A DNA stretch of 64,000 bases, taken from NCBI RefSeq assembly GCF_044704955.1, contig NC_091989.1:104470001-104534000 (forward strand). Direction: 5' to 3'. Made by a program: the position numbers and the translations under genes. The stretch comes from Pristiophorus japonicus. Taxonomy: Eukaryota. The notes beneath the pieces are model-generated. The model searched no databases. It had not been told where the DNA came from and worked only from the letters and a program-made list of their open reading frames with translations. This document shows, one piece after another, positions 1 through 64,000 of the stretch (the stretch's first letter is position 1; each line of letters opens with the position of its first letter).

Positions 1-540
1 CATATTTATCGAGAAATGTCTTCTGTACATATCAGAAATTCCTCTCATTCCTTACTCTTAACACTTGTTTCCTCAGTCTATATTAGGGTAATTAATGTCT
101 CCTAATATTACAACTTTATTTTTGTTACATGCGTTTGAAATTTGCTGACCAATATGCTCACCTATCTCTTTCCCACTGTTTGGAGCTCTATAAAATAAAC
201 TTCCGACAATGTAACAGTTCCCCCCTAGTTCCTCATCTGAAGCTAAATAAATTCAGTCCTAGAATCATCTAGTATATGCTTTCTATTTAGAATGGTAACT
301 TCATATTTAATCAATATTACTATGCCCCTCATCTTTATCCTTCCCTATCATTCCTGAATACTTGGTAACCAGGAATATTAAGATTCAGTTCCTGGTATTG
401 TTTAAGCCAGGTCTTTATTAATCCAACCCCATCATAATCCCATATAGCATCTTGTACCTGCAGCTCAACAACCTTATTCGTCACACTATGTGCATACAAA
501 ACTTCATTTCGGTTGACTGCTTCGGATATGGATGACAACC
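1..540 (-). mobile_element. Old CR1 endonuclease fragment
   Basis: LYAHSVTNKV..TWL..LNIPGYQVFRNDR. Confidence 0.75.
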
Positions 541-1749
541 CCAGCCTAATTCATTTCTATCTCTCCAGTGCAGGGGTACTTAACACAATCATGGCACCAC
601 TATAATTGCTGTCTCTGAGGTCACCTAATGCAAAAGACTCCAAGGACGATGCCTTGACCAAATAAGCGAACAAGTCGTGGTAAGCGACCATACAATACAT
701 ATACATAGTGAATGGGTTTAATGGCAGGATCAATGTTCACTGAACGTACATATGTAAACCAAACTCACACCGGGGTATTTGATCGGACGATGGTGCTCAT
801 GGGATACCCATGTGAATTCAGGTGGATCTAAGGGCTATGATCGGAGAAAAGAATGTGGGGACTCTCTATAACGTACAATAAACAACACACGATCTCCCCC
901 TCCACTTTTACTCTTGTTTTGTCATTTGTTAGTTTCAACGTTCATAGGGATGAGATAGGCCAGTCAGTTCATCTGACAGTTCACTATCACAGCTGAATCA
1001 AGCGTGTTGTTACATTTCCACAACCATGGATCAGACAAATAGGCTCCCCTTATTTACAGCAAAATGCGCATCGCTGATTTTGACATAACCATTTAAGCTG
1101 ATTAACATGGCGAATTTGATTGTTTTGCATAATGGCTCACGAGCATTAAATACACAGACAGGAGATTTTTTTTTACACTGATCAGGAGTTGCTATAGGAA
1201 TAGGCGGAACTAAATCCACCAGTACAATCAACAAAGCTTTAGCAACACAACAACGAGAAAGGAGTACTCACAATCCAGAATTTCCTCCGTGTTTGCGCCA
1301 GAGAGAAGTGTAATCTGGAGGCAACCGAGATACATGGCTTTAAAGATCGCGCATTTTTGGGCGTAAGATAGTTATACGTGTAACTACATTACGCCCATAA
1401 TTTTTTTAAGTGGGTGCATTAAACCCTGAGTCTGCACGACTCACCCGTCCACAATCCTTGCCAGGGCCCGCCTCTCATAGGAGTACTTTTAGAATGCACG
1501 TCGGATCTCGCTAGAAATAACGAAAATTGTGAATCTTTGCCCTGTGTTTAGGATGTCCTAACAGCCGATAACCCGAAAGAATCTCGTAACATTCCTCCAG
1601 ATTTGCTCATAATCAATCATCAATTAAAAACAATTGGCAATAGCAATGGTGTAAGAAACATATTATATGCCATTAACCGACAAAACCAGAATAGATTTAG
1701 GGTGAAATGTGCCGCTTGCTGTTTGCTTTCAGTTAGGATCTAGTTGGTT

Positions 1750-1933
1750 CCGACCACATGACTTGCTGGCAATTTTATCTGAATGAACTGACTTAACAAA
1801 TTAAATATATCAATTGAAATTGTACACTTAGGCACGTCATATTACACGTCAGTCTGGTTCACGTGCAAACCGCTGGCTTCCAAAGCCGCAGGTTCCTTGC
1901 AACTCATGGCCAGTTTAATGTTCGTTGCTGAGA
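1750..1933 (+). promoter_or_regulatory. Putative proximal promoter/5'UTR of gene A (RUNX-like ACCACA 1753, two CRE half-sites ACGTCA, E-box CACGTG, ETS core TTCC)
   Basis: Motif cluster upstream of the ATG. The segment cgcaggttccttgcaactcat..gttgctgaga resembles the sequence upstream of gene B. Confidence 0.35.
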
Positions 1934-1988
1934 ATGGCGGTGTGCTCCGTGCTTTTGTGCATATCTTTGCTGGGAATTCTGTACAGAG
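1934..1988 (+). CDS. Gene A exon 1, signal peptide MAVCSVLLCISLLGILYR
   Basis: ATG at 1934, hydrophobic leader, donor AG|gtgtgt in phase 1; similar to the gene B leader. Confidence 0.8.
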
Positions 1989-4900
1989 GTGTGTTTCCTT
2001 ATCTTACCACTCCATGCTTATCAAAAAAAATCTGGTGTTCACAAAATTCGGCATATTTTGTGCACATTTCTCTCATTTTTCTCATTGTGTTATTAATGTG
2101 GCTAATTTTCTGTTTTTTCATTTCTAAGTCGTAATTTGTTCTTTTTCTAAAGTATGCAAACCATTATATCAGCATTCTTGTTATTTTCGTTTAAGTAACT
2201 TCGAACAAATTTTCGAAGATTCTACAGCTGTTGTGTTGCAAAGTTTGATAGAGTGCGTTTCCAATTTGATTGCTGGTGTTTCTTATTTCTATTTTACTTC
2301 TCTTAATTATTTTTCTTTATCTGATGTGTGCAACTGTAATCGCCATTCTTGTTTATTTTCCGATAGCCGTTGAAGTAGATTCGAACAAAGTGGACCAATT
2401 CCCTAGACACATGAAGGTTGCCAGGGGCACAAATGTTTCCATGTTCTGCACATTTCCCATATTTCAAGATGCCCCCGATGTTTATTGGAGGAGACGCGGC
2501 GAGGAGACGTCTCTGGAGCCAGACAGCAGAAAGCAATTTAATGTAAAGAAGGGCAGAGGGTCATTTGATGTCCTGAATGCGAGTGTCGCAGACTCTGGAA
2601 TGTATTACTGTACAGTAAAACATAATCAAACCACTGTTGGAGATGGAAGTGGCTCCCAGCTTACTGTGTTCGGTAAGTATCATTGTGCCGGGGAGTGGGA
2701 GATTCACAGCAGTGTGCGGTACATGTAAATCTCAATAGTGGGGGCCATTTGAACTTTTATCACTGGATGAAAACCTGCTGATGCAAATTCGTTTTACACT
2801 TCTCTCGATTTTCTTTTCCATTGACACAGGTATACTCCTGCCCGCCGATTGGCTATCGCCCATTTTGCGCTGCTCCCAAAATCAATTTCACAGCTTCATA
2901 CGAACATAAGAGCATAAAAATAGGAGCAGGAGTAGGCCATTTTGCCCCTCGAGCCTGCGCTGCCATTCAATAAGATCATGGCTGATCTGATCATGGACTC
3001 AGTTCCACTTCCCTGCCCGCTCCCCATAATCTTTACTCCCTTATCGCTCAAATATCTGTTTATCTCCGCCTTAAATATATTCAATGACCCAGCCTCCACA
3101 GCCTCCACAGCTCTCCGAGGCAGAGAATTGTATAGATTTACAAGCCTCTGAGAGAGGAAATTCCTCCTCATCTCAGTTTTAAATGGGTGGCCACTTATTC
3201 TAAGACTATGTTCCCTAGTTTTCGTTTCCCCTATGAGTGGAAATATCCTCTCTGCGTCCACCTTGTCGAGCCCTCTCATTATCTTATGTTTCAATAAGAT
3301 CACCTCTCATTCTTCTGAACTCCAATTTGTATAGGCCCAACCTACTCAACCTATCCTCATAAGTCAACCCCCTCACCTCCGGAATCAACCTAGTGAACCT
3401 TCTCTGAACAGCCTCCAATGCAAATATATCCTTGCTCAAATATGGAGAACAAAACTGCATGCAGTGTGGCATTACCATTACCCTGTACAATTGTAGCAGG
3501 ACTTCTCTGCTTCTACCTCCCTTGCAATGAAGGCTAACATTCCATTTGCCTTCCTGATTACTTGCTGTACCTGCATACTAACTTTTTGTGCACAAGGACC
3601 CCCAGGTCTCTCTGTACTGCAGCACTTTGCAATTTTTCTCCATTTAAATTATAATTTGCTTTTCTATTATCTCTGCTAAAGTGGATAACCTCACATTATA
3701 CTACATTTGTCAAATTTTTGCCCACTCACTTAGCCTGTCTATATCCCTTTGCAAATTTTTGGTGTTCTCCTCACAATTTGCTTTCCCACCCATTTTTGCA
3801 TCATCAGCAAACTTGGCAACATTACATTCAGTCCCTTCATCCAAGTCATTAATATAGATTGTAAATAATTGAGGACCCAGCACTGATCCTTGCGGCTCCC
3901 CACTCGTCACTGTTTGCCAACCGGAAACTGACCCACTTATCCCGACTCTCTATTTTATGTTAATTAGCCAATCCTCTACCCATGCTAATATATTACTCCC
4001 AACCTCGTGATTGTCCTTCCAAAGTGCTTTACATGCAATTAGTTCTTTTGGAAGTGCAGTTACAGTTGTTATGGAGGCAAGATACTGGAATAGAATAATT
4101 ATTTAAATCTTGGCTTAAAATTAATAACTTGGATTCGATTGCCAGATTTCTTCTCACCAAAATAGCGGAGTCGATGAGCGACTATGGGAACAATGTTAAC
4201 ACCTCTTAGTTCAGCTCTTTTATATAACATTAAAAGCCATCTACTCCACCCAACACGGTGCCTTCATTACAAGCTCGGCAGAACAACGTCTTGCTACAAC
4301 CCTGTTTATTTCACACACCAGGGCACATTTGCCCCCACTGCTTGAAATTGCCAACCTAATATTTTCTGCACAGAATTGCCCAAAATCTGGAATTGTCTCT
4401 CCCAGAAGGATGTGGATGGAAGGACAATTGGAGCTTTCAAGTTTGAGGTGGATAGATTTTCGTTAAGCATGGCTATCAATGGATATGGGGTTAAGTGGAC
4501 AGATGGATTTGAGGTACAGATCAGCCATAATCTAATTGAATGGCAGAGTAGATTCGAGGGGCTAAAAGGCCTCCTCCTGTTCCTATGTCCGCAGTTTAGG
4601 CTGTGTACTTCCATCGCGAACTTATTTGAGACGGCCAAACTAATTTCACAAAGGAATCATACCACATTGAGAGGGGAGGTGTTGATCTTACACTCATTAC
4701 TGGATTGGAACCCAACTCCTAGAGCTTGCAGAAACCCAATGCATCTGATTGTCCCTCTGCCTTAGGCCAATTGCGTTTTCTTTTATACACTCACAACATT
4801 TAAATTACGGGTAGATTATCACCGAACTTTCTATAAACGCCTGGACTCCCATATTCGTAATTCATGATTTCCAGTTACACTCCACCAATCCCAGACTGAA

Positions 4901-7900
4901 GTTAGGCAGGAGATCAAGAGAACACCACCCTCTTCCTCCTCCATGGAAATTCTACCGCATTACATATTAGACCTAAACAGATCCATGGGAAAGGAATGGA
5001 GGAATTCTGAGCTTTGGTTGGGCAGGGAATACGGTGCTGCTGGGAATAAAGGCTAGCATAAATTTCCAAGTTAATAATGCCCCAAATTTAAAAATTTGCT
5101 ATTACCAACATATCGGAACAATAAACATGTAAGAAAAAGATGTTAAGAAGATTGTTTGTAATAAATTGACAAACCAATGTAAACCTAATGAAGGATTCTA
5201 TTTCCAGCTAAACAGTAACTAGCTCCAGCGGACAAAACTTCACCTTAACCATAACTGATGGTTGTAGGACTGATATAAGCAGAATCGTCTTCAGGCAAAA
5301 CTTGTTCAACAGAGCAAATAGACTTCGGGAAGGGCAAAAACCCTGGAATTATATAAGACATGCACTCTGAGTTAGGATTTCCTATTCGGTTACCCCCATC
5401 TGTATGGATGTTGTGATCTATACAGATATACATAATTATCAATATAACCCTTTCATGACGTGAAAAATATTCCAGCCCTCGGTTCGCGCTCTGGAGAAAG
5501 TATATTAGAGAAAGCTGCATGATCTGAAATCTCCCCCACACAAACTGAAATGCTGAGTTAGCAACTGGAATGCGCGGGTTCTAATCTATAGATTAGCAGC
5601 ATCCAGTCTGCTGTCTGTGTAGACAACGGAGATATTTCGATATATTGGCAACAATTCTCCTTCTCATATTCACCGTTATATAAAATACGTTTCGCAACTT
5701 ATGAAATATCCCTAAAACGAACAATTTTGAAAGAAACACACACAATGTTTAATACCGCCAAGTTTATTAATGAATAACAAGATATGGTTCCACTGTTCGT
5801 GCAGATAGAGTTGCGCTGTCTCCGATATATTCGGACAGGAACCTCACTCGGGGTCACTGCTGCCAACCACAATCCGCGCCAGGATCTGATACCTCCATTG
5901 GAAACAGTGCCACGGGGCTCCCTATATGTTACCGATCCTGGGAGACTCGCCCTCTTTGCTTACAGTTTCCAATACATTCCTTCATTTTGCTGTGCGCCGT
6001 AAAACAATTTATAAAGTAAATGCGAACACGAAGTAAAATCAAAAACGTCAGCGCGGATAACTATTGTGGCAGTAGGACTGTAACCGTATAACCAGGGTAG
6101 GCAAATGAGAATGTGTTCTTTTAAATTGAAAAAATCATATTTTTTTCTGTTAAAGTTACCCCAACCCCGCTGAAAATCGCTCCTGTTGAAAGGATTTCCG
6201 CGACTTCTCTGAAACTCGAGTGCAAAACGGCTGCCTTTTTCCCGGAGGATTTAGAAATCGCCTGGCGAAGAGATGGTGACGAAATTCTGACCGGAATAGC
6301 AATCGTGAAAAATAGGAGCGCGGAGCTGTATGAGGTTTCCAGCTGGTTGGAAGAAGCACAGCCTGTTCAGAGCGGAGTTGTTTATACATGTCTGGTGTCT
6401 CATGTCTCTCTTCTGATGCCCGCCAGTGTCAGCTACACAGTAAAGCAAGGTAAGATTTGGACAGATTATGCATGAAACTGCCGCCAACATATTTCAAGGG
6501 CATTTCTCCGATGACGCAGAATTATTTGAGTGTTATTAACCTATGTCTCGTCTATCTACGTATTAACGCAATCAGCACATCTAAGATTATTACTAGAAGT
6601 GACCCCTCCATATAGTTCATCAATAGACTAGACAGCATTGAACCTAACATAGATCCGGTAGAGCTCTGTCTAGAACTCTACTGCTCCCCAGACAGAGCCT
6701 TTATTTATCACTTTCCAATTTTTCCCGAATGCCATGAGGCTGAAATTGCTTCAAAAGCCTCACGTACAGAACTTTTGCAAGTATCTTCCAAAAATATAAA
6801 GGAAGTATTACCTGGATTTCCTTCATCCACTGAGCAACTTCTCTCCTCGATTGCTTGTGGATTGATGAAACAAGACGCAGTGCTTCGAAATCCACTCTGG
6901 CTACCAGTAGAGCTATGGATTCTTTAGACCAATAAGTAACAGTTTATTAAATGTTCGGAACAGTTTTTATCACTGTGGATGTTCGAGAAAAAGTAAGGGA
7001 TGATGGAAATTACTCTGCAGATGGAAACAATTTGGCACTTGACCCCTGTGCCAATGAGAACCAGTCTCCCATGAGGGGAGTCTACGCCAGGCTATTTGCA
7101 TGAAAATCACGTGCCTTAAAGCAGTTATGGCGGGCCTGATATAATTTTCGCTGCTCTCCGGAAATAACCCGGTGGGCTGCGAGCTAATTCGGGGATATCA
7201 TGACCAGGTAATGGAGGAGCGGGTTGCAGCACCCAGATTATCGTTATGGGGTCCATAGGGCCTTCCTGTTTTTCCTAGTTTCAAAAACATAATTGAATGT
7301 ACCCGTTCATATCTCTTCATCTCTATCGCTTGTAAAACTGGCCACAGAGTGCAGGGCTTATCAGTTCTATCCAGAAATGTTCATCATAGAACCTCGATTT
7401 GGATATGAAGAGTAGCCTACTGCCTGAGACAAAGGCAATTGCCCCAAGCAACAGGTGCTCTCTGACAGTACAAGGCTCCGTTGCTGCTAAATCCACCGGG
7501 AGGACGCTGAGCACCTCGAGTCTCGTCGGAGAACTTGGAGAAATCAAGCGCAGGCAACGGAAAGAGTGTGCGGCAAACCAGTCGCACCCACCCTTTTCCT
7601 CAACGACTGTCTGTCCCGTCTGTGACAGGGACTGTGGTTCTCATTTTTTACTGTTCAGCCATCTAAGGACTCATTTTTAGAGTGGAAGTTTTCTTCGATT
7701 CCGAGGGACTGACTATGCTGATGATGACGGTGAAATCTACCGACCACATTTTGAGGCCATTAACGCACCGTTAACGCCGATGTGGGCAAGTTCAAAACGA
7801 TCGCCATGCAGTCCTGTTTAAAGTATCCATTTAATAGACTGCAGGCCTCTATATAAACCAATCATTGTTGCTTTCATTCTATAATAATTATATGCAACAG

Positions 7901-8046
7901 TTTTATATCTTGGTTTCAATCCTACATTGTAGGCCACAGTTTCAGCATCCGGCTCCTCAGAATTGCTCGGCTCGTTCTGGGTTTTTTGATCATTCTTGCA
8001 CTGACGGGTATTATTGTGGACCATGTAAAAATAACTTCCATTCAAG
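1934..8046 (+). CDS. Gene A: spliced IgSF type I membrane receptor, leader-VJ-C1-TM, putative activating receptor (SIRP-/NKp30-like family); exons 1934-1988, 2367-2672, 6156-6449, 7933-8046, terminal exon uncertain
   Basis: Four exons with canonical GT-AG boundaries, all phase 1, join into one open frame: signal peptide, V-set, C1-set and TM. Paralogous in every exon to gene B. Confidence 0.9.
2367..2672 (+). CDS. Gene A exon 2, Ig V-set domain with germline J-like G strand (...SMFCTFP..VYW..DSGMYYC..GDGSGSQLTVF)
   Basis: Acceptor ttttccgatag, donor G|gtaagt, 306 nt. B-strand Cys, C-strand Trp, DSGxYYC and diglycine GxGS-x-L-x-V motif. Confidence 0.93.
2896..4010 (-). mobile_element. CR1 LINE 3' fragment (gene A intron 2)
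   Basis: PQGSVLGPQLF, KFADD, TRGH-type C-terminus, tail. Confidence 0.92.
4380..4590 (+). mobile_element. Old CR1 3' end fragment
   Basis: IWNCLSQK..FKFEVDRF and CR1 3'UTR. Confidence 0.7.
6156..6449 (+). CDS. Gene A exon 3, Ig C1-set domain (VTPTPLKI..LECKTAAFFPEDLEIAW..LYEVSSWL..YTCLVSHVSL..)
   Basis: Not in the ORF track (no start codon). Acceptor ttctgttaaag, donor G|gtaaga, 294 nt open. C1 signatures CxxxxF(Y/F)P, W and YxCxVxH. Confidence 0.93.
7500..7730 (+). mobile_element. RTE LINE 3' end
   Basis: CPVCDRDCGSH..SHLRTH zinc knuckle and (ATG)n tail; same family as 34968-43533. Confidence 0.8.
7933..8046 (+). CDS. Gene A exon 4, transmembrane exon GHSFSIRLLRIARLVLGFLIILALTGIIVDHVKITSIQ
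   Basis: Acceptor cattgtag, donor G|gtaaga, 114 nt open in phase 1; hydrophobic span preceded by Arg. Confidence 0.85.
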
Positions 8047-8139
8047 GTAAGAACACGTTTTATTCATTCAGCAAATCAACTTCAAAGTATACAAACAGAT
8101 AGGATTGGTTTTATGTAGATGAGAAATGTATGTTTGCCA

Positions 8140-10020
8140 GCTATTTGTTTATAAGCAGCGGCAGAGAGCATCAGCTGATTAGCAAGAGGGAGCCCCCGAG
8201 CGCCAGTGATTTAAAAGGAGCGGGGCAGAGAGCAGCAGCTGATACCAGACAAACAGAGATGAAAACTCAAAAATTACGCTATTGTCAGTATAGAATGAGG
8301 AGTGGCGAGAGCCGAGGGATCATAGTTAATTGTCTAATTTCTCATCTATCAAAGTTTTAAGACCATAGTATACTTTAAAAGAAAAAATAAAGAATTGGAT
8401 TTATATAGCGCCTTTCACGACCACAGGACGTCTCAAATTATTTACAGCCAATGAAGAACTTTTGGAGTGTAGTCACTGTTGTAATGTGGGAAACGTGGCA
8501 GCCAACTTGCGCACAGCAAACTCCCACAAACAGCAATGAGATAATGACCAGATAATCTGTCTTCCTTATGTTGATTGAGGGCCAAATATCGGCCAGACAA
8601 TTTAGGTAAACAAATAGATCTGAAAACGGTGAGGCCGAGAGTGCCAAAGAGGGAAGGCAGGGTAAGTCACAGGTCAATATTTAATTTAATGCACATCTAA
8701 CTTAAATTAGATCAAGTAATTAGTTACAAAAATAAAGAATATCAGCTAAGTTGATTAATTACATAAACTTTAATTGATTAAAGAAATAAAACACAGTTAT
8801 ATAGGAATGATAGATTTGTCGCAACTGCAGCATGTGGGAGTTTGTGGGCAATATCGCAATCCAGAACAACCATATCTGAAGTAAGTGTCTGCATCTTGAG
8901 AAACCTCAGCGTTGTTAAGCTGGAATCCGAGGTGCATCAGGTGGGGCATCACGTAGGCTAGAGGAGAGTTCTCTGGTCAATTTGATCCAGGAGGCATTCA
9001 TACCTCTTGGGTTAGACAGGTCTGGGTAGTGGTAATGGACATGAGGGTATGACTGTGAGATAGGCGAGTCAGGTGCTGGAGGAACCTTAATCTTTGCCCG
9101 CATCCAGATTCTCGCTGCCTGTGTGGATGAAAGCAAAGTAAGCAGGGTGGATAAGCAAACTTACAACAGCACCGTAGTACAGGAGGCCATTTAAATGAGG
9201 GGAGTGAAATAGAATGTGGCAGTGATAGGGTACAGTAAAATCAAGGGCTAAATACTATTCTCTGCAGCCACAATGGAGAGTTCTGAATGTTGTGTTGCCT
9301 GCACCGTGCCAGGATTAAGGGTATCTCCTCGTGGCTGGAGAAGAACTTGGAGTGGGATGGGGGAGGATCCAGTTGTCGTGATGCATGTAGAAACCAACAA
9401 CATAAATAGAACTAGCAATGAGGTTCTGCTGAGGCAGTTTGAGGAGCCAGGATCCAAAATAATAAATAGAACGTTAAAGGTAATAATCTCTGGATTACTA
9501 CCTGAGACAAGCGCAAATTAGCACAGGGTCAAGTTGACTGCATGGTGGAAAGTGTGGTGTGGGAGACAGAGGTAATCATTCAAGAAGCACTGGTACCAGT
9601 ACTGGGGAAAGAAGATGCTGTTCTGTTGAGACAGACTTCACTTAAACTAGGTTGGGGCTACTGTCCTGGCGAATCAAATAACTAGGGCTGTAGATAGGGA
9701 TTTAAACTTATAAAAAGCAAGTCTTCAGGTGAGGGGAAATTTATAAATCTAAAGTGAAAAATCAGGGCAATAGAGCAATGTACTGGTTCGGGTAATAATA
9801 AGCAGAGTGTGGCAGGAAGGGACAGAGAGTTTAATGCTAATAATGTATCAGTGAATAAGGTCAAATCAGAGAAAAATAATAAAATGTTAAACATAAAGGT
9901 GCTTTACCTGAATGCACAAAGCATTCGTAAAATAGCATACAAATTAATTGCACACATAGAGATAAATGGGTTTGATCTAATAGCCATTAGAGAGCCATGG
10001 TTGCATGGTAACCATGAAAT
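8140..10020 (+). mobile_element. Old CR1 5' portion (ORF1 and EN start)
   Basis: ORF1 esterase-like remnants; LKVLYLNAQSIR-type EN start. Confidence 0.7.
8390..8599 (-). mobile_element. DeuSINE (SacSINE1-like) 3' part
   Basis: Reverse-complement match to the copy at 11742-12170. Confidence 0.7.
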
Positions 10021-10022
10021 CA

Positions 10023-11603
10023 GAACATAAGAAATACAAGCAGGAGTAGACCATTTGGTCCCTCACGCCTGCTCCGCCATTCAATAAAATGATGGTTGAT
10101 CTGACCTTGGCCTCAACTCCGCTCCCTATAACCCTTGACTCCTTATCATTCAAAAATCAGTCTATCTCCACCTTAAATGTATTCAATGACCCATAGATTC
10201 AAGACCCTCTGAGAGAAGAAATTCCTCTTCATTTTTGTTTCAAATGGGCAACCCCTTATTCTGAAACTATGCCCCCTAGTTCTAGATTCTCCCATGAGGG
10301 GAAACATTCTCTCTGCATCTATCCTGACAAGCCCCCTCAGAATCTTATACATTTCAATAAGATCACCTCCCATTCATCTAAACTCCAATGATTATAAGCA
10401 CAACCTGCTCAACCTTTCTTCATAGGACAAACCCTTCATCTCAAGAATCAACTTCTTTGAACTGCCTCCAAAAGAAGTATATCCCTCTTTACATAAGGAG
10501 ACCAAACTGTATGCAGTACTCCAGTGGTTGCAAGATTTCACTACTTTTATACTCCATCCCCCTGCAATAAAGGCCAGCATTCCATTTGCCTTTCTAATTA
10601 CTTGCTGTACCTAGAATCATAGAAATTTACAGTACAGAAGGAGGTCATTTTGGCCAATTCGTGTCCACGCCAGCTGACCAAGAGCTATTCAGCCTAATGT
10701 CTTGGTCCATAGCCCTGTAGGTTATGACACTTCAATTGCACATCCAAGTATTTTTTTTAATGTGCTGAGGTTTTCTGCCTCTACCACCATTTCAGACAGT
10801 GAGTTCCAGACCCCCACCACCCTCTGGGTGAAGAGATTTCCCCTAAACCTCCCATCAATTACTTTAAATCTATGCCCCCTGGTTGTTGACCCCACTGCCA
10901 AGGGAAACAGGTCCTTCCTATCCACTCTATCCCCTCATAATTTTATAACCCTCAATCAGGTCTCCCCTCAGTCACCTTTGTTCCAAAGAAAACTGACCCA
11001 GCATCTCAATCTTTCCTAATAGACAAAATTCTCCAGTCCAGGCAACATTCTTGGAAATCTCCTCTTTCCAGTGCAAGTACATCTTTCCTGTAATGTGGTG
11101 ACCAAAACTGCACACAGTTCTCTACTGTGACTTAACCAGTGTTTTATACAGTTCAAACATAACCTCCTTACTCTTGTATTCCATGCCTCGACTAATAAAG
11201 GCAAGTATTCCACATGCTTTCTTCATCACCTTTTCTACCTATCCTGCTACCTTCAGCGATCTGTGGATTTGTACTCCAAGGTCCCTTTGTTCCTCTACAT
11301 CTGCAAGCTAACTTTCTGTGTTTCATTTACAAGGACCCCCAGATCCCTCTGTACTGCAACATTTTTTGATCTCTCCCCATTTAAATAATAATTTGTTTTT
11401 TTACTTTTCCTACCTAAGTGGATAACCTCACATTTCCCCACATTATACTCCATCTGCCAATTTTTTGCCCACTCACTTAGCCTATCTACATCCCTTTGCA
11501 GATTATTTGTGTCCTCCTCACAATTTGCTTTTCCACTTATATTTGTATCATCAGCAAATTTGGCTACATTACACATAAAGATTGTAAATAATTGAGGTCC
11601 CAT
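10023..11603 (-). mobile_element. CR1 3' fragment with a second CR1 subfamily copy nested at ~10613-11295
   Basis: Two CR1 tails; the outer sequence resumes across the inner copy. Confidence 0.85.
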
Positions 11604-11698
11604 TAGCGATTAAAACGCTTTGCTACCAAATTGCTGACAACATAGAAAAACGATACTTTCAACACAACAATTTTCATAATTAATTCAGTTTCTTACAG

Positions 11699-11703
11699 GA
11701 TAA
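11699..11703 (+). CDS. Candidate terminal coding exon of gene A (G|GA TAA = Gly-stop)
   Basis: Good acceptor ttcagtttcttacag in unique sequence; a phase-1 join gives an immediate stop. There is no independent support. Confidence 0.3.
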
Positions 11704-11741
11704 TTCAAGTAGTAACCGCTGAACATCGAGTGCAATTTTGA

Positions 11742-12170
11742 GCCTTGGCAGAGTGGTAGCTCCTCACTTTGAGTCAGAAAGTTTGGATTCAATTCTTACT
11801 CCAGAGACGTGTGCGCAAAATCTAGGCTAATATTTCAGCGCTGCACTGAGGAAGTCCCGTCTGCCCTCTCGGATGGACGCAAAAAAAAATCCCATGGCGC
11901 TATTTCGTAGATGAGCATGGGAGTTCTTCCCGATGTCCTGGCGAATATTTATCCCTCAATCCACTTTACTACAAACGGTTATTTCGTCATTTATCTCATT
12001 GTTCTTTGTGGGACGTTGCAAATTACCTGCTGCTTTTCCCTACATTACAACAGCGACTACACTTCACAGGTACTTCAATTGTTGTTTTGGACGCCCTATA
12101 TTCCTTCGGAAATACTCTTTGGAAAGTCCTGACGTTATAAAAGGTGCTATAAGAATTCAACTTCTGTCTT
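11742..12170 (+). mobile_element. tRNA-headed Deu-domain SINE (SacSINE1-like)
   Basis: A-box TGGCAGAGTGG, degenerate B-box, Deu core CCGTCTGCCCTCTC..ATCCCATGGC.CTATTT..GTCCTGGC.AATATTTATCCCTCAA. Confidence 0.75.
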
Positions 12171-12986
12171 GTATTTTCCAAGGTATGGTTGAATAATTCA
12201 TGTCACAGGTGCCATTTTACGAATGCTCGTGTTCATTATTGAATTAACGTCTGAAAAAACTGCGGGTTTGGTATTCTGGGACAATTTTTTCAATTGGTGT
12301 ACAGGCCTCTCAGAGTGAGCTGTTTTCATGTAGTTACTTTTCCATTTTCTTCTGTTTTTTCCTCTTGTCAATGCGCGGATGCTTGCTGGGATGTCCACAG
12401 CCTTCTCCATATATTGCTCACGTGGCCACAGTTCCCGTTTGAGAATGCAGAGTGTGTACCGACAGGCATCACATGGTCAATCCGATCCCGTTCTCATTAG
12501 GCTGGCAATTTCCAGCAGCGGCCCATGGATAACACTCAGAAGCAGGATATAATGCTAATTGCTCTTTTCCTCTCGCTTGGCGCTCAGGCCAGTTTCAGCG
12601 TTTCAAATGCTGCCAGAACTGGGATCATTTAATACACCACAGACATGCAATCTAACCTGGCATATTCTGATTTGTATGGCTAGGTGCAATACCCATGGGT
12701 TCCTTGAGATGTGAATTTATTCAGGATGAAATGTAGATATTATATATGTGCAAGAGAGTATTGGAGACGCAATACTTTCAGTGAGTGCAGACTTTAGAGA
12801 TCCAAAGATTTCCATTCGGATATTCATATAACTAAGAGTCGTATTTTTGTTTCAATATCATTCCACATTGAGTGCAGTGAAAACCATTCCGTGCGACATC
12901 AATTGTGGTTTAGGTAATCGGTTGTTAATTTTTATAATAGGTAATTCTAATATAGAAACGATCAAGTACACAATTACATATACGCA

Positions 12987-14160
12987 TCCACATAAAAGGT
13001 TATTGCACAAGATAAAAGTTCACGGGATTGGAGGTAATATATTAGCATGGATAGAGGATTGCCGAGCTAACAGAAAACAGAGAGTCGGGATAAATGGTTC
13101 GTTCTCGGGTTGGCAATCAGTAACTAGTGGGATACCGCAGGGATCAGTGCTGGGATCTCAAATATTTACAATCTATATTAATGACTTGGAAAAAGGGACC
13201 GAGTGTTACATAGCCAAGTTTGCTGATGATACAAAGATGGGAAGAAAAGAAATGTGTGAGGAGGATACAAAAAGTCTGCAAAAGGACATAGACAGGCTAA
13301 GTGAGTGGGCAAAAATTTGGCAGATGGGGTATAATGTTGGAAAGTATGAGGTCATGCACTTTGGCAGAAAAAAATCAAAGAGCAAGTTATTATTTAAATG
13401 GAGAAAAATTGCAAAGTGCTGCAGCACAGCGGGATCTGGGGGTACTTGTGCATGAAACAAAAAAGCTTAGTATGCAGGTACAACAAGTGATCAGAAAGGC
13501 CAATAGAATCTTGGCCTTTATTGCAAAGGGGATGGAGTATAAAAGCAGGGAAGTCTTGCTACAGTTATACAGGGTATTGGTGAGGCCACACCTGGAATAC
13601 TGCATGCAGTTTTGGTTTCCATATTTACAAAAGGATATACTTACTTTGGAGGCAGTTCAGAGAAGGTTTACTAGGTTGATTCCGAAGATGAGGGGGCTGA
13701 CTTATGAGGAAAAGTTGAGTAGGTTGGGTTTCAACTTTTAGAATTCAGAAAAATGAGAGGTGATCTTAACAAAACGTATAAGATTATGAGAGGGCTTGAT
13801 AAGATGGATGCAGAGAGGATGTTTCCACTGATAGGGGAGACTAGAACTAGAGGGCATAATCTTAGAATAAGGGGCCACCCATTTAATACTGAGATGAGGA
13901 GAAATTTCTTCTCTCAGAGGATTGTAAATCTGTGGAGTTCGCTGCCTCAGGGAGCTGTGGAAGCTGGTACATTGAATAAATTTAAGACAGAAATAGACAG
14001 TTTCTTAAACGATAAGGGAATAAGGGGTTATGGGGAGTGGGCAGGGAAGTGGACCTGAGTCCATGATCAGATCAGCCATAATCGTTTTAAATGGCGGAGC
14101 AGGCTCGAGGGGCCATATGGCCTACGCCTGCTCTTATTTCTTATGTTCTTATGTTCTTAT
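12987..14160 (+). mobile_element. CR1 LINE 3' fragment
   Basis: RT ORFs 12847, 13301, 13753; (TTCTTATG)n tail. Confidence 0.92.
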
Positions 14161-16109
14161 TAGTGAAAGAGTAACGCCAAATTAATGTTAAAAACAAATG
14201 TAAGATTTACATCCCAATATTTTGTGGCATCCTGAGATTATGCTATATGTATTTAAAATTGAGCAAAGTTTGTCTTAGTCCTAGAATGAATTAACGTAAG
14301 AGTATTTTGATGATTATTGTCCAATCGCAAAGAGAGGATACATTTGAAGAACGTTCCTTTAATTTAATAATAGTTGGGATCTTGATGTAGTTGTGAGGTG
14401 TCTGTGAGTCTAATTATATTGATGCAGACATGCTCTAAAAGGGCCCTGCCTGTGGATGGAATACAGAAATAATAAACAAATTAATTACAATATTTAAAAA
14501 CACAGGAACGATGGGCCGAATGTCCTGCTTCCGTGCCGTACATTTCTATGATTCTATGATTGTAAATTTTGTTTTGAATGATCAGGTAAAGAACTGCTGA
14601 TAATCTCTGCCTCCGCTGCTCACAATTCCACGAGACCAATAGCTTAGCAGTTGGGAAAGAATAACGCGTGTCCAAGCACAGCTGGAAAAGTAAACAGGAC
14701 CATACGAAAGCATCGAAACGGATAAAGGGTTCACGCAGCATTCGCTTACAGCCGGTTTCCATTGCACTTCGCCGCACACTCTTTCTGTAACATTAGATTG
14801 TACAAACGTAACTGTTCATTATCTCCTGTATAAAATGAGCTTAATGCAGTCTATGTAAATGCAATGTAAAAAATAACAGACTTCATGCCAATATTTTTTT
14901 GCGGGCTGACACGTATCTTGATCGATGAATGTTTCTAGCTGGCGCTATTCCAATAAATCTAATTGTTGATATTTATACATGTCAAAGTTATATCAAGTGT
15001 GCAAACCTTTCATATGGCTTATATTTTAAGATGTAAGTTAGAGAAGTGACTTAGAGGGAAAGTTCTGTTCATAGAATTATAAATACGAGACGTGTTGGAG
15101 GCCCATTAACATTGATATTTATTTGTACTCAACATCCACGATAAGAATTTATGTCATGAGCAAAACCAATTCAAATGAAGGTTTGCTCTCTGAGTTGGAC
15201 ACTGTGAATATGGAATGGTTAAAATACGCGGTTGCATTGCGGGATACATCTTATTCGGCAGATCTACGAAAACAAATGGGAGGAGAGAAGCAGTAATTGC
15301 AACGAGAACAGTGAAAATGTATTCAACCACCTGTAGTTTGTCCTGGACTAAACTTGAAAGGCTCCATCCATTCGCACCCAAAGACATATTATTTCACCAG
15401 GGCAATTTAAAGACACAAATGACTGCTAAATAGCAAAGTAGTTAATCACAGTAACTAACTACTAATTTACTTAACAGCGAGCTAAATCCACCTATGTATT
15501 AAATCTACACCTTGTGACCAAATAGTTCAAGAAATAAACTACAGATAACTAATAAATAAATAAAGTAATTAATTCATTCATTAATTAAGATATGGCAGTA
15601 CAAGCAGTGTGTCGGGATTTTAGGGTGGAAGTTTGTGGACAAAGAGACTGTCCCACACTGTCACAGTGAAGTGAGAATGACTGTGCTTGACATCAAGACA
15701 GCATTTTACCGAGTGTGGCATCAAGGAGCCCGAGTAAAATTGAAGTCAATGGGAATCAGGGAGAACGCTCGCCACTGGCTGAACTCATACCTAGCACAAA
15801 GGAAGATGGTTGTGGTTGTTGGAAGTCAATCATCACAGCCCCAGGACATCATTGCAGGAGTTCCTCAGCGCAATGTCTAGGCCCAACCATCTTCAGCTGC
15901 TCAATCAATTACTTTCCCTCCATCATAAGGTCAGAAGTGGGGATGTTCACTCATGATGTCACAGTGTTCTATTTGGAAAACCTCATATGATGTAGCAGTA
16001 CACGTATGGCCTTGGGCTGATAAGTATCAAGTAATATTTGTGCCACACAAGTGCCAGGTAATGACTATCTCCAACAAGAGAGTCTAACAATTCCCCCAAC
16101 TTGACATTA

Positions 16110-16661
16110 TGTATTGTATGGGGTTAATCACATAGGGTTAATTATGATATTTAGTCATTCACAGTGTGTCTCTGCTCCGTTTCGTGGATTGTTGTTGCTA
16201 TATATAGAGAGAGAAAGCGACCTTGGATGCACACCAGCTTGTTATGAGACGGTCCGCGGCGCAAGATCTCATGCTTTGTGGACAAGCTTCTAGGGCCTTA
16301 CAGATTAGGAGTTGGCCATAAGCCACATGCACCCATGTTTTGTTCAATAGTATGTTTATTTGATAGTATAAAGGTACAGCACTGTCCCGTAGCTCTTTGA
16401 ACTTCACCTTGGACCGTGATTCGTGAGCGGTGCAGGGACCCCCAAATCTCCAGACCAGCCGTCCCTTGTGGAGTTCCCGATAGGCAGAAGGCCGTGAGCA
16501 TTGTTGCATCTAATCATACTTTCCTTTTCTTCGTAAACTGTAGCATTAATGTTTCTTTTCTCTCAGTAAACGGTATCTTATTCTTTACTTCATTTGTCTT
16601 GTCTCTTATTTAACATTCATCCAGATCCCGAACCTGGGTCTATTATTATTTATCCAAAATA
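16110..16661 (+). repeat. ERV LTR1 (552 bp)
   Basis: TGTATTG...CCAAAATA; TATAAA box; direct repeat of the other two LTRs. Confidence 0.93.
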
Positions 16662-16664
16662 TTT

Positions 16665-16682
16665 TGGCGTCACGAACAGGAT
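16665..16682 (+). other. Primer binding site TGGCGTCACGAACAGGAT, complementary to the 3' end of tRNA-Ser(CGA); second copy at 18809-18826
   Basis: Lies 3 nt after the LTR. The reverse complement ATCCTGTTCGTGACGCCA matches the vertebrate tRNA-Ser(CGA) 3' end as I recall it; not database-checked. Confidence 0.8.
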
Positions 16683-18245
16683 CTGGTAAAATCTTTAAGA
16701 GAAAAGACAAAAAGCAGTCTCCTCCTGCGGGAGAGAAGTATAGAATACCAGGGTGGAGCACGAGGGATGAGGGTTTTGGCTCTCTTGCCAATGTGCTAGC
16801 CTGGCTTGGACCCCCGCAACATGGGGATATGCCGTTATTGGAACAGAACAAAGATAGAGCCGTACCCCACGCGGTACTGTCTCTCCTGGAGGAAGCGGGC
16901 TTCCCACAGGAGAAAAATAGTCCCCCAGAAATGGGATGGATTTTGTTGACAGCATTAAGGGCGATGTGCAAAGAACGTAAGGAAAGTGAGGCAGAAAACC
17001 TACAGTTAAAAACAGCTGTTAAGGTTTTGGAAAGTCAAAACTCGACCCTGACTGAAGCGGTCAGCACTGCACAAGAACGGGCGGACAAGGTCAATGAACA
17101 ATCAGAAACTTTAATATGCTGTTTGGCGACAGTACAAAATAAAAAGAAAGCCAGACCACGGAAATTACAGATGGATTTGAAATATACCTTTTGTATTTGC
17201 TACTGCATGTGGTATGGGCTTGCTCAATCCGATCCCAGTGAGTGTTTAAAAGCCCATGCAAAATCATCTGGGGAATGTATACAAGCTGGAAAAAATGGAG
17301 AGGGGGAGGGGAACGGGAGGAAATTAAAGACCCTCCCCCATACGCTCCGAGCAAAGGAAGCTAGACCCCTTATGACAAATAAGACAAAACAGCAAGATGG
17401 TGAACAGCCGGTAACCACTAGAGGGGTGCGTGACTTCACCACAAGTGAGTTCCAAGAAATGGTTACTATAGGGGTCCGGCAAAAATATCCCTCTGCCGTT
17501 GATTGGGAAGGGGAGGTAAAACCTTGGAATACTATGGCAGAGGGTGCGATACAGTTGCGCAGCATGGCAACACAGGCAGGAATATATTACCAACTATATG
17601 GGGGCCAGATCAGGAGCTCTTTATGGCAGGAATGCGGAGCAGGCTGATGAAGAGTGGCCCTCCTATGATGAGGGGTGAGCTACTCGCATTATTGGGACCA
17701 GCCCAAGGGCAGTGGGTGGGGCACGCCTGCCTATTGTTAGGACAGTTAGAGGATGTAGAAGATCCCCTCGACTAGGGATGTGGCTGGGATCCGGGAGCAC
17801 TCCCCATTAGAACCACATCAACCCAAGCTCCCGGGGATCTGAGGCCACACATTCCGATTACTTACCTGGCAGGGGAGTAAACATAATTAGCTTTGTTGAA
17901 TGAAGAAAGACTTTGTGAATGTCTGTCTGTGAATGAAAGTACTTTTGTGATTTTTTGACTGCGGAATGAATTTTTCATGTGTCTGAAAACCTGTTTCGAA
18001 AAATATTGGAGCTGTCTGTTTGTTTTAGCTCCACCCACTTTTTCAAACAGAGTGAAGGTTTTTTTAACCCTTCGTAGTGTTGTCCTGTATGTGGGAAGTC
18101 TTAAATAAGTGTGAACCTTACAGGGGAAACCATACAAGGGCTCTTGGGGGCGATTATCATTAGACATGCGGTGTCCCCCTACAATAGCCCTGTTTGGCCT
18201 GTACAGAAACCCAACAAAAGTTGGAGGATGACTGTGGACTACCGA
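16683..18245 (+). pseudogene. gag: Truncated provirus A internal region: gag with deletions, foreign insert, start of RT
   Basis: ORFs 16664..17647 and 17503..17775 parallel the second copy. The region ends at RT motif VDYR. Confidence 0.8.
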
Positions 18246-18805
18246 TGAATTGTATGGGGTTAATCACATTGGATTAATTATGATATTTAGTCATTTCATA
18301 GGGTGTCTCTGCTCCCATGCCCTGTAGAATGTTGTTGCTATTTCGAGAGAGAGAGGGATGCGACCTTGAGATGCACACCAGCTTGTTATGAGATGGTCCA
18401 CGGCTTGAGCTCTCATGCTTTGTGGACAAGCACCTGGGGCCTTACAGATTAGGAGTTGGCCATAAGCCACATGCACCCATGTTTTGTTCAATAGTATGTT
18501 TATTTGATAGTATAAAGGTACAGCACTGTCCCGTAGCTCTTTGAACTTCACCTTGGACCGTGATTCGCGAGCGGTGCAGGGACGCCTAATGCTCCAGACC
18601 AGCCGTCGCTTGTGGAGTTGCCAACGGGCGGAAGGCCGTGAGCGTTGTTGCATCTTATCATACTTCTCTTTTCTTTGTAAACTGCATTATTAATGTTTCT
18701 TTTCTCTCACTAAACGGTATCTTATTCTTTACTTCATTTGTCTTGTCTCTTATTTAACATTCATTCAGATCCCGAACCTGGGTCTATTATTATTGATCCA
18801 AAATA
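18246..18805 (+). repeat. ERV LTR2 (internal, 560 bp, variant U3)
   Basis: Direct repeat followed by a PBS; joined directly to RT sequence with no PPT. Confidence 0.92.
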
Positions 18806-18826
18806 TTTTGGCGTTACGAACAGGAT

Positions 18827-20236
18827 CTGGTAAAATATTTAAGAGAAAAGACAAGAAGCAGTCTCCTCCTGCGGGAGAGAAGTATAGAATACCAGGGTGG
18901 AGCAAGAAGGATGAGGGTTCTGGTTCTCTTGCCAAGGTGTGAGCCCGGTTTGGACCCCCATAACATGGGGATATGCTGTTATTGGATCAGAACAAAGATA
19001 GAGCCGTACCCCACGCGGTACTGTCTCTCCTGGAGGAAGCGGGCTTCCCACAGGAGAAAAATGGTCAGTCCACAAATGGGATGGATTTTGTTGACAGCCT
19101 GAAGGGCGATGTGTAAACAACTGAAAGAAAGTGAGGCAGAAAACCTACAGTTGAAAACAGCTGTTAAGGTTTTGGAAAGTCAAAACTCGACCCTGACTGA
19201 AGCGGTATGCACTGCATAAGAGCTGGCTGACAAGGTCAATGAATAATCAGAAAATATAATATGCTGTCTGCCGACAGTACAAAATAAAAAGAAAGCCAGA
19301 CCACGGAAATTACAGCTGGATTTGAAATATATCTTTTTTATTTGCTGTTGCATGTGGTATGGGCTTGCTCAGTCCGATCCCAGTGAGTGTTTAAAAGCCC
19401 ATGCAAAATCATGTGGGGAATGTATACAAGCTGCAAAAAATGGAGAGGTGGAGAAAGGGAGGAAACTAAAGACCCTCCACCATATGCTCCGAGCACAGAA
19501 GCTAGACCCCTTATGACAAATAAGATGAAACAGCAAGATGGGGAATAGCCGGTAACCACTAGAGGGGTGCATGACTTCACCACTAGTGAGTTACAAGAAA
19601 TGGTTACTATCGGGGTCCGGCAAAAATATCCCTCTGCCATTGATTGGGAAGGGGCGGTAAAACCTTGGAATACTATGGCGGAAGGTGCGATACAATTGCG
19701 CAACATGGCAACGCAGGGAGGAATATATCACCAACAATATGGGGGGCCAGATCAGGAGCTCTTTACGGCAGGAATATGGAGCAGGCTGATGAAGAGTGGC
19801 CCTCCTATGATGAGGGGTGCGCTACTCGCATTATTGGGACTAGCCCAAGGACAGCGGGTGGGGCACACTTGCCTATTGTTAGGACAGTTAGAGGATGCAG
19901 AAAATAGTGTGTGAGAGTCGAGAACGGCTAATGTAGAGGGGGATCGGGACCAGCGACAAAGTTCGACCTCTGGGAAAGGTACAGGGTCAGGAAAGACAAA
20001 AAAAAGAATTACGCGGAGGGACATGTTCGCGGCTTTACTGAAGACAGGGGTCCCCAAGGGAAAAATTGATGGAATCCCAACAGGAGCGATGTATTCTATG
20101 TGGAAGCAACATTGCGTCCCGGAAACAGAGCAGGGTGAAAGGAGGGAGTTAAGGGAGACTAAGTCGTACAGTGATAAGTCTGTGGATGTACCCCAAAGTA
20201 GAAGAACTGTGGAAGGCTAGTAACCCCCTCGACTAG
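18827..20236 (+). pseudogene. gag: Degenerate gag of the second internal region
   Basis: Fragmented ORFs 19322, 19567, 20023 between the PBS and the protease; multiple stops and frameshifts. Confidence 0.8.
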
Positions 20237-23200
20237 GGATGTGGCTGGGATCTGGAAGTACCCCCCAGTAGAACCACATCAACCCAAGCTCCCGGGGACC
20301 TAAGGCCACACATTCCGATTACGATACATTGGCCGGGGGGGGGTGCGGACATACAAAGAGATGCTGCTTTACTAGACACAGGGGTAGAAGTTACTATTAT
20401 CGATGGATATCCTAGGAAACACACAGGGACCTGTATAATGATTAATGGGTTCGGAGGGGCAGAAACGCCCGCTGTCCGAACAACTATCAGATTGGTGTTG
20501 GGAAATGGGCCTCCGCGTTAGGTAACAGTCTTAATATCGGCAGTAAAGGAACATATTATCGGGATGGACCTTTTAAAGGGAACCACACACAACACCTCGT
20601 TCGGGCAATTCTCATTCGGGATATGGGCGATCACTGTGATTGCAGGAGAAGCAAAGTGGGAACCAGTGGTAATACCACGGCCATCGCGTATAGTGACTAC
20701 GAAACAGTACTGAATACCTGGGGACACAAAGAAATAGGAGAAACCATACAAGGGCTCTTGGAGGTGGGTATCATTAGACATGTGGTGTCCCCCTACAATA
20801 GCCCTGTTTGGCCGGTGCAGAAACCCGACAAAAGTTGGAGGCTGATGGTGGACTACCGACAACTGAACAAATTTGCCCCTCCCCTGGCAACCACTGTCCC
20901 AGATGTAGTAACTATAACAGAGCGGCTGTCTGAAGAAGGTGCAGAGCGTTATGCGGTACTCGACCTGGCCAATGCCTTTTTCTCCATTCCAATAGCAGAA
21001 GAATCCCAGGACCAGTTTGCATTCACTTGGGAAGGGAGGCAATACACGTTTAAATGCCTACCTCAGGGTTACCTACATAGCCCTACCCTATGCCATGGAT
21101 TGGTGGCCCGGGACCTGGACATGTGCACGTTGGCTCGTAATGTCTCACTGGCACACTACATCGATGATGTCCTAATAAGGGGTCCCACTGAGACAGTATT
21201 GTCAGAAGCTCTAGCTACTTTAGTCCAACACAGGCAAGATAGGGGCTGGGAGATAAATCCGAAGAAGGTGCAGGGCCCTAGCCAGACTGTCCAGTTTCTG
21301 GGGATCCAATGGTCTCGGGTTGAGCGCATCATACCCGAGCCTGTGAAGAATAAAATTCAAGAAATGGCCACCCCCATGAATAAAACTGAGACACAGCGGT
21401 TTGTGGGACTATTGGGTTACTGGAGGAGACACATACCTCACCTCACAATGTTATTAAAACTGTTGTATGCCGTAACACGAAAAAAGGCCCACTTCGAGTG
21501 GGGAAAGGAACAACAGGTGGCTTTTGATGCAGCCAAAGAAGCCGTAGCTCAAGCTTTACCCCTAGCCCCGCAAGTGCCTGGGCAGCCTTTTGAGCTACAG
21601 GTATCCGTGACCAATGATACTGCAGTATGGAGTTTGTGGCAGGTTCAACATGGCATTCGTATACCGTTAGGGTTCTGGTCTAGAAAATTGACAGATGCTG
21701 CTATTCATTACAGTCCATTTGAGAAACAATTATTAGCATGTTATTGGGCCCTGACAGAAACCATAGACAGATAGGAGATGACAAAGTCAGCTTACGACCA
21801 GACCTACCCATATTATCCTGGGTTCTCTCAGAAAATGAGACACACAAGGTCGGGTGAGCGCAGCAAAGCTCCATAGTGCGCTGGAAATGGTATATCGCAG
21901 ACAGAGCAAGTAAAGGAAAAGAAGGAATCACCCGACTACATGAGCATGTGGCTGAATACCCACAAACAGCTGAGAGTGAACTTACGTAGTCATCTGTCAG
22001 TTTAACCCAGGAGTCACCGATCTCCTGGGGCGTGTCTTTTGAACAGTTCACACCTGAAGAGCGTAACCATGCCTGGTTCACAGATGGCTCAGCGGTCTGG
22101 CGAAACAGCCTTCGGCAATGGCGAGCCGCTGCCTTCAATCCAAAAACCCAGACAATTGTGCATGATGAGGGCATGGGAGGCTCCAGCCAGCTAGCAGAAC
22201 TAGCAGCTGTGGTCCTTGCGGTAGAAGAGGAACAGCAACAAGTACACATATATATTGACTCATGGGCAGTAGCCAATGGCATGGCGAGCTGGATGCGAAA
22301 CTGGCAAGAACATATCTGGCAAATAACTGGGAAAGACTTGTGGGGAAAGCACCTATGAGAACAAATATGGTCCAAAGCCCAGAAGATGAAAATAACTGTA
22401 TATCATGTGGACACTCACATGAGAAACACTTCAAAGACCTCTGAACATAATAACACCATTGATAATATAGCCCGGGTACGGGCTGTCAAAGAGGTGGAAG
22501 AAGAAGAATATGGCATAGGCAAGTGGGCCCACCACAAATCTGGACATTTGGGTATTCAGGATACGACACAATGAGCACGAAATAGGGGGTTACATTTGAC
22601 GACGGACGGTGTTAAACAGATCATAAACACCTGTGGAATTTGTCAAAATGTGAATCATTTTCCCCTACAATGATAACCCAGTGCCCATATTAAGAGAGGG
22701 ACTCAACCAGCACAAATATGGCAAGTTGATTATGTGGGGCCTTTACCATTGCAACAACGGTTCCAATATTTGCTCACTGCTGTTGATACCTATTCTGGAC
22801 TTTTGATAGCTTATCCAGTGACTAAAGCGAATCAACAAAGTATGATTAAAGGACTGGAGAATTTAATCACATACTACGGTGAGCCAGCAGAAGTACAGTC
22901 CGATAATGGGTCACACTTCACAGGTCAAACAGTGCAACAATGGGCGGTAGACAACGGGATCTATTGGATGTTCCACATACCTTACTATCTGCAAGCTGCA
23001 GGGTTGATAGAACGCATGAATGGACTACTTAAGCAACAGATTAAAATATTAACTCCCACTAACATATTGCAAGAGTGGTTAAAGGTCTTACCACAAGCAG
23101 TGCGCAATCTGAATCACCGATCATTGCGGGGGGGAACTCCCATAAGCCACATGTTAGGCAAAGTTAGCGACCCTACTATTGAGAAAGAAAATCAGACTCA

Positions 23201-23282
23201 GGACACAGTTTGTGAAGGCGGAAAAGTGTGGGCGCAGTACCGCCAGAAACCCTTACAAGCAGGGGAAATTGGGTGCTCCTGA
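20237..23282 (+). pseudogene. pol: Degenerate pro-pol (protease, RT, RNase H, integrase)
   Basis: AALLDTG; SPYNSPVWPV, DLANAFFSIP, HYIDD; WFTDGS..AEL; WQVDY.GPLP..AVDTYSG..SDNGSHF..IERMNG; several in-frame stops. Confidence 0.93.
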
Positions 23283-23349
23283 CTGGTCAAGATATTCCTC
23301 TCTGTGTTGACAAGGGTAAATTGACTAAATGAGGCTGAATATTAACATA

Positions 23350-23697
23350 CCTATGCTTCCTCCCACAGGATTTCTGCCCAACTCGTGCTGGCCAGTCTCG
23401 GTGTCTCGTTATCTGTGACTATGCTACTCCATCTTCAAACACAGCATGGGATGGCCATATAGGGTGACTGTTAGCTAACACTGATCGTACGCAAGACAAT
23501 TACTAACCTTCCTCCCACTGTAGACCTAACTTGTTTAGCTCAATTTCTAAAAGCTAACACTGATCGTTGTTTTACTCATCGCGTTATTACTGATATTACT
23601 GCTTGTATGTATCCTTTGGTGTAGATTGCGGTCATTGCTTGCGCATACTCAACATGTAACTGGTGCATTACGCCTTCAACTTGATTGTATTACTTAG
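23350..23697 (+). pseudogene. Heavily deleted env-like remnant (splice acceptor plus TM anchor LIVVLLIALLLILLLVCILWCRLR)
   Basis: Position between IN and PPT; acceptor cttcctcccacag; strongly hydrophobic frame at 23560-23697. Confidence 0.5.
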
Positions 23698-23721
23698 AAT
23701 GTCTAAATATCAAGGGTGGAT

Positions 23722-24273
23722 TGTATTGTATGGGGTTACTTACATAGGGTTAATTATGGTAATTATTCATTCACAGTGTATCTCTGCTCCGTTTCGTGGA
23801 TTGTTGTTGCTATATATAGAGAGAGAAAGCGACCTTGGATGCACACCAACTTGTTAAGAGACGGTCCGCAGCTCAAGATCTCATGCTTTGTGGACAAGCA
23901 CCTGGGGCCTTACAGATTAGGAGCTGGCCATAAGCCACATGCACCCATGTTATGTTCAATAGTTTGTTTATTTGATAGTATAAAGGTACAGCACTGTCCC
24001 GTAGCTCTTTGAACTTCACCTTGGACCGTGATTCGCAAGCGGTGCCGGGACCCCCAATGCTCCAGACCAGCCGTCGCTTGTGGAGTTCCCGACGGGCAGA
24101 AGGCCGTGAGCATTGTTGCATCTTATCATACTTCTCTTTTCTTCATAAACTGTATTATTAATGTTTCTTTTCTCTCAGTAAACAGTATCTTATTCTTTAC
24201 TTCATTTGTCTTGTCTCTTATTTAACATTCATCCAGATCCCGAACCTGGGTTTATTATTATTGATCCAAAACA
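23722..24273 (+). repeat. ERV LTR3 (552 bp)
   Basis: TG...CA termini, preceded by PPT-like AAGGGTGGA, followed by the TSD. Confidence 0.93.
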
Positions 24274-25384
24274 CATTATAACCCCACCATCAACATCCAT
24301 TGACCAGAAACTTAACTGGACCGGCTGCATAAATATTGTGGCTACAAGAGCAGGTCAGAGGCTGGGTATTCTACAGCGAGTGTCTCACCTTCTGACTCCC
24401 CAAAGCTTTTCCATCATCCACAAGGCACAAGCCAGGAGTATGATGGAATAATCTTCACTTGAGTGCAGTTCCAACAACACATAACAATCTCGATACCATC
24501 CAGGACAAAGCAGCCCACTTGATTGGCAGCCCATCCACCACCTTAAACATTCACTCCCTCCACCACAGGTGCACCATGGCTGCAGTGTGTACCATCTCCA
24601 AGATGCATTGCAGCAACTCGCCAAGACTTCAATGACAGCACCTCTCAAACCCATGACCTCTACCATCTAGGAGGACAAGGACAGCAGGTACATGTGATCA
24701 CCATCAACTGCAAGTGCTCCTCCAAGTCACACACCACCCTGACTTGGACATATATTGCAGTTCCTTCATCGTCGCTGGGTCAAAATCCTGAAACTCCCTC
24801 CCAAACAGTACTGTGGAAATACCTTCACCACACAGACTGCAGCGGTTCAAGAAGGCCAGTCACCATCATCTTCTCAAGTGCAATTAGGGATGGGCAATAA
24901 ACGTTGGCCTTGCCAGCAACGCTGACGCCCAAGGAATGAATTTTTAAAATTTGCAAGAAATGTCTCCACTTCGAGACACTTTGGCTCAGAATCATTAAGC
25001 TGGAGTCTGAGCTAGAAAAGTTCAAACACATTAGGGAGGAGGAAGCATTACTGCATAATTTACGGCAGAGTACAGTTACACACTAGAGGAAGGAATAGGT
25101 GCAGGAAGGAGAAATTGTGACTGTCCTTCAACTGGGTAAGAGCAACATAGGAGAGGTGGTGAAAAAGGTCCACCAGACCTATTCAATAGTTCAACGTACT
25201 TCATTCTTGTGAGGATAAGATGAAACAGTGTGGGAATGATGGGCAGAATACCGGTCAAGGCACCATGGAGCAGAAGCTTCTTCAAAGGAGGAACTGCAGA
25301 GTAGAAAGGCTGAAGTTATGGGGATTCAAGAATTAGGGGATGAGGAGGATCACAATGTTGTGCTCCATGTCAGAACCAACAACA

Positions 25385-25995
25385 TAGAATCATAGAAATG
25401 TTTTGGCACAGAGGAGACATTTCAGACTATAGTGTCTGTGCTGGCTGGACAGGAGCTATCCAGCCTAATCCCACTTTCCAACACTTGGTCCTTAGCCCTG
25501 TAGGTTGCAGCAATCCAAGTGCTTATCCAAGTACTTTGCCAATGTGATTAGGCTTTCTGCCTCAACTACCCTGTCAAACAGTGAGTTCCAGACCCCACCA
25601 CCCACTGAATGAAAAGATTTCTCCTCAACTCTCCTATAATCATCTACCAATTACTTTAAATCTATGCCCTCTGGATATTGATCTCTCTGCTAAGGAAAAT
25701 AGTTCCATCTATCACTCTATCTCGGATCCTCATAAATTTTTATACCTTAATCAATTCCCCATCAGCCTCCTCTGTTCCAAAAGAAACATCCCCAGCCTAT
25801 CCAATCTCTCCTCATAGCTAAAATTCTCCAGTCCCGGCAACTTACTTGTAAATCTCTTCTGTACCCTCTCTGGAGCACTAACCTCCTTCCTGTAATTTGG
25901 TAACCAGGACTGTACACAGTACTCTATCTGTGACTCAACTAGTGTTTTATACAGTTCAAGCATAGCCTCCTGGCTCTTATATTCTATGCCTCGGT
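25385..25995 (-). mobile_element. CR1 3' fragment inside an older + strand CR1 5' remnant (~24950-26940)
   Basis: EYCVQSW..RVQKRFT. Confidence 0.8.
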
Positions 25996-28689
25996 ATTAA
26001 TGGAAAGATTAGGGAAAAGGTACTGCTAAGGGAGTATCAGGAGTTAGGAGCTAACTTGAAAAGTAGGACCTCACGGGGGATTATTACCTGCGAGGTCCGG
26101 TTTTTCAAATTTGTTTGGATTATTACCTGAGCCACATGGAAATGGGCATTGAGACAAACAAATTAGGAAAATCAATATTTAGCTATAGGAGTGGCGTGGG
26201 AAGGAGGGCTTCCATTTCATGGAACACTGGCACCAGTACTGGAGCAGGAAGGAGCTGTACCATTGCGACAGGCTGCACATGAAACAGCCTGTCACCAAGG
26301 TCCTAGTGGAAAACATAATTCCGGCTGTAAATAAGACTTTAAAATAATAACATGGAGGGTGTCTGCTAGAAATTGCAGAAACCTAACAATAACAGAATCA
26401 AGAAAAGAGAGTAAAAGAAAAACTAATGGATGGAATAAAGATAACACGAACAGCCAGGGATCAGATAAATTCATAGACACTGAAGGTAAAATAACTATTA
26501 AAAGCAAAGAGAGACGAATAATAACTACAAATGATTCAAGCTGTCTGTACAGCAAAGTATGTAGTATTCAAACAAAATGGACAAACTGGAGGCAATAATT
26601 TGTAGAGTGGATCCGGGTATAGTTGGGATAGCTGAAACATGGCTGAATTGATAGCAGGATTGGCAACAAAATATTGCAGGATATAACACATTTAGGAAAG
26701 AAAGGGAAGGAAATGGAATGAAGGAGGGGAGGCATAGTAGTTTTTCTAGTTAAAGATAACATAATGGCAGTAGAAAAAAGCTGATAACTATAAGTAAGAT
26801 ATAGAATCCATATATAGAGAGTAAAAAGATAAAGAGGGATCCATCACCTTACTATTGATTGTGAAAGGGAATTTGAGGAAGAAATCGGTAGGAAAATATA
26901 CGAGGTGGGTAGCAGATACAGAACAATAATCATGGGATATTTCAAATATTTCAGCAGGGAATAAAACATGCGGGATGCCGAGGCTGCAGACCTGGACAGA
27001 GTAGGCAGCATCAGAGGCAGCAGCTGACAATAAAGAGCGTGGAAGGACGAGGCAGTGGGCCTGGAAGGAGTGGGCGTGCTTCACTGGATTCGCGCCGCCG
27101 TGGCACTATTGCCTCAGCACCCCATTAACATCCCTGCCAGGTGCTAACAGGAGGCACTAAGCTACCAATTTCCCCCCCCTTAGTCATGTTTATTTCTGTA
27201 AGTTAATTAGTATTGGAATAAATGGATGCATGGCAGGGCACCTGGGTCCTCTGGAATATACATCCTGTGCTCTGTGTGAACTCCAGGATGATTCCCATGT
27301 CTAGGCCAACCAAATGTGCAGGAAGCATTGTTATTTGGAGGAGATGTAGCTCCGGGTTTTGGAGCTTGAGCAGCAGCTGGCATCACTGCAGTGCAGCTGT
27401 GAGGCTGAGACCTACGTGGACAGCATGTTTCAGGAGATGGTCACCTGCAGCATAACAATGCACAGGCAGCGAGGGAATGAGTAACCATCAGAGAGACAAG
27501 AAGGGCCAGGCTGGTGGTCCAGGAGTCCCCTGAGTGCATCTGCTCTCCAACCAATATTCAGTACTGATTATCGGTGAAGGCGATGGTATCTCTGGGAAGT
27601 ATAGCCAGAGCCAAATCCACCACACCAGGGGTGGCTCAACTGCACAGGGGGGAAGAGGAAGATCGCAAAGGCAATAGAGGTAGGAGATTCGCTAGTTAAG
27701 GGGACAAGCAGACCTTTCTACAACCGCAGATGTGATTACAGGATTTTATGTTGCCTCCTTGGTGCCAGGGTTAAGAATGTTAATGAGTGGCTGCAGAACT
27801 TTCTGAAGGGGCAGGATGAACAGCCAGAAGTCACGGTCCATTTCGGTACTACAGACATAGGTAGAAAAAAGGGTTGAGGTGCTGCAGAAAGATTTTGTGT
27901 GCTAGGAAAGAGATTAAAAAGCAGGACCTCAGAGGTAGTGACTCTGGATTACTCCCTATGCCATGAGCTAGTGAGTATAGAAAGACAAGGATAGAGCAGA
28001 TGATTGTGTGGCTGGAGAGATGGTGCAGAAGAGATGGCTTCAGATTCCTTAAGCATCGAGGCCGCTTCGGGAGGAGGTGGCCAGACGTGTTGCACCTAAA
28101 CAGAGCTGATACCAATATCCTCGCGGGGAGATTTGCTAGTGCTGTTGGGGAGGGTTTAATCTAGTTGGCAGGTGGATGGGCACCAGGTTGTAACATTCGA
28201 AAGAAGATACAAAGGGGTCACAGGATTTGGAGAGAAAGATAGCACAAAATAGTAGGTATTAAGTGGGGTCAGACTAAGAAAAACACAGGCTGGTTTACAG
28301 TGTATGTATGTGAATTCATGAAGCATAGTAAACAAGGTTGGTGAGCTGCAGGTGCAAATAGCCACATGGGCAGATGATGTCGAGGCAATAACAGAGACCT
28401 GGTTCAAAAAAGGGCAGGATTGGGTATTAAATATTCCTGGATATAGGATGTTCAGGAAGGATAGGGAAGGAAAGATCTGAGGTGGTCTGGCCGTGTTAGT
28501 TAAGGAGAATGTTACAGTGCTGGAGAGAAAGGATGTCCTGGAGGTGTCAAGGACAGAATCTAAATGTCTAGAGTTAAGAAATAATAGAGGTGTCTTAGAA
28601 TACTAGGTGTATTCTGTAAGCCACCAACTAGTGGGAAACATATGGAGGAGCACATTTGCAGAAAAATTATGAAGAGATGCAAGAAGTAT

Positions 28690-29246
28690 AGAAACATACA
28701 AACATAGAAAATAGGTGCAGGAATAGGCCATTCGGCCCTTCGAGCCTGCACGACCATTCAAGATAATCATGGCTGATCATGCAACTTCAGTACTCCATTC
28801 CTGCTTTCTCTCCATAACTCTTGATCCCTTTAGCCATAAGGGCCACATCCAACTCCCTTTTGAATATATCCAACGAACTGGCCTCAACAACTTTCTGTGG
28901 TAGAGAATTCCACATGTTCACAATTCTCTGAGTGAAAAAGTTTCTCCTCATCTCGATCCTAAATGGCTTACCCCTTATCCTTAGACTGTGACCCCTGGTT
29001 CTGGACTTCCCTAACATTGGGAACATTCTTTCTGCAACTAACATGTCCAATCCAGTCAGAATTTTATATGTTTCTGTGAGATCCCCTTTCATTCTTCTAA
29101 ATTCCAGTGAATATAAGCCTAGTCGATCCAGTCTTTCTTCATATGTCAGTCCTGCCATCCCGGGAATCAGTCTGGTGAACCTTCGCTGCACTCGCTCAAT
29201 AGCAAGAATGTCCTTCCTCAGATTAAGAGACCAAAACTGTACACAG
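28690..29246 (-). mobile_element. CR1 3' fragment
   Basis: YCVQFWS..SRTRGHSL; CTATGTTT tail. Confidence 0.9.
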
Positions 29247-29894
29247 TATAGCGTAGTGAAAATGAGGTCTTCAACTATCCTAATATAGACTGGGATAGTA
29301 ATCGTGTAAATGGCAGGGAAGGGGAAGATTTTCTGAAGTGTATTCAAAAGAAGTTTCTTGATCAGTATGTTTCTGTCCCAATGAGGAATGAGGCATTGCA
29401 GGATCTGGTTCTGGGGAATGAGGTAGGTCAAATGGAGCAAGCATCAGTAGGTGGACATTTAGAGAACAGTGATCAGAATATTGTAAGATTTGGATTAGAT
29501 ATGGAAAAGGACAGGGAACAATCTAGAGTAAAAATATTAAATTGGAACAAGGAAAATTTCAATGGAATGAGAACGGATCCGGCCCAGGTAAATTGGAATC
29601 AAGGATTGGCAGGCAAAACTGTAATCGAAACAAAAGAGGAAATAGTTTGGTTACAGACGAGGTATATTCCCACTGGGGGAGGGGGGAGGAGTAGGTAGGG
29701 CAACTATAGTCAGAGCTCCCTGGATGAAATAGAGAGAGACTAAGATGAACCAAAAAAGAGCACATATGACAGATGTCAGGTCGAGATTACATCTGAGAAT
29801 CAGGCAAAATACATAAAGTTCAGAGAAGTGAAAAAAAAATAAGAGGGGCACACAGAAATTATAAGAATAGAATCGCAGTTAACATAAAAGATAA

Positions 29895-32800
29895 TGGGCT
29901 AGAACCTCGAATTGCTTTGCTTGCTTAACACCCACAATGCCCATTTTACCACTGAAATGACGTATAATGCCCATATATCGCCCATTCTGGCACAAAGGGA
30001 CACTGATGGGCTTTGTCAGGAGACTTCTGACTGAGCAATACTTTACCAATGGGCTTAACAACGACAAAAAATATTACCGGCCGCCCACTTTTTTGGGTGG
30101 AATCAGCAGAATGGGCAAATTCAATGCCCATAATATCGGCCTACGTTACTTTCCACACGGAATTAATGCCGAGATTCAATATTAATGCCTGCCGATTGTT
30201 TTTTGCCATAAAGAGCATATTGACCCAAACTAGCGGCCATGGAGATCACCCATCTTCAATTTCACCACCTCACACATCTATCGCCCACAATATCGTTCGC
30301 TCAAAAAAATGCCCACAAAACGTGGAACAAACACCAGTGGTGTGGCTGATATTTGTTAAATCCCACTCTTACATGAGGAGCTGATATCAGGAAGATTTCA
30401 CTGAAAGAGTGCTGATGTGAGTGACAATGCTCAAACACTACTGTGTGTGTGCAGCTCAGTCATCAATGGTGCCCATCTTGGTGACAGTTAAAGTTTACGT
30501 AGATTGATGTTAAGTTGTACTTATCCCTTTCTTGGTAAGGAATCACCAGTGAATAACATTCTGAGACAATGCCCAACAAGGTTATGTTCAATAACAAAAG
30601 CTTAATACCAACATTGGTCAGAAATCAAAAGTATCACAGCCAATAACACCTAACCCTGCCCACATCCCACTTTTTCCACCATTGACATAAATCACATGTT
30701 CAACATGTCCAGCAACACAGAATACAAAGGCAAAGCAGGAGCGTGGTCCCCAGCCCCCATACATTGCAACAAATTGCATACACCCAGATGGAGATATAAC
30801 ACAGCCATCACCTGCACAAATGTACCTCACTTTCCTTTCCCCCCTTCTTCTCCCCACCTCTACCCATTCCCCTTCTTGCTCCATGGTGCCTGGCCAAGGA
30901 GCTCCTCAGGCGGTGCTTTATTGGGAAGGTTGAAGGCAGATGCTTCAGTTGGACGGGTATGGGAGCAGGAGGGGATTTGCTGAGGAGGCAACATTCTCTG
31001 ATGCAGAAGCAGGATCTTGGTCCTTCCGCTCATCTGTCATTTGCAGTGGTGGTGCAGAACCTAGGGGTGGAGTGCCATGCTCAGGGACCACTGGGACGCC
31101 TATGGCAGCAGTGTTCCTGGCTATTGCATACTGGGGACTCCGCCATGCATGGAATGTACTCAGTCATGGTGGCCAGTTGTCTGGATATGCCCCCCAATGC
31201 TTCGATAAGCTGGTCACAAATGTCTACAGTCCTACTGGACAACTGTACCATCTCTCCGCTATCATGTCGTGCTCGTGCAACCGACCTGCCACATCCACGA
31301 GGCCTCTGGAGGGTCGGCGCCGTCCTGGGGAAAAATGGGGTGCCCTGTGGAGAGGTGTTTGGGGCCAGCACCTCCAGAATGGCTGGAGGACCACTAGATG
31401 GCCTTGGGGTGGAATGGGTTCTGGAGCCTGGCGATGCAGGTTCTTCAAAGGATTTAATTAGGAGGGGGAAAATAGAATATGAGAGTAAGCTTGCAGAGAA
31501 CAGAAAACCTGACTGCAAAAGCTTCTATAGATATGCAAAGAGAAAAAGATTAATGAAGAAAAATGTGGGTCTCTAACAGTCAGAATCAGGTGAATTTATA
31601 ATGATGAACAAAGATATGGCAGACCAATTGAACAAATACTTTGGTTCTGTCTTCACTAAGGAAGACACAAATAACCCTCCAGAAATACTAGGGGACCGAG
31701 GGTCTAGCGAGAAGGAGGATGAAAGAAAATCTTTATTAGTCAGCAAATTGTGTTCAGAAAATTGATGGGTTGAAGGCCGATAAATCCCCAGGGCTTGATA
31801 GTCTGCATCTCAGAGTACTTAAGGAAGCGGCCCTAGAAATAGTGGATGCATTGGTGATCATTTTCCAACATTCTATAGACTCTGGATCAGTTCCAATGGA
31901 CTGGAGGGTAGCTAATGTAACCCCACGTTTTAAAAAAGGAGGGAGAGAGAAAACAGCCTGACATCGGTGGTGGGGAAAATGTTGGAATCAATTATTAAAG
32001 ATGTAATAGCAGTGCATTTGGAAAGCAGTGACAGGATCGGTCCAAGTCAGCATGGATTTATGAAAGGGAAATCATGCTTGACAAATCTTCTAGAATGTTT
32101 TGAGGATGTAACTACTAGAGTGGACAAGGGGGAGCCAGTGCATGTGGTGTATTTTGACTTTCAAAAGTCTGTTGACAAGGTCCCACACAAGAGATTGGTG
32201 TGAAAAATTAAAGCATATGGTATTGGGGTTAATGTACTTGCATGGATAGAGAACTGGTTGACAGGCAGGAAGCAAAGAGTAGGAATGAATGTGTCTGTTT
32301 CAGAATGGCAGGCAGTGACTAGTGGGGTACTGCAAGGTTCAGTGCCGGGACTGCAGCTGTTTACAATATACAATAATGATTTAGACAAAGGAATTCAATG
32401 AAAGATCTCCAAGTTTGCAGATGACACAAAGCTGGGTGACTGTGTGAGCTGTGACGAGGGTGCTATGAGGCTGCAGGGTGAATTGGACAGGTTAGGTGAG
32501 TGGACAAATACATCGCAGATGCGGTATAATGTAGATAAATGTGAGGTTATCTACTTTGATGGCAAAAACAGGAAGGCAGAATATTATCTGAATGCTGACA
32601 GATTAGGAAAAGGGGAGGTGCAACGAGATCTAGGTGGCATGGTACATGAGTCATTGAAAGTTGGCGTACAGGTACAGCAGGCGGTGAAAGAAGGCAAATG
32701 GCATGTTGGCCTTCATAGCGAAAGGATTTGAGTATAGGAGTAGCGAGATCTTACTACAGTTGTACAGGGCCTTGGTGAGGCCACACCTTGAATATTGTGT

Positions 32801-34946
32801 ACAGTTTTGGTCTCCTAATCTGAGGAAGGACAATCTTGCTATTGAGGGAGTACAGCGAAGGTTCACCAGACTGATTCCCGGGATGACAGGATTGACATAT
32901 GAAGAAAGACTGGATCAACTAGGCTTATATTCAATGAAATTTAGAAGAATGAAAGGGATCTCATAGAAACATGTAAAATTCTGACGGGATTAGACAGGTT
33001 ATATGCAGGAAGAATGTTCCCGATGTTGGGGAATTCCAGAAGCAGGGGTCACAGTCTAAGGATAACGGGTAAGCCATTTAGAACCGAGATGAGGAGAAAC
33101 TTTTCACTCAGAGAGTTGTGAGCATGTGGAATTCTCTACCACAGAAAGGCCACTTTATTAGATATATTCAAAAGGGAGTTAGATGTAGCCCTTATAGCTA
33201 AAGGGATAAAGGGGTATGGAGAGAAAGCAGGGATGGGGTACTGAAGTGCATGAACACCCTTGATCATATTGAATGGTCATGCAGGCTCGAAGGACCAAAT
33301 GGCCTACTCCTGCACCTAGTTTCTATGTTTCTATGTTTCAAAGTCTGCTCTCTCATCTGTCGAGAACAGACCCTGTGGATTGACGGGTGACAATCGGAGC
33401 TCCTCAGCACCAGATGTAGTAGGCTCGTGCGCGGATTCCTACCCCGCGCTCCCGCCTTCTGGTCTTTGTGGCCTTGCCTGGGGCCGCACTGCTGGCTGAG
33501 CTGCAAGACACAAATTTGATTATTAGAGGAGAAGGGTGTGCTAGGGTGACAAGGTGAGTCCAGCGCTACACAAAGCATATGCACGACAAAAGCACCACTG
33601 CTCTCAAAATCGTTGCAGACATCACATTTCATGACCATCAACACATTGTGCATTGCAATGACTTTCATTAGGCCAGCATTATTCCTATGACAATTTTAGC
33701 ATTGATCTATCATATATGATTGTTTGGATATGATTTCGTGTGGCACCTATTGACTTTACATCACGCAATGGTGTATGCTTTACTCACGTGGCATCACTTC
33801 AGGGTCTGCAGATGCATCCGCGGCTGTCCGGGGGTCCTTCCCCACGAGTGTTAGTACTCGCTCCTCCATCTCTTTGATGTCGCTGGGGATTGGTGGCCCC
33901 CCCACCCGTTCACCTCTGCACGGACCTCATCGTCGATAGCTTCTTCTGTAAAAGGTGACAGGACGACATGGCATGAGATCATTGCGTGATATCATTGCTA
34001 GATACTGTCACGAGACTGATACAACACATAACCGACAGATGTAATCATGTACCTAAAGACGTACACCGTGACAGCAGGCTTTGAGTAAAACATTCCCGGT
34101 AAAAGTGCAAGACCTCACATCTGCTGATAGTCACTCATGGCTGTTACAAATAAAATTCTATAAATACATAAGTACATGTAAATCAATGTAATACTTACTC
34201 TTGCGGATCCCACGAGGTCGTTCCTTCCCTTGCGGCATTGGTTGTTCTCACGTACCTCCTTGGTCGCCGATGAGAACACGTCTGCTATCTCGGTCGATAT
34301 CCTCTGGTAGACCTTTGGGGTGGGCTTCCCACACCCTCCTGTGTCAAATCACCCTTGCATGACTCGAGCTCATGCAGGAGGGAGTCATTTGCCTCTTCTT
34401 AGAACCTCCTGCTCTTTTGCGGCCTCCAACATGCTCCTCTTCCACCTCACTGCTCTCTCCAGCTTCAGTTTCCACAGCATACTGTGATGCCTCCTCCTCT
34501 CCTTCCATTATAGGCCAAATTCAGACAAATATATGGCTGGTAACAGCCATTTTTGTTTGCCTACTTGCTGTGAAGCTCTAAAGCCTCCCTCCTTCCTCCC
34601 AAAGCAGCAACACCACATCCAGCCACGCCTTCAATCCCTCTGAGCTCCATCTCTCTCTGCCTCCTCTTCTGCGCATGTCATGGTGACCTTTGACCTCCAG
34701 AATCGCAGGAATCGAGCGTTGCCATGCCATTGATAAGGACGGCCACACTTTATGGCAGACGGTCAAAAAAATTTAATGCTACCGCCCATTTGATATCGCT
34801 CGCGGTAACGCCCATTTTCAAAAATGTAAACCACGTGTTTTGAGAATGGAAGAGAAGCCAGCAATCTGAAAACCCTTTTTTACTGCCCACGCTGGAAATG
34901 ACTGCCATTTTTGGGTGATATGCACAAAAGTGGAGGTTCTAGCATA
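29895..34946 (-). mobile_element. PIF/Harbinger-like DNA transposon derivative encoding a degenerate spliced Myb/SANT-like protein
   Basis: TIRs TGGGCTAGAACCTC / GAGGTTCTAGCATA with TAA duplicated on both sides. Minus-strand exons at ~34510-34199 (RKRA..EIADV..NQCRK..NDL) and ~33948-33788 (KKLS..TGGGPP..EERV). No transposase seen. Confidence 0.7.
31440..33338 (+). mobile_element. CR1 fragment nested in the Harbinger-like element
   Basis: KSPG.D, QHGFMKGKSCLTNL, tail. Confidence 0.9.
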
Positions 34947-36460
34947 TAATAAATGTCTTCTGTAAGCCCATCATCATAGGCAGTCTCTCGGAATCGAGGA
35001 AGACTTGGTTCCACTCCTGAAGTGAGTTCTTTGGTGACTGAACAGTCCAATATGAGAGCCACAGACTCTGTCACAGGTGGGGCAGACAATCACCGAGGGA
35101 AGGGGTGGGTAGGACTGGTTTTCCGCTTGCTCCTTCTACTGCCTTCGCTTGACCTCTTCATGCTCTCGGCGTTGAGACTCGAAGTGCTCAACGCCCTCCC
35201 GGTTGCACTTTCTCCACTTAGGGCGGTCTTTGGCCAGGGATTCCCATGTGTCAGTGGTGATGTTGCACTTAGTCAGGGAAACTTTGAGGGTGTACTTGTA
35301 ATGTTTCCGCTGCCCAACTTTGGCTCATTTGCGATGAAGGAGCTCCGCATAGAGCACTTGCTTTGGGAGTCTCAAGTCTGGCAGGTAAACTATGTGGCCT
35401 GCCCAGCGAAGCTGATCGAGTGTGGTCAGTCCTTCTATGCTGGGGATGTTACCCTGGACGAGGACACTGATGTTGGTGTGCCTGTCCTCCCAGGGGATTT
35501 GCAGGTTTTTGCGGAGACATTGTTGATGATATATCTTCAGTGTCTTGAGGTGTCTTCTGTATATCGTCCATGCCTCTGAGCCATACAGGAGGGCGGGTAT
35601 TGCTACAGCCCTGTAGACCATGAGATGGGTGATAGATTGGAGGGCCTGGTCTTCAAACACTCTTTTCCTCAGGCGGCCGAAGGCTGCACTGGTGCACTTG
35701 AGGCGGTGTTGCATCTCCACATCAATGTCTGCTTTTGTTGATAAGAGGCTCCCGAGGTATGGGAAATGGGCCACATTGTCGAGGGCCGCGGCGTGGATCT
35801 TGATGACTGGGGAGCAGTGCTGTGTGGCAAGGACAGGCTGCTGGAGAACCTTTGCCTTACATATGTTTAGTGTAAGGCCCATGCTTTCATATGCCTCAGT
35901 AAATACATCGACTATATCCTGGAGTTCAGCCTCAGAATGTGCGCAGGCACAGGTGTCGTCCATGTGCTGTACTCAATGACTGAGGTTTGGGTGACCTGGA
36001 GGCAGCGTAGGTTAAACAGCTACCCACTGGTTGTGTAGTTTAGTTCCACTCCAGCGGGGAGCTAGTTGACTGCAAGGTGGAGCACGGCAGCGAAGAGGGT
36101 TGGAGCGATGACGGAGCCCTGTTTGACCCTGCTCCGGACGTGGATTGGGTCTGTAATGGATCCATTGGTAAGGATCATGGCCTGCATGTCGTCGTGGAGC
36201 AGATGAAGGATGTTAACAAATTTTTGGGGGCATCCGAAATGGAGGAGGTCATTCCATAGACCCTCGCGGTTGACAGTGTCAAAGGCCTTTGTAAGTTCGA
36301 AAAAGGCCATGTATAAGGGCTGATGCTGCCCCCTGTATTTCTCCTGCAGCTGTCGCGCTGCAAAGATCATGTCTATTGTGCCCCGTAGGGAACACAATCT
36401 GCACTGTGAATCCGGGAGGAGCTCCTTGGCCACAGGGAGAAGACAGTAGAGGAGAACTCT

Positions 36461-39400
36461 AATAGGACAAAGAGTGTTAAAAAACCAAGCCTGAAGACTC
36501 TGTGTCTCAATGCGAGGAGCATTCGTAATAAGGTGGAGGAATTAACTGCGCAGATAGCTGTTAAAGGATATGAAGTAATTGGGATTATGGAGACATGGCT
36601 CCAGGGTGACCATGGCTGGGAACTCAACATCCAGGGGCATTCAATATTCAGGAAAGATAGACAGAAAGAAAAAGGAGGTGGGGTAGCGTTGCTGGTTAAA
36701 GAGGAGAGTAACGCAATAGTAAGGAAGGACATTAGCTTGGATGATGTGGAATCTGTATGGGTAGAGCTGCGGAACACCAAAGGGCAGAAAACGCTAGTGA
36801 GAGTTGCGTACAGACCACCAAACAGTAATAGTGAGGTTGGGGATGGCATCAAGCAGGAAATTAAAGATGCATGCAATACAGGTACAGCAGTTATCATGGG
36901 TGACTTTAATCTGCATATAGATTGGGCTAACCAAACTGGTAGCAATACGGTGGAGGAGGATTTCCTGGAGTGCCATAAGGGATGCTTTCGAGACCAATAT
37001 GTTGAGGAACCAACTAAAGAGCTGGCCATTCGAGGCTGGGTGTTGTGTAATGAGAGAGAATTCATTAGCAATCTTGTTGTGTGAGGCCCCTTGGGGAAGA
37101 GTGACCATAATATGATAGAATTCTTCATTAAGATGGAGAATGACACAGTTAATTCATAGACTAGGGTCCTGAACTTAAAGAAAGGGAACTTCAATAGTAT
37201 GAGATGTGAATTGGCTAGGATAGACTGGTGAATGATACTTAAATGGTTGAAGGTAGATAGGCAATGGCAGACATTTAAGGATCACATGGATGAACTTCAA
37301 CAATTGTACATACCTGTATGGCGTAAAAATAAAATGAGGAAGATGGCTCAACTGAGGCTAACAAGGGAAATTAGGGATAGTGTTAACTTCAAGGAAGAGG
37401 CACATAGATTGGCCAGAAAGAGCAGCAAACCTGAGGACTGGGAGAAAACTAGAATTCAGCAGAGGAGGACAAAGGGTTTAATTAGGAGGGGAAAAATAGA
37501 GTAAGAGAGTAAGCTTGCTGGAAACATAAAGAAAGATAACTTCGATGGTACGAGATGTGAATTGGCTAGGATAGACTGGCGAATGATTCTTAAAGGGTTG
37601 ACGGTGGATAGGCAATGGCAGACATTTAAGGATCACATAGCTAACAAGCAAAATCTTCTATAGATATGTGAAGAGAAAAAGATTAGTGAAGTCAAATTTA
37701 ATTTCCTTGCAGTCAGAATCAGGTGAATTTATCATGGGGAATAAAGAAATGGCAGACCAATTGAACAAATATTTTGGTTCTGTCTTCACTAAGGAAGACA
37801 CAAACAACCTTCCGGAAATACCAGGGGACTGAGGGTCTAGCGAGAAGCAGTAACTGAAGGAAAACTTTATCAGTAAGGAAATTGTGTTAGGGAAATTGAT
37901 GGGATTCAAGGCTGATAAATCCCCAGGGCCTGATAGTCTGCATCCCAGAGTACTTAAGGAAGTGGCCCTAGAAATAGTGGATGCACTGGTGATTGTTTTC
38001 CAACATTCTACAGACCCTGGATCAGTTTCTATGGACTGGAGGGTAGCTAATTTAACACCACTGTTTAAAAAAGTAGGGAGAGAGAAAACGGGTAATTAAA
38101 CACCGGTTAGCCTGACATCAGTAGTGGGGAAAATGTTGAAATCAATTATTAAAGATGAAATAGCAGCGCATTTTGAAAGCAGTGACAGGATCGATCCAAG
38201 TCAGCATGGATTTATAAAAGGGAAGTCATGCTTGACAAATCTTCTGGAATTTTTTGAGGATGTAACTAGTAGAGTGGATAAGGGAGAACCAGTGGATCTG
38301 GTGTATTTGGACTTTCAAAAGGCTTTTGACAAGATCCCATACAAGAGATTAGTGTGAAAAATCAAAGCACATGGTATTGGAGGTAATGTACTGATGTGGA
38401 TAGAGAACTGGTTGGTAGACAGGAAGTAAAGAGTCTGGATAAATGGGTCCTTTTCAGAATGGCAGGCAGTGACTAGTGGGGTGCCTCAGGGCTCAGTGCT
38501 GGGACCCCAGCTATTTACAATATACATTAATAATTTAGATGAAGGAATTGAGTGTAATATCTCCAAGTTTGCAGATGACACTAAACTGGGTGGCGGTGTG
38601 AGCTGTGAGGAGGACATTAAAAGGGTGCAGCATGACTTGGATAGGTTAGGTGAGTGGGCAAATGCATTGCAGATGCAGTATAATGTGGATAAATGTGAGG
38701 TTATCCACTTCGGGGGCAAAAACACGAAGGCAGAATATTATCTGAATGGCGGCAGATTAGGAAAGGGGGAGGTGCAACTAGACCTGGAGGTCATGGTTCA
38801 TCAGTCATTGAAAGTTGGCATGCAGGCACAGCAGGCGGTGAAGAAAGCAAATGGTATGTTGGCCTTCATAGCTAGGGGATTTGAGTATAGGAGCAGGGAA
38901 GTCTTGCTGCAGTTGTATAGGGCCTTGGTGAGGTCTCACCTGGGATATTGTGTTCAGTTTTGGTCTCCTAATCTGAGGAAGGACATTCTTGCTATTGAGG
39001 GAGCACAGCGAAGGTTCACCAGACTGATTTCCGGGATGGCGGGACTGATATATGAGGAGAGACTGGATCAACTGGGCCTTTATACACTGGAGTTTAGAAG
39101 GATGAGAGGGGAATCTCATAGAAACTTCCAAGATTCTGACGGGACTGGACAGGTTAGATGAAGGAAGAATATTCCCGATGTTGGGGAAGTCCAGAACCAA
39201 GGGACATAGTCTAAGGATAAGGGGTAAGCCATTTAGGAATGAGATAAGGAGAATCTTCTTCACTCTGTGAGCTGTTAACCTGTGGAATTCCCTACTGCAG
39301 AGAATTGTTGATACCAGTTCATTGGATATATTCAAGATGGAGTTAGATATGGGCCTTACGGCTAAAGGGATCAAGGGCTATGGAGAGAAAGCAGGAAATG

Positions 39401-40555
39401 GGTACTGAGGGAATGATCAGCCATGAACTTATTGAATGGTGGTGCAGGCTCGAAGGGCCGAATGGCCTACTCCTGCACCTAATTTCTATGTTTCTATGTT
39501 TCTATGACAGGCAGTGATTAGTGAGGTACTGCAAGGTTCAGTGCTGGGATCCCAGCTATTTACAATATACATTCATGATTTAGACGAAGGAATTCAAAGT
39601 ATATCTCCAAGTTTTCAGATGACACTAAGCTGGGTGGCAGTGTGACCTGTGAGGAGGATGCTAAGAGGCTGTAGTGTGACTTGGACAGGTTAGCTGAGTG
39701 GGCAAATGCATGGCAGATGCAGTATAATGTTGATAAAAGCGAGGTTATCCACTTTGGTGGCAAAAACAGGAAGGCAGAATATTATCTGAATGGTGACAGA
39801 TTAGGAAAAGGGAAGGTGCAATAAGACCTGGGTGTCATGGTACATCAGTCATTGAAAGTTGGCATCCAGGTACAGCAGGCGGTGAAGAAGTCAAATGGCA
39901 TGTTGGCCTTCATAGCTAGGGGATTTGAGTATAGGAGCAGGTAGGTGTCCTGGCCCTTCCAGTTGTACAGGCCCTTGGTGAGGCCACACCTTGAATATTG
40001 TATACAGTTTGGTCTCCTAATCTGAGCAAGGACATTCTTGCTGTTGAGAGAGTGCAGCGAAGGTTCACTAGACTGATTCCTGGGATGGCAGGACTGACAT
40101 ATGAAGAAAGACTGGATCAGCTAGGCTTGTATTCACTGGAATTTAGAAGAATGAGTGGGGATCTCATAGAAACATATAAAATTCTGACGGGATTGGACAG
40201 GTTAGATGCAGGAAGAATGTTCCTGATGTTAGGGAAGTCCAGAACCAGGGGCCACAGTCTAAGTATAAGGGGTAAGCCATTTAGGACCGAGATGAGGAGA
40301 AACTTCTTCACTCAGAGAATTGTGAACCTGTGGAATTCTCTACCGCAGAGAGTTGTTGAGGCCAGTTCATTAGATATATTCAAAAGGAAGTTAGATGTGG
40401 CCCTTACAGCTTAAGGGATCAAGGGGTATGGAGAGAAAGCAGGAATGGGGTGCTTAAGTTGCATGTTCAGCCATGATCATATTGAATGGCAGTGCAGGCT
40501 CGAAGGGCTGAATGGCCTACTCCTGCACCTATTTTCTATGTTTCTCTATTTGTAT
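36461..40555 (+). mobile_element. Two tandem CR1 copies (36461-39505 with EN+RT; 39506-40555 3' part) inserted in the RTE
   Basis: EN ORF 36533..37084, RT ORFs, two tails; the RTE sequence resumes on both sides. Confidence 0.9.
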
Positions 40556-42802
40556 GACAATTTTCCCAGTGGCTGATAGCAGGGAGATTCCCCTGTGGTT
40601 GCCGCAGTCGGAGTTGTCTCCTTTTTTTAAAGATGGTTACGATCTCTGAGATCTGCCGGCATGCTCTCCTCCTTCCAGATATGAAAGATTAGGTAATGTA
40701 TCCACATCAGCAGCACCGCTCTGCAATACTTTAGCGCCTCAGCAGGGATTCCATCTGCTCTTGTAGCTTTGTTATTCTTGAGCTGTTTTATGGCTTTTCC
40801 TACCTCGTGCAATGTTGGGGTTTCACTGAGGTGGTGGCAGGTCGCATGCTGCGGGATGGAGTTGAGAACACTTGAGTCAAAGACAGAGTTTCGATTGAGG
40901 AGATCTTCAAAGTGTTCCTTCCAGCATGTCCTGCCAGCCTCGGTGTCCTTGATGGGTGTTTCCCCGTTCTTGGCCAGCAGTAGGGTGGGGCCTTGGGTGT
41001 TTGGACCGTAGATGGCCTTGACTGCAATGAAGAATCCTCGCATATTGTGGCTGTCGGCCAGTTGTTGTATCTCCTGTGCTTTCTCCTTCTACCACCTCTT
41101 CTTTCGGTCCCAGGTTTTTTGTTGGACCTCAGCCTTGAGCCATCTGTAATGTTGCTTTGCTGGTCTCAACGTGGGTTGTTGCTTGAAGCTCAGAAATAAT
41201 CTGCACTTGCGATCTATTAGTTCTTGGATCTCCTGATCATTTTCATCAAACCAGTCCTGGTGTTTTCTGGTTGAGTGACCAAGTGTCTCTTTGCAGGCAC
41301 TGGTTATGGAGGCTTGGATGGCAGACCAAGCGCTGTGGCATTTAGCATCTCAGAGTCATCAAGGTGCGGCAGATTAGCTGTGAGGCGCTGGCTGTATTGG
41401 GCTCTCTCAGCTGGGTCTTTAACTGCCCCGGCATTGACTTTTTTGGGGCACTGCTTCTGCTGTCCTCTCTGCTTTGGGGCTATGTTAACATCAATGATGG
41501 ATCGGATTAGGCGGTGATCCATCCAACAGTCATCAGCTCCTGTCATGGCGCAGGTGATGCACACATCCTTGCGATCCCTGACTCGCATAATGAAATAGTC
41601 AAGCAGGTGCCAGTGTTTAGAGCAAGGGTGTTGCCACGATACCTTTTATTAGTCACTCTAGCGGAACAGGGTGTTGGTAATGAGGAGTTCATGTTCTAGA
41701 CATTTTGTCAGGAATAGGGTACCGCTGGAGTTGGCTTTCCCTACCCCCTCTCTGCCAATCACACCTCCACAGAGGGCTGTGTCTTTGCCGACCCTGGCGT
41801 TGAAGTCACCTAGGAGGATCAATTTGTCACCCGTGGGGACGCGGGACATGGATGTCTCGAGGTTGGAATAAAAACCCTCTTTAATATCACCCGTTGAATC
41901 AAGTTTTGGGGCATACGCACTGATGACTGTGGCACACTGGATCCAGGACAGGGTGAGATGAAGAGTCATGAGGCATTCATTAAACCCGCAGGGGAAGTCT
42001 TTGAGGTGGTCAACCAGCTCATTTTTCATGGCGAAGCTGACTCCGTGAAGGCGCCGTTCTTCCTCTGGTTTTCCTTTCCAGAAAAAGGTGCAACCTCCAC
42101 CTTGTGCCTTGCGCTGGCCTTCCCCTGCCTGCCGGGTCTCGCTTAGGGTGGCACTGTTGATGTCAAAGTGTCTAAGTTCCTGGGCAACTATGGCGGTGCG
42201 GCGTTCCAGCCTGGTGCTGTTGGAGTTGTCCATGAGGGTCCTGACATTTCAGGTCCAAACTTCATGTTAACGAAGTGGAAGATGCCTGTGCGTGAGTCCT
42301 TTTAACGTGGTGTGGCCGCTGCACACCGGCAACCACACTGGCTTAGCTGAGCAAGGTCTTGGTCCAGTGGCAAGGGGGTCCAAGACGACTGGAGACCAGA
42401 CCCTGCTGTATGAGCCTAATTGCCTACAGCGAGATGTTGGCCGCAAGCTCGGAACCGAGTAGCGCCCTTTATGGTACATGGCCCAAGGCTTGGTTGGGGG
42501 GGCAGGTATTAGGAAGGTCAGCTGTCTGCTGAAGTTCCTAGGGATGTTTTAAAAGTTTCTTCCAAAGTTTTCCATAATTATTTAAAAGTTTCTCCAGAGA
42601 TTTCAAGGATAAATTCTTCAAGTTGTTTAAAAGTTTCAAAGTTTTCCCAAATTGTTAAAAAAGCTACTCAGGTTGACTAAAAGTTTAAAAATAGATTAAA
42701 AGTTGATTAAAAGTTGATTAACAGTCTAAAATGTAAGTCAGTAGTAGGTTACTCCCCTGGCACTGCTTTATGGGTGCCGCCAGCCCTCTGTTGTCCTGGG
42801 CC

Positions 42803-42986
42803 GGCCCCGGAGTCCCTTCAGCCAGTTAAACGCTGGCCCCGGAGTCCCTTCGGCCAGTTAAACGCTGGCCCTGGAGTCCCCTCAGCTGGTTAAACGCCGG
42901 CCCCAGAGTCCCTTTGGCTGGTTAAACATTAGCCCCTGAGTCCCTTCGGTAGGTTAACGCCGGCCACAGAATCCCATCGGCCAACT
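42803..42986. repeat. 32-bp minisatellite GGCCCCGGAGTCCCTTCGGCCAGTTAAACGCT, about 5.7 copies
   Basis: Direct head-to-tail copies with no spacers. Confidence 0.9.
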
Positions 42987-43084
42987 CGGAGCCGGCCTTG
43001 GCAGCGACACCAGAGTCCCGGCGGCCCAATCTGTGGAGGGGAAAGCAGCTGGATGTAGTTTCCTGTATTGTCCTGGAGAGCAGG

Positions 43085-43445
43085 TAAGGCCCTGAGGTTG
43101 GTGAGTTAGGAGGTCGGCGAGTCGGCAAGCCCCCGAGGTCGGTGAGTCAGTAAGGCCCTGAGGTCGATGAGCCGGGAGGTCGGCGAGTTGGTAAGACCCT
43201 GAGGTTGGCGAGTCAGTAAGGCCCTGAGGTCGATGAGCCAGAAGGTCAGCGAGTCGGTAAGGCCCTGAAGTCGGCTAGTCGGTAAGACCCTGAGGTCGGT
43301 GAACTGGGAGTTCGGCAAGTCGGTAAGGCCCTGAGGTTGGTAAGCCAGAAGGTTGGCGAGTCGGTGAGGCACTGAGGTCGGCGAGTCAGTGAGTTGGGAG
43401 ATCGGTGAATAGATAGGCCCTGTGAGGTCGGTGAGTCAGGAGTTC
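43085..43445. repeat. Degenerate tandem array built from GAGGTCGG(C/T)GAGTCGGTAAGGCCCT units
   Basis: Many variable-length copies. Confidence 0.85.
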
Positions 43446-44775
43446 GGACTTGCTCGGCCCGGGAAGGCAGCGGGAGAACGCGCCGACTGCAGCATGCACT
43501 GGCAAGCCATTCCCCACATACTCTCATTCAATGCTGTAAGCATATAAATAGTAAACCGGTAGTAAGAGCAGGGGTGGGGCCGATGAGGGACCAAAAAGGA
43601 GACCTACACATGGAGGCAGAGGGTTTGGCTGAGGTAATAATGTATTTTGCATCTATCTTCAACAAGGAAGAAGATGCTGCCATAGACATAGTGAAGGAGG
43701 AGGTAGAGAAGACACTGGATGGAATAAAAATTGATGTAGATGAGGTACGAGAAAGGCTAGCTGTATTTAAGGTAGATAAGTCACCAGGACTGGAAGTGAT
43801 GCAACGTCAGAAGCTGAGAGAAGTGAAGGAAGAAATCATGGAGGCACTGGCCATAATCTTCCAATCCTCCTTAGAAACGGGGGTGGTGCCAGAGGACTGG
43901 AGAATTTCAAATGTTATACCCTTGTTCAAGAAAGTGTGTAAAGATAATTGGAGCAACTATAGGCCAGTCAGTTTAACCTCGGAACTGGGGAAGCTTTTAG
44001 AAACAATAATCAGGGTCAAAATTAACAGTCACTCGAACAAGTGTGGATTAATTATGGAAAGCCAGCACGGATTTGTTAAAGGCAAATTGTGTTTAATCAA
44101 CTTGATCGAGTGTTTTGATGAGGTAACAAAAAGGGTTGATGACAACAAAGCGGTTGACGTGATGTACATGGATTTCCAAAAGACGTTCGACAAAGGGCCA
44201 CACAATATGCTTGCCAGCAAAGTTGAAGCCCATGCAATAAAAGTGATAGTGACAGCATGGATACAAAATTGGCTAAGTGACAGGAAACAGAGAGTAGTGG
44301 TGAATGGTTGTTTTTCAGACTGGAGGGATGTATGCAGTGGTGTTCCCCAGAAGTCACTTCTAGGACCATTGCTTTATTTGATATATATTAATGAATTGGA
44401 TGTGGGTGTACAGGGCACATTTTCAAATTTGCAGATGACACAAAACTTAGAAGTATAGTGAACAGTGATGAGGATAGTAATAGACTTCAAGCAGGCATAG
44501 ACAGGCTAGTGGAATGTGCAGACAAATGGTAGATGAAATGCAATGCAGAAAAGTGTGAAGTGTACATTTTGGTAGAAAGTATGAGAGGAAATATAAACTA
44601 AAGGGTACAATCCTAAAGGGGGTGTGTGAACAGAGAGACCTAGGGGTATATGACAATAAATCATTGAAAGTGACAGGGCAGATTGAGAAAGCAGTTTAAA
44701 AAGCATATGGGATCCTGGGCTTCATGAATAGAAGTATAGATTACAAAAGCGTGGAAATAATAATTAAACTGTATT

Positions 44776-46502
44776 AACATAAGAATTAGGAACAGGAGTA
44801 AGCCATCTAGCCCCTTGAGCCTGCTCCGCCACTCAACAAGATCATGGCTGATCTGGCCATGGACTCAGCTTCACTTACCCGTCCGCTCCCTATAACCCTT
44901 AATTCCCTTATTGGTTAAAAATCTATCTATCTGTGATTTGAATACATTCAATGAGCTAGCCTCACCTGCTTCCCTGGGCAGAGAATTCCACAGATTCACA
45001 ACCCTCTGGGAGAAGAAATTCCTTCTCAACTCGGTTTTAAATTGGCTCCCCCGTATTTTGAGGCTGTGCCCCCTAGTTCTAGTCTCCCCAACCAGTGGAA
45101 ACAATCTCTCTGCCTCTATCCCTTTCATTATTTTAAATGTTTCTATAAGATCACCCCTCATCCTTCTGAACTCCAACCAGTAAAGACCCAGTCTACTCAA
45201 TCTATCATCATAAGGTAAGCCCCTCATCTCCGGAATCAGCCTAGTGAATCGTCTCTGTATCCCCTCCAAAGCTAATATATCCTTCCTTAAGTAAGGTGAC
45301 CAAAACCGCATGCAGTACTGCAGGTGTGGCCTCACCAATACCCTGTACAGTTGCAGCAGGACCTCCCTGCTTTTGTACTCCATCCCTCTCGCAATGAAGA
45401 CCAACATTCCATTCGCCTTCCTGATTACCTGCTGCACCTGCAAACTAACTTTTTGGGATTCATGCACAAGGACCCCCAGGTCCCTCTGCACCGCAGCATG
45501 TTATAATTGCTCCCCATTCAAATAATATTCCCTTTTACTGTTTTTTTCCCAAGGTGGATGACCTGACATTTTCCGACATTGTATTCCATCTGCCAAACCT
45601 TAGCCCATTCGCTTAACCTATCTAAGTCTCTTTGCAGCCTCTGTGTGTCCTCTACACAACCCGCTTTCCCACTAATCTTTGTGTCATCTGCAAATTTTGT
45701 TACACTACACTCTGTCCCCTCCTCCAGGTCATCTATGTATATTGTAAACAGTTGTGGTCCCAGCACCGATCTCTGTGGCACACCACTAACCACCGATTTC
45801 CAACCTGAAAAGGTCCCATTTATCCCGACTCTCTGCTTTCTGTTAGCCAGCCAATTCTCTATTCATGCTAATACATTTCCTCTGACTCTGCATACCTTTA
45901 TCTTCTGCAGTAACCTTTTGTGTGGCACCTTATTGAATGCCTTTTGAAAATCTAAATACACCACATCCATCGGTACACCTCTATCCACCATGTTCATTAT
46001 ATCCTCAAAGAATTCCAGTAAATTAGTTAAACATGATTTCCCCTTCATGAATCCATGTTGCATCTGCTTGATTGCACTATTCCTATCTAGATGTCCCGCT
46101 ATTTCTTCCATAATGATAGCTTCAAGCATTTTCCCCACTACAGATGTTGAACTAACCAGCCTATAGTTGCCTGCCTTTTGTATGCCCCCTTTTTTAAACA
46201 GAGGCGTTACATTAGCTGCTTTCCAATCTGATGGTACCTCCCCAGATTCCAGAGAATTTTGGTAGATTATAACGAATGCATCTGCTATAACTTCCGCCAT
46301 CTCTTTTAATACCCTGGGATACATTTCATCAGGACCAGGGGAGTTGTCTACCTTGAGATCCATTAGCCTGTCCAGCACTACCCCCCTAGTGATAATGATT
46401 GTCTCAAGGTCCTCCCTTCCCACATTCCCATGACCAGCAATTTTTGGCAATTTTTCCACTGTGAAGACCGAAATAAAATAATTGTTTAAGGTCTCAGCCA
46501 TT
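44776..46502 (-). mobile_element. Relatively young CR1 3' fragment
   Basis: Long RT ORFs 45863..46501, 45518..45793, 44871..45491. Confidence 0.92.
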
Positions 46503-47647
46503 TAAGCACTGGTTCCACCTCAGCAGCAGTATGTGCCCAATTCTGGGCACTACACTTTAGAAAAGATGTGAAGGCCATAGAGAGGGTGCAGAAAAGATTT
46601 ATGGGAAGTATTACAGGGATGTGGGATTTCATTTACGTGGATAGATTGGAGAAGCTTGTGTTGTTCTTCTTAAAGCAGAGAAGATTGAGAGGAGATATGA
46701 TAGATGTGTTCAAAATCATGAAGGTTCTGGACAGAGTAGATAGAGAGAAACTGTTCCCATTAGCAGGTGTCGAGAACCGTAGGGCACAAATTTAAGGTGA
46801 TTGGCAAAAGAACCAAAGGCGACATATGCAGCGAGTGGTTTGGATCTGAAAGGATGGTGGAGGAAGACTCAGTAGAAGCTTTCAAGAGGGAGATGGATAT
46901 GTAGCTGAAAGAAACACAATTACAGGCCGAAGGGGAAAGGGCGGGGGAGTGGGACTAGCTGAGGTGCTCGTGCAAAGAGCTGGCACGGGCTCGATGGGCC
47001 CAATGGCCTTCTTCCGTGCTATAACAATTCTATGATTCAATGATAATCATAGACAGTGTATTCTTTATGGGAAATGCAAACGTCTCGACGCTTCAGAAAT
47101 GTCTGACATTCCTTCAATGTTGTAATGGGAAATGCCTCTCCAGTTATTACTGTCTTCCAGTCCCATTTATTATACCAACCTGCCGGCTGCATGATGTCTG
47201 GGAGCAGGAATTCTGTATGGAACTGCCTCTCCGGTGTCATCACGAATGGGGATTTCTTATCTCTGCTCAATGTCCCAACGTGACGACAAAACGACACATT
47301 ACAAATTCTTTGCAAAATCTGCTCCTTCCTCACCTCCAAATTCCAGTTCTATGATGTCAAACAGTGTGATAGGCATAAATTGAATGAGCAACATTCCTCA
47401 CAGAATGGTTACAATTATGGAGAAATTGAATAAAATGTGCTTTATTGGTCGAAGTCTCTTGACATTTTGGACAATATACTGTGTTTATTTCCTCATTATG
47501 TACTGACCTACATCAGCGCCTGTGTTTCCCACTGAAAACAAATGGTCCGCGGCTGCAAATACAGTCTCCATAATGTAAGGCAGTCAGTCTTATTGACACT
47601 GGTTTAAGCATGAACAGTGCTTATCTCGAGTGTTAATGATACATTCC

Positions 47648-48035
47648 CATCATCATCATCATAGGCAGTCCCTCGGAATCGAGAAAGACTTGTTTCCTCT
47701 CTTAACATGAGTCCTTAGGTGGCTGTGCAGTCCAATACAAGAGCCACAGACTCTGTCACAGGTGGGGCAGATAGTCGTTGAGGGAATGGGTGGGTGGGAC
47801 TGGTTTGTCACGCGCTCGTTTCACTGCCTGCGCTTGCTTTCTGCATGCTCTGGATGATGAGACTCAAAGTACTCAGCGGCCTCCCAGATGCACTTCCTCC
47901 ACTTAGGGCGATCTCTGGCCAGGAACTCCCAGGTGTCAGTGGGGATGTTGCACTTTATCAGGGAGGCTTTGAGGGTGTCTTTGCAACGTTTCCTCTGTAC
48001 ACCTTTGGCTCGTTTGCCATGAAGGAGTTCCGTGG
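47648..48035 (-). mobile_element. RTE LINE 3' fragment
   Basis: (CAT)n tail; similar to 34968-35350. Confidence 0.85.
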
Positions 48036-49122
48036 AGTTCATTCCATAGAGTTAGCTGCAGCCCCGTTTTCATGTCAATTGATTAATGTGGCAAAATCAA
48101 CTGCAGTGAGAAAGCCGGTTGTTTGTGTGGAATCAGAGGTCGCTATGCTAAGCTGTAGAAACCATATTCTGAATATAATTCAAACCCCATTTTTTCTCAC
48201 TCAGACCTGCAAGGGTTTATACAATTTGTGAGCCCATGTGATCAACGTTACAGTATTGTAGGACATGAAGAAACTGCAGTGCGTTTCAGAGATTTAACCA
48301 ATTTAACTGTTCTGAAATGTGTGTGTGGATCAATAAAAAAAGGCAGAAATGTATTTAGTAACACACTTACATAAATATATGAAAATGGAATTAATAAAAG
48401 AGGGACAAAGACCTTAAGGCGAAGCGCTTACACATTCCCATCGGTAGCGATAGTGGGGACAGGAAAATTGCAATGACAAATATGAAGTCAAATCTCTGTT
48501 GAATGTGAACATTAAGTATTATTATAATTACACTGTATCACGCGATGTGAAATAACTACTACTATTCAGCACGAGATGTTTTTCAGTATGTTGCAATTAA
48601 CGGAGTTAAATTTAGAACAAGATGATTTGGTGCTTCGAGCTGAGCCACTGAACCGCTTCCTTTACTTAGCTCGCATAAGCGATTCGCCCTCGTCAATATG
48701 TAGCAACACATCAGTGTAGCTAAAACCAGAAGATAATACCTCAGCTAATGGCTTATACTTTATCAGAACTGATAGATCGCCCACATATTGACCTTTTAAT
48801 TCCTTGAAATAGAAGTGCCACTGTATCGGTTAATTAATTATCAGAATAATGTACACCAATTTGTCTCCATTTGAAGCAACGGATTATTATCAGGTGAGAA
48901 AATTTACTGTGAAATAAACTGAAACATAATGACAGGTAAACAGTTGCACATTTATTGCAGCGAATCAGGGCAAATCAGCACGGCTTTCGAAATGGCAAAT
49001 CGTGCCAGACTTCCCTTCCAGAATTCTTTGAAGAGCAGCTAAAATAGACAAAGGAAATGCAGCAAATGTCGTCCGTATTAATTTTATTTTAAATGAAAAG
49101 ATGGATAATTACTCTTGGAAGC

Positions 49123-51080
49123 AGAAACATAGAAACATAGAAATTTACAGCGCAGAAGGAGGCCATTTCGGCCCACGCCGGCCAACAAAGAGCCACACAG
49201 CCCTTGGTCAGCAGCCCTAAAGGTTATATATAAATCTATGAACAATGACGGAAAGGCAAAGAGCACCCAGTCCAACCAGTCTGCCTCACACAACTGCGAC
49301 AGCCCTAATACTGAAACATTCTACACTCCACCACAACCAAGGCCATGTGACCTCCTGGGAGAGGCAAAAAACAGATAAAAACCCAGACCAATTTAGGGAG
49401 AAAAAATCTGGGAAAATTCCTCTCCGACCCATCCAAGCAATCGAAACTAGTCCACGGGATCATTCTGGCCGTATTCTATTCCCTGCAGTACTTACCTTTA
49501 TATCTGCACCGTCCAACATAAGGTCATCCAGTCTAATCCCAATTACCAGCTCTAGGTCCATAGCCCTCCAGGTTACGGCACTTTAAGTGCCCATCCAACC
49601 ATCTCTTAAAAGTGGTGACGGTTTCTGCATCCATCACTCTTCCAGGCAACAAGTTCCAGATCCCCACAACCCTCTGTGTAAAGAAGCCCCCCCCCCTCCC
49701 ACCCCCACACCTCAAATCCCCTCTAAACGTTCCACCAACCACCTTAAAACTATGCCCCTCATATTAGACCCTCCACCAATGGAAATAGACCATTACTATC
49801 CACTATATCCAGGCCACTCAATATTTTGTACCTCAATGAGGTCTCCTCTCTACCTCTGTTCCAATGAGAACACACCCAGCCTATGCAATCTGTCCTCATA
49901 CCTAAGATTCTCCATTCCAGGCAGTATCCTATTAAATCTCCTCTGCACCCTCTCTAGTGCAATCATGTCCTTCCTATAATATGGCAACCAGAACTGCATG
50001 CAGTACTCCAGCTGTGGCCTAGCCAAAGTATTGTACAATTGAAGCATAACCTCCTTGCTCTTATATTCTATGCCTCGGCCAATAAAGGCAAGCATTCCGT
50101 ATACCTTCTTAATGACCTTATCCATGTGGCCCGCTTCGTTCAGGGATCTGTGGAGAAGCATTCCAAGGTCCGTTTGTTCATCCACACTATTAAGTGGCCT
50201 ACCGCTTAATGTGTATACCCTTTCCTTATTAGCCCTCCCAAAATGCATCACCTCACACTTTTCTGAATTAAATGCCAATTGCCACTGCTCTGCCCACCTG
50301 ACCAATAGATTGATATTCTCCTGCAGCCCATGACTTTCCTCTTCATTATCAACCACACAGCCAATTTTAGTGTCGTCTGCAAACTTCTTAATCATACTCC
50401 CTATATTCAGATCTAAATCGTTGATATATACCACAAAAAGCAAGGGACCCAGTACTGAGCACTGCAAAACCCCACTGGAAACATCCTTCCAGTCACAAAA
50501 CCATCCATCAATCATTGCCCTTTACTTCCTATCTCCAAGCTAATTGTGGATCCAACTTTCCACTTTGCCCTGTATCCCATGGACTTTAACCTTCATGACC
50601 AGTCTACCACGTGGGATCTTATCAAAAGCCTTGCTAAAGTCCATATATACTACATCGTATGCACTACCCTCATTGACCCTCTTGGTTATCTCCTCAAAAA
50701 ATTCAATCAGGTTAATCAAACACGATCTTCCCTTAACAAATTCGTACTGACTGTCCCTAATTAATCCTTGCCTTTCCAAATGCAGATTTATCCTGTCTTT
50801 CAGGACTTTTTCCAATTATTTTCCCACCACTGAAGTTAGGCTCACAGCCTTGTAATTACTCGGCCTATCCCTTTCTCCCTTCTTAAACAAGGGTGCTGCA
50901 TTAGAAGTCCTGCAAACCTCCAGCATCATGCCCAGATCCAAAGAGGATTGGAAAATGATGGTCAAGTCTTCTGCTATGTCCTCTTTTACTTCGCTCAACA
51001 GCCTGGGATGCATTTCATCCGGGACCTGGAACTTATCTACCTTCAAAGCTGCTAAACCCCTTAACACTTCCTCTCTCACA
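49123..51080 (-). mobile_element. CR1 fragment with extended 3'UTR
   Basis: RT ORFs 49850..50515, 50540..50815, 50816..51079; tail. Confidence 0.9.
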
Positions 51081-51444
51081 ATGCATGGGAACTTTCAATA
51101 TGTGAAAAGAGTGCGAGGTTGGGACTATATGGATAGATCTTTCAAAGTCTAGACAGCGGCACACTGAGCCACATGGTCTCTTTCTACGCTGTAAGATTCT
51201 CTGATTCTACTTGGCCATATGGGTCGAGAGATGTTTGGAGGACATAAAACAACTGGTAGCTACTTTCACTAGGTTGATAGATCAGTCCATGAACTGGAGC
51301 TTCAGACGTTTCACATCAGGAGTCTTACCTGGGCTGGAAGTCAGAATGCAGTAACGCACATAGATCAACACAGAGGTTTTGCAGTTTTGCTCGTAAAAAA
51401 TTAGCACCAATCGTTGACTTGTCAGATATCGTTTATAATCTACT

Positions 51445-51450
51445 TTTATT
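51445..51450 (-). terminator. Candidate polyadenylation signal AATAAA for gene B
   Basis: Minus-strand AATAAA downstream of the stop at 51764. Confidence 0.4.
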
Positions 51451-51763
51451 GAATTCATGTATAATGATAATTAGGTACAGCAAGGATATTAGCGTAACAT
51501 TGTAATCGAAAGAGTAGATATTTGTCATCAGTTAAACTAACACAGATTTAACATTAAAGTATGTCAGGAAAGTTACTTTTAACGAATAACTGTAGACTAT
51601 ATTCTTTGATTTATCAATGGAATGCGTTACCTCTCAGAGGAATGGTATCCGACGGTATACATACGCGTGATATGGCAGTGAAATGCGGTCAGTACACACC
51701 AAAAAAGTGAATTCTTCATCTAAAATGCTATTGCTAATTGATTCTTACTTCTGTGTAGAAAGC

Positions 51764-51889
51764 CTATGTTATTCGTCTTTGTTTTTTAGTCTGCAGCTCG
51801 GCATACTCTGTGCTTCTTTCGCTATTAATGCGTGTTCCCGTTTTCTCTGAGCTAGTCAATACTACAGTCGCGTACGTCCCTTGTTCAGT
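51764..51889 (-). CDS. Gene B terminal exon TEQGTYATVVLTSSEKTGTRINSERSTEYAELQTKKQRRIT* (ITIM-like GTYATV, ITSM-like TEYAEL)
   Basis: Acceptor gctttacag in phase 0, TAG stop, AATAAA about 315 nt downstream. Confidence 0.78.
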   Translation of the reverse strand, partial: TEQGTYATVVLTSSEKTGTRINSERSTEYAELQTKKQRRIT

Positions 51890-52096
51890 CTGTAAAGCCA
51901 ATGTTTGGAAATCTTGTTAATTGGTCGTTTTGCAAGTTCTGTGGACTGCTGCTCAAAGCAATAATCATAAGGTCACATAAATAGCCTTAGACACAATAAT
52001 CGTCAAAGTCAGCACAAACATATGCCCTTCGCTATCGCACGAATGTTGATATTACACTGGTGATCCATGTTTCTCAGATCTTTTACTCATTCCTAC

Positions 52097-52198
52097 CTGA
52101 GCGTACACTGTTCTCTCCTCTTCAAGTTTACGTCTTGGAGTTTTCCGGACTCTGTTCAAATCTAATGCAGCATAATTCACGGTCTCAGCCGCTGCTCC
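52097..52198 (-). CDS. Gene B cytoplasmic exon with ITIM VNYAAL and TVYAQ motif
   Basis: Open frame GAAAETVNYAALDLNRVRKTPRRKLEEERTVYAQ, donor CAG|gtagga. The in-phase acceptor position reads cat rather than cag. Confidence 0.7.
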
Positions 52199-52742
52199 AT
52201 GCATGGGTCAGAAAGAATATGTTTGGTTATGTGGCTAGTTCATTGCCTTCACCAGTTTATGTACCGCTGATCAAACATTGAACAGATTAACCTGGGCTAC
52301 AGATCAAGTGTAGAGACCCTAATTCTGATACATTTACGCAAGTGCGAAGATTAAGGAACTACGGTCACTATAACTAATATGTAAGCCTGTCAATGTTCAC
52401 ACTACAACAGTGTTACAGAAATGTTTAAATGTACGGCAGCTTTAGAACGTAAAGTTTTTTTTTCCAAATCCAAAGAATAGATGAATCTATAAACAGTTAT
52501 GACCGAGATGCCTTTTCAACGAAACAGGTTGTTTTCTTATCTGCCATTAAAGATATTTTTTTTTACCAGCAACGCACCGGGTGCCAGTTACATTTCTAAG
52601 CACGATATGAATGACTAAGACCTGACAGATACTTTCAATAAATAGACTTAAACTATTTTGACCTGACTATTATATAATATTTCCATGAAAGCAACCTGTC
52701 TTTCCATTTCAACCATCTGCCGGGATGAATGAATGAACCTAC

Positions 52743-52786
52743 CAGCTCTTCACAGCGGTCCGGTCCCTCTACACATTCTTCTTTAC
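52743..52786 (-). CDS. Gene B short cytoplasmic exon GKEECVEGPDRCEEL
   Basis: Acceptor cgtttccag, donor CTG|gtaggt; converts phase 1 to phase 0. Confidence 0.7.
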
Positions 52787-53468
52787 CTGGAAACGAATGA
52801 AATGTAATGACATTCAAAGATTTAAATAGTTACTCAGTTTCCATGTCAGTGACTGTAAAGACATTTCTAGAGTCAGGTCAAAGCCGAGCATGCTTTCCAA
52901 TTCCGGGTTGTGCCGACAGTATTTGAAATCTCAGCCCTTGTAGCGATTTGCAATGGTGCATTTTTGGGACATTTTTCGGAAACCAACTTTTTGGACAGCA
53001 AGGAGATCAAGGGTTATGCGGATAGGGTGGGATAGTGGGGTTGAGGTCGAAGATCAGCCATGATCTTATTGCATGGCGGAGCAGGCTCGAGGGCAATATG
53101 AACTCCTCCTGCTCCTATTTCTTATGTTCATGTGTGTACAACCATTCTCCCGTCGGAGCCTCACTCTACTGCGCATCCACAACAGAATGGGTCGGAAAGT
53201 GATTGTATTTCAGGCTACATGTAATTTATCATGCTGCACAGGGGGATTTTTACTGCAAAAATCCAGATAATTACTTCCACTTTTATTACCATTCTGTGAC
53301 TTTTTCTGCCATTTTAAAATGCATTTGGAACAATCGGCACTCCCTGAAAATAGATAACACGGTTTCAACTTGAAGTCCCAATTGAGTTCTCCTTCCCCCG
53401 TGTTACCCGGAGACTGTCACTCACCCTGAGGTTTTGTACTAAAATCAAGGGCTTACAGTAGACATTAC

Positions 53469-53570
53469 CTTCATTATTCTGCAGTCGGCATCGCGTCCCA
53501 ATGAAGATCATTAGCACTAGAAACGCCAATCCCCCCACCGCCCGGAAGTAAACTGAATTATCGACGCTAC
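53469..53570 (-). CDS. Gene B transmembrane exon GSVDNSVYFRAVGGLAFLVLMIFIGTRCRLQNNE
   Basis: Acceptor ttttgcag, donor G|gtaatg, 102 nt open; hydrophobic span followed by basic residues. Confidence 0.8.
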
Positions 53571-54627
53571 CTGCAAAATTAATGGGAACATCGGGTCATG
53601 GTGGGCGTTGGCTAGGAATAGGCCTGAAGATAGTTTATTGGTTAAACTACGGTGTTGCTTTCCGTAACTCAGCGGTATAGAACGGTAATAAGAAGGTTTA
53701 AATGCAAAATGTTTTTTTTAGCTATAATATTTGAAGTAACTTCTTCATCGACTGGATCAGACATTACGGATTAATCCGCGCATCGCACCACCGGTTTAGA
53801 GACCTCAAAACAATGTTTTAGGAGCGTTAGAATACGGGAGATATCAATTTACCATGACCAAAAGACTTGTTCTTGTTCTTGACCTTTCTTATTCATTAAC
53901 ATAGTTTGAGGGAATTAGAGGTAAATTCGTCACTAGCGTTTCTTCGTTGCCCGCTCAAAATTCCGGATTGCAGCAATTGGTTAAAAATCCCCTGCCAATT
54001 ATCGGAACTGAGTTTATTAAAGTAAGACCGTCACTGAATAGCAAGGGATATCAATTGATTATTGTCTAGCAAGGCAAAGAGTTAACAACATGATATATTG
54101 AACCGGTTGCACTGTAGCCACGTTGCGGGCACAGTTTATGAGGTAGATCCCAATTCAATCCGCTCGGACATGGACGGGTGAGGGATAAAAGTTGGCCAGG
54201 GGGCCAATTTCAAAATTCTGCACGAGAAGTAGCCGAAAGGGGATCAGGATCGGGAACGGCACTGGGAGACGCCCGAGTGCGGACAGCTTCACTGCAACTC
54301 TTGGTAACAGTCGTGTTACAAGGAGAGCAGCAAGGATAAAGAATAAAACAGTCTTAACATGGAAACAAAAGAAACTGAAAATTATTAAAAGAAACAGGTG
54401 AGGAAATATAATCGGATGGAAAAGATGAACTCCTGTTTATAATTATATATATCAAATAAGAGAATTTGAAAGCAATAAGGTTTGGCTGAGAATAAAGGTG
54501 TAGCGGGCGATATGACCCGGTTTTACAACACATCGGGTTCAATTATATTATACATTAAAACATAAATTTGATGCTTTCGTTGATATTTCCCATGAGATTT
54601 CCGTGGACTATCTTCATGATTATGAAC

Positions 54628-54742
54628 TACATTTCCTACATTACAACAGTGACTACATTCCAAAATTACTTAATTGGCTGCATAGCGCTTTGAGACGTCC
54701 GGTGGTCGTGAAAGACGCTATATAAATCCAAATATTTTCTTT
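54628..54742 (+). mobile_element. DeuSINE 3' tail fragment
   Basis: CCTACATTACAACAGTGACTAC..CGCTATATAAAT, as in the other copies. Confidence 0.65.
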
Positions 54743-54815
54743 ATTAAACTGTACGATATATCGCTTTAAAAAATTACAGTAACGATCTCTCCTTTTTGGA
54801 CTGTTGGCCACATAC

Positions 54816-55127
54816 CTTGGTTAGATTTAGAAACAGTATATGTGACCACAGCTGGAGTCTGGAGGGAGACATGAGATACCAAACAGGTATAATTGGTGTC
54901 GCTCGGGACAGGCTGCGTCTCAGCCAAAGAGCTGGAAACTTCATACAGTCCCTCGGTGTTCTGCACTTTATTCGTATCTGTTATTAATGCAATTTCTACG
55001 CCATTTTTGTACCAAGTGAGGGTGAAATTCTCCGGATAGAACGCAGCCGTTTTACACACAAGAGTCAGAGACACAGATGAGTTCCCTTCAGTTGTCCCGG
55101 AGACAATCTTCAGTGGAGTTGGGGCCG
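54816..55127 (-). CDS. Gene B Ig C1-set exon (APTPLKI..LVCKTAAFYPENFTLTWYKNG..YTCLVSHVSLQTP..)
   Basis: Core of ORF 54766..55170; acceptor ttccgcag, donor G|gtatgt, 312 nt; strong similarity to gene A exon 3. Confidence 0.92.
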
Positions 55128-56169
55128 CTGCGGAACAGAGAATGAACAAAGTCGAGTTACTGGGTAGCATTGAGAGAAATTAAATAAGGTTGCTGATTTA
55201 AGTTCGGTCTATTTTATTATAAAAACACAATTCGAAAGCGCAGACTCCTGTCTTTTTAATGTTACGCTCACCATCTACATCCATATCGCTCACAGACACC
55301 CACATCTGTTCAATTTTACCTGCGCTATCAAGTGCAAGACTTTCGGTTACTCAGCAGACAAGTCGCAACGATTTGCTAATCAAAGCTGGCTTTTCATAGT
55401 CCAAATAGTTAAGTAAATAAACCTCGAGACAAGTTGGCGCGCTGAGTCTCTCCGTGTTTGTTGCGCACAGTCTGTGCCGAATAATCTGCACATTTTTGAT
55501 GATAAAACCACGCCCTTAGTCGGTATCGGACAGAACTCACAGCCGAAACATGAAAATTGCTGAAAGAATTTATACTCGGTTGAACCGCAAGAGGTTTCGG
55601 CAACACAGTTCCGGTGTACTGTTTGAATTATTGGAGGTTATTGAGATGACAAGGTTGTGTGTTCCAAGCTCCAGTTTGTTGAATGAACCCGTTGATCAAC
55701 AGTTAGTTGCAGGCTGGCGTTCAAATCCCTGACGCTAACTTTATGTGAGAATTAATTTCAGGAATGTTAAACCGCAAAAAAAAGCGATGAGGGCAGCCAG
55801 AGCATCAGAAATAGGCTGAGAGCCTATATATGTTGGCAGGGGCGTTAATACGAACGGTTTTCAGTCAGTTATATGCGTGGGATTTGTTCTAAACTGCCGC
55901 TTTCAGAGATCAGGTATATAAATTGTCTGTGGAGTTATGGTCTAATTGGTTGATATTAATACATTTAGTAGTATTTTGTCTGTGATATTTGATGTCTCCT
56001 TAGCAGTTCTGTGCAGAGAACACGAACATACAACTTAACTTATCGCGAAATGTATTAATAGACATGTTTATACTGCCAAAAACGGCGCAATAAAAGAATC
56101 ACAAAACATGCCCGTTTGTTACATTCGATATATTTTCGACAGTCCCGCTCTCCTGTGTTTCACACTTAC

Positions 56170-56479
56170 CATGTACAATTAGTTGTGAGCCGGTTCCATT
56201 TCCTCTAACTACTCCCCGATAGAACACTGCGCACTGATAGACCCCAGAGTCTTGGAAAGTCGCGCTCAGCAACTGAAAGTAACCGCTCGCTTTATTTTCC
56301 TGACCAAATTGTTTTCTTTTGTCGGTGCTTGTGCGCAGGTATTCATTCTCACCAATACACTCTTACCCAGTGTGGGTCCTGAGAGATGGGGAATATGCAA
56401 TAGAAGGTGATGTTCCCACCTCTGGACACAGTCGTTTGTTTGGGCGCTTCAGTCACACTAAACGAAATCTGGTTCGCTG
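56170..56479 (-). pseudogene. Gene B VJ-type V exon, frameshifted (..NITFYCIFPISQD..VYW / GENEYL..DSGVYQC..GNGTGSQLIVH)
   Basis: Acceptor tttccttccag, donor G|gtaagt. The two halves of the V domain are in different frames, switching right after the C-strand Trp. Confidence 0.88.
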
Positions 56480-56647
56480 CTGGAAGGAAATATCGTCAAG
56501 TACAGGTTAATTGTATTAGACAGGACATGGAGATGGAAGACAGAAAATAATCTAGATAGAGGAAGTACTTTTCACTAAGTTAGTGTGGAAACTATGTCGG
56601 AAGCATTTTATAAATTAAAGTAGCTGAGACAATAAATAAAGAGGTAC

Positions 56648-56690
56648 CTGTGTAAATAATCCCCCGGAGAGTCAGGCACAGGAAAAGCAT
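56648..56690 (-). pseudogene. Gene B leader exon MLFLCLTLRGIIYT
   Basis: ATG at 56690, donor G|gtacct in phase 1; aligns with the gene A leader (LLCISLLGILYR). Confidence 0.7.
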
Positions 56691-56810
56691 ACTCGCCGAC
56701 TTTCTGAGCAACAGATTCAAATGATGAGTTTCTGCAGGAACTGCGAGTTTACAACTGTTAACATTGGTTTGCGGTTAGTTTTCTATGAGATACATCGCAG
56801 TGACGTTTGA
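56691..56810 (-). promoter_or_regulatory. Putative proximal promoter/5'UTR of gene B (ACGTCA, RUNX-like ACCGCA, TTCC)
   Basis: Same motif types as gene A, and similar cgcagttcctgcagaaactcat..gttgctcaga. Confidence 0.3.
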
Positions 56811-58574
56811 CATCTTGTAATTGCTGGTTCAGAAATTAGGCTTCATTTCTTGAGAGAGATTTTCTAAATTATACAATTTTTCGACAGCGGATCACACGTA
56901 TGACGGACAGCAAAGGGTAAGGGAAAATATTTGACATCCAAATGCAGAATTTACTGATACTCGCGGAGTCAGTGTTGTTTCCTGGCAGGTAACGATAGTC
57001 CAACCAGGTTGGATACAAAGCAGAAGTGTTGGAGAATGGTGGTTTGGTTGAACATGTCAAATGCTCCATCGAGGTTGACAACGAAAAATTATAAGATTAT
57101 GCACCATCTTCACAGTCACGCATATTGTATTTCATGACCTTGGTTAAGGCCGTGTTTGTTGTTGTGTGAGTGATGGAAACTGAGTGGGGAGATTGAAACA
57201 GGACCTGGTGGGGCTGTTGGCAGCTGGGAGGTGACAACAGATATAGGCCCGGATTTTGCGCTGGGTATGGCGGTGTACTCTCAGTTCACCTCCTTTGAAA
57301 TCCACCGCGCGTGACAGGCCACGCACATGGCCCAAGAAAAAACAATTGCTGACGGCAGATGCAGATACAGGGCCTATTTGAATCAGCATAGGTATGTTTT
57401 GAACGTTTCCACATCAGAAATCATATAGTTTAAATGTATCAAATGAGTTTTTCCTGTTTCTCCAAATATTGCAGTCTTAATGATGTCGATAATTATTGTC
57501 AACAAAATTATAGTTTTAGTGAAGTTGGTAGAATGAAGCTAATTAGGAATAACATTCCAATTCTGTAAATTATAATTAAATCTGATTACGGGATTCCATT
57601 AAGTTTGATTACCAGATTCCCTTCTGAAATTATGTAAAGTCTAAATCAGTTTTCTGATTCGCGAACCAGGCCCATGTGATCCCAGGTACGCTTCCGCACA
57701 TGCTGCGTCCCTGGGATCCGGAGGCCTGCTCGCAGCATCAGACCACACATTTTCACAGGAGGGCTGCCTTCAGTTGGTGCATATTCTTTTCGCAGTTCAG
57801 TGGCGAACTCCGGAGGTACGCCGCTTTCCAGAATTTTTGGTCCAGTGTCTCAAGTGAGGAAATGGAGATCTGAGATGTGGTGGCAATTTGCACGAAGAGA
57901 GCGGTTGAGTGTGAGTTTATTGGGAAAAGGCAATTGCAACTGTTTCCAAATGAAAAGGGACAGTCTCTTAGGAGCTGCGGCCATAAATAACTTTAGCAAT
58001 CATGGGGGCCAGAAACGGAAGTTGGGTTGTCAGCGGTTAAGTCCGAATTGGAACTATGGAGCAGGAGGTGGGTCATGTGAATTAGATTAGCTTAGAGAGT
58101 GCATTTTGGGAAGAAGGAAGAGAAGATACTGGAAAACAAGGATTTGGGTTACATCATGAGGAGAGATTTGGCCTGGTCTGCAAGGGGAAAGGAGGAAGAA
58201 GTAGATGCAGCTCGGCCAATGGTCTCTATTTGATGACAAAGAAATCCATAATGTCTTTGAATTTGTCGTTAGGGGAGAAAACTGTCAGCATGTGGTAGGT
58301 AGAGGCGGAAAGAAATGATGGGTTATAATTGCTCTCCGGGACAATTATAGAGCAGTGACCAGTTGTGGCAGAAGACAGTGAGACTCTGCAATGCTTCACT
58401 TGGTCCAACCAGAATAGGCCTTGTATGGCTACACCACTTGTTTGCAAGATGCGGTCAAGTGTGTGGATCTTGGATGTGAGCAGGTGAAGATAAAGAGCAC
58501 ACCAGCGTTATAACCAGGATGGGAGGCAGTGAAGGATTTGCTTGGAATACGTGCTTATTCTTAATTTATGATTT

Positions 58575-61500
58575 TTTTATCTTTATTTGTTCATCGGATG
58601 TGAGAGTCTCTAGCAAGGTCAGCATTTATTGCTCATTCCTTGCCCTTGAGAAGCTGGTGGTGAGTCGCCGCCTTGAACAGCTGCAGTCCATATGATGAAG
58701 GTACTCCTACAGTGCTGTTAGTGATGGAGTTCCAGGATTTTAACCAAGCTACTGTGAAGGAAAGACAATATATTTCGCAGTTAGGATGCTGTGTAACTTT
58801 GAGGGGAATTTGCCAGTGATGTTATTCCCTTACACCTGCTGCCCTTGTCCTTCTAGGTGGTAGAGGTCACGGGTTTTGAAGGTGCTGCCAAAGAAGCCAG
58901 AGTGAGTTGCTAAAGTTCATCTTGCTGATGGTACACATATGTCATGGTGTGCTGGTGCTCGAGGTTGTGAATGTTTACGGTGGTGGATCGGGTGCCAATC
59001 AAGTGGGCTGCTTTGTCCTGGATGGTGCCAAGCTTCATAAATGTTGTTGGAGGTGCACTCTTCCAAGGAAGTGGAGAGTATTCCATCTTAATCCTGACTT
59101 ATGCCTTGTAGAACACAAGAACACAAGAAATGGGTCTAAGAGTAGGCCATTTGATCCAGCAAGCCTACTCTACCATTTAATAAGATCATAGCTGATCTGA
59201 TCACGGACTCAGTTCCACTTCCCTTCCCTCTCCCCATAACTCGTTATTCCCTTATCGCTCAAGTATCTGTCCCTCCTCCTTAAATATATTCAATGACCCA
59301 ACATCCACAGCTCTCTGGGAAAGAGAATTCCACAGATTTACAACCCTCTGAGAGAAGAAATTCCTCCTCATCTCAGTTTTAAATGGGCAGCCCCTTATTC
59401 TGAGACTATGCCCCCTAGTTTTAGTTTCCCCTATGAGTGGAAAAATCTTTTCTGCATCCAACTTGTCAAGCCCTCTCATTATCTTACATGTTTCGATAAG
59501 ATCAGCTCTCATTCTTCTGAACTCCAATGAGTATAGTCCCATCCTACTCAAACTATTTTCATAAGTCAACCCTCCTCAACTCCGGAATCAACCTAGTGAA
59601 CCTTCTCTGAAAAGCCTCCAATCCAAATCTATCCTTCCGTAAATACAAAGACCAAAACTGCATGCAGTGCTCCAGGTGTGGCCTCACACCCTGTACAGTT
59701 GTAGCAGGTCTTCTCTACTTTTATACTCAATTCCCCTTGCAATAAAGGCCAACATTCCATTTGCCTTCCTGATTACTTGCTGTACCTGCATACTACTTTT
59801 GTGTTTCATGTACAAGGACGCCAAGTCCCTCTGTACTGAAGCACTTTGCAAGTTTTCTCCATTTAAATTATAATTTGCTTTTCTATTCTTTCTGCCAAAG
59901 TGGATAACCTCATATTTTCCTACATTATATTCCATCTGCTAAATGTTTGCCCACTCACTTAGCCTATTTATATCCCTTTGCAGATTTTTTGTGTCATCCT
60001 CACAATTTGCTTTCCCAACCATCTTTGTATTATTAGCAAACATGGCTACATTACACTTGATCCCTTCATCCAAGTCATTAATATAGATTGGAAATAGTTG
60101 AGGACCCAGCAGCAATCCCTGCACCACCCCACTAGTTACCGTAAAATGACCCGTTTATCCCGACTCTTTGTTTTCTGTTTGTGAGCCAATCCTCAATCCA
60201 TGCTGATATTATTATCCCCAACCCCGTGAGCTTTTATCTTGTGCAGTAACCTTTTATATGGCACCTTCTGAATGCCTTCTGGAAATCCAAATACACCACA
60301 TCAACTGGTTCCCTCTTATCTACCCTGCTCATTACATCCTCAAAGAACTCCAGCAAATTTGTCAAACATGCTTTCCTTTTCTTCAAACTATGTTGACTCT
60401 GCTTGATTGAATTATGCTTTTCCAAATGTACTGCTACTGCTTCCTTAATAATGGACTCCTGTGTATTTCTAATGACAGATATTAGGCTAACCAGTCTATT
60501 ATTTCCTGCTCTCTGTCTGCCTCCTCTTTAAATTAGGGGTGTTACATTTGCGGTTTTCCAATCCGCTGGGACCTCCCCAGAATCCAGGGAATTTTGGTAG
60601 ATTACAACGAATGCATCCACTATCTTCACTTCTTTTAGGACCTAGGATGCAAGCCATTAGATCCAGGGGACTTGTCCGCCTTTAGTCCCATTATTTTATG
60701 GAGTATTACATCTTTAGTGATAGTGATTGTATTAAGTTCCTCTCTCCCTTTAGCCCCTTTACTATCCACTATTGGGATGTTTTTAGTGTCTTCTACTATG
60801 ATGAGCGATTCAAAATATTTATTCAAAGACTCTGTCATTTCCCTGTTCCCCATTATTAATTCCCCAGTCTCATCCTCTCGTGGACCAATGTTTACTTTAG
60901 CCACTCTTTTCCTTTTTATGTGCTTGAAGAAACTCTTACTATTTGTTTTTATATTTTGTGCTAGTTTACTTTCATAATTTATCTTCCCTCTTTTTTGTCG
61001 TCGTTTTTTGTTGGCTTTTAAAAGTTTACCAATACTCTGGCCTCCCACTAGTCTTGGCCTCATTGTATGCCCTCATTTTCAATTTGATACCATCCCTTAT
61101 TTCCTTAGTTAGCCCCAGATGGTTATCACTAATCTTACAGTCTTTACTTCTCCTTGGGATATATTTTTGTTGAGAGTTATGAAATATCTCCTTAAATGTC
61201 TGTCACTGCTCATCAACCATCTCACTCTTTAATCTATTTTCCCAGTCTATGGTGGTGGAAAGGCTTTGGGGAGTCAGAAGGTGAGACACTCACCGAAGAA
61301 TACCGAGCTTCAGACCTGCTCTTGTTGTGACAGTATTTATGTGGCTGGTCCACTTGAGCTTCTGGTCAATGGTGACAACCAGAATGTTAATGCTAGGGGA
61401 TTCGGCAATGGTAATGCAATTGAAAGTCAAGGGGCAGTGCTTAGACTTTTGCTTGGTGGAGATGGTCATTGCCTGGTACTTGTGTGGCACAAGTGTTACT

Positions 61501-62834
61501 TGCCACTTATCAGCCCAAGCCTGAATGTCGTCCAGGTCTTGTTGCATGCGGGAGGAGTTGTGACTGGCACTGAACACTGTGCAATCATCTACAAACCTCC
61601 TCGCTTTTGAACATATGATGGAGGGAAGGTCATTGATGGAGCAGCTGAAGATGGTTGGCCCTAAGATACCAGCCTGAAGAACTCCTGCAGTGGTGTCCTG
61701 GGGCTGTAATGATTGACCTACAACCACCACAACCATCATCCTTTGTGCTATGTATGTCTCCAGCCAGTGGCAAGTTTCCCCCCTATTACCGTTGACTTCA
61801 GTTTTCTAGGGCTCCTTGATGTCACACTTGGTCATGTGCTTCCTTGATGTCAAAGGCAGTCACTCACCTCACCTCTGGAATTCAGCTGCTTTTGTTCATG
61901 TTTGGACCAAGGCTGTAATAATGTCTGGAGCTGAGTAGTCTAGGTGGGAGCCAAAACTGGACTTGGTGAGCAGGTTATTGATGAGTAAGTGCCACTTGAT
62001 GGCAGTGTCGATGAAACCTTCCATCATTTTGCTAATGATTGAGAGTAGACTGAAGGGGTGGAAATTGGCTGGATTGGATTTGTCCTTTTAGTGGACAGGA
62101 CACGCCTGGGCAGTTTTCCACATTGTCGGATAGATGTCAGTGTTGTAGCTGTACTAGAACAGCTTTGCTAGAGGCACGGCTAGTTCTGGAGCCAAAGTCT
62201 TCAGCACAACAGCGGGAATGTGTCAGGGCCCATAGTCTTTGCTATATCCAATGCACTCAGCTGTTCCTTGATATCAAGTGGAGTCAATCGAATTGGCTGA
62301 GGACTGCCTTCTGTGGTGGTGGGGATCTCAGTAGGAGACCGATATTGATCATCCACTTGGCACTTCTGGCTGAAGATGGTTGTAAATGCTTCAACCTTGT
62401 GTTTTGCACTCACATGCTGGGCTTTGCCACCATTCAGCATGGAGCTATTCATGCAAACTCCTCCTCCCATTAGTTGTTTAATGGTCCACCACCATTCAAG
62501 ACTGGATGTAAGAGGAATCCAGAGCTTTGATCTGATCTGTTTATTATGGGATCACTTAGCCCTGTCTATAGCATGCTGCTTCCACTTTTTAGCATGCATG
62601 TAGTCCTGTGTTGCAGCTTCCCCATGTTGGCACCTCATTTTTAGATATGCCTGGTGCTGCTCCTAGCATGCTCTTCTACACTCCTTATTGGATCAGGGTT
62701 GGTCCCCTGGTTTGATTGTCATGGTAGAGTGAGGAGTATTCTGGGCCGTGAGGTTAAGATTGTGGTGGAATACAATTCTGCTGCTGTTGATGGTCCATAG
62801 AGCTTCATGGATGCCCAGTTTTGAGCTGCTAGAT
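58575..62834 (-). mobile_element. CR1/L2-superfamily LINE with a CR1 copy nested at ~59109-61248
   Basis: ORFs 61290..61739 and 62201..62470 (outer); 59252, 59684, 60234, 60635 (inner CR1). Confidence 0.85.
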
Positions 62835-62965
62835 GAGTTCTGACAAAGGGTCATCAAACTGAAACATTAACTCTGTTTCTCTCTCCACAGATGCTGCCTG
62901 ACCTGCTGAGTATTTCCAGCATTTTCTGTTTTTATTTCAGATTTCCAGCATCCACAGTATTTTGA
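62835..62965 (+). mobile_element. Penelope-like element terminal repeat remnant
   Basis: CTGAnnAAGGGTC..GAAAC..AACTC followed by GATGCTGCCTGACCTGCTGAGTATTTCCAGC. Confidence 0.55.
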
Positions 62966-64000
62966 TTTTATTCCAGCTCATGCTCCCTTCTGTAATTAAA
63001 ATATTCAGTGATGCCGGCTCAGGATCACTGTCTAAGTTGAACTTCTTGGCTAAGATCCAGAGACCTGCAAAACCCTCTGTAGCCAGGATACATGGACCTC
63101 TATGCAGGCCTACTTGTACAGGGCGCAAGTCACTGGACCACCAGGTAAATTCATTTTTTGTAGGTCGGAAGCATCTGCCCACGGGAAGCCACCCACCGCA
63201 AAATGTGGGTCAATGTTGAGAGACGATGTCATGCAAAGACGATAGTGATCTAGTTCGTAATGGCAAGAATAGCATGTGTTGATTTTGCAGAAGTGTCTGT
63301 ATCAGAAATGACTAATCTAAGCTAATAACTGCTGTAAACTGACTAAAACTGACTGAGACATAGACCCTCGACCGACTGTTAAACTGACCCTTTCCCACTG
63401 GAACAGCAAAATATCTGAAGGGCAGAAAAACAGGAACCCCCTGCCAGACAAGAGTTAGAGAAGTGTGAAATGCGTATGTGCAAAAGGACATGTCAAAGCC
63501 AGAGACTCAATTGATTCATCCAATTGGGACTTGTTATCGAGAGAAAAGGTATAACTGGATAAGTATCATAATATGGTCACAGTCGTAGAGAGGAAGCGTA
63601 TCCGACCAAGGAGGAAGGAACGTGAAGACACCACACGCTGCAAATTAACTATGCTGACCTGCGCCCGGGTAATGTAGGATCTATTCAGGCTGTATGTCTC
63701 TAAACATGTGCACTCAGTGTATAATCTTAATAAAGATCCACCAATACTAATTGATATCAAGTCCAAGTCCTTAATATTCTTACAATACTATCAATCGATT
63801 TATTTGTTAGCACAATTTTGAAATGGCAAGGTATTGTATAACATTTTAAAGTTTCTAGATACATCAGTAATATCTATGTTGTATTTCATACTTTATATTA
63901 CAGCACTCAGTTAAGTGCCATTAGAAGCATTCAAAGCGATGAAGGCCAGAGGAAATCTGAATTTTCAGTGACCGATAGTTGTTATCAGCTTTGAAGTGGG

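Follow-up and report, generated by a model that had tools for sequence, protein, structure and literature searches.

An intact activating-type and a frameshifted inhibitory-type V(J)-C1 receptor gene at one locus of Pristiophorus japonicus

Vertebrate innate immunity has repeatedly made use of paired activating and inhibitory receptors, and several described systems resemble the cartilaginous-fish receptor family analysed here. In SIRP, likewise, one or more C1-set domains follow a V(J) domain that does not rearrange, and in both SIRP and the present family the activating members have a charged transmembrane (TM) segment and a short tail. The tail of inhibitory SIRP members contains two pairs of tyrosines, four in all, and the pairs of SIRP-alpha are spaced for the tandem SH2 domains of SHP-1/SHP-2. 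The TM charge of SIRP-beta is a mid-membrane Lys, whereas the activating members of the family have an outer-edge Arg together with Asp-His. NKp30 and shark NCR3 share with the family a germline VJ-type domain and, in the activating form, a TM Arg at the outer edge; a doubled Gly-x-Gly is found in the J regions of both NKp30 and the family.

KIR, LILR, CHIR, and teleost NITR are, like the present family, clustered multigene systems with a charged TM or an ITIM tail, with pseudogenes, and with ectodomains that are homogenised between the types. However, KIR, LILR, and CHIR have C2/I-set domains and NITR is V-I, in contrast to V(J)-C1 here, and no sequence relationship extends beyond the Ig fold. 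Ig and TCR chains share the V-C1 core but rearrange, whereas the genes of the family are germline-fixed, with V and J in one exon and without RSS or a separate J.

Like the family, UrIg and UrIg2 are elasmobranch and non-rearranging and have a single-exon VJ, a split leader, and C1-type domains (PMC12227049). UrIg2, with its 9-11 C domains, is located next to Ig/TCR loci, and UrIg is MHC-linked (PMC12227049). UrIg and UrIg2 show no activating/inhibitory split, whereas the family is a multigene cluster of V-C1-TM receptors; their VJ is followed by several C domains, not by one C1 and then a TM as at the present locus.

The window, i.e. the whole stretch of 64,000 nt from P. japonicus that was analysed, contains two members of the family, an intact activating-type gene (gene A) and an inhibitory-type gene with a broken V exon (gene B). 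They are probably neighbours that belong to different subfamilies of a large, clustered, chondrichthyan-specific V(J)-C1 receptor family, and not a pair that shares a ligand.

Gene A and its signalling end

The two genes are convergent (tail-to-tail), with gene A on the plus strand (1934-14647) and gene B on the minus strand (56690-51764). Gene A has five exons, encoding the leader, a germline-joined V(J), C1, TM, and a short terminus, and gene B has six (leader, V(J), C1, TM, and two tail exons). All introns of both genes are GT-AG, and the exon models have phase-1 introns; the splice junctions, including that of the 6.5-kb intron before exon 5 of gene A, were derived from homologous proteins predicted in other species. 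None of the sequencing runs recorded as RNA contained the locus, and the read evidence consists of contigs in which no junctions are visible. Similarity searches and folds were run exon by exon. The C1 exons of the two genes match each other with an E value of 7e-26. Together with the GT-AG introns and the Pfam assignments, this confirms the claim of an earlier, sequence-only reading that two convergent paralogous genes with leader, VJ, C1, and TM exons are present. The window has no N bases, and the ~37 kb between the genes (14.7-51.7 kb) consist of transposon sequence, in which no family exon was found.

Exon 1 of gene A (1934..1988, plus strand, as are all exons of this gene) encodes a split leader (MAVCSVLLCISLLGILYR) and is followed by a phase-1 donor GT at 1989. 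Exon 2 (2367..2672) is an intact open reading frame for the germline-joined V(J) domain that ends with ...GDGSGSQLTVF. It matches the Pfam V-set (4e-11, positions 1-108 of 109 covered), its AlphaFold model has a pLDDT of 92.8, and it is 68% identical to Heptranchias P0183. V and J are contiguous in this one open exon (J motif GSGSQLTV), and they are not split by RSS. Exon 3 (6156..6449) encodes the C1-set domain (Pfam 8e-8; …VYTCLVSHVSL…), which is 72-74% identical to P0183 and P0189, both from Heptranchias. A C1-like match of 18 residues at 7311-7376 is without DNA similarity and probably due to chance. The stalk and the TM, (G)HSFSIRLLRIARLVLGFLIILALTGIIVDHVKITSIQ, are encoded by exon 4 (7933..8046), which has a conserved Arg-x16-Asp-His arrangement and is 75% identical to P0183.

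The sequence-only reading had left gene A without a last exon. This exon was located by tblastn searches in which the C-terminal ends of P0183, P0189, P0181, and P0178 served as queries (best E 4e-5, 82% identity), and homology, an acceptor AG, and the frame place it at 14586..14647, encoding (G)KELLIISASAAHNSTRPIA, with the stop codon at 14645-14647. The resulting tail has ~29 residues and is free of tyrosines. P0183 and P0189, the Heptranchias orthologs of gene A, share its V, C1, TM, and terminal exons at 68-82% identity. Searches 3′ of gene A on the plus strand, to ~51.7 kb with standard tblastn and to 30 kb with a relaxed threshold, yielded no inhibitory TM or ITIM exon, and no fossil inhibitory TM or tail exons above noise were found downstream. 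The earlier claim that gene A has an Arg-bearing TM, with no ITIM tail found, was borne out also by the true terminal exon. Gene A thus has the features of an activating member, i.e. a charge in the TM and a short tail that lacks signalling tyrosines, and the locus contributes a fully resolved activating gene model including the conserved terminal exon.

The predicted product of gene A would start with a signal peptide, followed by a short V domain that resembles those of antigen receptors and includes a J strand, by a single C1 domain, and by a TM helix that would be bracketed by the conserved Arg at its outer end and Asp-His at its inner end. Receptors that couple to adaptors are, as a rule, marked by an Arg at the outer end of the TM and a short tail free of tyrosines. 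If gene A works like NKp30, NKp46, SIRP-beta, activating KIR/LILR, and CHIR-A, its Arg would pair with the Asp in the TM of an ITAM adaptor dimer, and ligand binding would then lead to cell activation. Alternatively, gene A might not encode an ITAM-coupled activator, and its charged TM might serve assembly with another chain of the family or retention, making the product a decoy or co-receptor. A simple adaptor model needs neither the conservation of both an Arg and an acidic residue in one short TM nor that of the terminal exon, and both would fit such a role. However, activating forms persist beside inhibitory ones across sharks, and the standard mark of adaptor coupling is present, so that we regard a role outside ITAM coupling as improbable.

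Gene B and the break in its V exon

All exons of gene B are on the minus strand. Exon 1 (56648..56690) encodes a split leader (MLFLCLTLRGIIYT), exon 2 (56170..56479) the V(J) domain, and exon 3 (54816..55127) an intact C1-set domain (open reading frame, Pfam 1e-12, 70% identical to Mustelus P0122). Exon 4 (53469..53570) encodes an inhibitory-type TM, (G)SVDNSVYFRAVGGLAFLVLMIFIGTRCRLQNNE, with an Arg (YFRAVGG) at the position where relatives conserve a Cys. The two tail modules are encoded by exon 5 (52097..52194; …VNYAALDL…TVYAQ, tyrosines 23 residues apart) and exon 6 (51764..51889; TEQGTYATV…STEYAELQTKKQRRIT, stop codon at 51766-51764). The tail motifs are VNYAAL, TVYAQ(T), GTYATV, and TEYAEL, and each tail exon contributes two tyrosines in a Tyr-x22-Tyr arrangement, twice in total as in the inhibitory SIRP members. 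The predicted four-tyrosine tail therefore stands, and it is distributed over two exons. Gene B would be of the inhibitory type, as each tail exon encodes an ITIM-like tyrosine and a second tyrosine 23 residues further on. This spacing would suit the tandem SH2 domains of SHP-1/SHP-2, as in SIRP-alpha. The opposite signalling ends that had been proposed for the two genes are present in that gene A has a TM Arg and no ITIM and gene B an ITIM tail, but the TM Arg is not exclusive to gene A.

The ITIM motifs VNYAAL and TEYAEL and two further tyrosines are present in a gene with a frameshifted V exon. Exon 2 can be read up to ...VRVYW, where a TGA follows at 56351-56349 (TGG TGA), and the remainder, ENEYL…GNGTGSQLIVH, is in the +1 frame. 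In comparison with the Mustelus ortholog, 11 nt are deleted at 56351. The alignment of the intact P0122 with the exon switches frame at 56352/56353, and three residues are missing there. The V exon of gene B was absent from the track of open reading frames because its frame is broken at 56351. The view that both genes share their ectodomain exons therefore holds for the exon types, but not for an open V frame in gene B.

The break was also found in read contigs. One of them (X1) is an exact DNA match of 341 nt (56324-56664) that carries the break, and a contig from another sample (X6; 155 nt, 56285-56438) carries the same break. In a further contig of the same individual, 3 nt are inserted at 56371 and the alignment ends at 56350, so that this contig diverges exactly at the break; an intact allele of gene B or a close paralog may be present in this individual. 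In the assembled haplotype, the 11-nt deletion leads to an immediate stop, and gene B is probably a recent pseudogene or a null allele. The locus thereby adds a case of an inhibitory-type gene that died or became a null allele. Gene B could still be functional in the species if the frameshift marked a null allele of one haplotype and an intact allele existed, as in the polymorphic KIR/LILR loci. The other exons and all splice sites are intact, and the variant contig is compatible with this possibility. Nevertheless, the broken sequence is present in contigs of two samples, and the loss of the conserved TM Cys fits relaxed constraint, which makes a functional gene B possible but rather doubtful.

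The family in cartilaginous fishes

Genomes of sharks, rays, and chimaeras contain predicted members of the family, which lie on a single chromosome in each species and carry conflicting automatic names, of which SIRP-alpha-like is the most common and NCR3LG1-like is another. As anticipated from the sequence alone, only such automatic labels were found in predicted proteins. A literature search (UrIg, SIRP in shark, PRARP, VJ-C1, and NCR3 angles) retrieved no published account of the family; an overlap with the published "shark NCR3 family" is possible. A and B are ordinary members, and the locus alone is one more copy of a family that is already predicted in many genomes. A TM of the form R-x16-[D/E/N]-H that is followed by a short tail is present in nine or more species of shark, and many sharks have both activating and inhibitory forms, whereby some of the database proteins used for this typing are truncated models or isoforms. 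The domain layout varies, with V-only relatives (P0081, P0028) and V-C1-C1 relatives (P0138, P0179), so that a compact V-C1 ectodomain can no longer be regarded as the defining trait.

The V-only relatives resemble NKp30 in layout, whereas A and B have a C1 between V and TM. For the V domain, the best fold and sequence matches are V-NAR, CD79b, TCR V-alpha/beta, and V-lambda. NKp30 is absent from the best 60 profile matches and from the fold matches listed, which leaves room for a distant relationship. Shark NCR3 was reportedly found to be MHC-linked by Kinlein in 2021. A white shark member of the family lies on a contig of 193.5 Mb, and the MHC of this species is on chromosome 19 (PMC10751288). 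The size of the contig suggests that the two are on different chromosomes.

Among solved structures, UrIg2 (9dmx) is the best non-antibody match to the C1 domain and to the V-C1 profile of the family. The best match to this profile that is neither antibody nor UrIg is SIRP-alpha (2wng), with 110 bits in one stretch across V and C1. The family might accordingly represent the SIRP orthologs of cartilaginous fishes, with a putative self-recognition checkpoint via a CD47-like ligand. Besides the 2wng match, the two tyrosine pairs in the tail, the V-C1-C1 members, and the most common NCBI label would be in agreement with orthology. However, the ectodomain of SIRP is V-C1-C1, whereas a single C1 exon is present in both A and B. 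Taken alone, the V domain is not particularly similar to SIRP, which is missing from its best 60 profile matches and from the fold matches listed, the activating TM has Arg and Asp-His instead of the mid-membrane Lys of SIRP-beta, and no bony-vertebrate ortholog is among the matches listed. Orthology to SIRP is therefore unlikely. The word-indexed protein search with the V open reading frame of gene A (two matches) and the family-alignment search (at least 14 matches among 8000 candidates, nearly all chondrichthyan) are both uninformative on bony-vertebrate relatives, and the ESM Atlas search returned generic Ig clusters only.

That paired receptors of the oldest jawed vertebrates are built on a V(J)-C1 core like that of antigen receptors is relevant to the relations between SIRP, NKp30, and Ig/TCR. 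Tentatively, and with less confidence than the assignment of A and B to different subfamilies, the family could be an ancient V(J)-C1 paired system of sharks, rays, and chimaeras only, with a relationship to the stem from which SIRP and antigen receptors arose. Its activating and inhibitory genes would continue to exchange ectodomains, and their signalling exons would have remained orthologous for over 200 million years. The Arg-x16-Asp-His TM and the ISASAAHN terminal exon might then represent an undescribed adaptor coupling.

Relationship of gene A to gene B

The sequence-only reading had taken A and B for a matched activating/inhibitory pair. The two genes are only 40% identical in V, with the two V pieces of gene B joined by X for identity values and trees, and 56% identical in C1. 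Both the V and the C1 trees place them in different subfamilies: the nearest relatives of gene A are activating genes of Heptranchias and inhibitory genes of Heterodontus, and that of gene B is Mustelus P0122. That A and B nevertheless form a functional cognate pair for the same ligand would be in line with their paralogy, adjacency, convergent orientation, and opposite signalling ends. The identity values, the different subfamilies, the frameshift in gene B, and the near-identical ectodomains of true pairs in the family all argue against it; a cognate pair is thus highly improbable, and this reading is already largely refuted. A and B are better regarded as neighbours from two subfamilies.

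Closely similar ectodomains are found elsewhere in the family. P0178 and P0180 of S. canicula are an activating/inhibitory pair with near-identical ectodomains, and P0181/P0182 are a similar pair. The proposal of a paired-receptor family in sharks thus holds at the level of the family, with its activating/inhibitory split and the clustering of ectodomains by species, but not for A and B, which are not each other's counterpart. A pathogen-driven arms race, with which the sequence-only reading associated such families, may underlie the split. True pairing is seen within subfamilies: there, activating and inhibitory genes of one species retain ectodomains that are nearly identical, presumably through gene conversion or exon shuffling. 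In the tree of the subfamily of gene A, the ectodomains group by species and not by signalling type. A single clade of its activating ectodomains, a group that was chosen once a first tree was at hand, was rejected (lnL difference 133.6, AU p 5.8e-8), which provides family-level evidence for ectodomain homogenisation between activating and inhibitory types.

Structures and membrane ends of genes A and B

The window contains no N and consists mostly of LINE/LTR transposon sequence. The two exons visible as ORFs were used as tblastn probes, which located their paralogs: a C1 exon (6161-6454, +) and the latter half of a V exon (56323-56165, -). Gene models were then read from the DNA, and their frames and splice sites were checked by script. 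Gene A (+) has a leader (1934-1988), a V(J) exon (2367-2672), a C1 exon (6156-6449), a TM exon (7933-8046) and a terminal exon (14586-14647). Gene B (-) has a leader (56690-56648), a V(J) exon (56479-56170), a C1 exon (55127-54816), a TM exon (53570-53469) and two tail exons, exon 5 (52194-52097) and exon 6 (51889-51764). Both models are complete, all introns are GT-AG, and every intron linking leader, V, C1 and TM has phase 1. Pfam identified a full-length V-set with J strand (4e-11) and a C1-set (8e-8) in gene A and a C1-set in gene B (1e-12); all searches and the fold prediction were run per exon.

The TM exon of gene A encodes (G)HSFSIRLLRIARLVLGFLIILALTGIIVDHVKITSIQ, and the sequence-only reading had found nothing past it. 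In the sevengill shark Heptranchias perlo, the predicted proteins P0183 and P0189 match gene A at 68-72% in V, 72-74% in C1 and 73-75% in TM, and continue beyond the TM exon with GKGRLAISASAAHNSTR; Heterodontus P0181 and Scyliorhinus P0178 share this ending. The C-termini of these four proteins gave a single + strand match by tblastn (14585-14635, 82% identity, E 4e-5), where a terminal exon with a good acceptor and the correct phase is translated as (G)KELLIISASAAHNSTRPIA-stop. With this exon found and read, the cytoplasmic part of gene A totals about 29 residues without a tyrosine. The pattern GK[EG][LR]L.ISASAAHNS.R is kept in sawshark, Heptranchias, Heterodontus and Scyliorhinus. In a standard tblastn, family proteins matched no inhibitory-type TM or ITIM exon on the + strand from gene A to the tail exons of gene B, and a relaxed-threshold search with inhibitory tails gave no match above noise in 6450-30000.

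In gene B, exon 5 encodes …VNYAALDL…TVYAQ and exon 6 encodes TEQGTYATV…STEYAELQTKKQRRIT-stop, with a spacing of 23 residues between the two tyrosines of each exon; the four-tyrosine tail is thus as first described. The TM (…VYFRAVGGLAFLVLMIFIGTRCRLQNNE) belongs to the inhibitory type, compare …GCAGG… in the relatives. It contains an Arg at the position of a Cys conserved among relatives, and this is not the activating motif. By analogy with the established knowledge of NKp30, NKp46, SIRP-beta, KIR and LILR, the TM Arg of gene A would pair with an ITAM adaptor and yield an activating signal, and B-type tails would recruit SHP phosphatases.

Several minor observations concern gene A and its relatives. 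In P0181 the terminal exon directly follows C1 and the TM exon is absent, and this protein may be a soluble isoform. The 5′ flank of gene A at 1157-1362 (+) matches the mispredicted N-terminus of P0189 (40-52% as translated) and may be a conserved upstream or 5′-UTR block. Residues 47-110 of P0189 match 52064-51873 (-) inside gene B in a different frame, which hints that in Heptranchias the 3′ end of an inhibitory gene lies upstream of the gene A ortholog. An 18-residue C1-like match (…LATECRAYQFYPE) in intron 3 of gene A (7311-7376, +) was discarded: 2 of 500 shuffles equalled its score and it is devoid of DNA similarity. It is probably due to chance, or possibly a fossil exon.

The broken V exon of gene B

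The window copy of gene B is dead or null. Its V exon is broken: a TGA codon (56351-56349) stands straight after …FPISQDPHWVRVYW, and the remainder of the V domain (ENEYLRTSTDKRKQF…GNGTGSQLIVH) is read in the +1 frame; against every relative the exon aligns in two frames that join at 56352/56353. The gene B ortholog of Mustelus asterias, P0122 (67% V, 70% C1), carries three extra residues at this site, and because of these and the frame shift the window copy is short by 11 nt. The break recurs in two Logan contigs from different samples: X1 (DNA runs, 341 nt) is exact over 56324-56664 and spans it, and X6 (155 nt) is identical to the window at 56285-56438 in the V exon. It is therefore not an assembly slip.

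A third contig, X3, from the same individual as X1, differs by 3 inserted nt at 56371/2 and an A>G change at 56386, and its alignment ends at 56350, adjoining the frame break; another allele or else a close paralog therefore exists. The run behind X6 comprises 137 Mb and its kind is unrecorded. For a run of this size, the contig depth of 4.9 would point to RNA, and hence broken gene B may be transcribed.

The receptor family and the relationship of genes A and B

An exhaustive HMMER search with the gene A V exon returned 147 representatives at E <1e-10, many of them giant multi-Ig proteins with generic Ig similarity only. About 50 short proteins (<520 residues) are family members, and two later searches supplied more; all are Gnomon or UniProt predictions. 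They come from Callorhinchus, Heptranchias, Heterodontus, Scyliorhinus, Chiloscyllium, Carcharodon, Cetorhinus, Mustelus, Mobula, Narcine, Amblyraja, Leucoraja, Pristis, Hemitrygon and Hypanus, and one large contig per species carries all listed members with a reported contig. Their automatic names disagree (SIRP-alpha-like, SIRP-beta-1-like, NCR3LG1-like, tapasin-related-like, Ig lambda-like, TCR-beta-like). Genes A and B join this predicted but unnamed family as two further members. The compact V-C1 ectodomain is the majority layout, not the sole one: V-only (P0081, P0028) and V-C1-C1 relatives (P0138, P0179) also exist. Inhibitory membrane ends combine a GCAGG-type TM with 2-4 [ILV]xYAxL or TxYAx[ILV] motifs. 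Activating ends pair a short tail with the TM motif R-x16-[D/E/N]-H and are present in sawshark, Heptranchias, Heterodontus, two Scyliorhinus, Chiloscyllium, Carcharodon, Cetorhinus and Mustelus.

Genes A and B had been proposed to form an activating/inhibitory pair. They are only 40% identical in V and 56% in C1, and separate V and C1 trees place them in different subfamilies, i.e. they are paralogs within the family but not each other's counterpart. Gene A belongs to a clade with Heptranchias, Heterodontus, Scyliorhinus and batoid genes (SH-aLRT 97-99 in the first V and C1 trees; in larger trees 98 for C1 and no starred support for V). Gene B groups with P0122 only (96-99 in the first and larger trees). 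The sequence-only reading is retained in part, for the gene structures and the family, but not for an open frame in the gene B V exon or for the A/B pair.

Pairing in the strict sense does occur inside the subfamily of gene A. In Heterodontus, inhibitory genes cluster with the gene having the activating-type terminal exon, and in Scyliorhinus hardly any ectodomain difference separates activating P0178 from P0180, which has an inhibitory-type TM. Ectodomains cluster by species, and across these species both the TM exon and the terminal exon of the activating type are conserved in their own right. A forced single clade of activating ectodomains was rejected (lnL difference 133.6, AU p 5.8e-8, with the group chosen after an earlier tree had been seen). 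The simplest reading of these sequences is repeated homogenising or shuffling of ectodomains between activating and inhibitory genes, under which the cognate inhibitory partner of gene A should lie elsewhere in the sawshark cluster.

Comparison with known systems and repeats

We scored a family V-C1 profile against solved structures and ranked the non-antibody matches. UrIg2 (9dmx) was best with 129 bits, while SIRP-alpha (2wng) reached 110 bits in a single stretch over V and C1; UrIg2 was also the first match for the C1 of gene B alone. On its own, the V domain is similar to V-NAR, TCR V-beta, CD79b and I-set domains, and SIRP and NKp30 are absent from its best 60 matches. The AlphaFold model of the gene A V exon (pLDDT 92.8) lacks regular C′/C″ strands, and in fold it comes closest to V-NAR, CD79b and TCR V-alpha. 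The family thus combines an antigen-receptor-like V-C1 core with a SIRP-alpha-style tail, but we cannot assign it to SIRP, NCR3 or UrIg. In UrIg and UrIg2 the C domains are numerous; UrIg lies within the MHC and UrIg2 beside Ig/TCR loci (PMC12227049). In the white shark, the MHC lies on chromosome 19 (PMC10751288), and the family member is on a 193.5-Mb contig; from the sizes we infer that the family is probably not MHC-linked in this species.

Between the two genes, a block resembling an LTR retroelement extends over 16226-24137 (+), with direct repeats of ~300 nt at 16226, 18370 and 23838 (92-93% identical), an internal 2.14-kb duplication and pol-like ORFs at 20623-23282. Short high-copy repeats are common to introns of both genes, i.e. 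54629-54757 (-) in gene B and 8365-8496 (+) in gene A, and 53051-53135 (-) in gene B and 2904-2988 and 10023-10144 (+) in gene A. They are 74-86% identical, reach read-contig depths of up to 1e5-1e6, and represent SINE-like elements rather than conserved parts of the genes.

What the first reader, a model, noticed from the sequence alone, without database searches (positions are those of the whole stretch)
2367..6449. Germline-encoded VJ domain plus C1 domain: the layout predicted for the pre-RAG antigen-receptor ancestor
Seen: the V exon runs uninterrupted from strand A through YYC to a J-like GDGSGSQLTV (GNGTGSQLIV in gene B), then splices in phase 1 to a true C1 exon. No heptamer/nonamer RSS was found at either V exon. 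Established: TCR and IgL chains are VJ-C1, C1 domains are largely confined to jawed-vertebrate immune proteins, and the RAG-transposon model posits a VJ exon split by insertion. Inference: these genes are living relatives of that unsplit precursor, or an unusual germline-joined derivative.
Basis: partly seen in the sequence, partly recalled or inferred. Interest (0 to 1): 0.8.

Follow-up and report, generated by a model that had tools for sequence, protein, structure and literature searches.

The report
Shark SIRP-like V-C1 paired receptor genes
The antibody-like V exon and the C1 exon are real and belong to an intact shark gene, but it is one member of a large family of ready-made activating and inhibitory immune receptors of sharks, rays and chimaeras, which most resemble mammalian SIRP proteins and show no special tie to the ancestor of antibodies and T-cell receptors.

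Summary
Gene A (+ strand, 1934-14647) is an intact five-exon gene:
- split leader;
- one single-exon V-type domain ending in a J-like G-x-G-S-x-L-x-V;
- one true C1-set domain, joined in phase 1;
- a membrane helix with Arg and Asp 16 residues apart;
- a short tail with no tyrosine.

No RSS was found. Gene B (- strand, 56690-51764) has the same ectodomain layout and an ITIM/ITSM tail. Its V exon is frame-broken in this assembly.

Both genes belong to a multigene family of more than 60 predicted proteins, found only in cartilaginous fishes. NCBI names them inconsistently, most often "SIRP-alpha-like". The family splits into inhibitory members (26) and activating members with R-x16-[DE]H (9), and the two types are interspersed in the tree. 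That is a paired-receptor family working like SIRP-alpha/beta.

It is not a germline-joined IgL/TCR gene: the best antigen-receptor V match scores 29 bits, and the V model shows no C'/C'' strands. It is about equally distant from IgL, SIRP-alpha and UrIg2, so nothing marks it as the pre-RAG ancestor. Non-rearranging VJ-C1 shark genes (UrIg, UrIg2) are already published.

This scan had already met dead copies of the same family on other DNA of this genome (s1-878160, s1-878620).

The parts
1934..1988 (+). Gene A leader exon (MAVCSVLLCISLLGILYR, then one base of the next codon); split leader, phase 1 donor
   Evidence: Read directly from the sequence. ATG at 1934, GT donor at 1989-1990.
2367..2672 (+). 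Gene A V exon: short V-type Ig domain with a J-like GSGSQLTV G strand in the same exon
   Evidence: V-set 4.6e-11; pLDDT 93; nearest folds IgNAR V, TCR V-alpha, CD79b. About 75% identical to family members.
6156..6449 (+). Gene A C1-set exon
   Evidence: C1-set 7.7e-8; model; MHC II beta-2, TM 0.88. 73-74% identical to family members.
7933..8046 (+). Gene A connecting-peptide and membrane exon (…RLVLGFLIILALTGIIVDH…): Arg and Asp 16 residues apart
   Evidence: Sequence. 75% identical to the Heptranchias protein P0175. The R-x16-[DE]H motif is present in 9 family members.
14586..14647 (+). Gene A last coding exon (GKELLIISASAAHNSTRPIA, stop); tail without tyrosine
   Evidence: tblastn with P0175, P0172 and P0189. 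Acceptor and frame read.
56648..56690 (-). Gene B leader exon
56170..56479 (-). Gene B V exon, 310 nt. The frame is broken after VYW at about 56350-56353. The family's conserved W-K-x-G is missing.
   Evidence: two in-frame pieces match P0118 at 67-72%.
54816..55127 (-). Gene B C1-set exon
   Evidence: C1-set 1.1e-12; 74-79% identical to P0118, P0188 and P0196.
53469..53570 (-). Gene B membrane exon. It is of the uncharged type used by inhibitory members. The family's conserved juxtamembrane Cys is replaced by Arg.
   Evidence: (84% identical to P0188).
52743..52786 (-). Gene B cytoplasmic exon 1 (GKEECVEGPDRCEEL). The donor could lie 4 nt further on.
   Evidence: compared with P0188.
52097..52194 (-). 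Gene B cytoplasmic exon 2, with ITIM VNYAAL and TVYAQ. The acceptor is ambiguous (52194 or 52183).
   Evidence: 76% identical to P0188.
51764..51889 (-). Gene B last coding exon (…GTYATV…TEYAEL…, stop)

Best explanation
The flagged stretch holds the V and C1 exons of gene A. Gene A is an intact five-exon gene for a type I membrane protein. It has one short V-type domain with the J-like strand in the same exon, one C1-set domain, a membrane helix bracketed by Arg and Asp-His, and a 28-residue tail without tyrosine.

Gene B lies 50 kb away on the other strand. It is a diverged paralogue with the same ectodomain layout, and its tail carries an ITIM and ITSM-like motifs. Its V exon is frame-broken here.

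Both are members of a clustered multigene family found only in sharks, rays and chimaeras. The family works as paired innate immune receptors:
- Inhibitory members probably recruit SH2 phosphatases through phosphorylated ITIM/ITSM.
- Activating members such as gene A probably signal by pairing their membrane Arg with an acidic residue of an ITAM adaptor of the FcR-gamma, DAP12 or CD3-zeta type.
- The V domain binds an unknown ligand.

Shown: gene anatomy, domain types, family membership, the two signalling types and their interspersion in the tree. Inferred: adaptor pairing, phosphatase recruitment, ligand binding and expression.

The genes do not rearrange. They share the VJ-C1 layout with SIRP, UrIg and antigen receptors without being demonstrably closer to the antigen-receptor ancestor than those are.
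For: - Exon maps and phases.
- Pfam V-set and C1-set. Family members show the same V-set plus C1-set architecture.
- Only one V exon and one C1 exon per gene in the window.
- Family size and range: one search found 552 hits; the single-domain hits at 35-78% identity that were fetched or looked up carry the same family V domain and, where named, are chondrichthyan proteins. Searches give more than 60 predicted proteins from 12 or more chondrichthyan genera, with several members per chromosome-sized contig and inconsistent NCBI names led by 'SIRP-alpha-like'.
- Signalling types: one search counts 26 members with an uncharged membrane helix plus ITIM/ITSM tail, and 9 with exactly R-16 hydrophobic residues-[DE]H and short tails.
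- Tree: one search puts gene A and gene B in two well-supported clades (100/99). Activating and inhibitory labels need at least 5 switches.
- Gene A's V is 75% identical to inhibitory Heterodontus members and 68% to an activating Heptranchias member. An ectodomain shared across signalling types is the paired-receptor signature.
- The family profile matches SIRP-alpha d1-d2 colinearly at 64 bits and d3 at 45 bits.
Against: - No RNA evidence for gene A. The runs found were DNA or hit only repeats. One 165-nt contig of run X7 starts exactly at the C1 acceptor, but it has 6 mismatches and may come from a paralogue.
- Gene A has Arg where the family nearly always has the second Trp of VYWW.
- Adaptor pairing and phosphatase recruitment rest on motif analogy only.
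- Homology to tetrapod SIRP is not shown. IgL scores slightly higher than SIRP with the family profile.
- No bony-vertebrate member turned up. The word-based searches could have missed one.
Confidence: 0.8

Rival explanations
1. These genes are surviving close relatives of the unsplit two-domain VJ-C1 precursor of Ig/TCR. The receptor tails would be later additions.
For: - The layout is single-exon VJ, then a phase 1 junction, then C1, with a split leader.
- The family predates the chimaera-elasmobranch split.
- The nearest folds of the V model are IgNAR V and TCR V-alpha.
- The family profile aligns colinearly across the V-J-C1 junction of light chains at about 69 bits.
- A two-domain VJ-C1 gene is the precursor drawn in PMC12227049, Fig. 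2 legend.
Against: - SIRP-alpha (64 bits) and UrIg2 (54 bits) score in the same range as IgL.
- The structural ranks are ties: Z 15.0 to 14.1 covers NCAM I-set and CD79b as well.
- The V domain shows no C'/C'' strands in the model and lacks the F/W of F/W-G-x-G (sequence).
- Many non-rearranging V domains carry the same J-like bulge (established knowledge).
- The white-shark member lies on a 193.5 Mb contig, whereas that species' MHC is on chromosome 19. This is a weak inference against MHC linkage.
Confidence: 0.1
2. The genes are germline-joined derivatives of a rearranging shark IgL or TCR gene.
For: - Sharks do have germline-joined IgL genes (PMC12227049).
- NCBI auto-names some family members 'immunoglobulin lambda-1 light chain-like' or 'TCR beta chain-like'.
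Against: - The best antigen-receptor V match of the V exon in the PDB is IgNAR V at 29 bits (E 8e-6), then TCR-beta at 25 bits. Family members score 100-170 bits.
- None of the top-150 hits whose sequences were fetched is a light chain or TCR chain.
- The genes carry membrane and ITIM or charged-helix exons that IgL lacks.
- There is no RSS remnant.
- The family is conserved from chimaeras to sharks.
Confidence: 0.03
3. The family is the true cartilaginous-fish orthologue of tetrapod SIRP, having lost or never gained the third domain.
For: - The most frequent NCBI name is 'SIRP-alpha-like'.
- There is a colinear d1-d2 match plus a d3 match.
- The family has paired inhibitory and activating forms.
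- The inhibitory tails carry two pairs of Y-x-x-L/V motifs. From memory, this is the same arrangement as in SIRP-alpha.
Against: - There is one C1 domain where SIRP has two.
- SIRP V does not appear among the 60 listed PDB sequence matches of the V exon, which reach E 0.0035, nor among the top structural matches.
- Activating members use Arg with a lower Asp-His, whereas SIRP-beta uses Lys (from memory).
- No synteny or tree could be made here.
Confidence: 0.3
4. The genes are B7-H6 or B7-family ligands, as NCBI's name 'NCR3 ligand 1-like' for several members suggests.
For: B7-H6 is also V plus a C1-like domain. NCBI gives several members that name.
Against: - B7-H6 is not among the 60 PDB matches listed for the family profile, the weakest listed having E 1.8e-23.
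- The G strand carries a J-like bulge.
- The family has ITIM/ITSM tails and charged-helix forms typical of receptors.
Confidence: 0.04

Closest known systems
SIRP-alpha / SIRP-beta (signal-regulatory proteins, tetrapods)
   Same: - A non-rearranging V domain with a J-like G strand, followed by C1-set domains.
- A family of paired inhibitory (ITIM) and activating (basic residue in the membrane helix, short tail) forms.
- The family profile aligns with SIRP-alpha d1-d2 at 64 bits and d3 at 45 bits.
- It is NCBI's commonest auto-name for the family.
   Different: - One C1 domain where SIRP has two.
- The V domain is shorter.
- Activating forms have Arg at the outer end and Asp-His at the inner end of the helix.
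- The family was found only in cartilaginous fishes.
- Orthology is untested.
UrIg and UrIg2 (non-rearranging shark VJ-C1 genes; PMC12227049, PDB 9dmx)
   Same: - Split leader, single-exon VJ domain, C1-type constant domains and no RSS.
- UrIg2 is the top PDB sequence hit of both C1 exons.
   Different: - UrIg has three C domains and is secreted. UrIg2 has 9-11 C domains. Here there is one C1 domain plus signalling modules.
- The best-aligned UrIg2 domain scores only 20-23 bits. The V-C1 profile score is 54 bits, below IgL and SIRP.
IgNAR V, TCR V-alpha and CD79b (Ig-beta) V-type domains
   Same: They are the nearest folds of the V model: Z 15.0-14.1, rmsd 1.6-2.2 over about 96 residues. Foldseek's top hit is the CD79b homodimer.
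   Different: Sequence identity is 21-28%. The ranks are tied with NCAM I-set domains. There is no rearrangement and no hypervariable loops generated somatically.
Ig light chains (V-J-C)
   Same: The match is colinear across FR3, the J-like strand and C1, at about 69-70 bits with the family profile. The V-to-C junction is phase 1.
   Different: - No RSS.
- No C'' strand or CDR2.
- No F/W before G-x-G.
- The protein is membrane-anchored with signalling tails.

Membership tests
Chondrichthyan V-C1 paired-receptor family (unnamed; NCBI 'SIRP-alpha-like' and other names) | V exon and C1 exon homologous to family members | tested here: met
   Gene A V is 68-75% and C1 is 73-74% identical to members. 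Gene B V pieces are 67-72% and C1 is 74-79% identical.
Chondrichthyan V-C1 paired-receptor family (unnamed; NCBI 'SIRP-alpha-like' and other names) | One of the two signalling modules: R-x16-[DE]H helix with a short tail, or an uncharged helix with an ITIM/ITSM tail | tested here: met
   Gene A has R-x16-DH and a conserved terminal exon. Gene B has VNYAAL, TVYAQT and TEYAEL.
SIRP (tetrapod) | V domain followed by two C1-set domains | tested here: not met
   Only one C1 exon per gene in the window. Most family models are V-C1.
SIRP (tetrapod) | Orthology by phylogeny or synteny | not testable with these tools
SIRP (tetrapod) | Paired ITIM and charged-helix forms | tested here: met
   26 inhibitory and 9 activating-type family members. 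The motifs were found, but their function was not tested.
Rearranging antigen receptors, including germline-joined IgL/TCR | RSS (heptamer-12/23-nonamer) at V or J, or clear membership of an IgL/TCR V family | tested here: not met
   The RSS scan is at chance level. The best antigen-receptor V match scores 29 bits.
Rearranging antigen receptors, including germline-joined IgL/TCR | Full V-set domain with C' and C'' strands (CDR2) and F/W-G-x-G-T-x-L-x-V | tested here: not met
   The model has no strand between C (38-43) and D (56-61). The motif is D-G-S-G-S-Q-L-T-V with no F/W.
UrIg / UrIg2 | VJ exon followed by three or more C1-type domains; secreted homodimer (UrIg) or 9-11 C domains (UrIg2) | tested here: not met
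   There is one C1 exon, then a membrane exon. The definitions come from PMC12227049.
Pfam C1-set (PF07654) | Score above the gathering cut-off, and a C1 fold | tested here: met
   33.0 and 48.6 bits against a cut-off of 21. Foldseek's top hits are MHC II beta-2 domains, TM 0.88.
Pfam V-set (PF07686) | Score above the gathering cut-off | tested here: met
   43.3 bits against a cut-off of 26. I-set follows closely at 37.8 bits. The domain is a short V/I intermediate.

The most novel reading that the evidence does not exclude
This cartilaginous-fish family is the surviving two-domain VJ-C1 lineage closest to the common precursor of UrIg/UrIg2 and the rearranging antigen receptors. That is the two-domain stage drawn in PMC12227049, Fig. 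2. On this reading it is not an offshoot of SIRP, and its paired-receptor signalling shows what the precursor did before RAG invasion.
Probability: 0.1. Interest if true: 0.8.

Novelty: new member of a known kind. Interest (0 to 1): 0.35.

Why it matters
Gene A is an apparently unannotated, intact member of an old family of two-domain VJ-C1 paired receptors, dating back at least to the chimaera-shark split. I found no paper that describes the family, and databases name it inconsistently.

The family adds a third non-rearranging VJ-C1 lineage in sharks, beside UrIg/UrIg2 and alongside SIRP. That makes it useful as an outgroup or comparator in trees of antigen-receptor origin, and for studying how activating and inhibitory tails are swapped.

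It does not change the picture of how Ig and TCR arose. This scan had already met the same family elsewhere in this genome.

Tried and rejected
- Germline-joined IgL/TCR: rejected on sequence distance, missing C'/C'' strands, signalling exons and no RSS.
- UrIg/UrIg2 membership: rejected on domain number and low similarity.
- B7-H6 reading: rejected.
- Structural ranking to choose between antigen-receptor V, SIRP V and I-set: uninformative. All top rows are tied within Z 1.
- RNA evidence: the small-share runs X5-X7 matched only the LINE fragments in intron 2, apart from one 165-nt contig.
- Heptamer-like CACTGTT just before the G-D-G codons of gene A: no nonamer partner at 12 or 23 bp and absent at the same place in gene B, so I take it as chance.
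- Literature searches for a description of the family under SIRP, shark, paired receptor or PRARP found none in the library held. The PRARP and UrIg J Immunol papers are not held.
- A V/C1 phylogeny with IgL, TCR, UrIg, SIRP, CD79 and NKp30 could not be built. Those sequences could not be brought in as stored proteins, and I did not type any from memory.
Every search used single exons by reference or database proteins.


Full report
**What is in the sequence**

The window has no N runs. It is rich in LINE and LTR-retroelement fragments. On the + strand the flagged stretch holds two exons of one gene, gene A.

- The V exon is 2367-2672. It is preceded by a polypyrimidine tract and AG, and followed by GTAAGT.
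- It reads AVEVDS…CTFPIFQDAPDVYWRRRGEE…DSGMYYCTVKHNQTTVGDGSGSQLTVF without a stop.
- The C1 exon is 6156-6449. It reads (V)TPTPLKIAP…LECKTAAFFPEDLEIAWRRDG…LYEVSSWLEE…VYTCLVSHVSL…YTVKQ.
- Both exons are phase 1 at each end, so the codon across the junction is G|TT.

I completed the rest of the gene:

- a split leader at 1934-1988;
- a membrane exon at 7933-8046;
- a last coding exon at 14586-14647. I found it by tblastn with the Heptranchias protein P0175 and read it.

All junctions are phase 1. The exon lengths (55+306+294+114+62 nt) give an uninterrupted 276-codon frame. All searches were made exon by exon, by reference.

**Gene B**

Gene B lies on the - strand and has the same plan:

- leader 56690-56648;
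- V exon 56479-56170;
- C1 exon 55127-54816;
- membrane exon 53570-53469;
- three cytoplasmic exons ending at 51764.

Its tail carries VNYAAL (ITIM), TVYAQT, GTYATV and TEYAEL.

Its V exon is 310 nt, which is not a multiple of three. After …VRVYW the frame runs into TGA, and it resumes one base off as GENEYL…. Relatives have VYWWKxGE at this place, so a short deletion has removed W-K-x. The family's conserved juxtamembrane Cys is also replaced by Arg. Gene B therefore looks like a pseudogene, or else carries an assembly error. I could not test this with reads, because my one reads call went to gene A.

A local search with the four exon translations against all stop-free stretches of the window found no further V or C1 exon.

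**Domain types**

| Exon | Pfam result |
|---|---|
| Gene A V | V-set 43.3 bits (cut-off 26); I-set 37.8 bits |
| Gene A second domain | C1-set 33.0 bits (cut-off 21); I-set 12.7 bits |
| Gene B second domain | C1-set 48.6 bits; C2-set_2 24.2 bits |

The AlphaFold model of the V exon used 30 aligned family sequences and reached pLDDT 93. It shows strands A, A', B, C, D, E, F and G. A loop lies where C' and C'' would be.

Its nearest solved folds are IgNAR V (Z 15.0), TCR V-alpha (Z 14.8) and CD79b (Foldseek rank 1). NCAM I-set domains are tied within one Z unit.

The C1 model (pLDDT 88.5) matches MHC class II beta-2 domains best, with TM 0.88 and rmsd 1.7-2.2.

The J-like strand is G-S-G-S-Q-L-T-V in gene A and G-T-G-S-Q-L-I-V in gene B, which fits G-x-G-S/T-x-L-x-V. 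The F/W that precedes it in antigen-receptor J segments is absent. From established knowledge, the same bulge occurs in many non-rearranging V domains (SIRP, CD79b, NKp30, CD8).

**No RSS**

A scan for CACAGTG-12-ACAAAAACC and CACAGTG-23-ACAAAAACC on both strands, allowing up to 3 mismatches, gave 0 and 1 matches. Chance expectation is 0.68 and 0.83. The single match (51774-51812) lies in the coding sequence of gene B's last exon.

**What the genes are**

An exhaustive HMMER search with the gene A V exon found 552 hits. Apart from giant multi-Ig proteins that score by summing many domains, the hits are proteins of 120-500 residues at 35-78% identity. Those I fetched carry the same family V domain, in most cases followed by C1, a membrane helix and a tail.

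Cluster look-ups and two word-based searches name the source organisms: Callorhinchus, Heptranchias, Heterodontus, Scyliorhinus, Chiloscyllium, Carcharodon, Mustelus, Pristiophorus, Mobula, Narcine, Hypanus and Pristis. Every named hit is a cartilaginous fish. Several members sit on the same chromosome-sized contig in each species, which points to gene clusters.

NCBI's automatic names disagree:
- tyrosine-protein phosphatase non-receptor type substrate 1-like (SIRP-alpha-like), the commonest;
- SIRP-beta-1-like;
- NCR3 ligand 1-like;
- Ig lambda-1-like;
- tapasin-related-like;
- CD276 homolog;
- TCR-beta-like;
- uncharacterized.

So the family is predicted but not named. The family alignment is well conserved: …VYWWKxGE…DSRK…DSGVYYC…GNGTGSxLxV-VPPTPLKI…CxTAxFYP…TWYKNG…GLYEVSS…VYTCLVSH….

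No stored protein is more than 79% identical to any exon of gene A or B. The two genes themselves are therefore not in the collections searched.

**Paired-receptor character**

- 26 have an uncharged helix, usually starting G-C-A-G-G, and a long tail with ITIM/ITSM motifs.
- 9 have exactly Arg, then 16 hydrophobic residues, then Asp/Glu-His, with a short tail. Gene A is of this type.
- The rest are partial models or lack a membrane segment.

A maximum-likelihood tree of 67 C1 domains splits the family into two clades with 100/99 support. Gene A falls in one clade, next to the activating Heptranchias genes P0175 and P0189 and the inhibitory Heterodontus genes. Gene B falls in the other, with P0118, P0188 and P0196. 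The activating and inhibitory labels need at least 5 switches on well-supported branches, which is no fewer than shuffled labels need.

Similar ectodomains with swapped signalling halves are what defines paired receptor families such as SIRP-alpha/beta. The Arg at the outer end of the helix recalls receptors coupled to FcR-gamma. That is from memory and was also raised by note s1-878485. Here I verified only the spacing and its conservation.

**Comparison with known VJ-C1 proteins**

A profile of 21 full-length family members was searched against the PDB. The colinear V-C1 matches were:

| PDB protein | Score |
|---|---|
| Kappa or lambda light chains | about 69-70 bits |
| SIRP-alpha d1-d2 | 64.3 bits (plus 44.8 bits for d3) |
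| UrIg2 V-C1 | 54.1 bits (plus 29.9 and 39.6 bits for C2 and C3) |

The single V exon finds IgNAR V at 29 bits, TCR-beta at 25 bits, VpreB at 23 bits and CD79b at 21 bits. The single C1 exons find UrIg2, Ig constant domains, SIRP, MHC I alpha-3 and MHC II beta-2 at similar levels.

The family is thus roughly equidistant from all of these. It is plainly not nested in IgL or TCR. A germline-joined light chain would be expected to match light-chain V domains far better than 29 bits.

Non-rearranging VJ-C1 genes in sharks are already published. UrIg is MHC-linked, secreted and has three C domains. UrIg2 is linked to IgH/TCR-alpha-delta and has 9-11 C domains (PMC12227049; PMC10751288). That work draws a two-domain VJ-C1 gene as the hypothetical first stage. 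The present family has that layout, but I have no evidence that it is closer to that stage than SIRP is.

**Reads**

Four DNA runs of one sample hold the stretch. Three small runs of a second study hold only its repeats. Two details are worth recording:

- A 165-nt contig of run X7 aligns from exactly 6155 to 6278 with 6 mismatches, and 41 unmatched letters precede it. That is what a spliced transcript of a close paralogue would look like.
- A DNA contig at about twice the local depth covers 2415-2632 with five differences. Four of them change amino acids in the C-to-D loop, including Arg back to the family's Trp.

**Verdict**

The grand interpretation is not specifically supported. Gene A is an intact, apparently unannotated activating member of a cartilaginous-fish V-C1 paired-receptor family that works like SIRP. 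Gene B is a damaged inhibitory member.

The scan had already met dead copies of this family in the same genome (s1-878160, 18.5 Mb upstream on this piece; s1-878620). Those notes also give the species as the Japanese sawshark, which I did not test.

Noticed in passing
window 56340-56360 (- strand): Gene B's V exon is frame-broken. After VRVYW the frame hits TGA and resumes one base off as GENEYL. The family's conserved W-K-x-G is missing, and the exon is 310 nt where a multiple of 3 is needed. It is either a pseudogene or an assembly error.
   Followed up: partly
window 2415-2632: A DNA contig of run X1, at about twice the local depth, differs at 2489, 2503, 2504, 2510 and 2511. Translated, these differences give R42W, E46D, E47Q and S49L in the C-to-D loop. 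This points to a near-identical paralogue or allele of the gene A V exon, with only amino-acid-changing differences.
   Followed up: no
window 6155-6278: A 165-nt contig of run X7 (kind not on record) starts matching exactly at the C1 acceptor, with 41 unmatched letters before it and 6 mismatches. It is possibly a spliced transcript of a close paralogue.
   Followed up: no
window 16550-23282: An LTR-retroelement remnant lies between the two genes. It has RT plus RNase H (20623-21771) and an integrase core (22734-23279) by Pfam. Upstream is a duplicated 365-aa ORF with no Pfam match (16550-17644, repeated at 18694-19911).
   Followed up: partly
window 1157-1362 (+) and 51873-52064 (-): The N-terminal extension of the Heptranchias gene model P0189 matches translated non-coding DNA upstream of gene A (40-52% identity). 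It also matches DNA between gene B's last two coding exons (38% identity). That part of the public model is probably mispredicted, and it hints at conserved flanking sequence.
   Followed up: no
window 53540-53560 (- strand); family proteins P0151, P0088, P0188 and others: Inhibitory family members share a Cys at the outer edge of the membrane helix (G-C-A-G-G), which could make disulfide-linked dimers. Gene B has Arg there.
   Followed up: no
proteins P0176 and P0169 (Heterodontus): Some public models join the C1 domain directly to the tail and skip the membrane exon. These may be soluble isoforms of family members.
   Followed up: no
window 51774-51812 (- strand): The only RSS-like match in the window (23-bp spacer, 3 mismatches) lies inside gene B's last coding exon, in the codons for …TEYAELQTKKQRR…. 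The number of matches is at chance level.
   Followed up: yes
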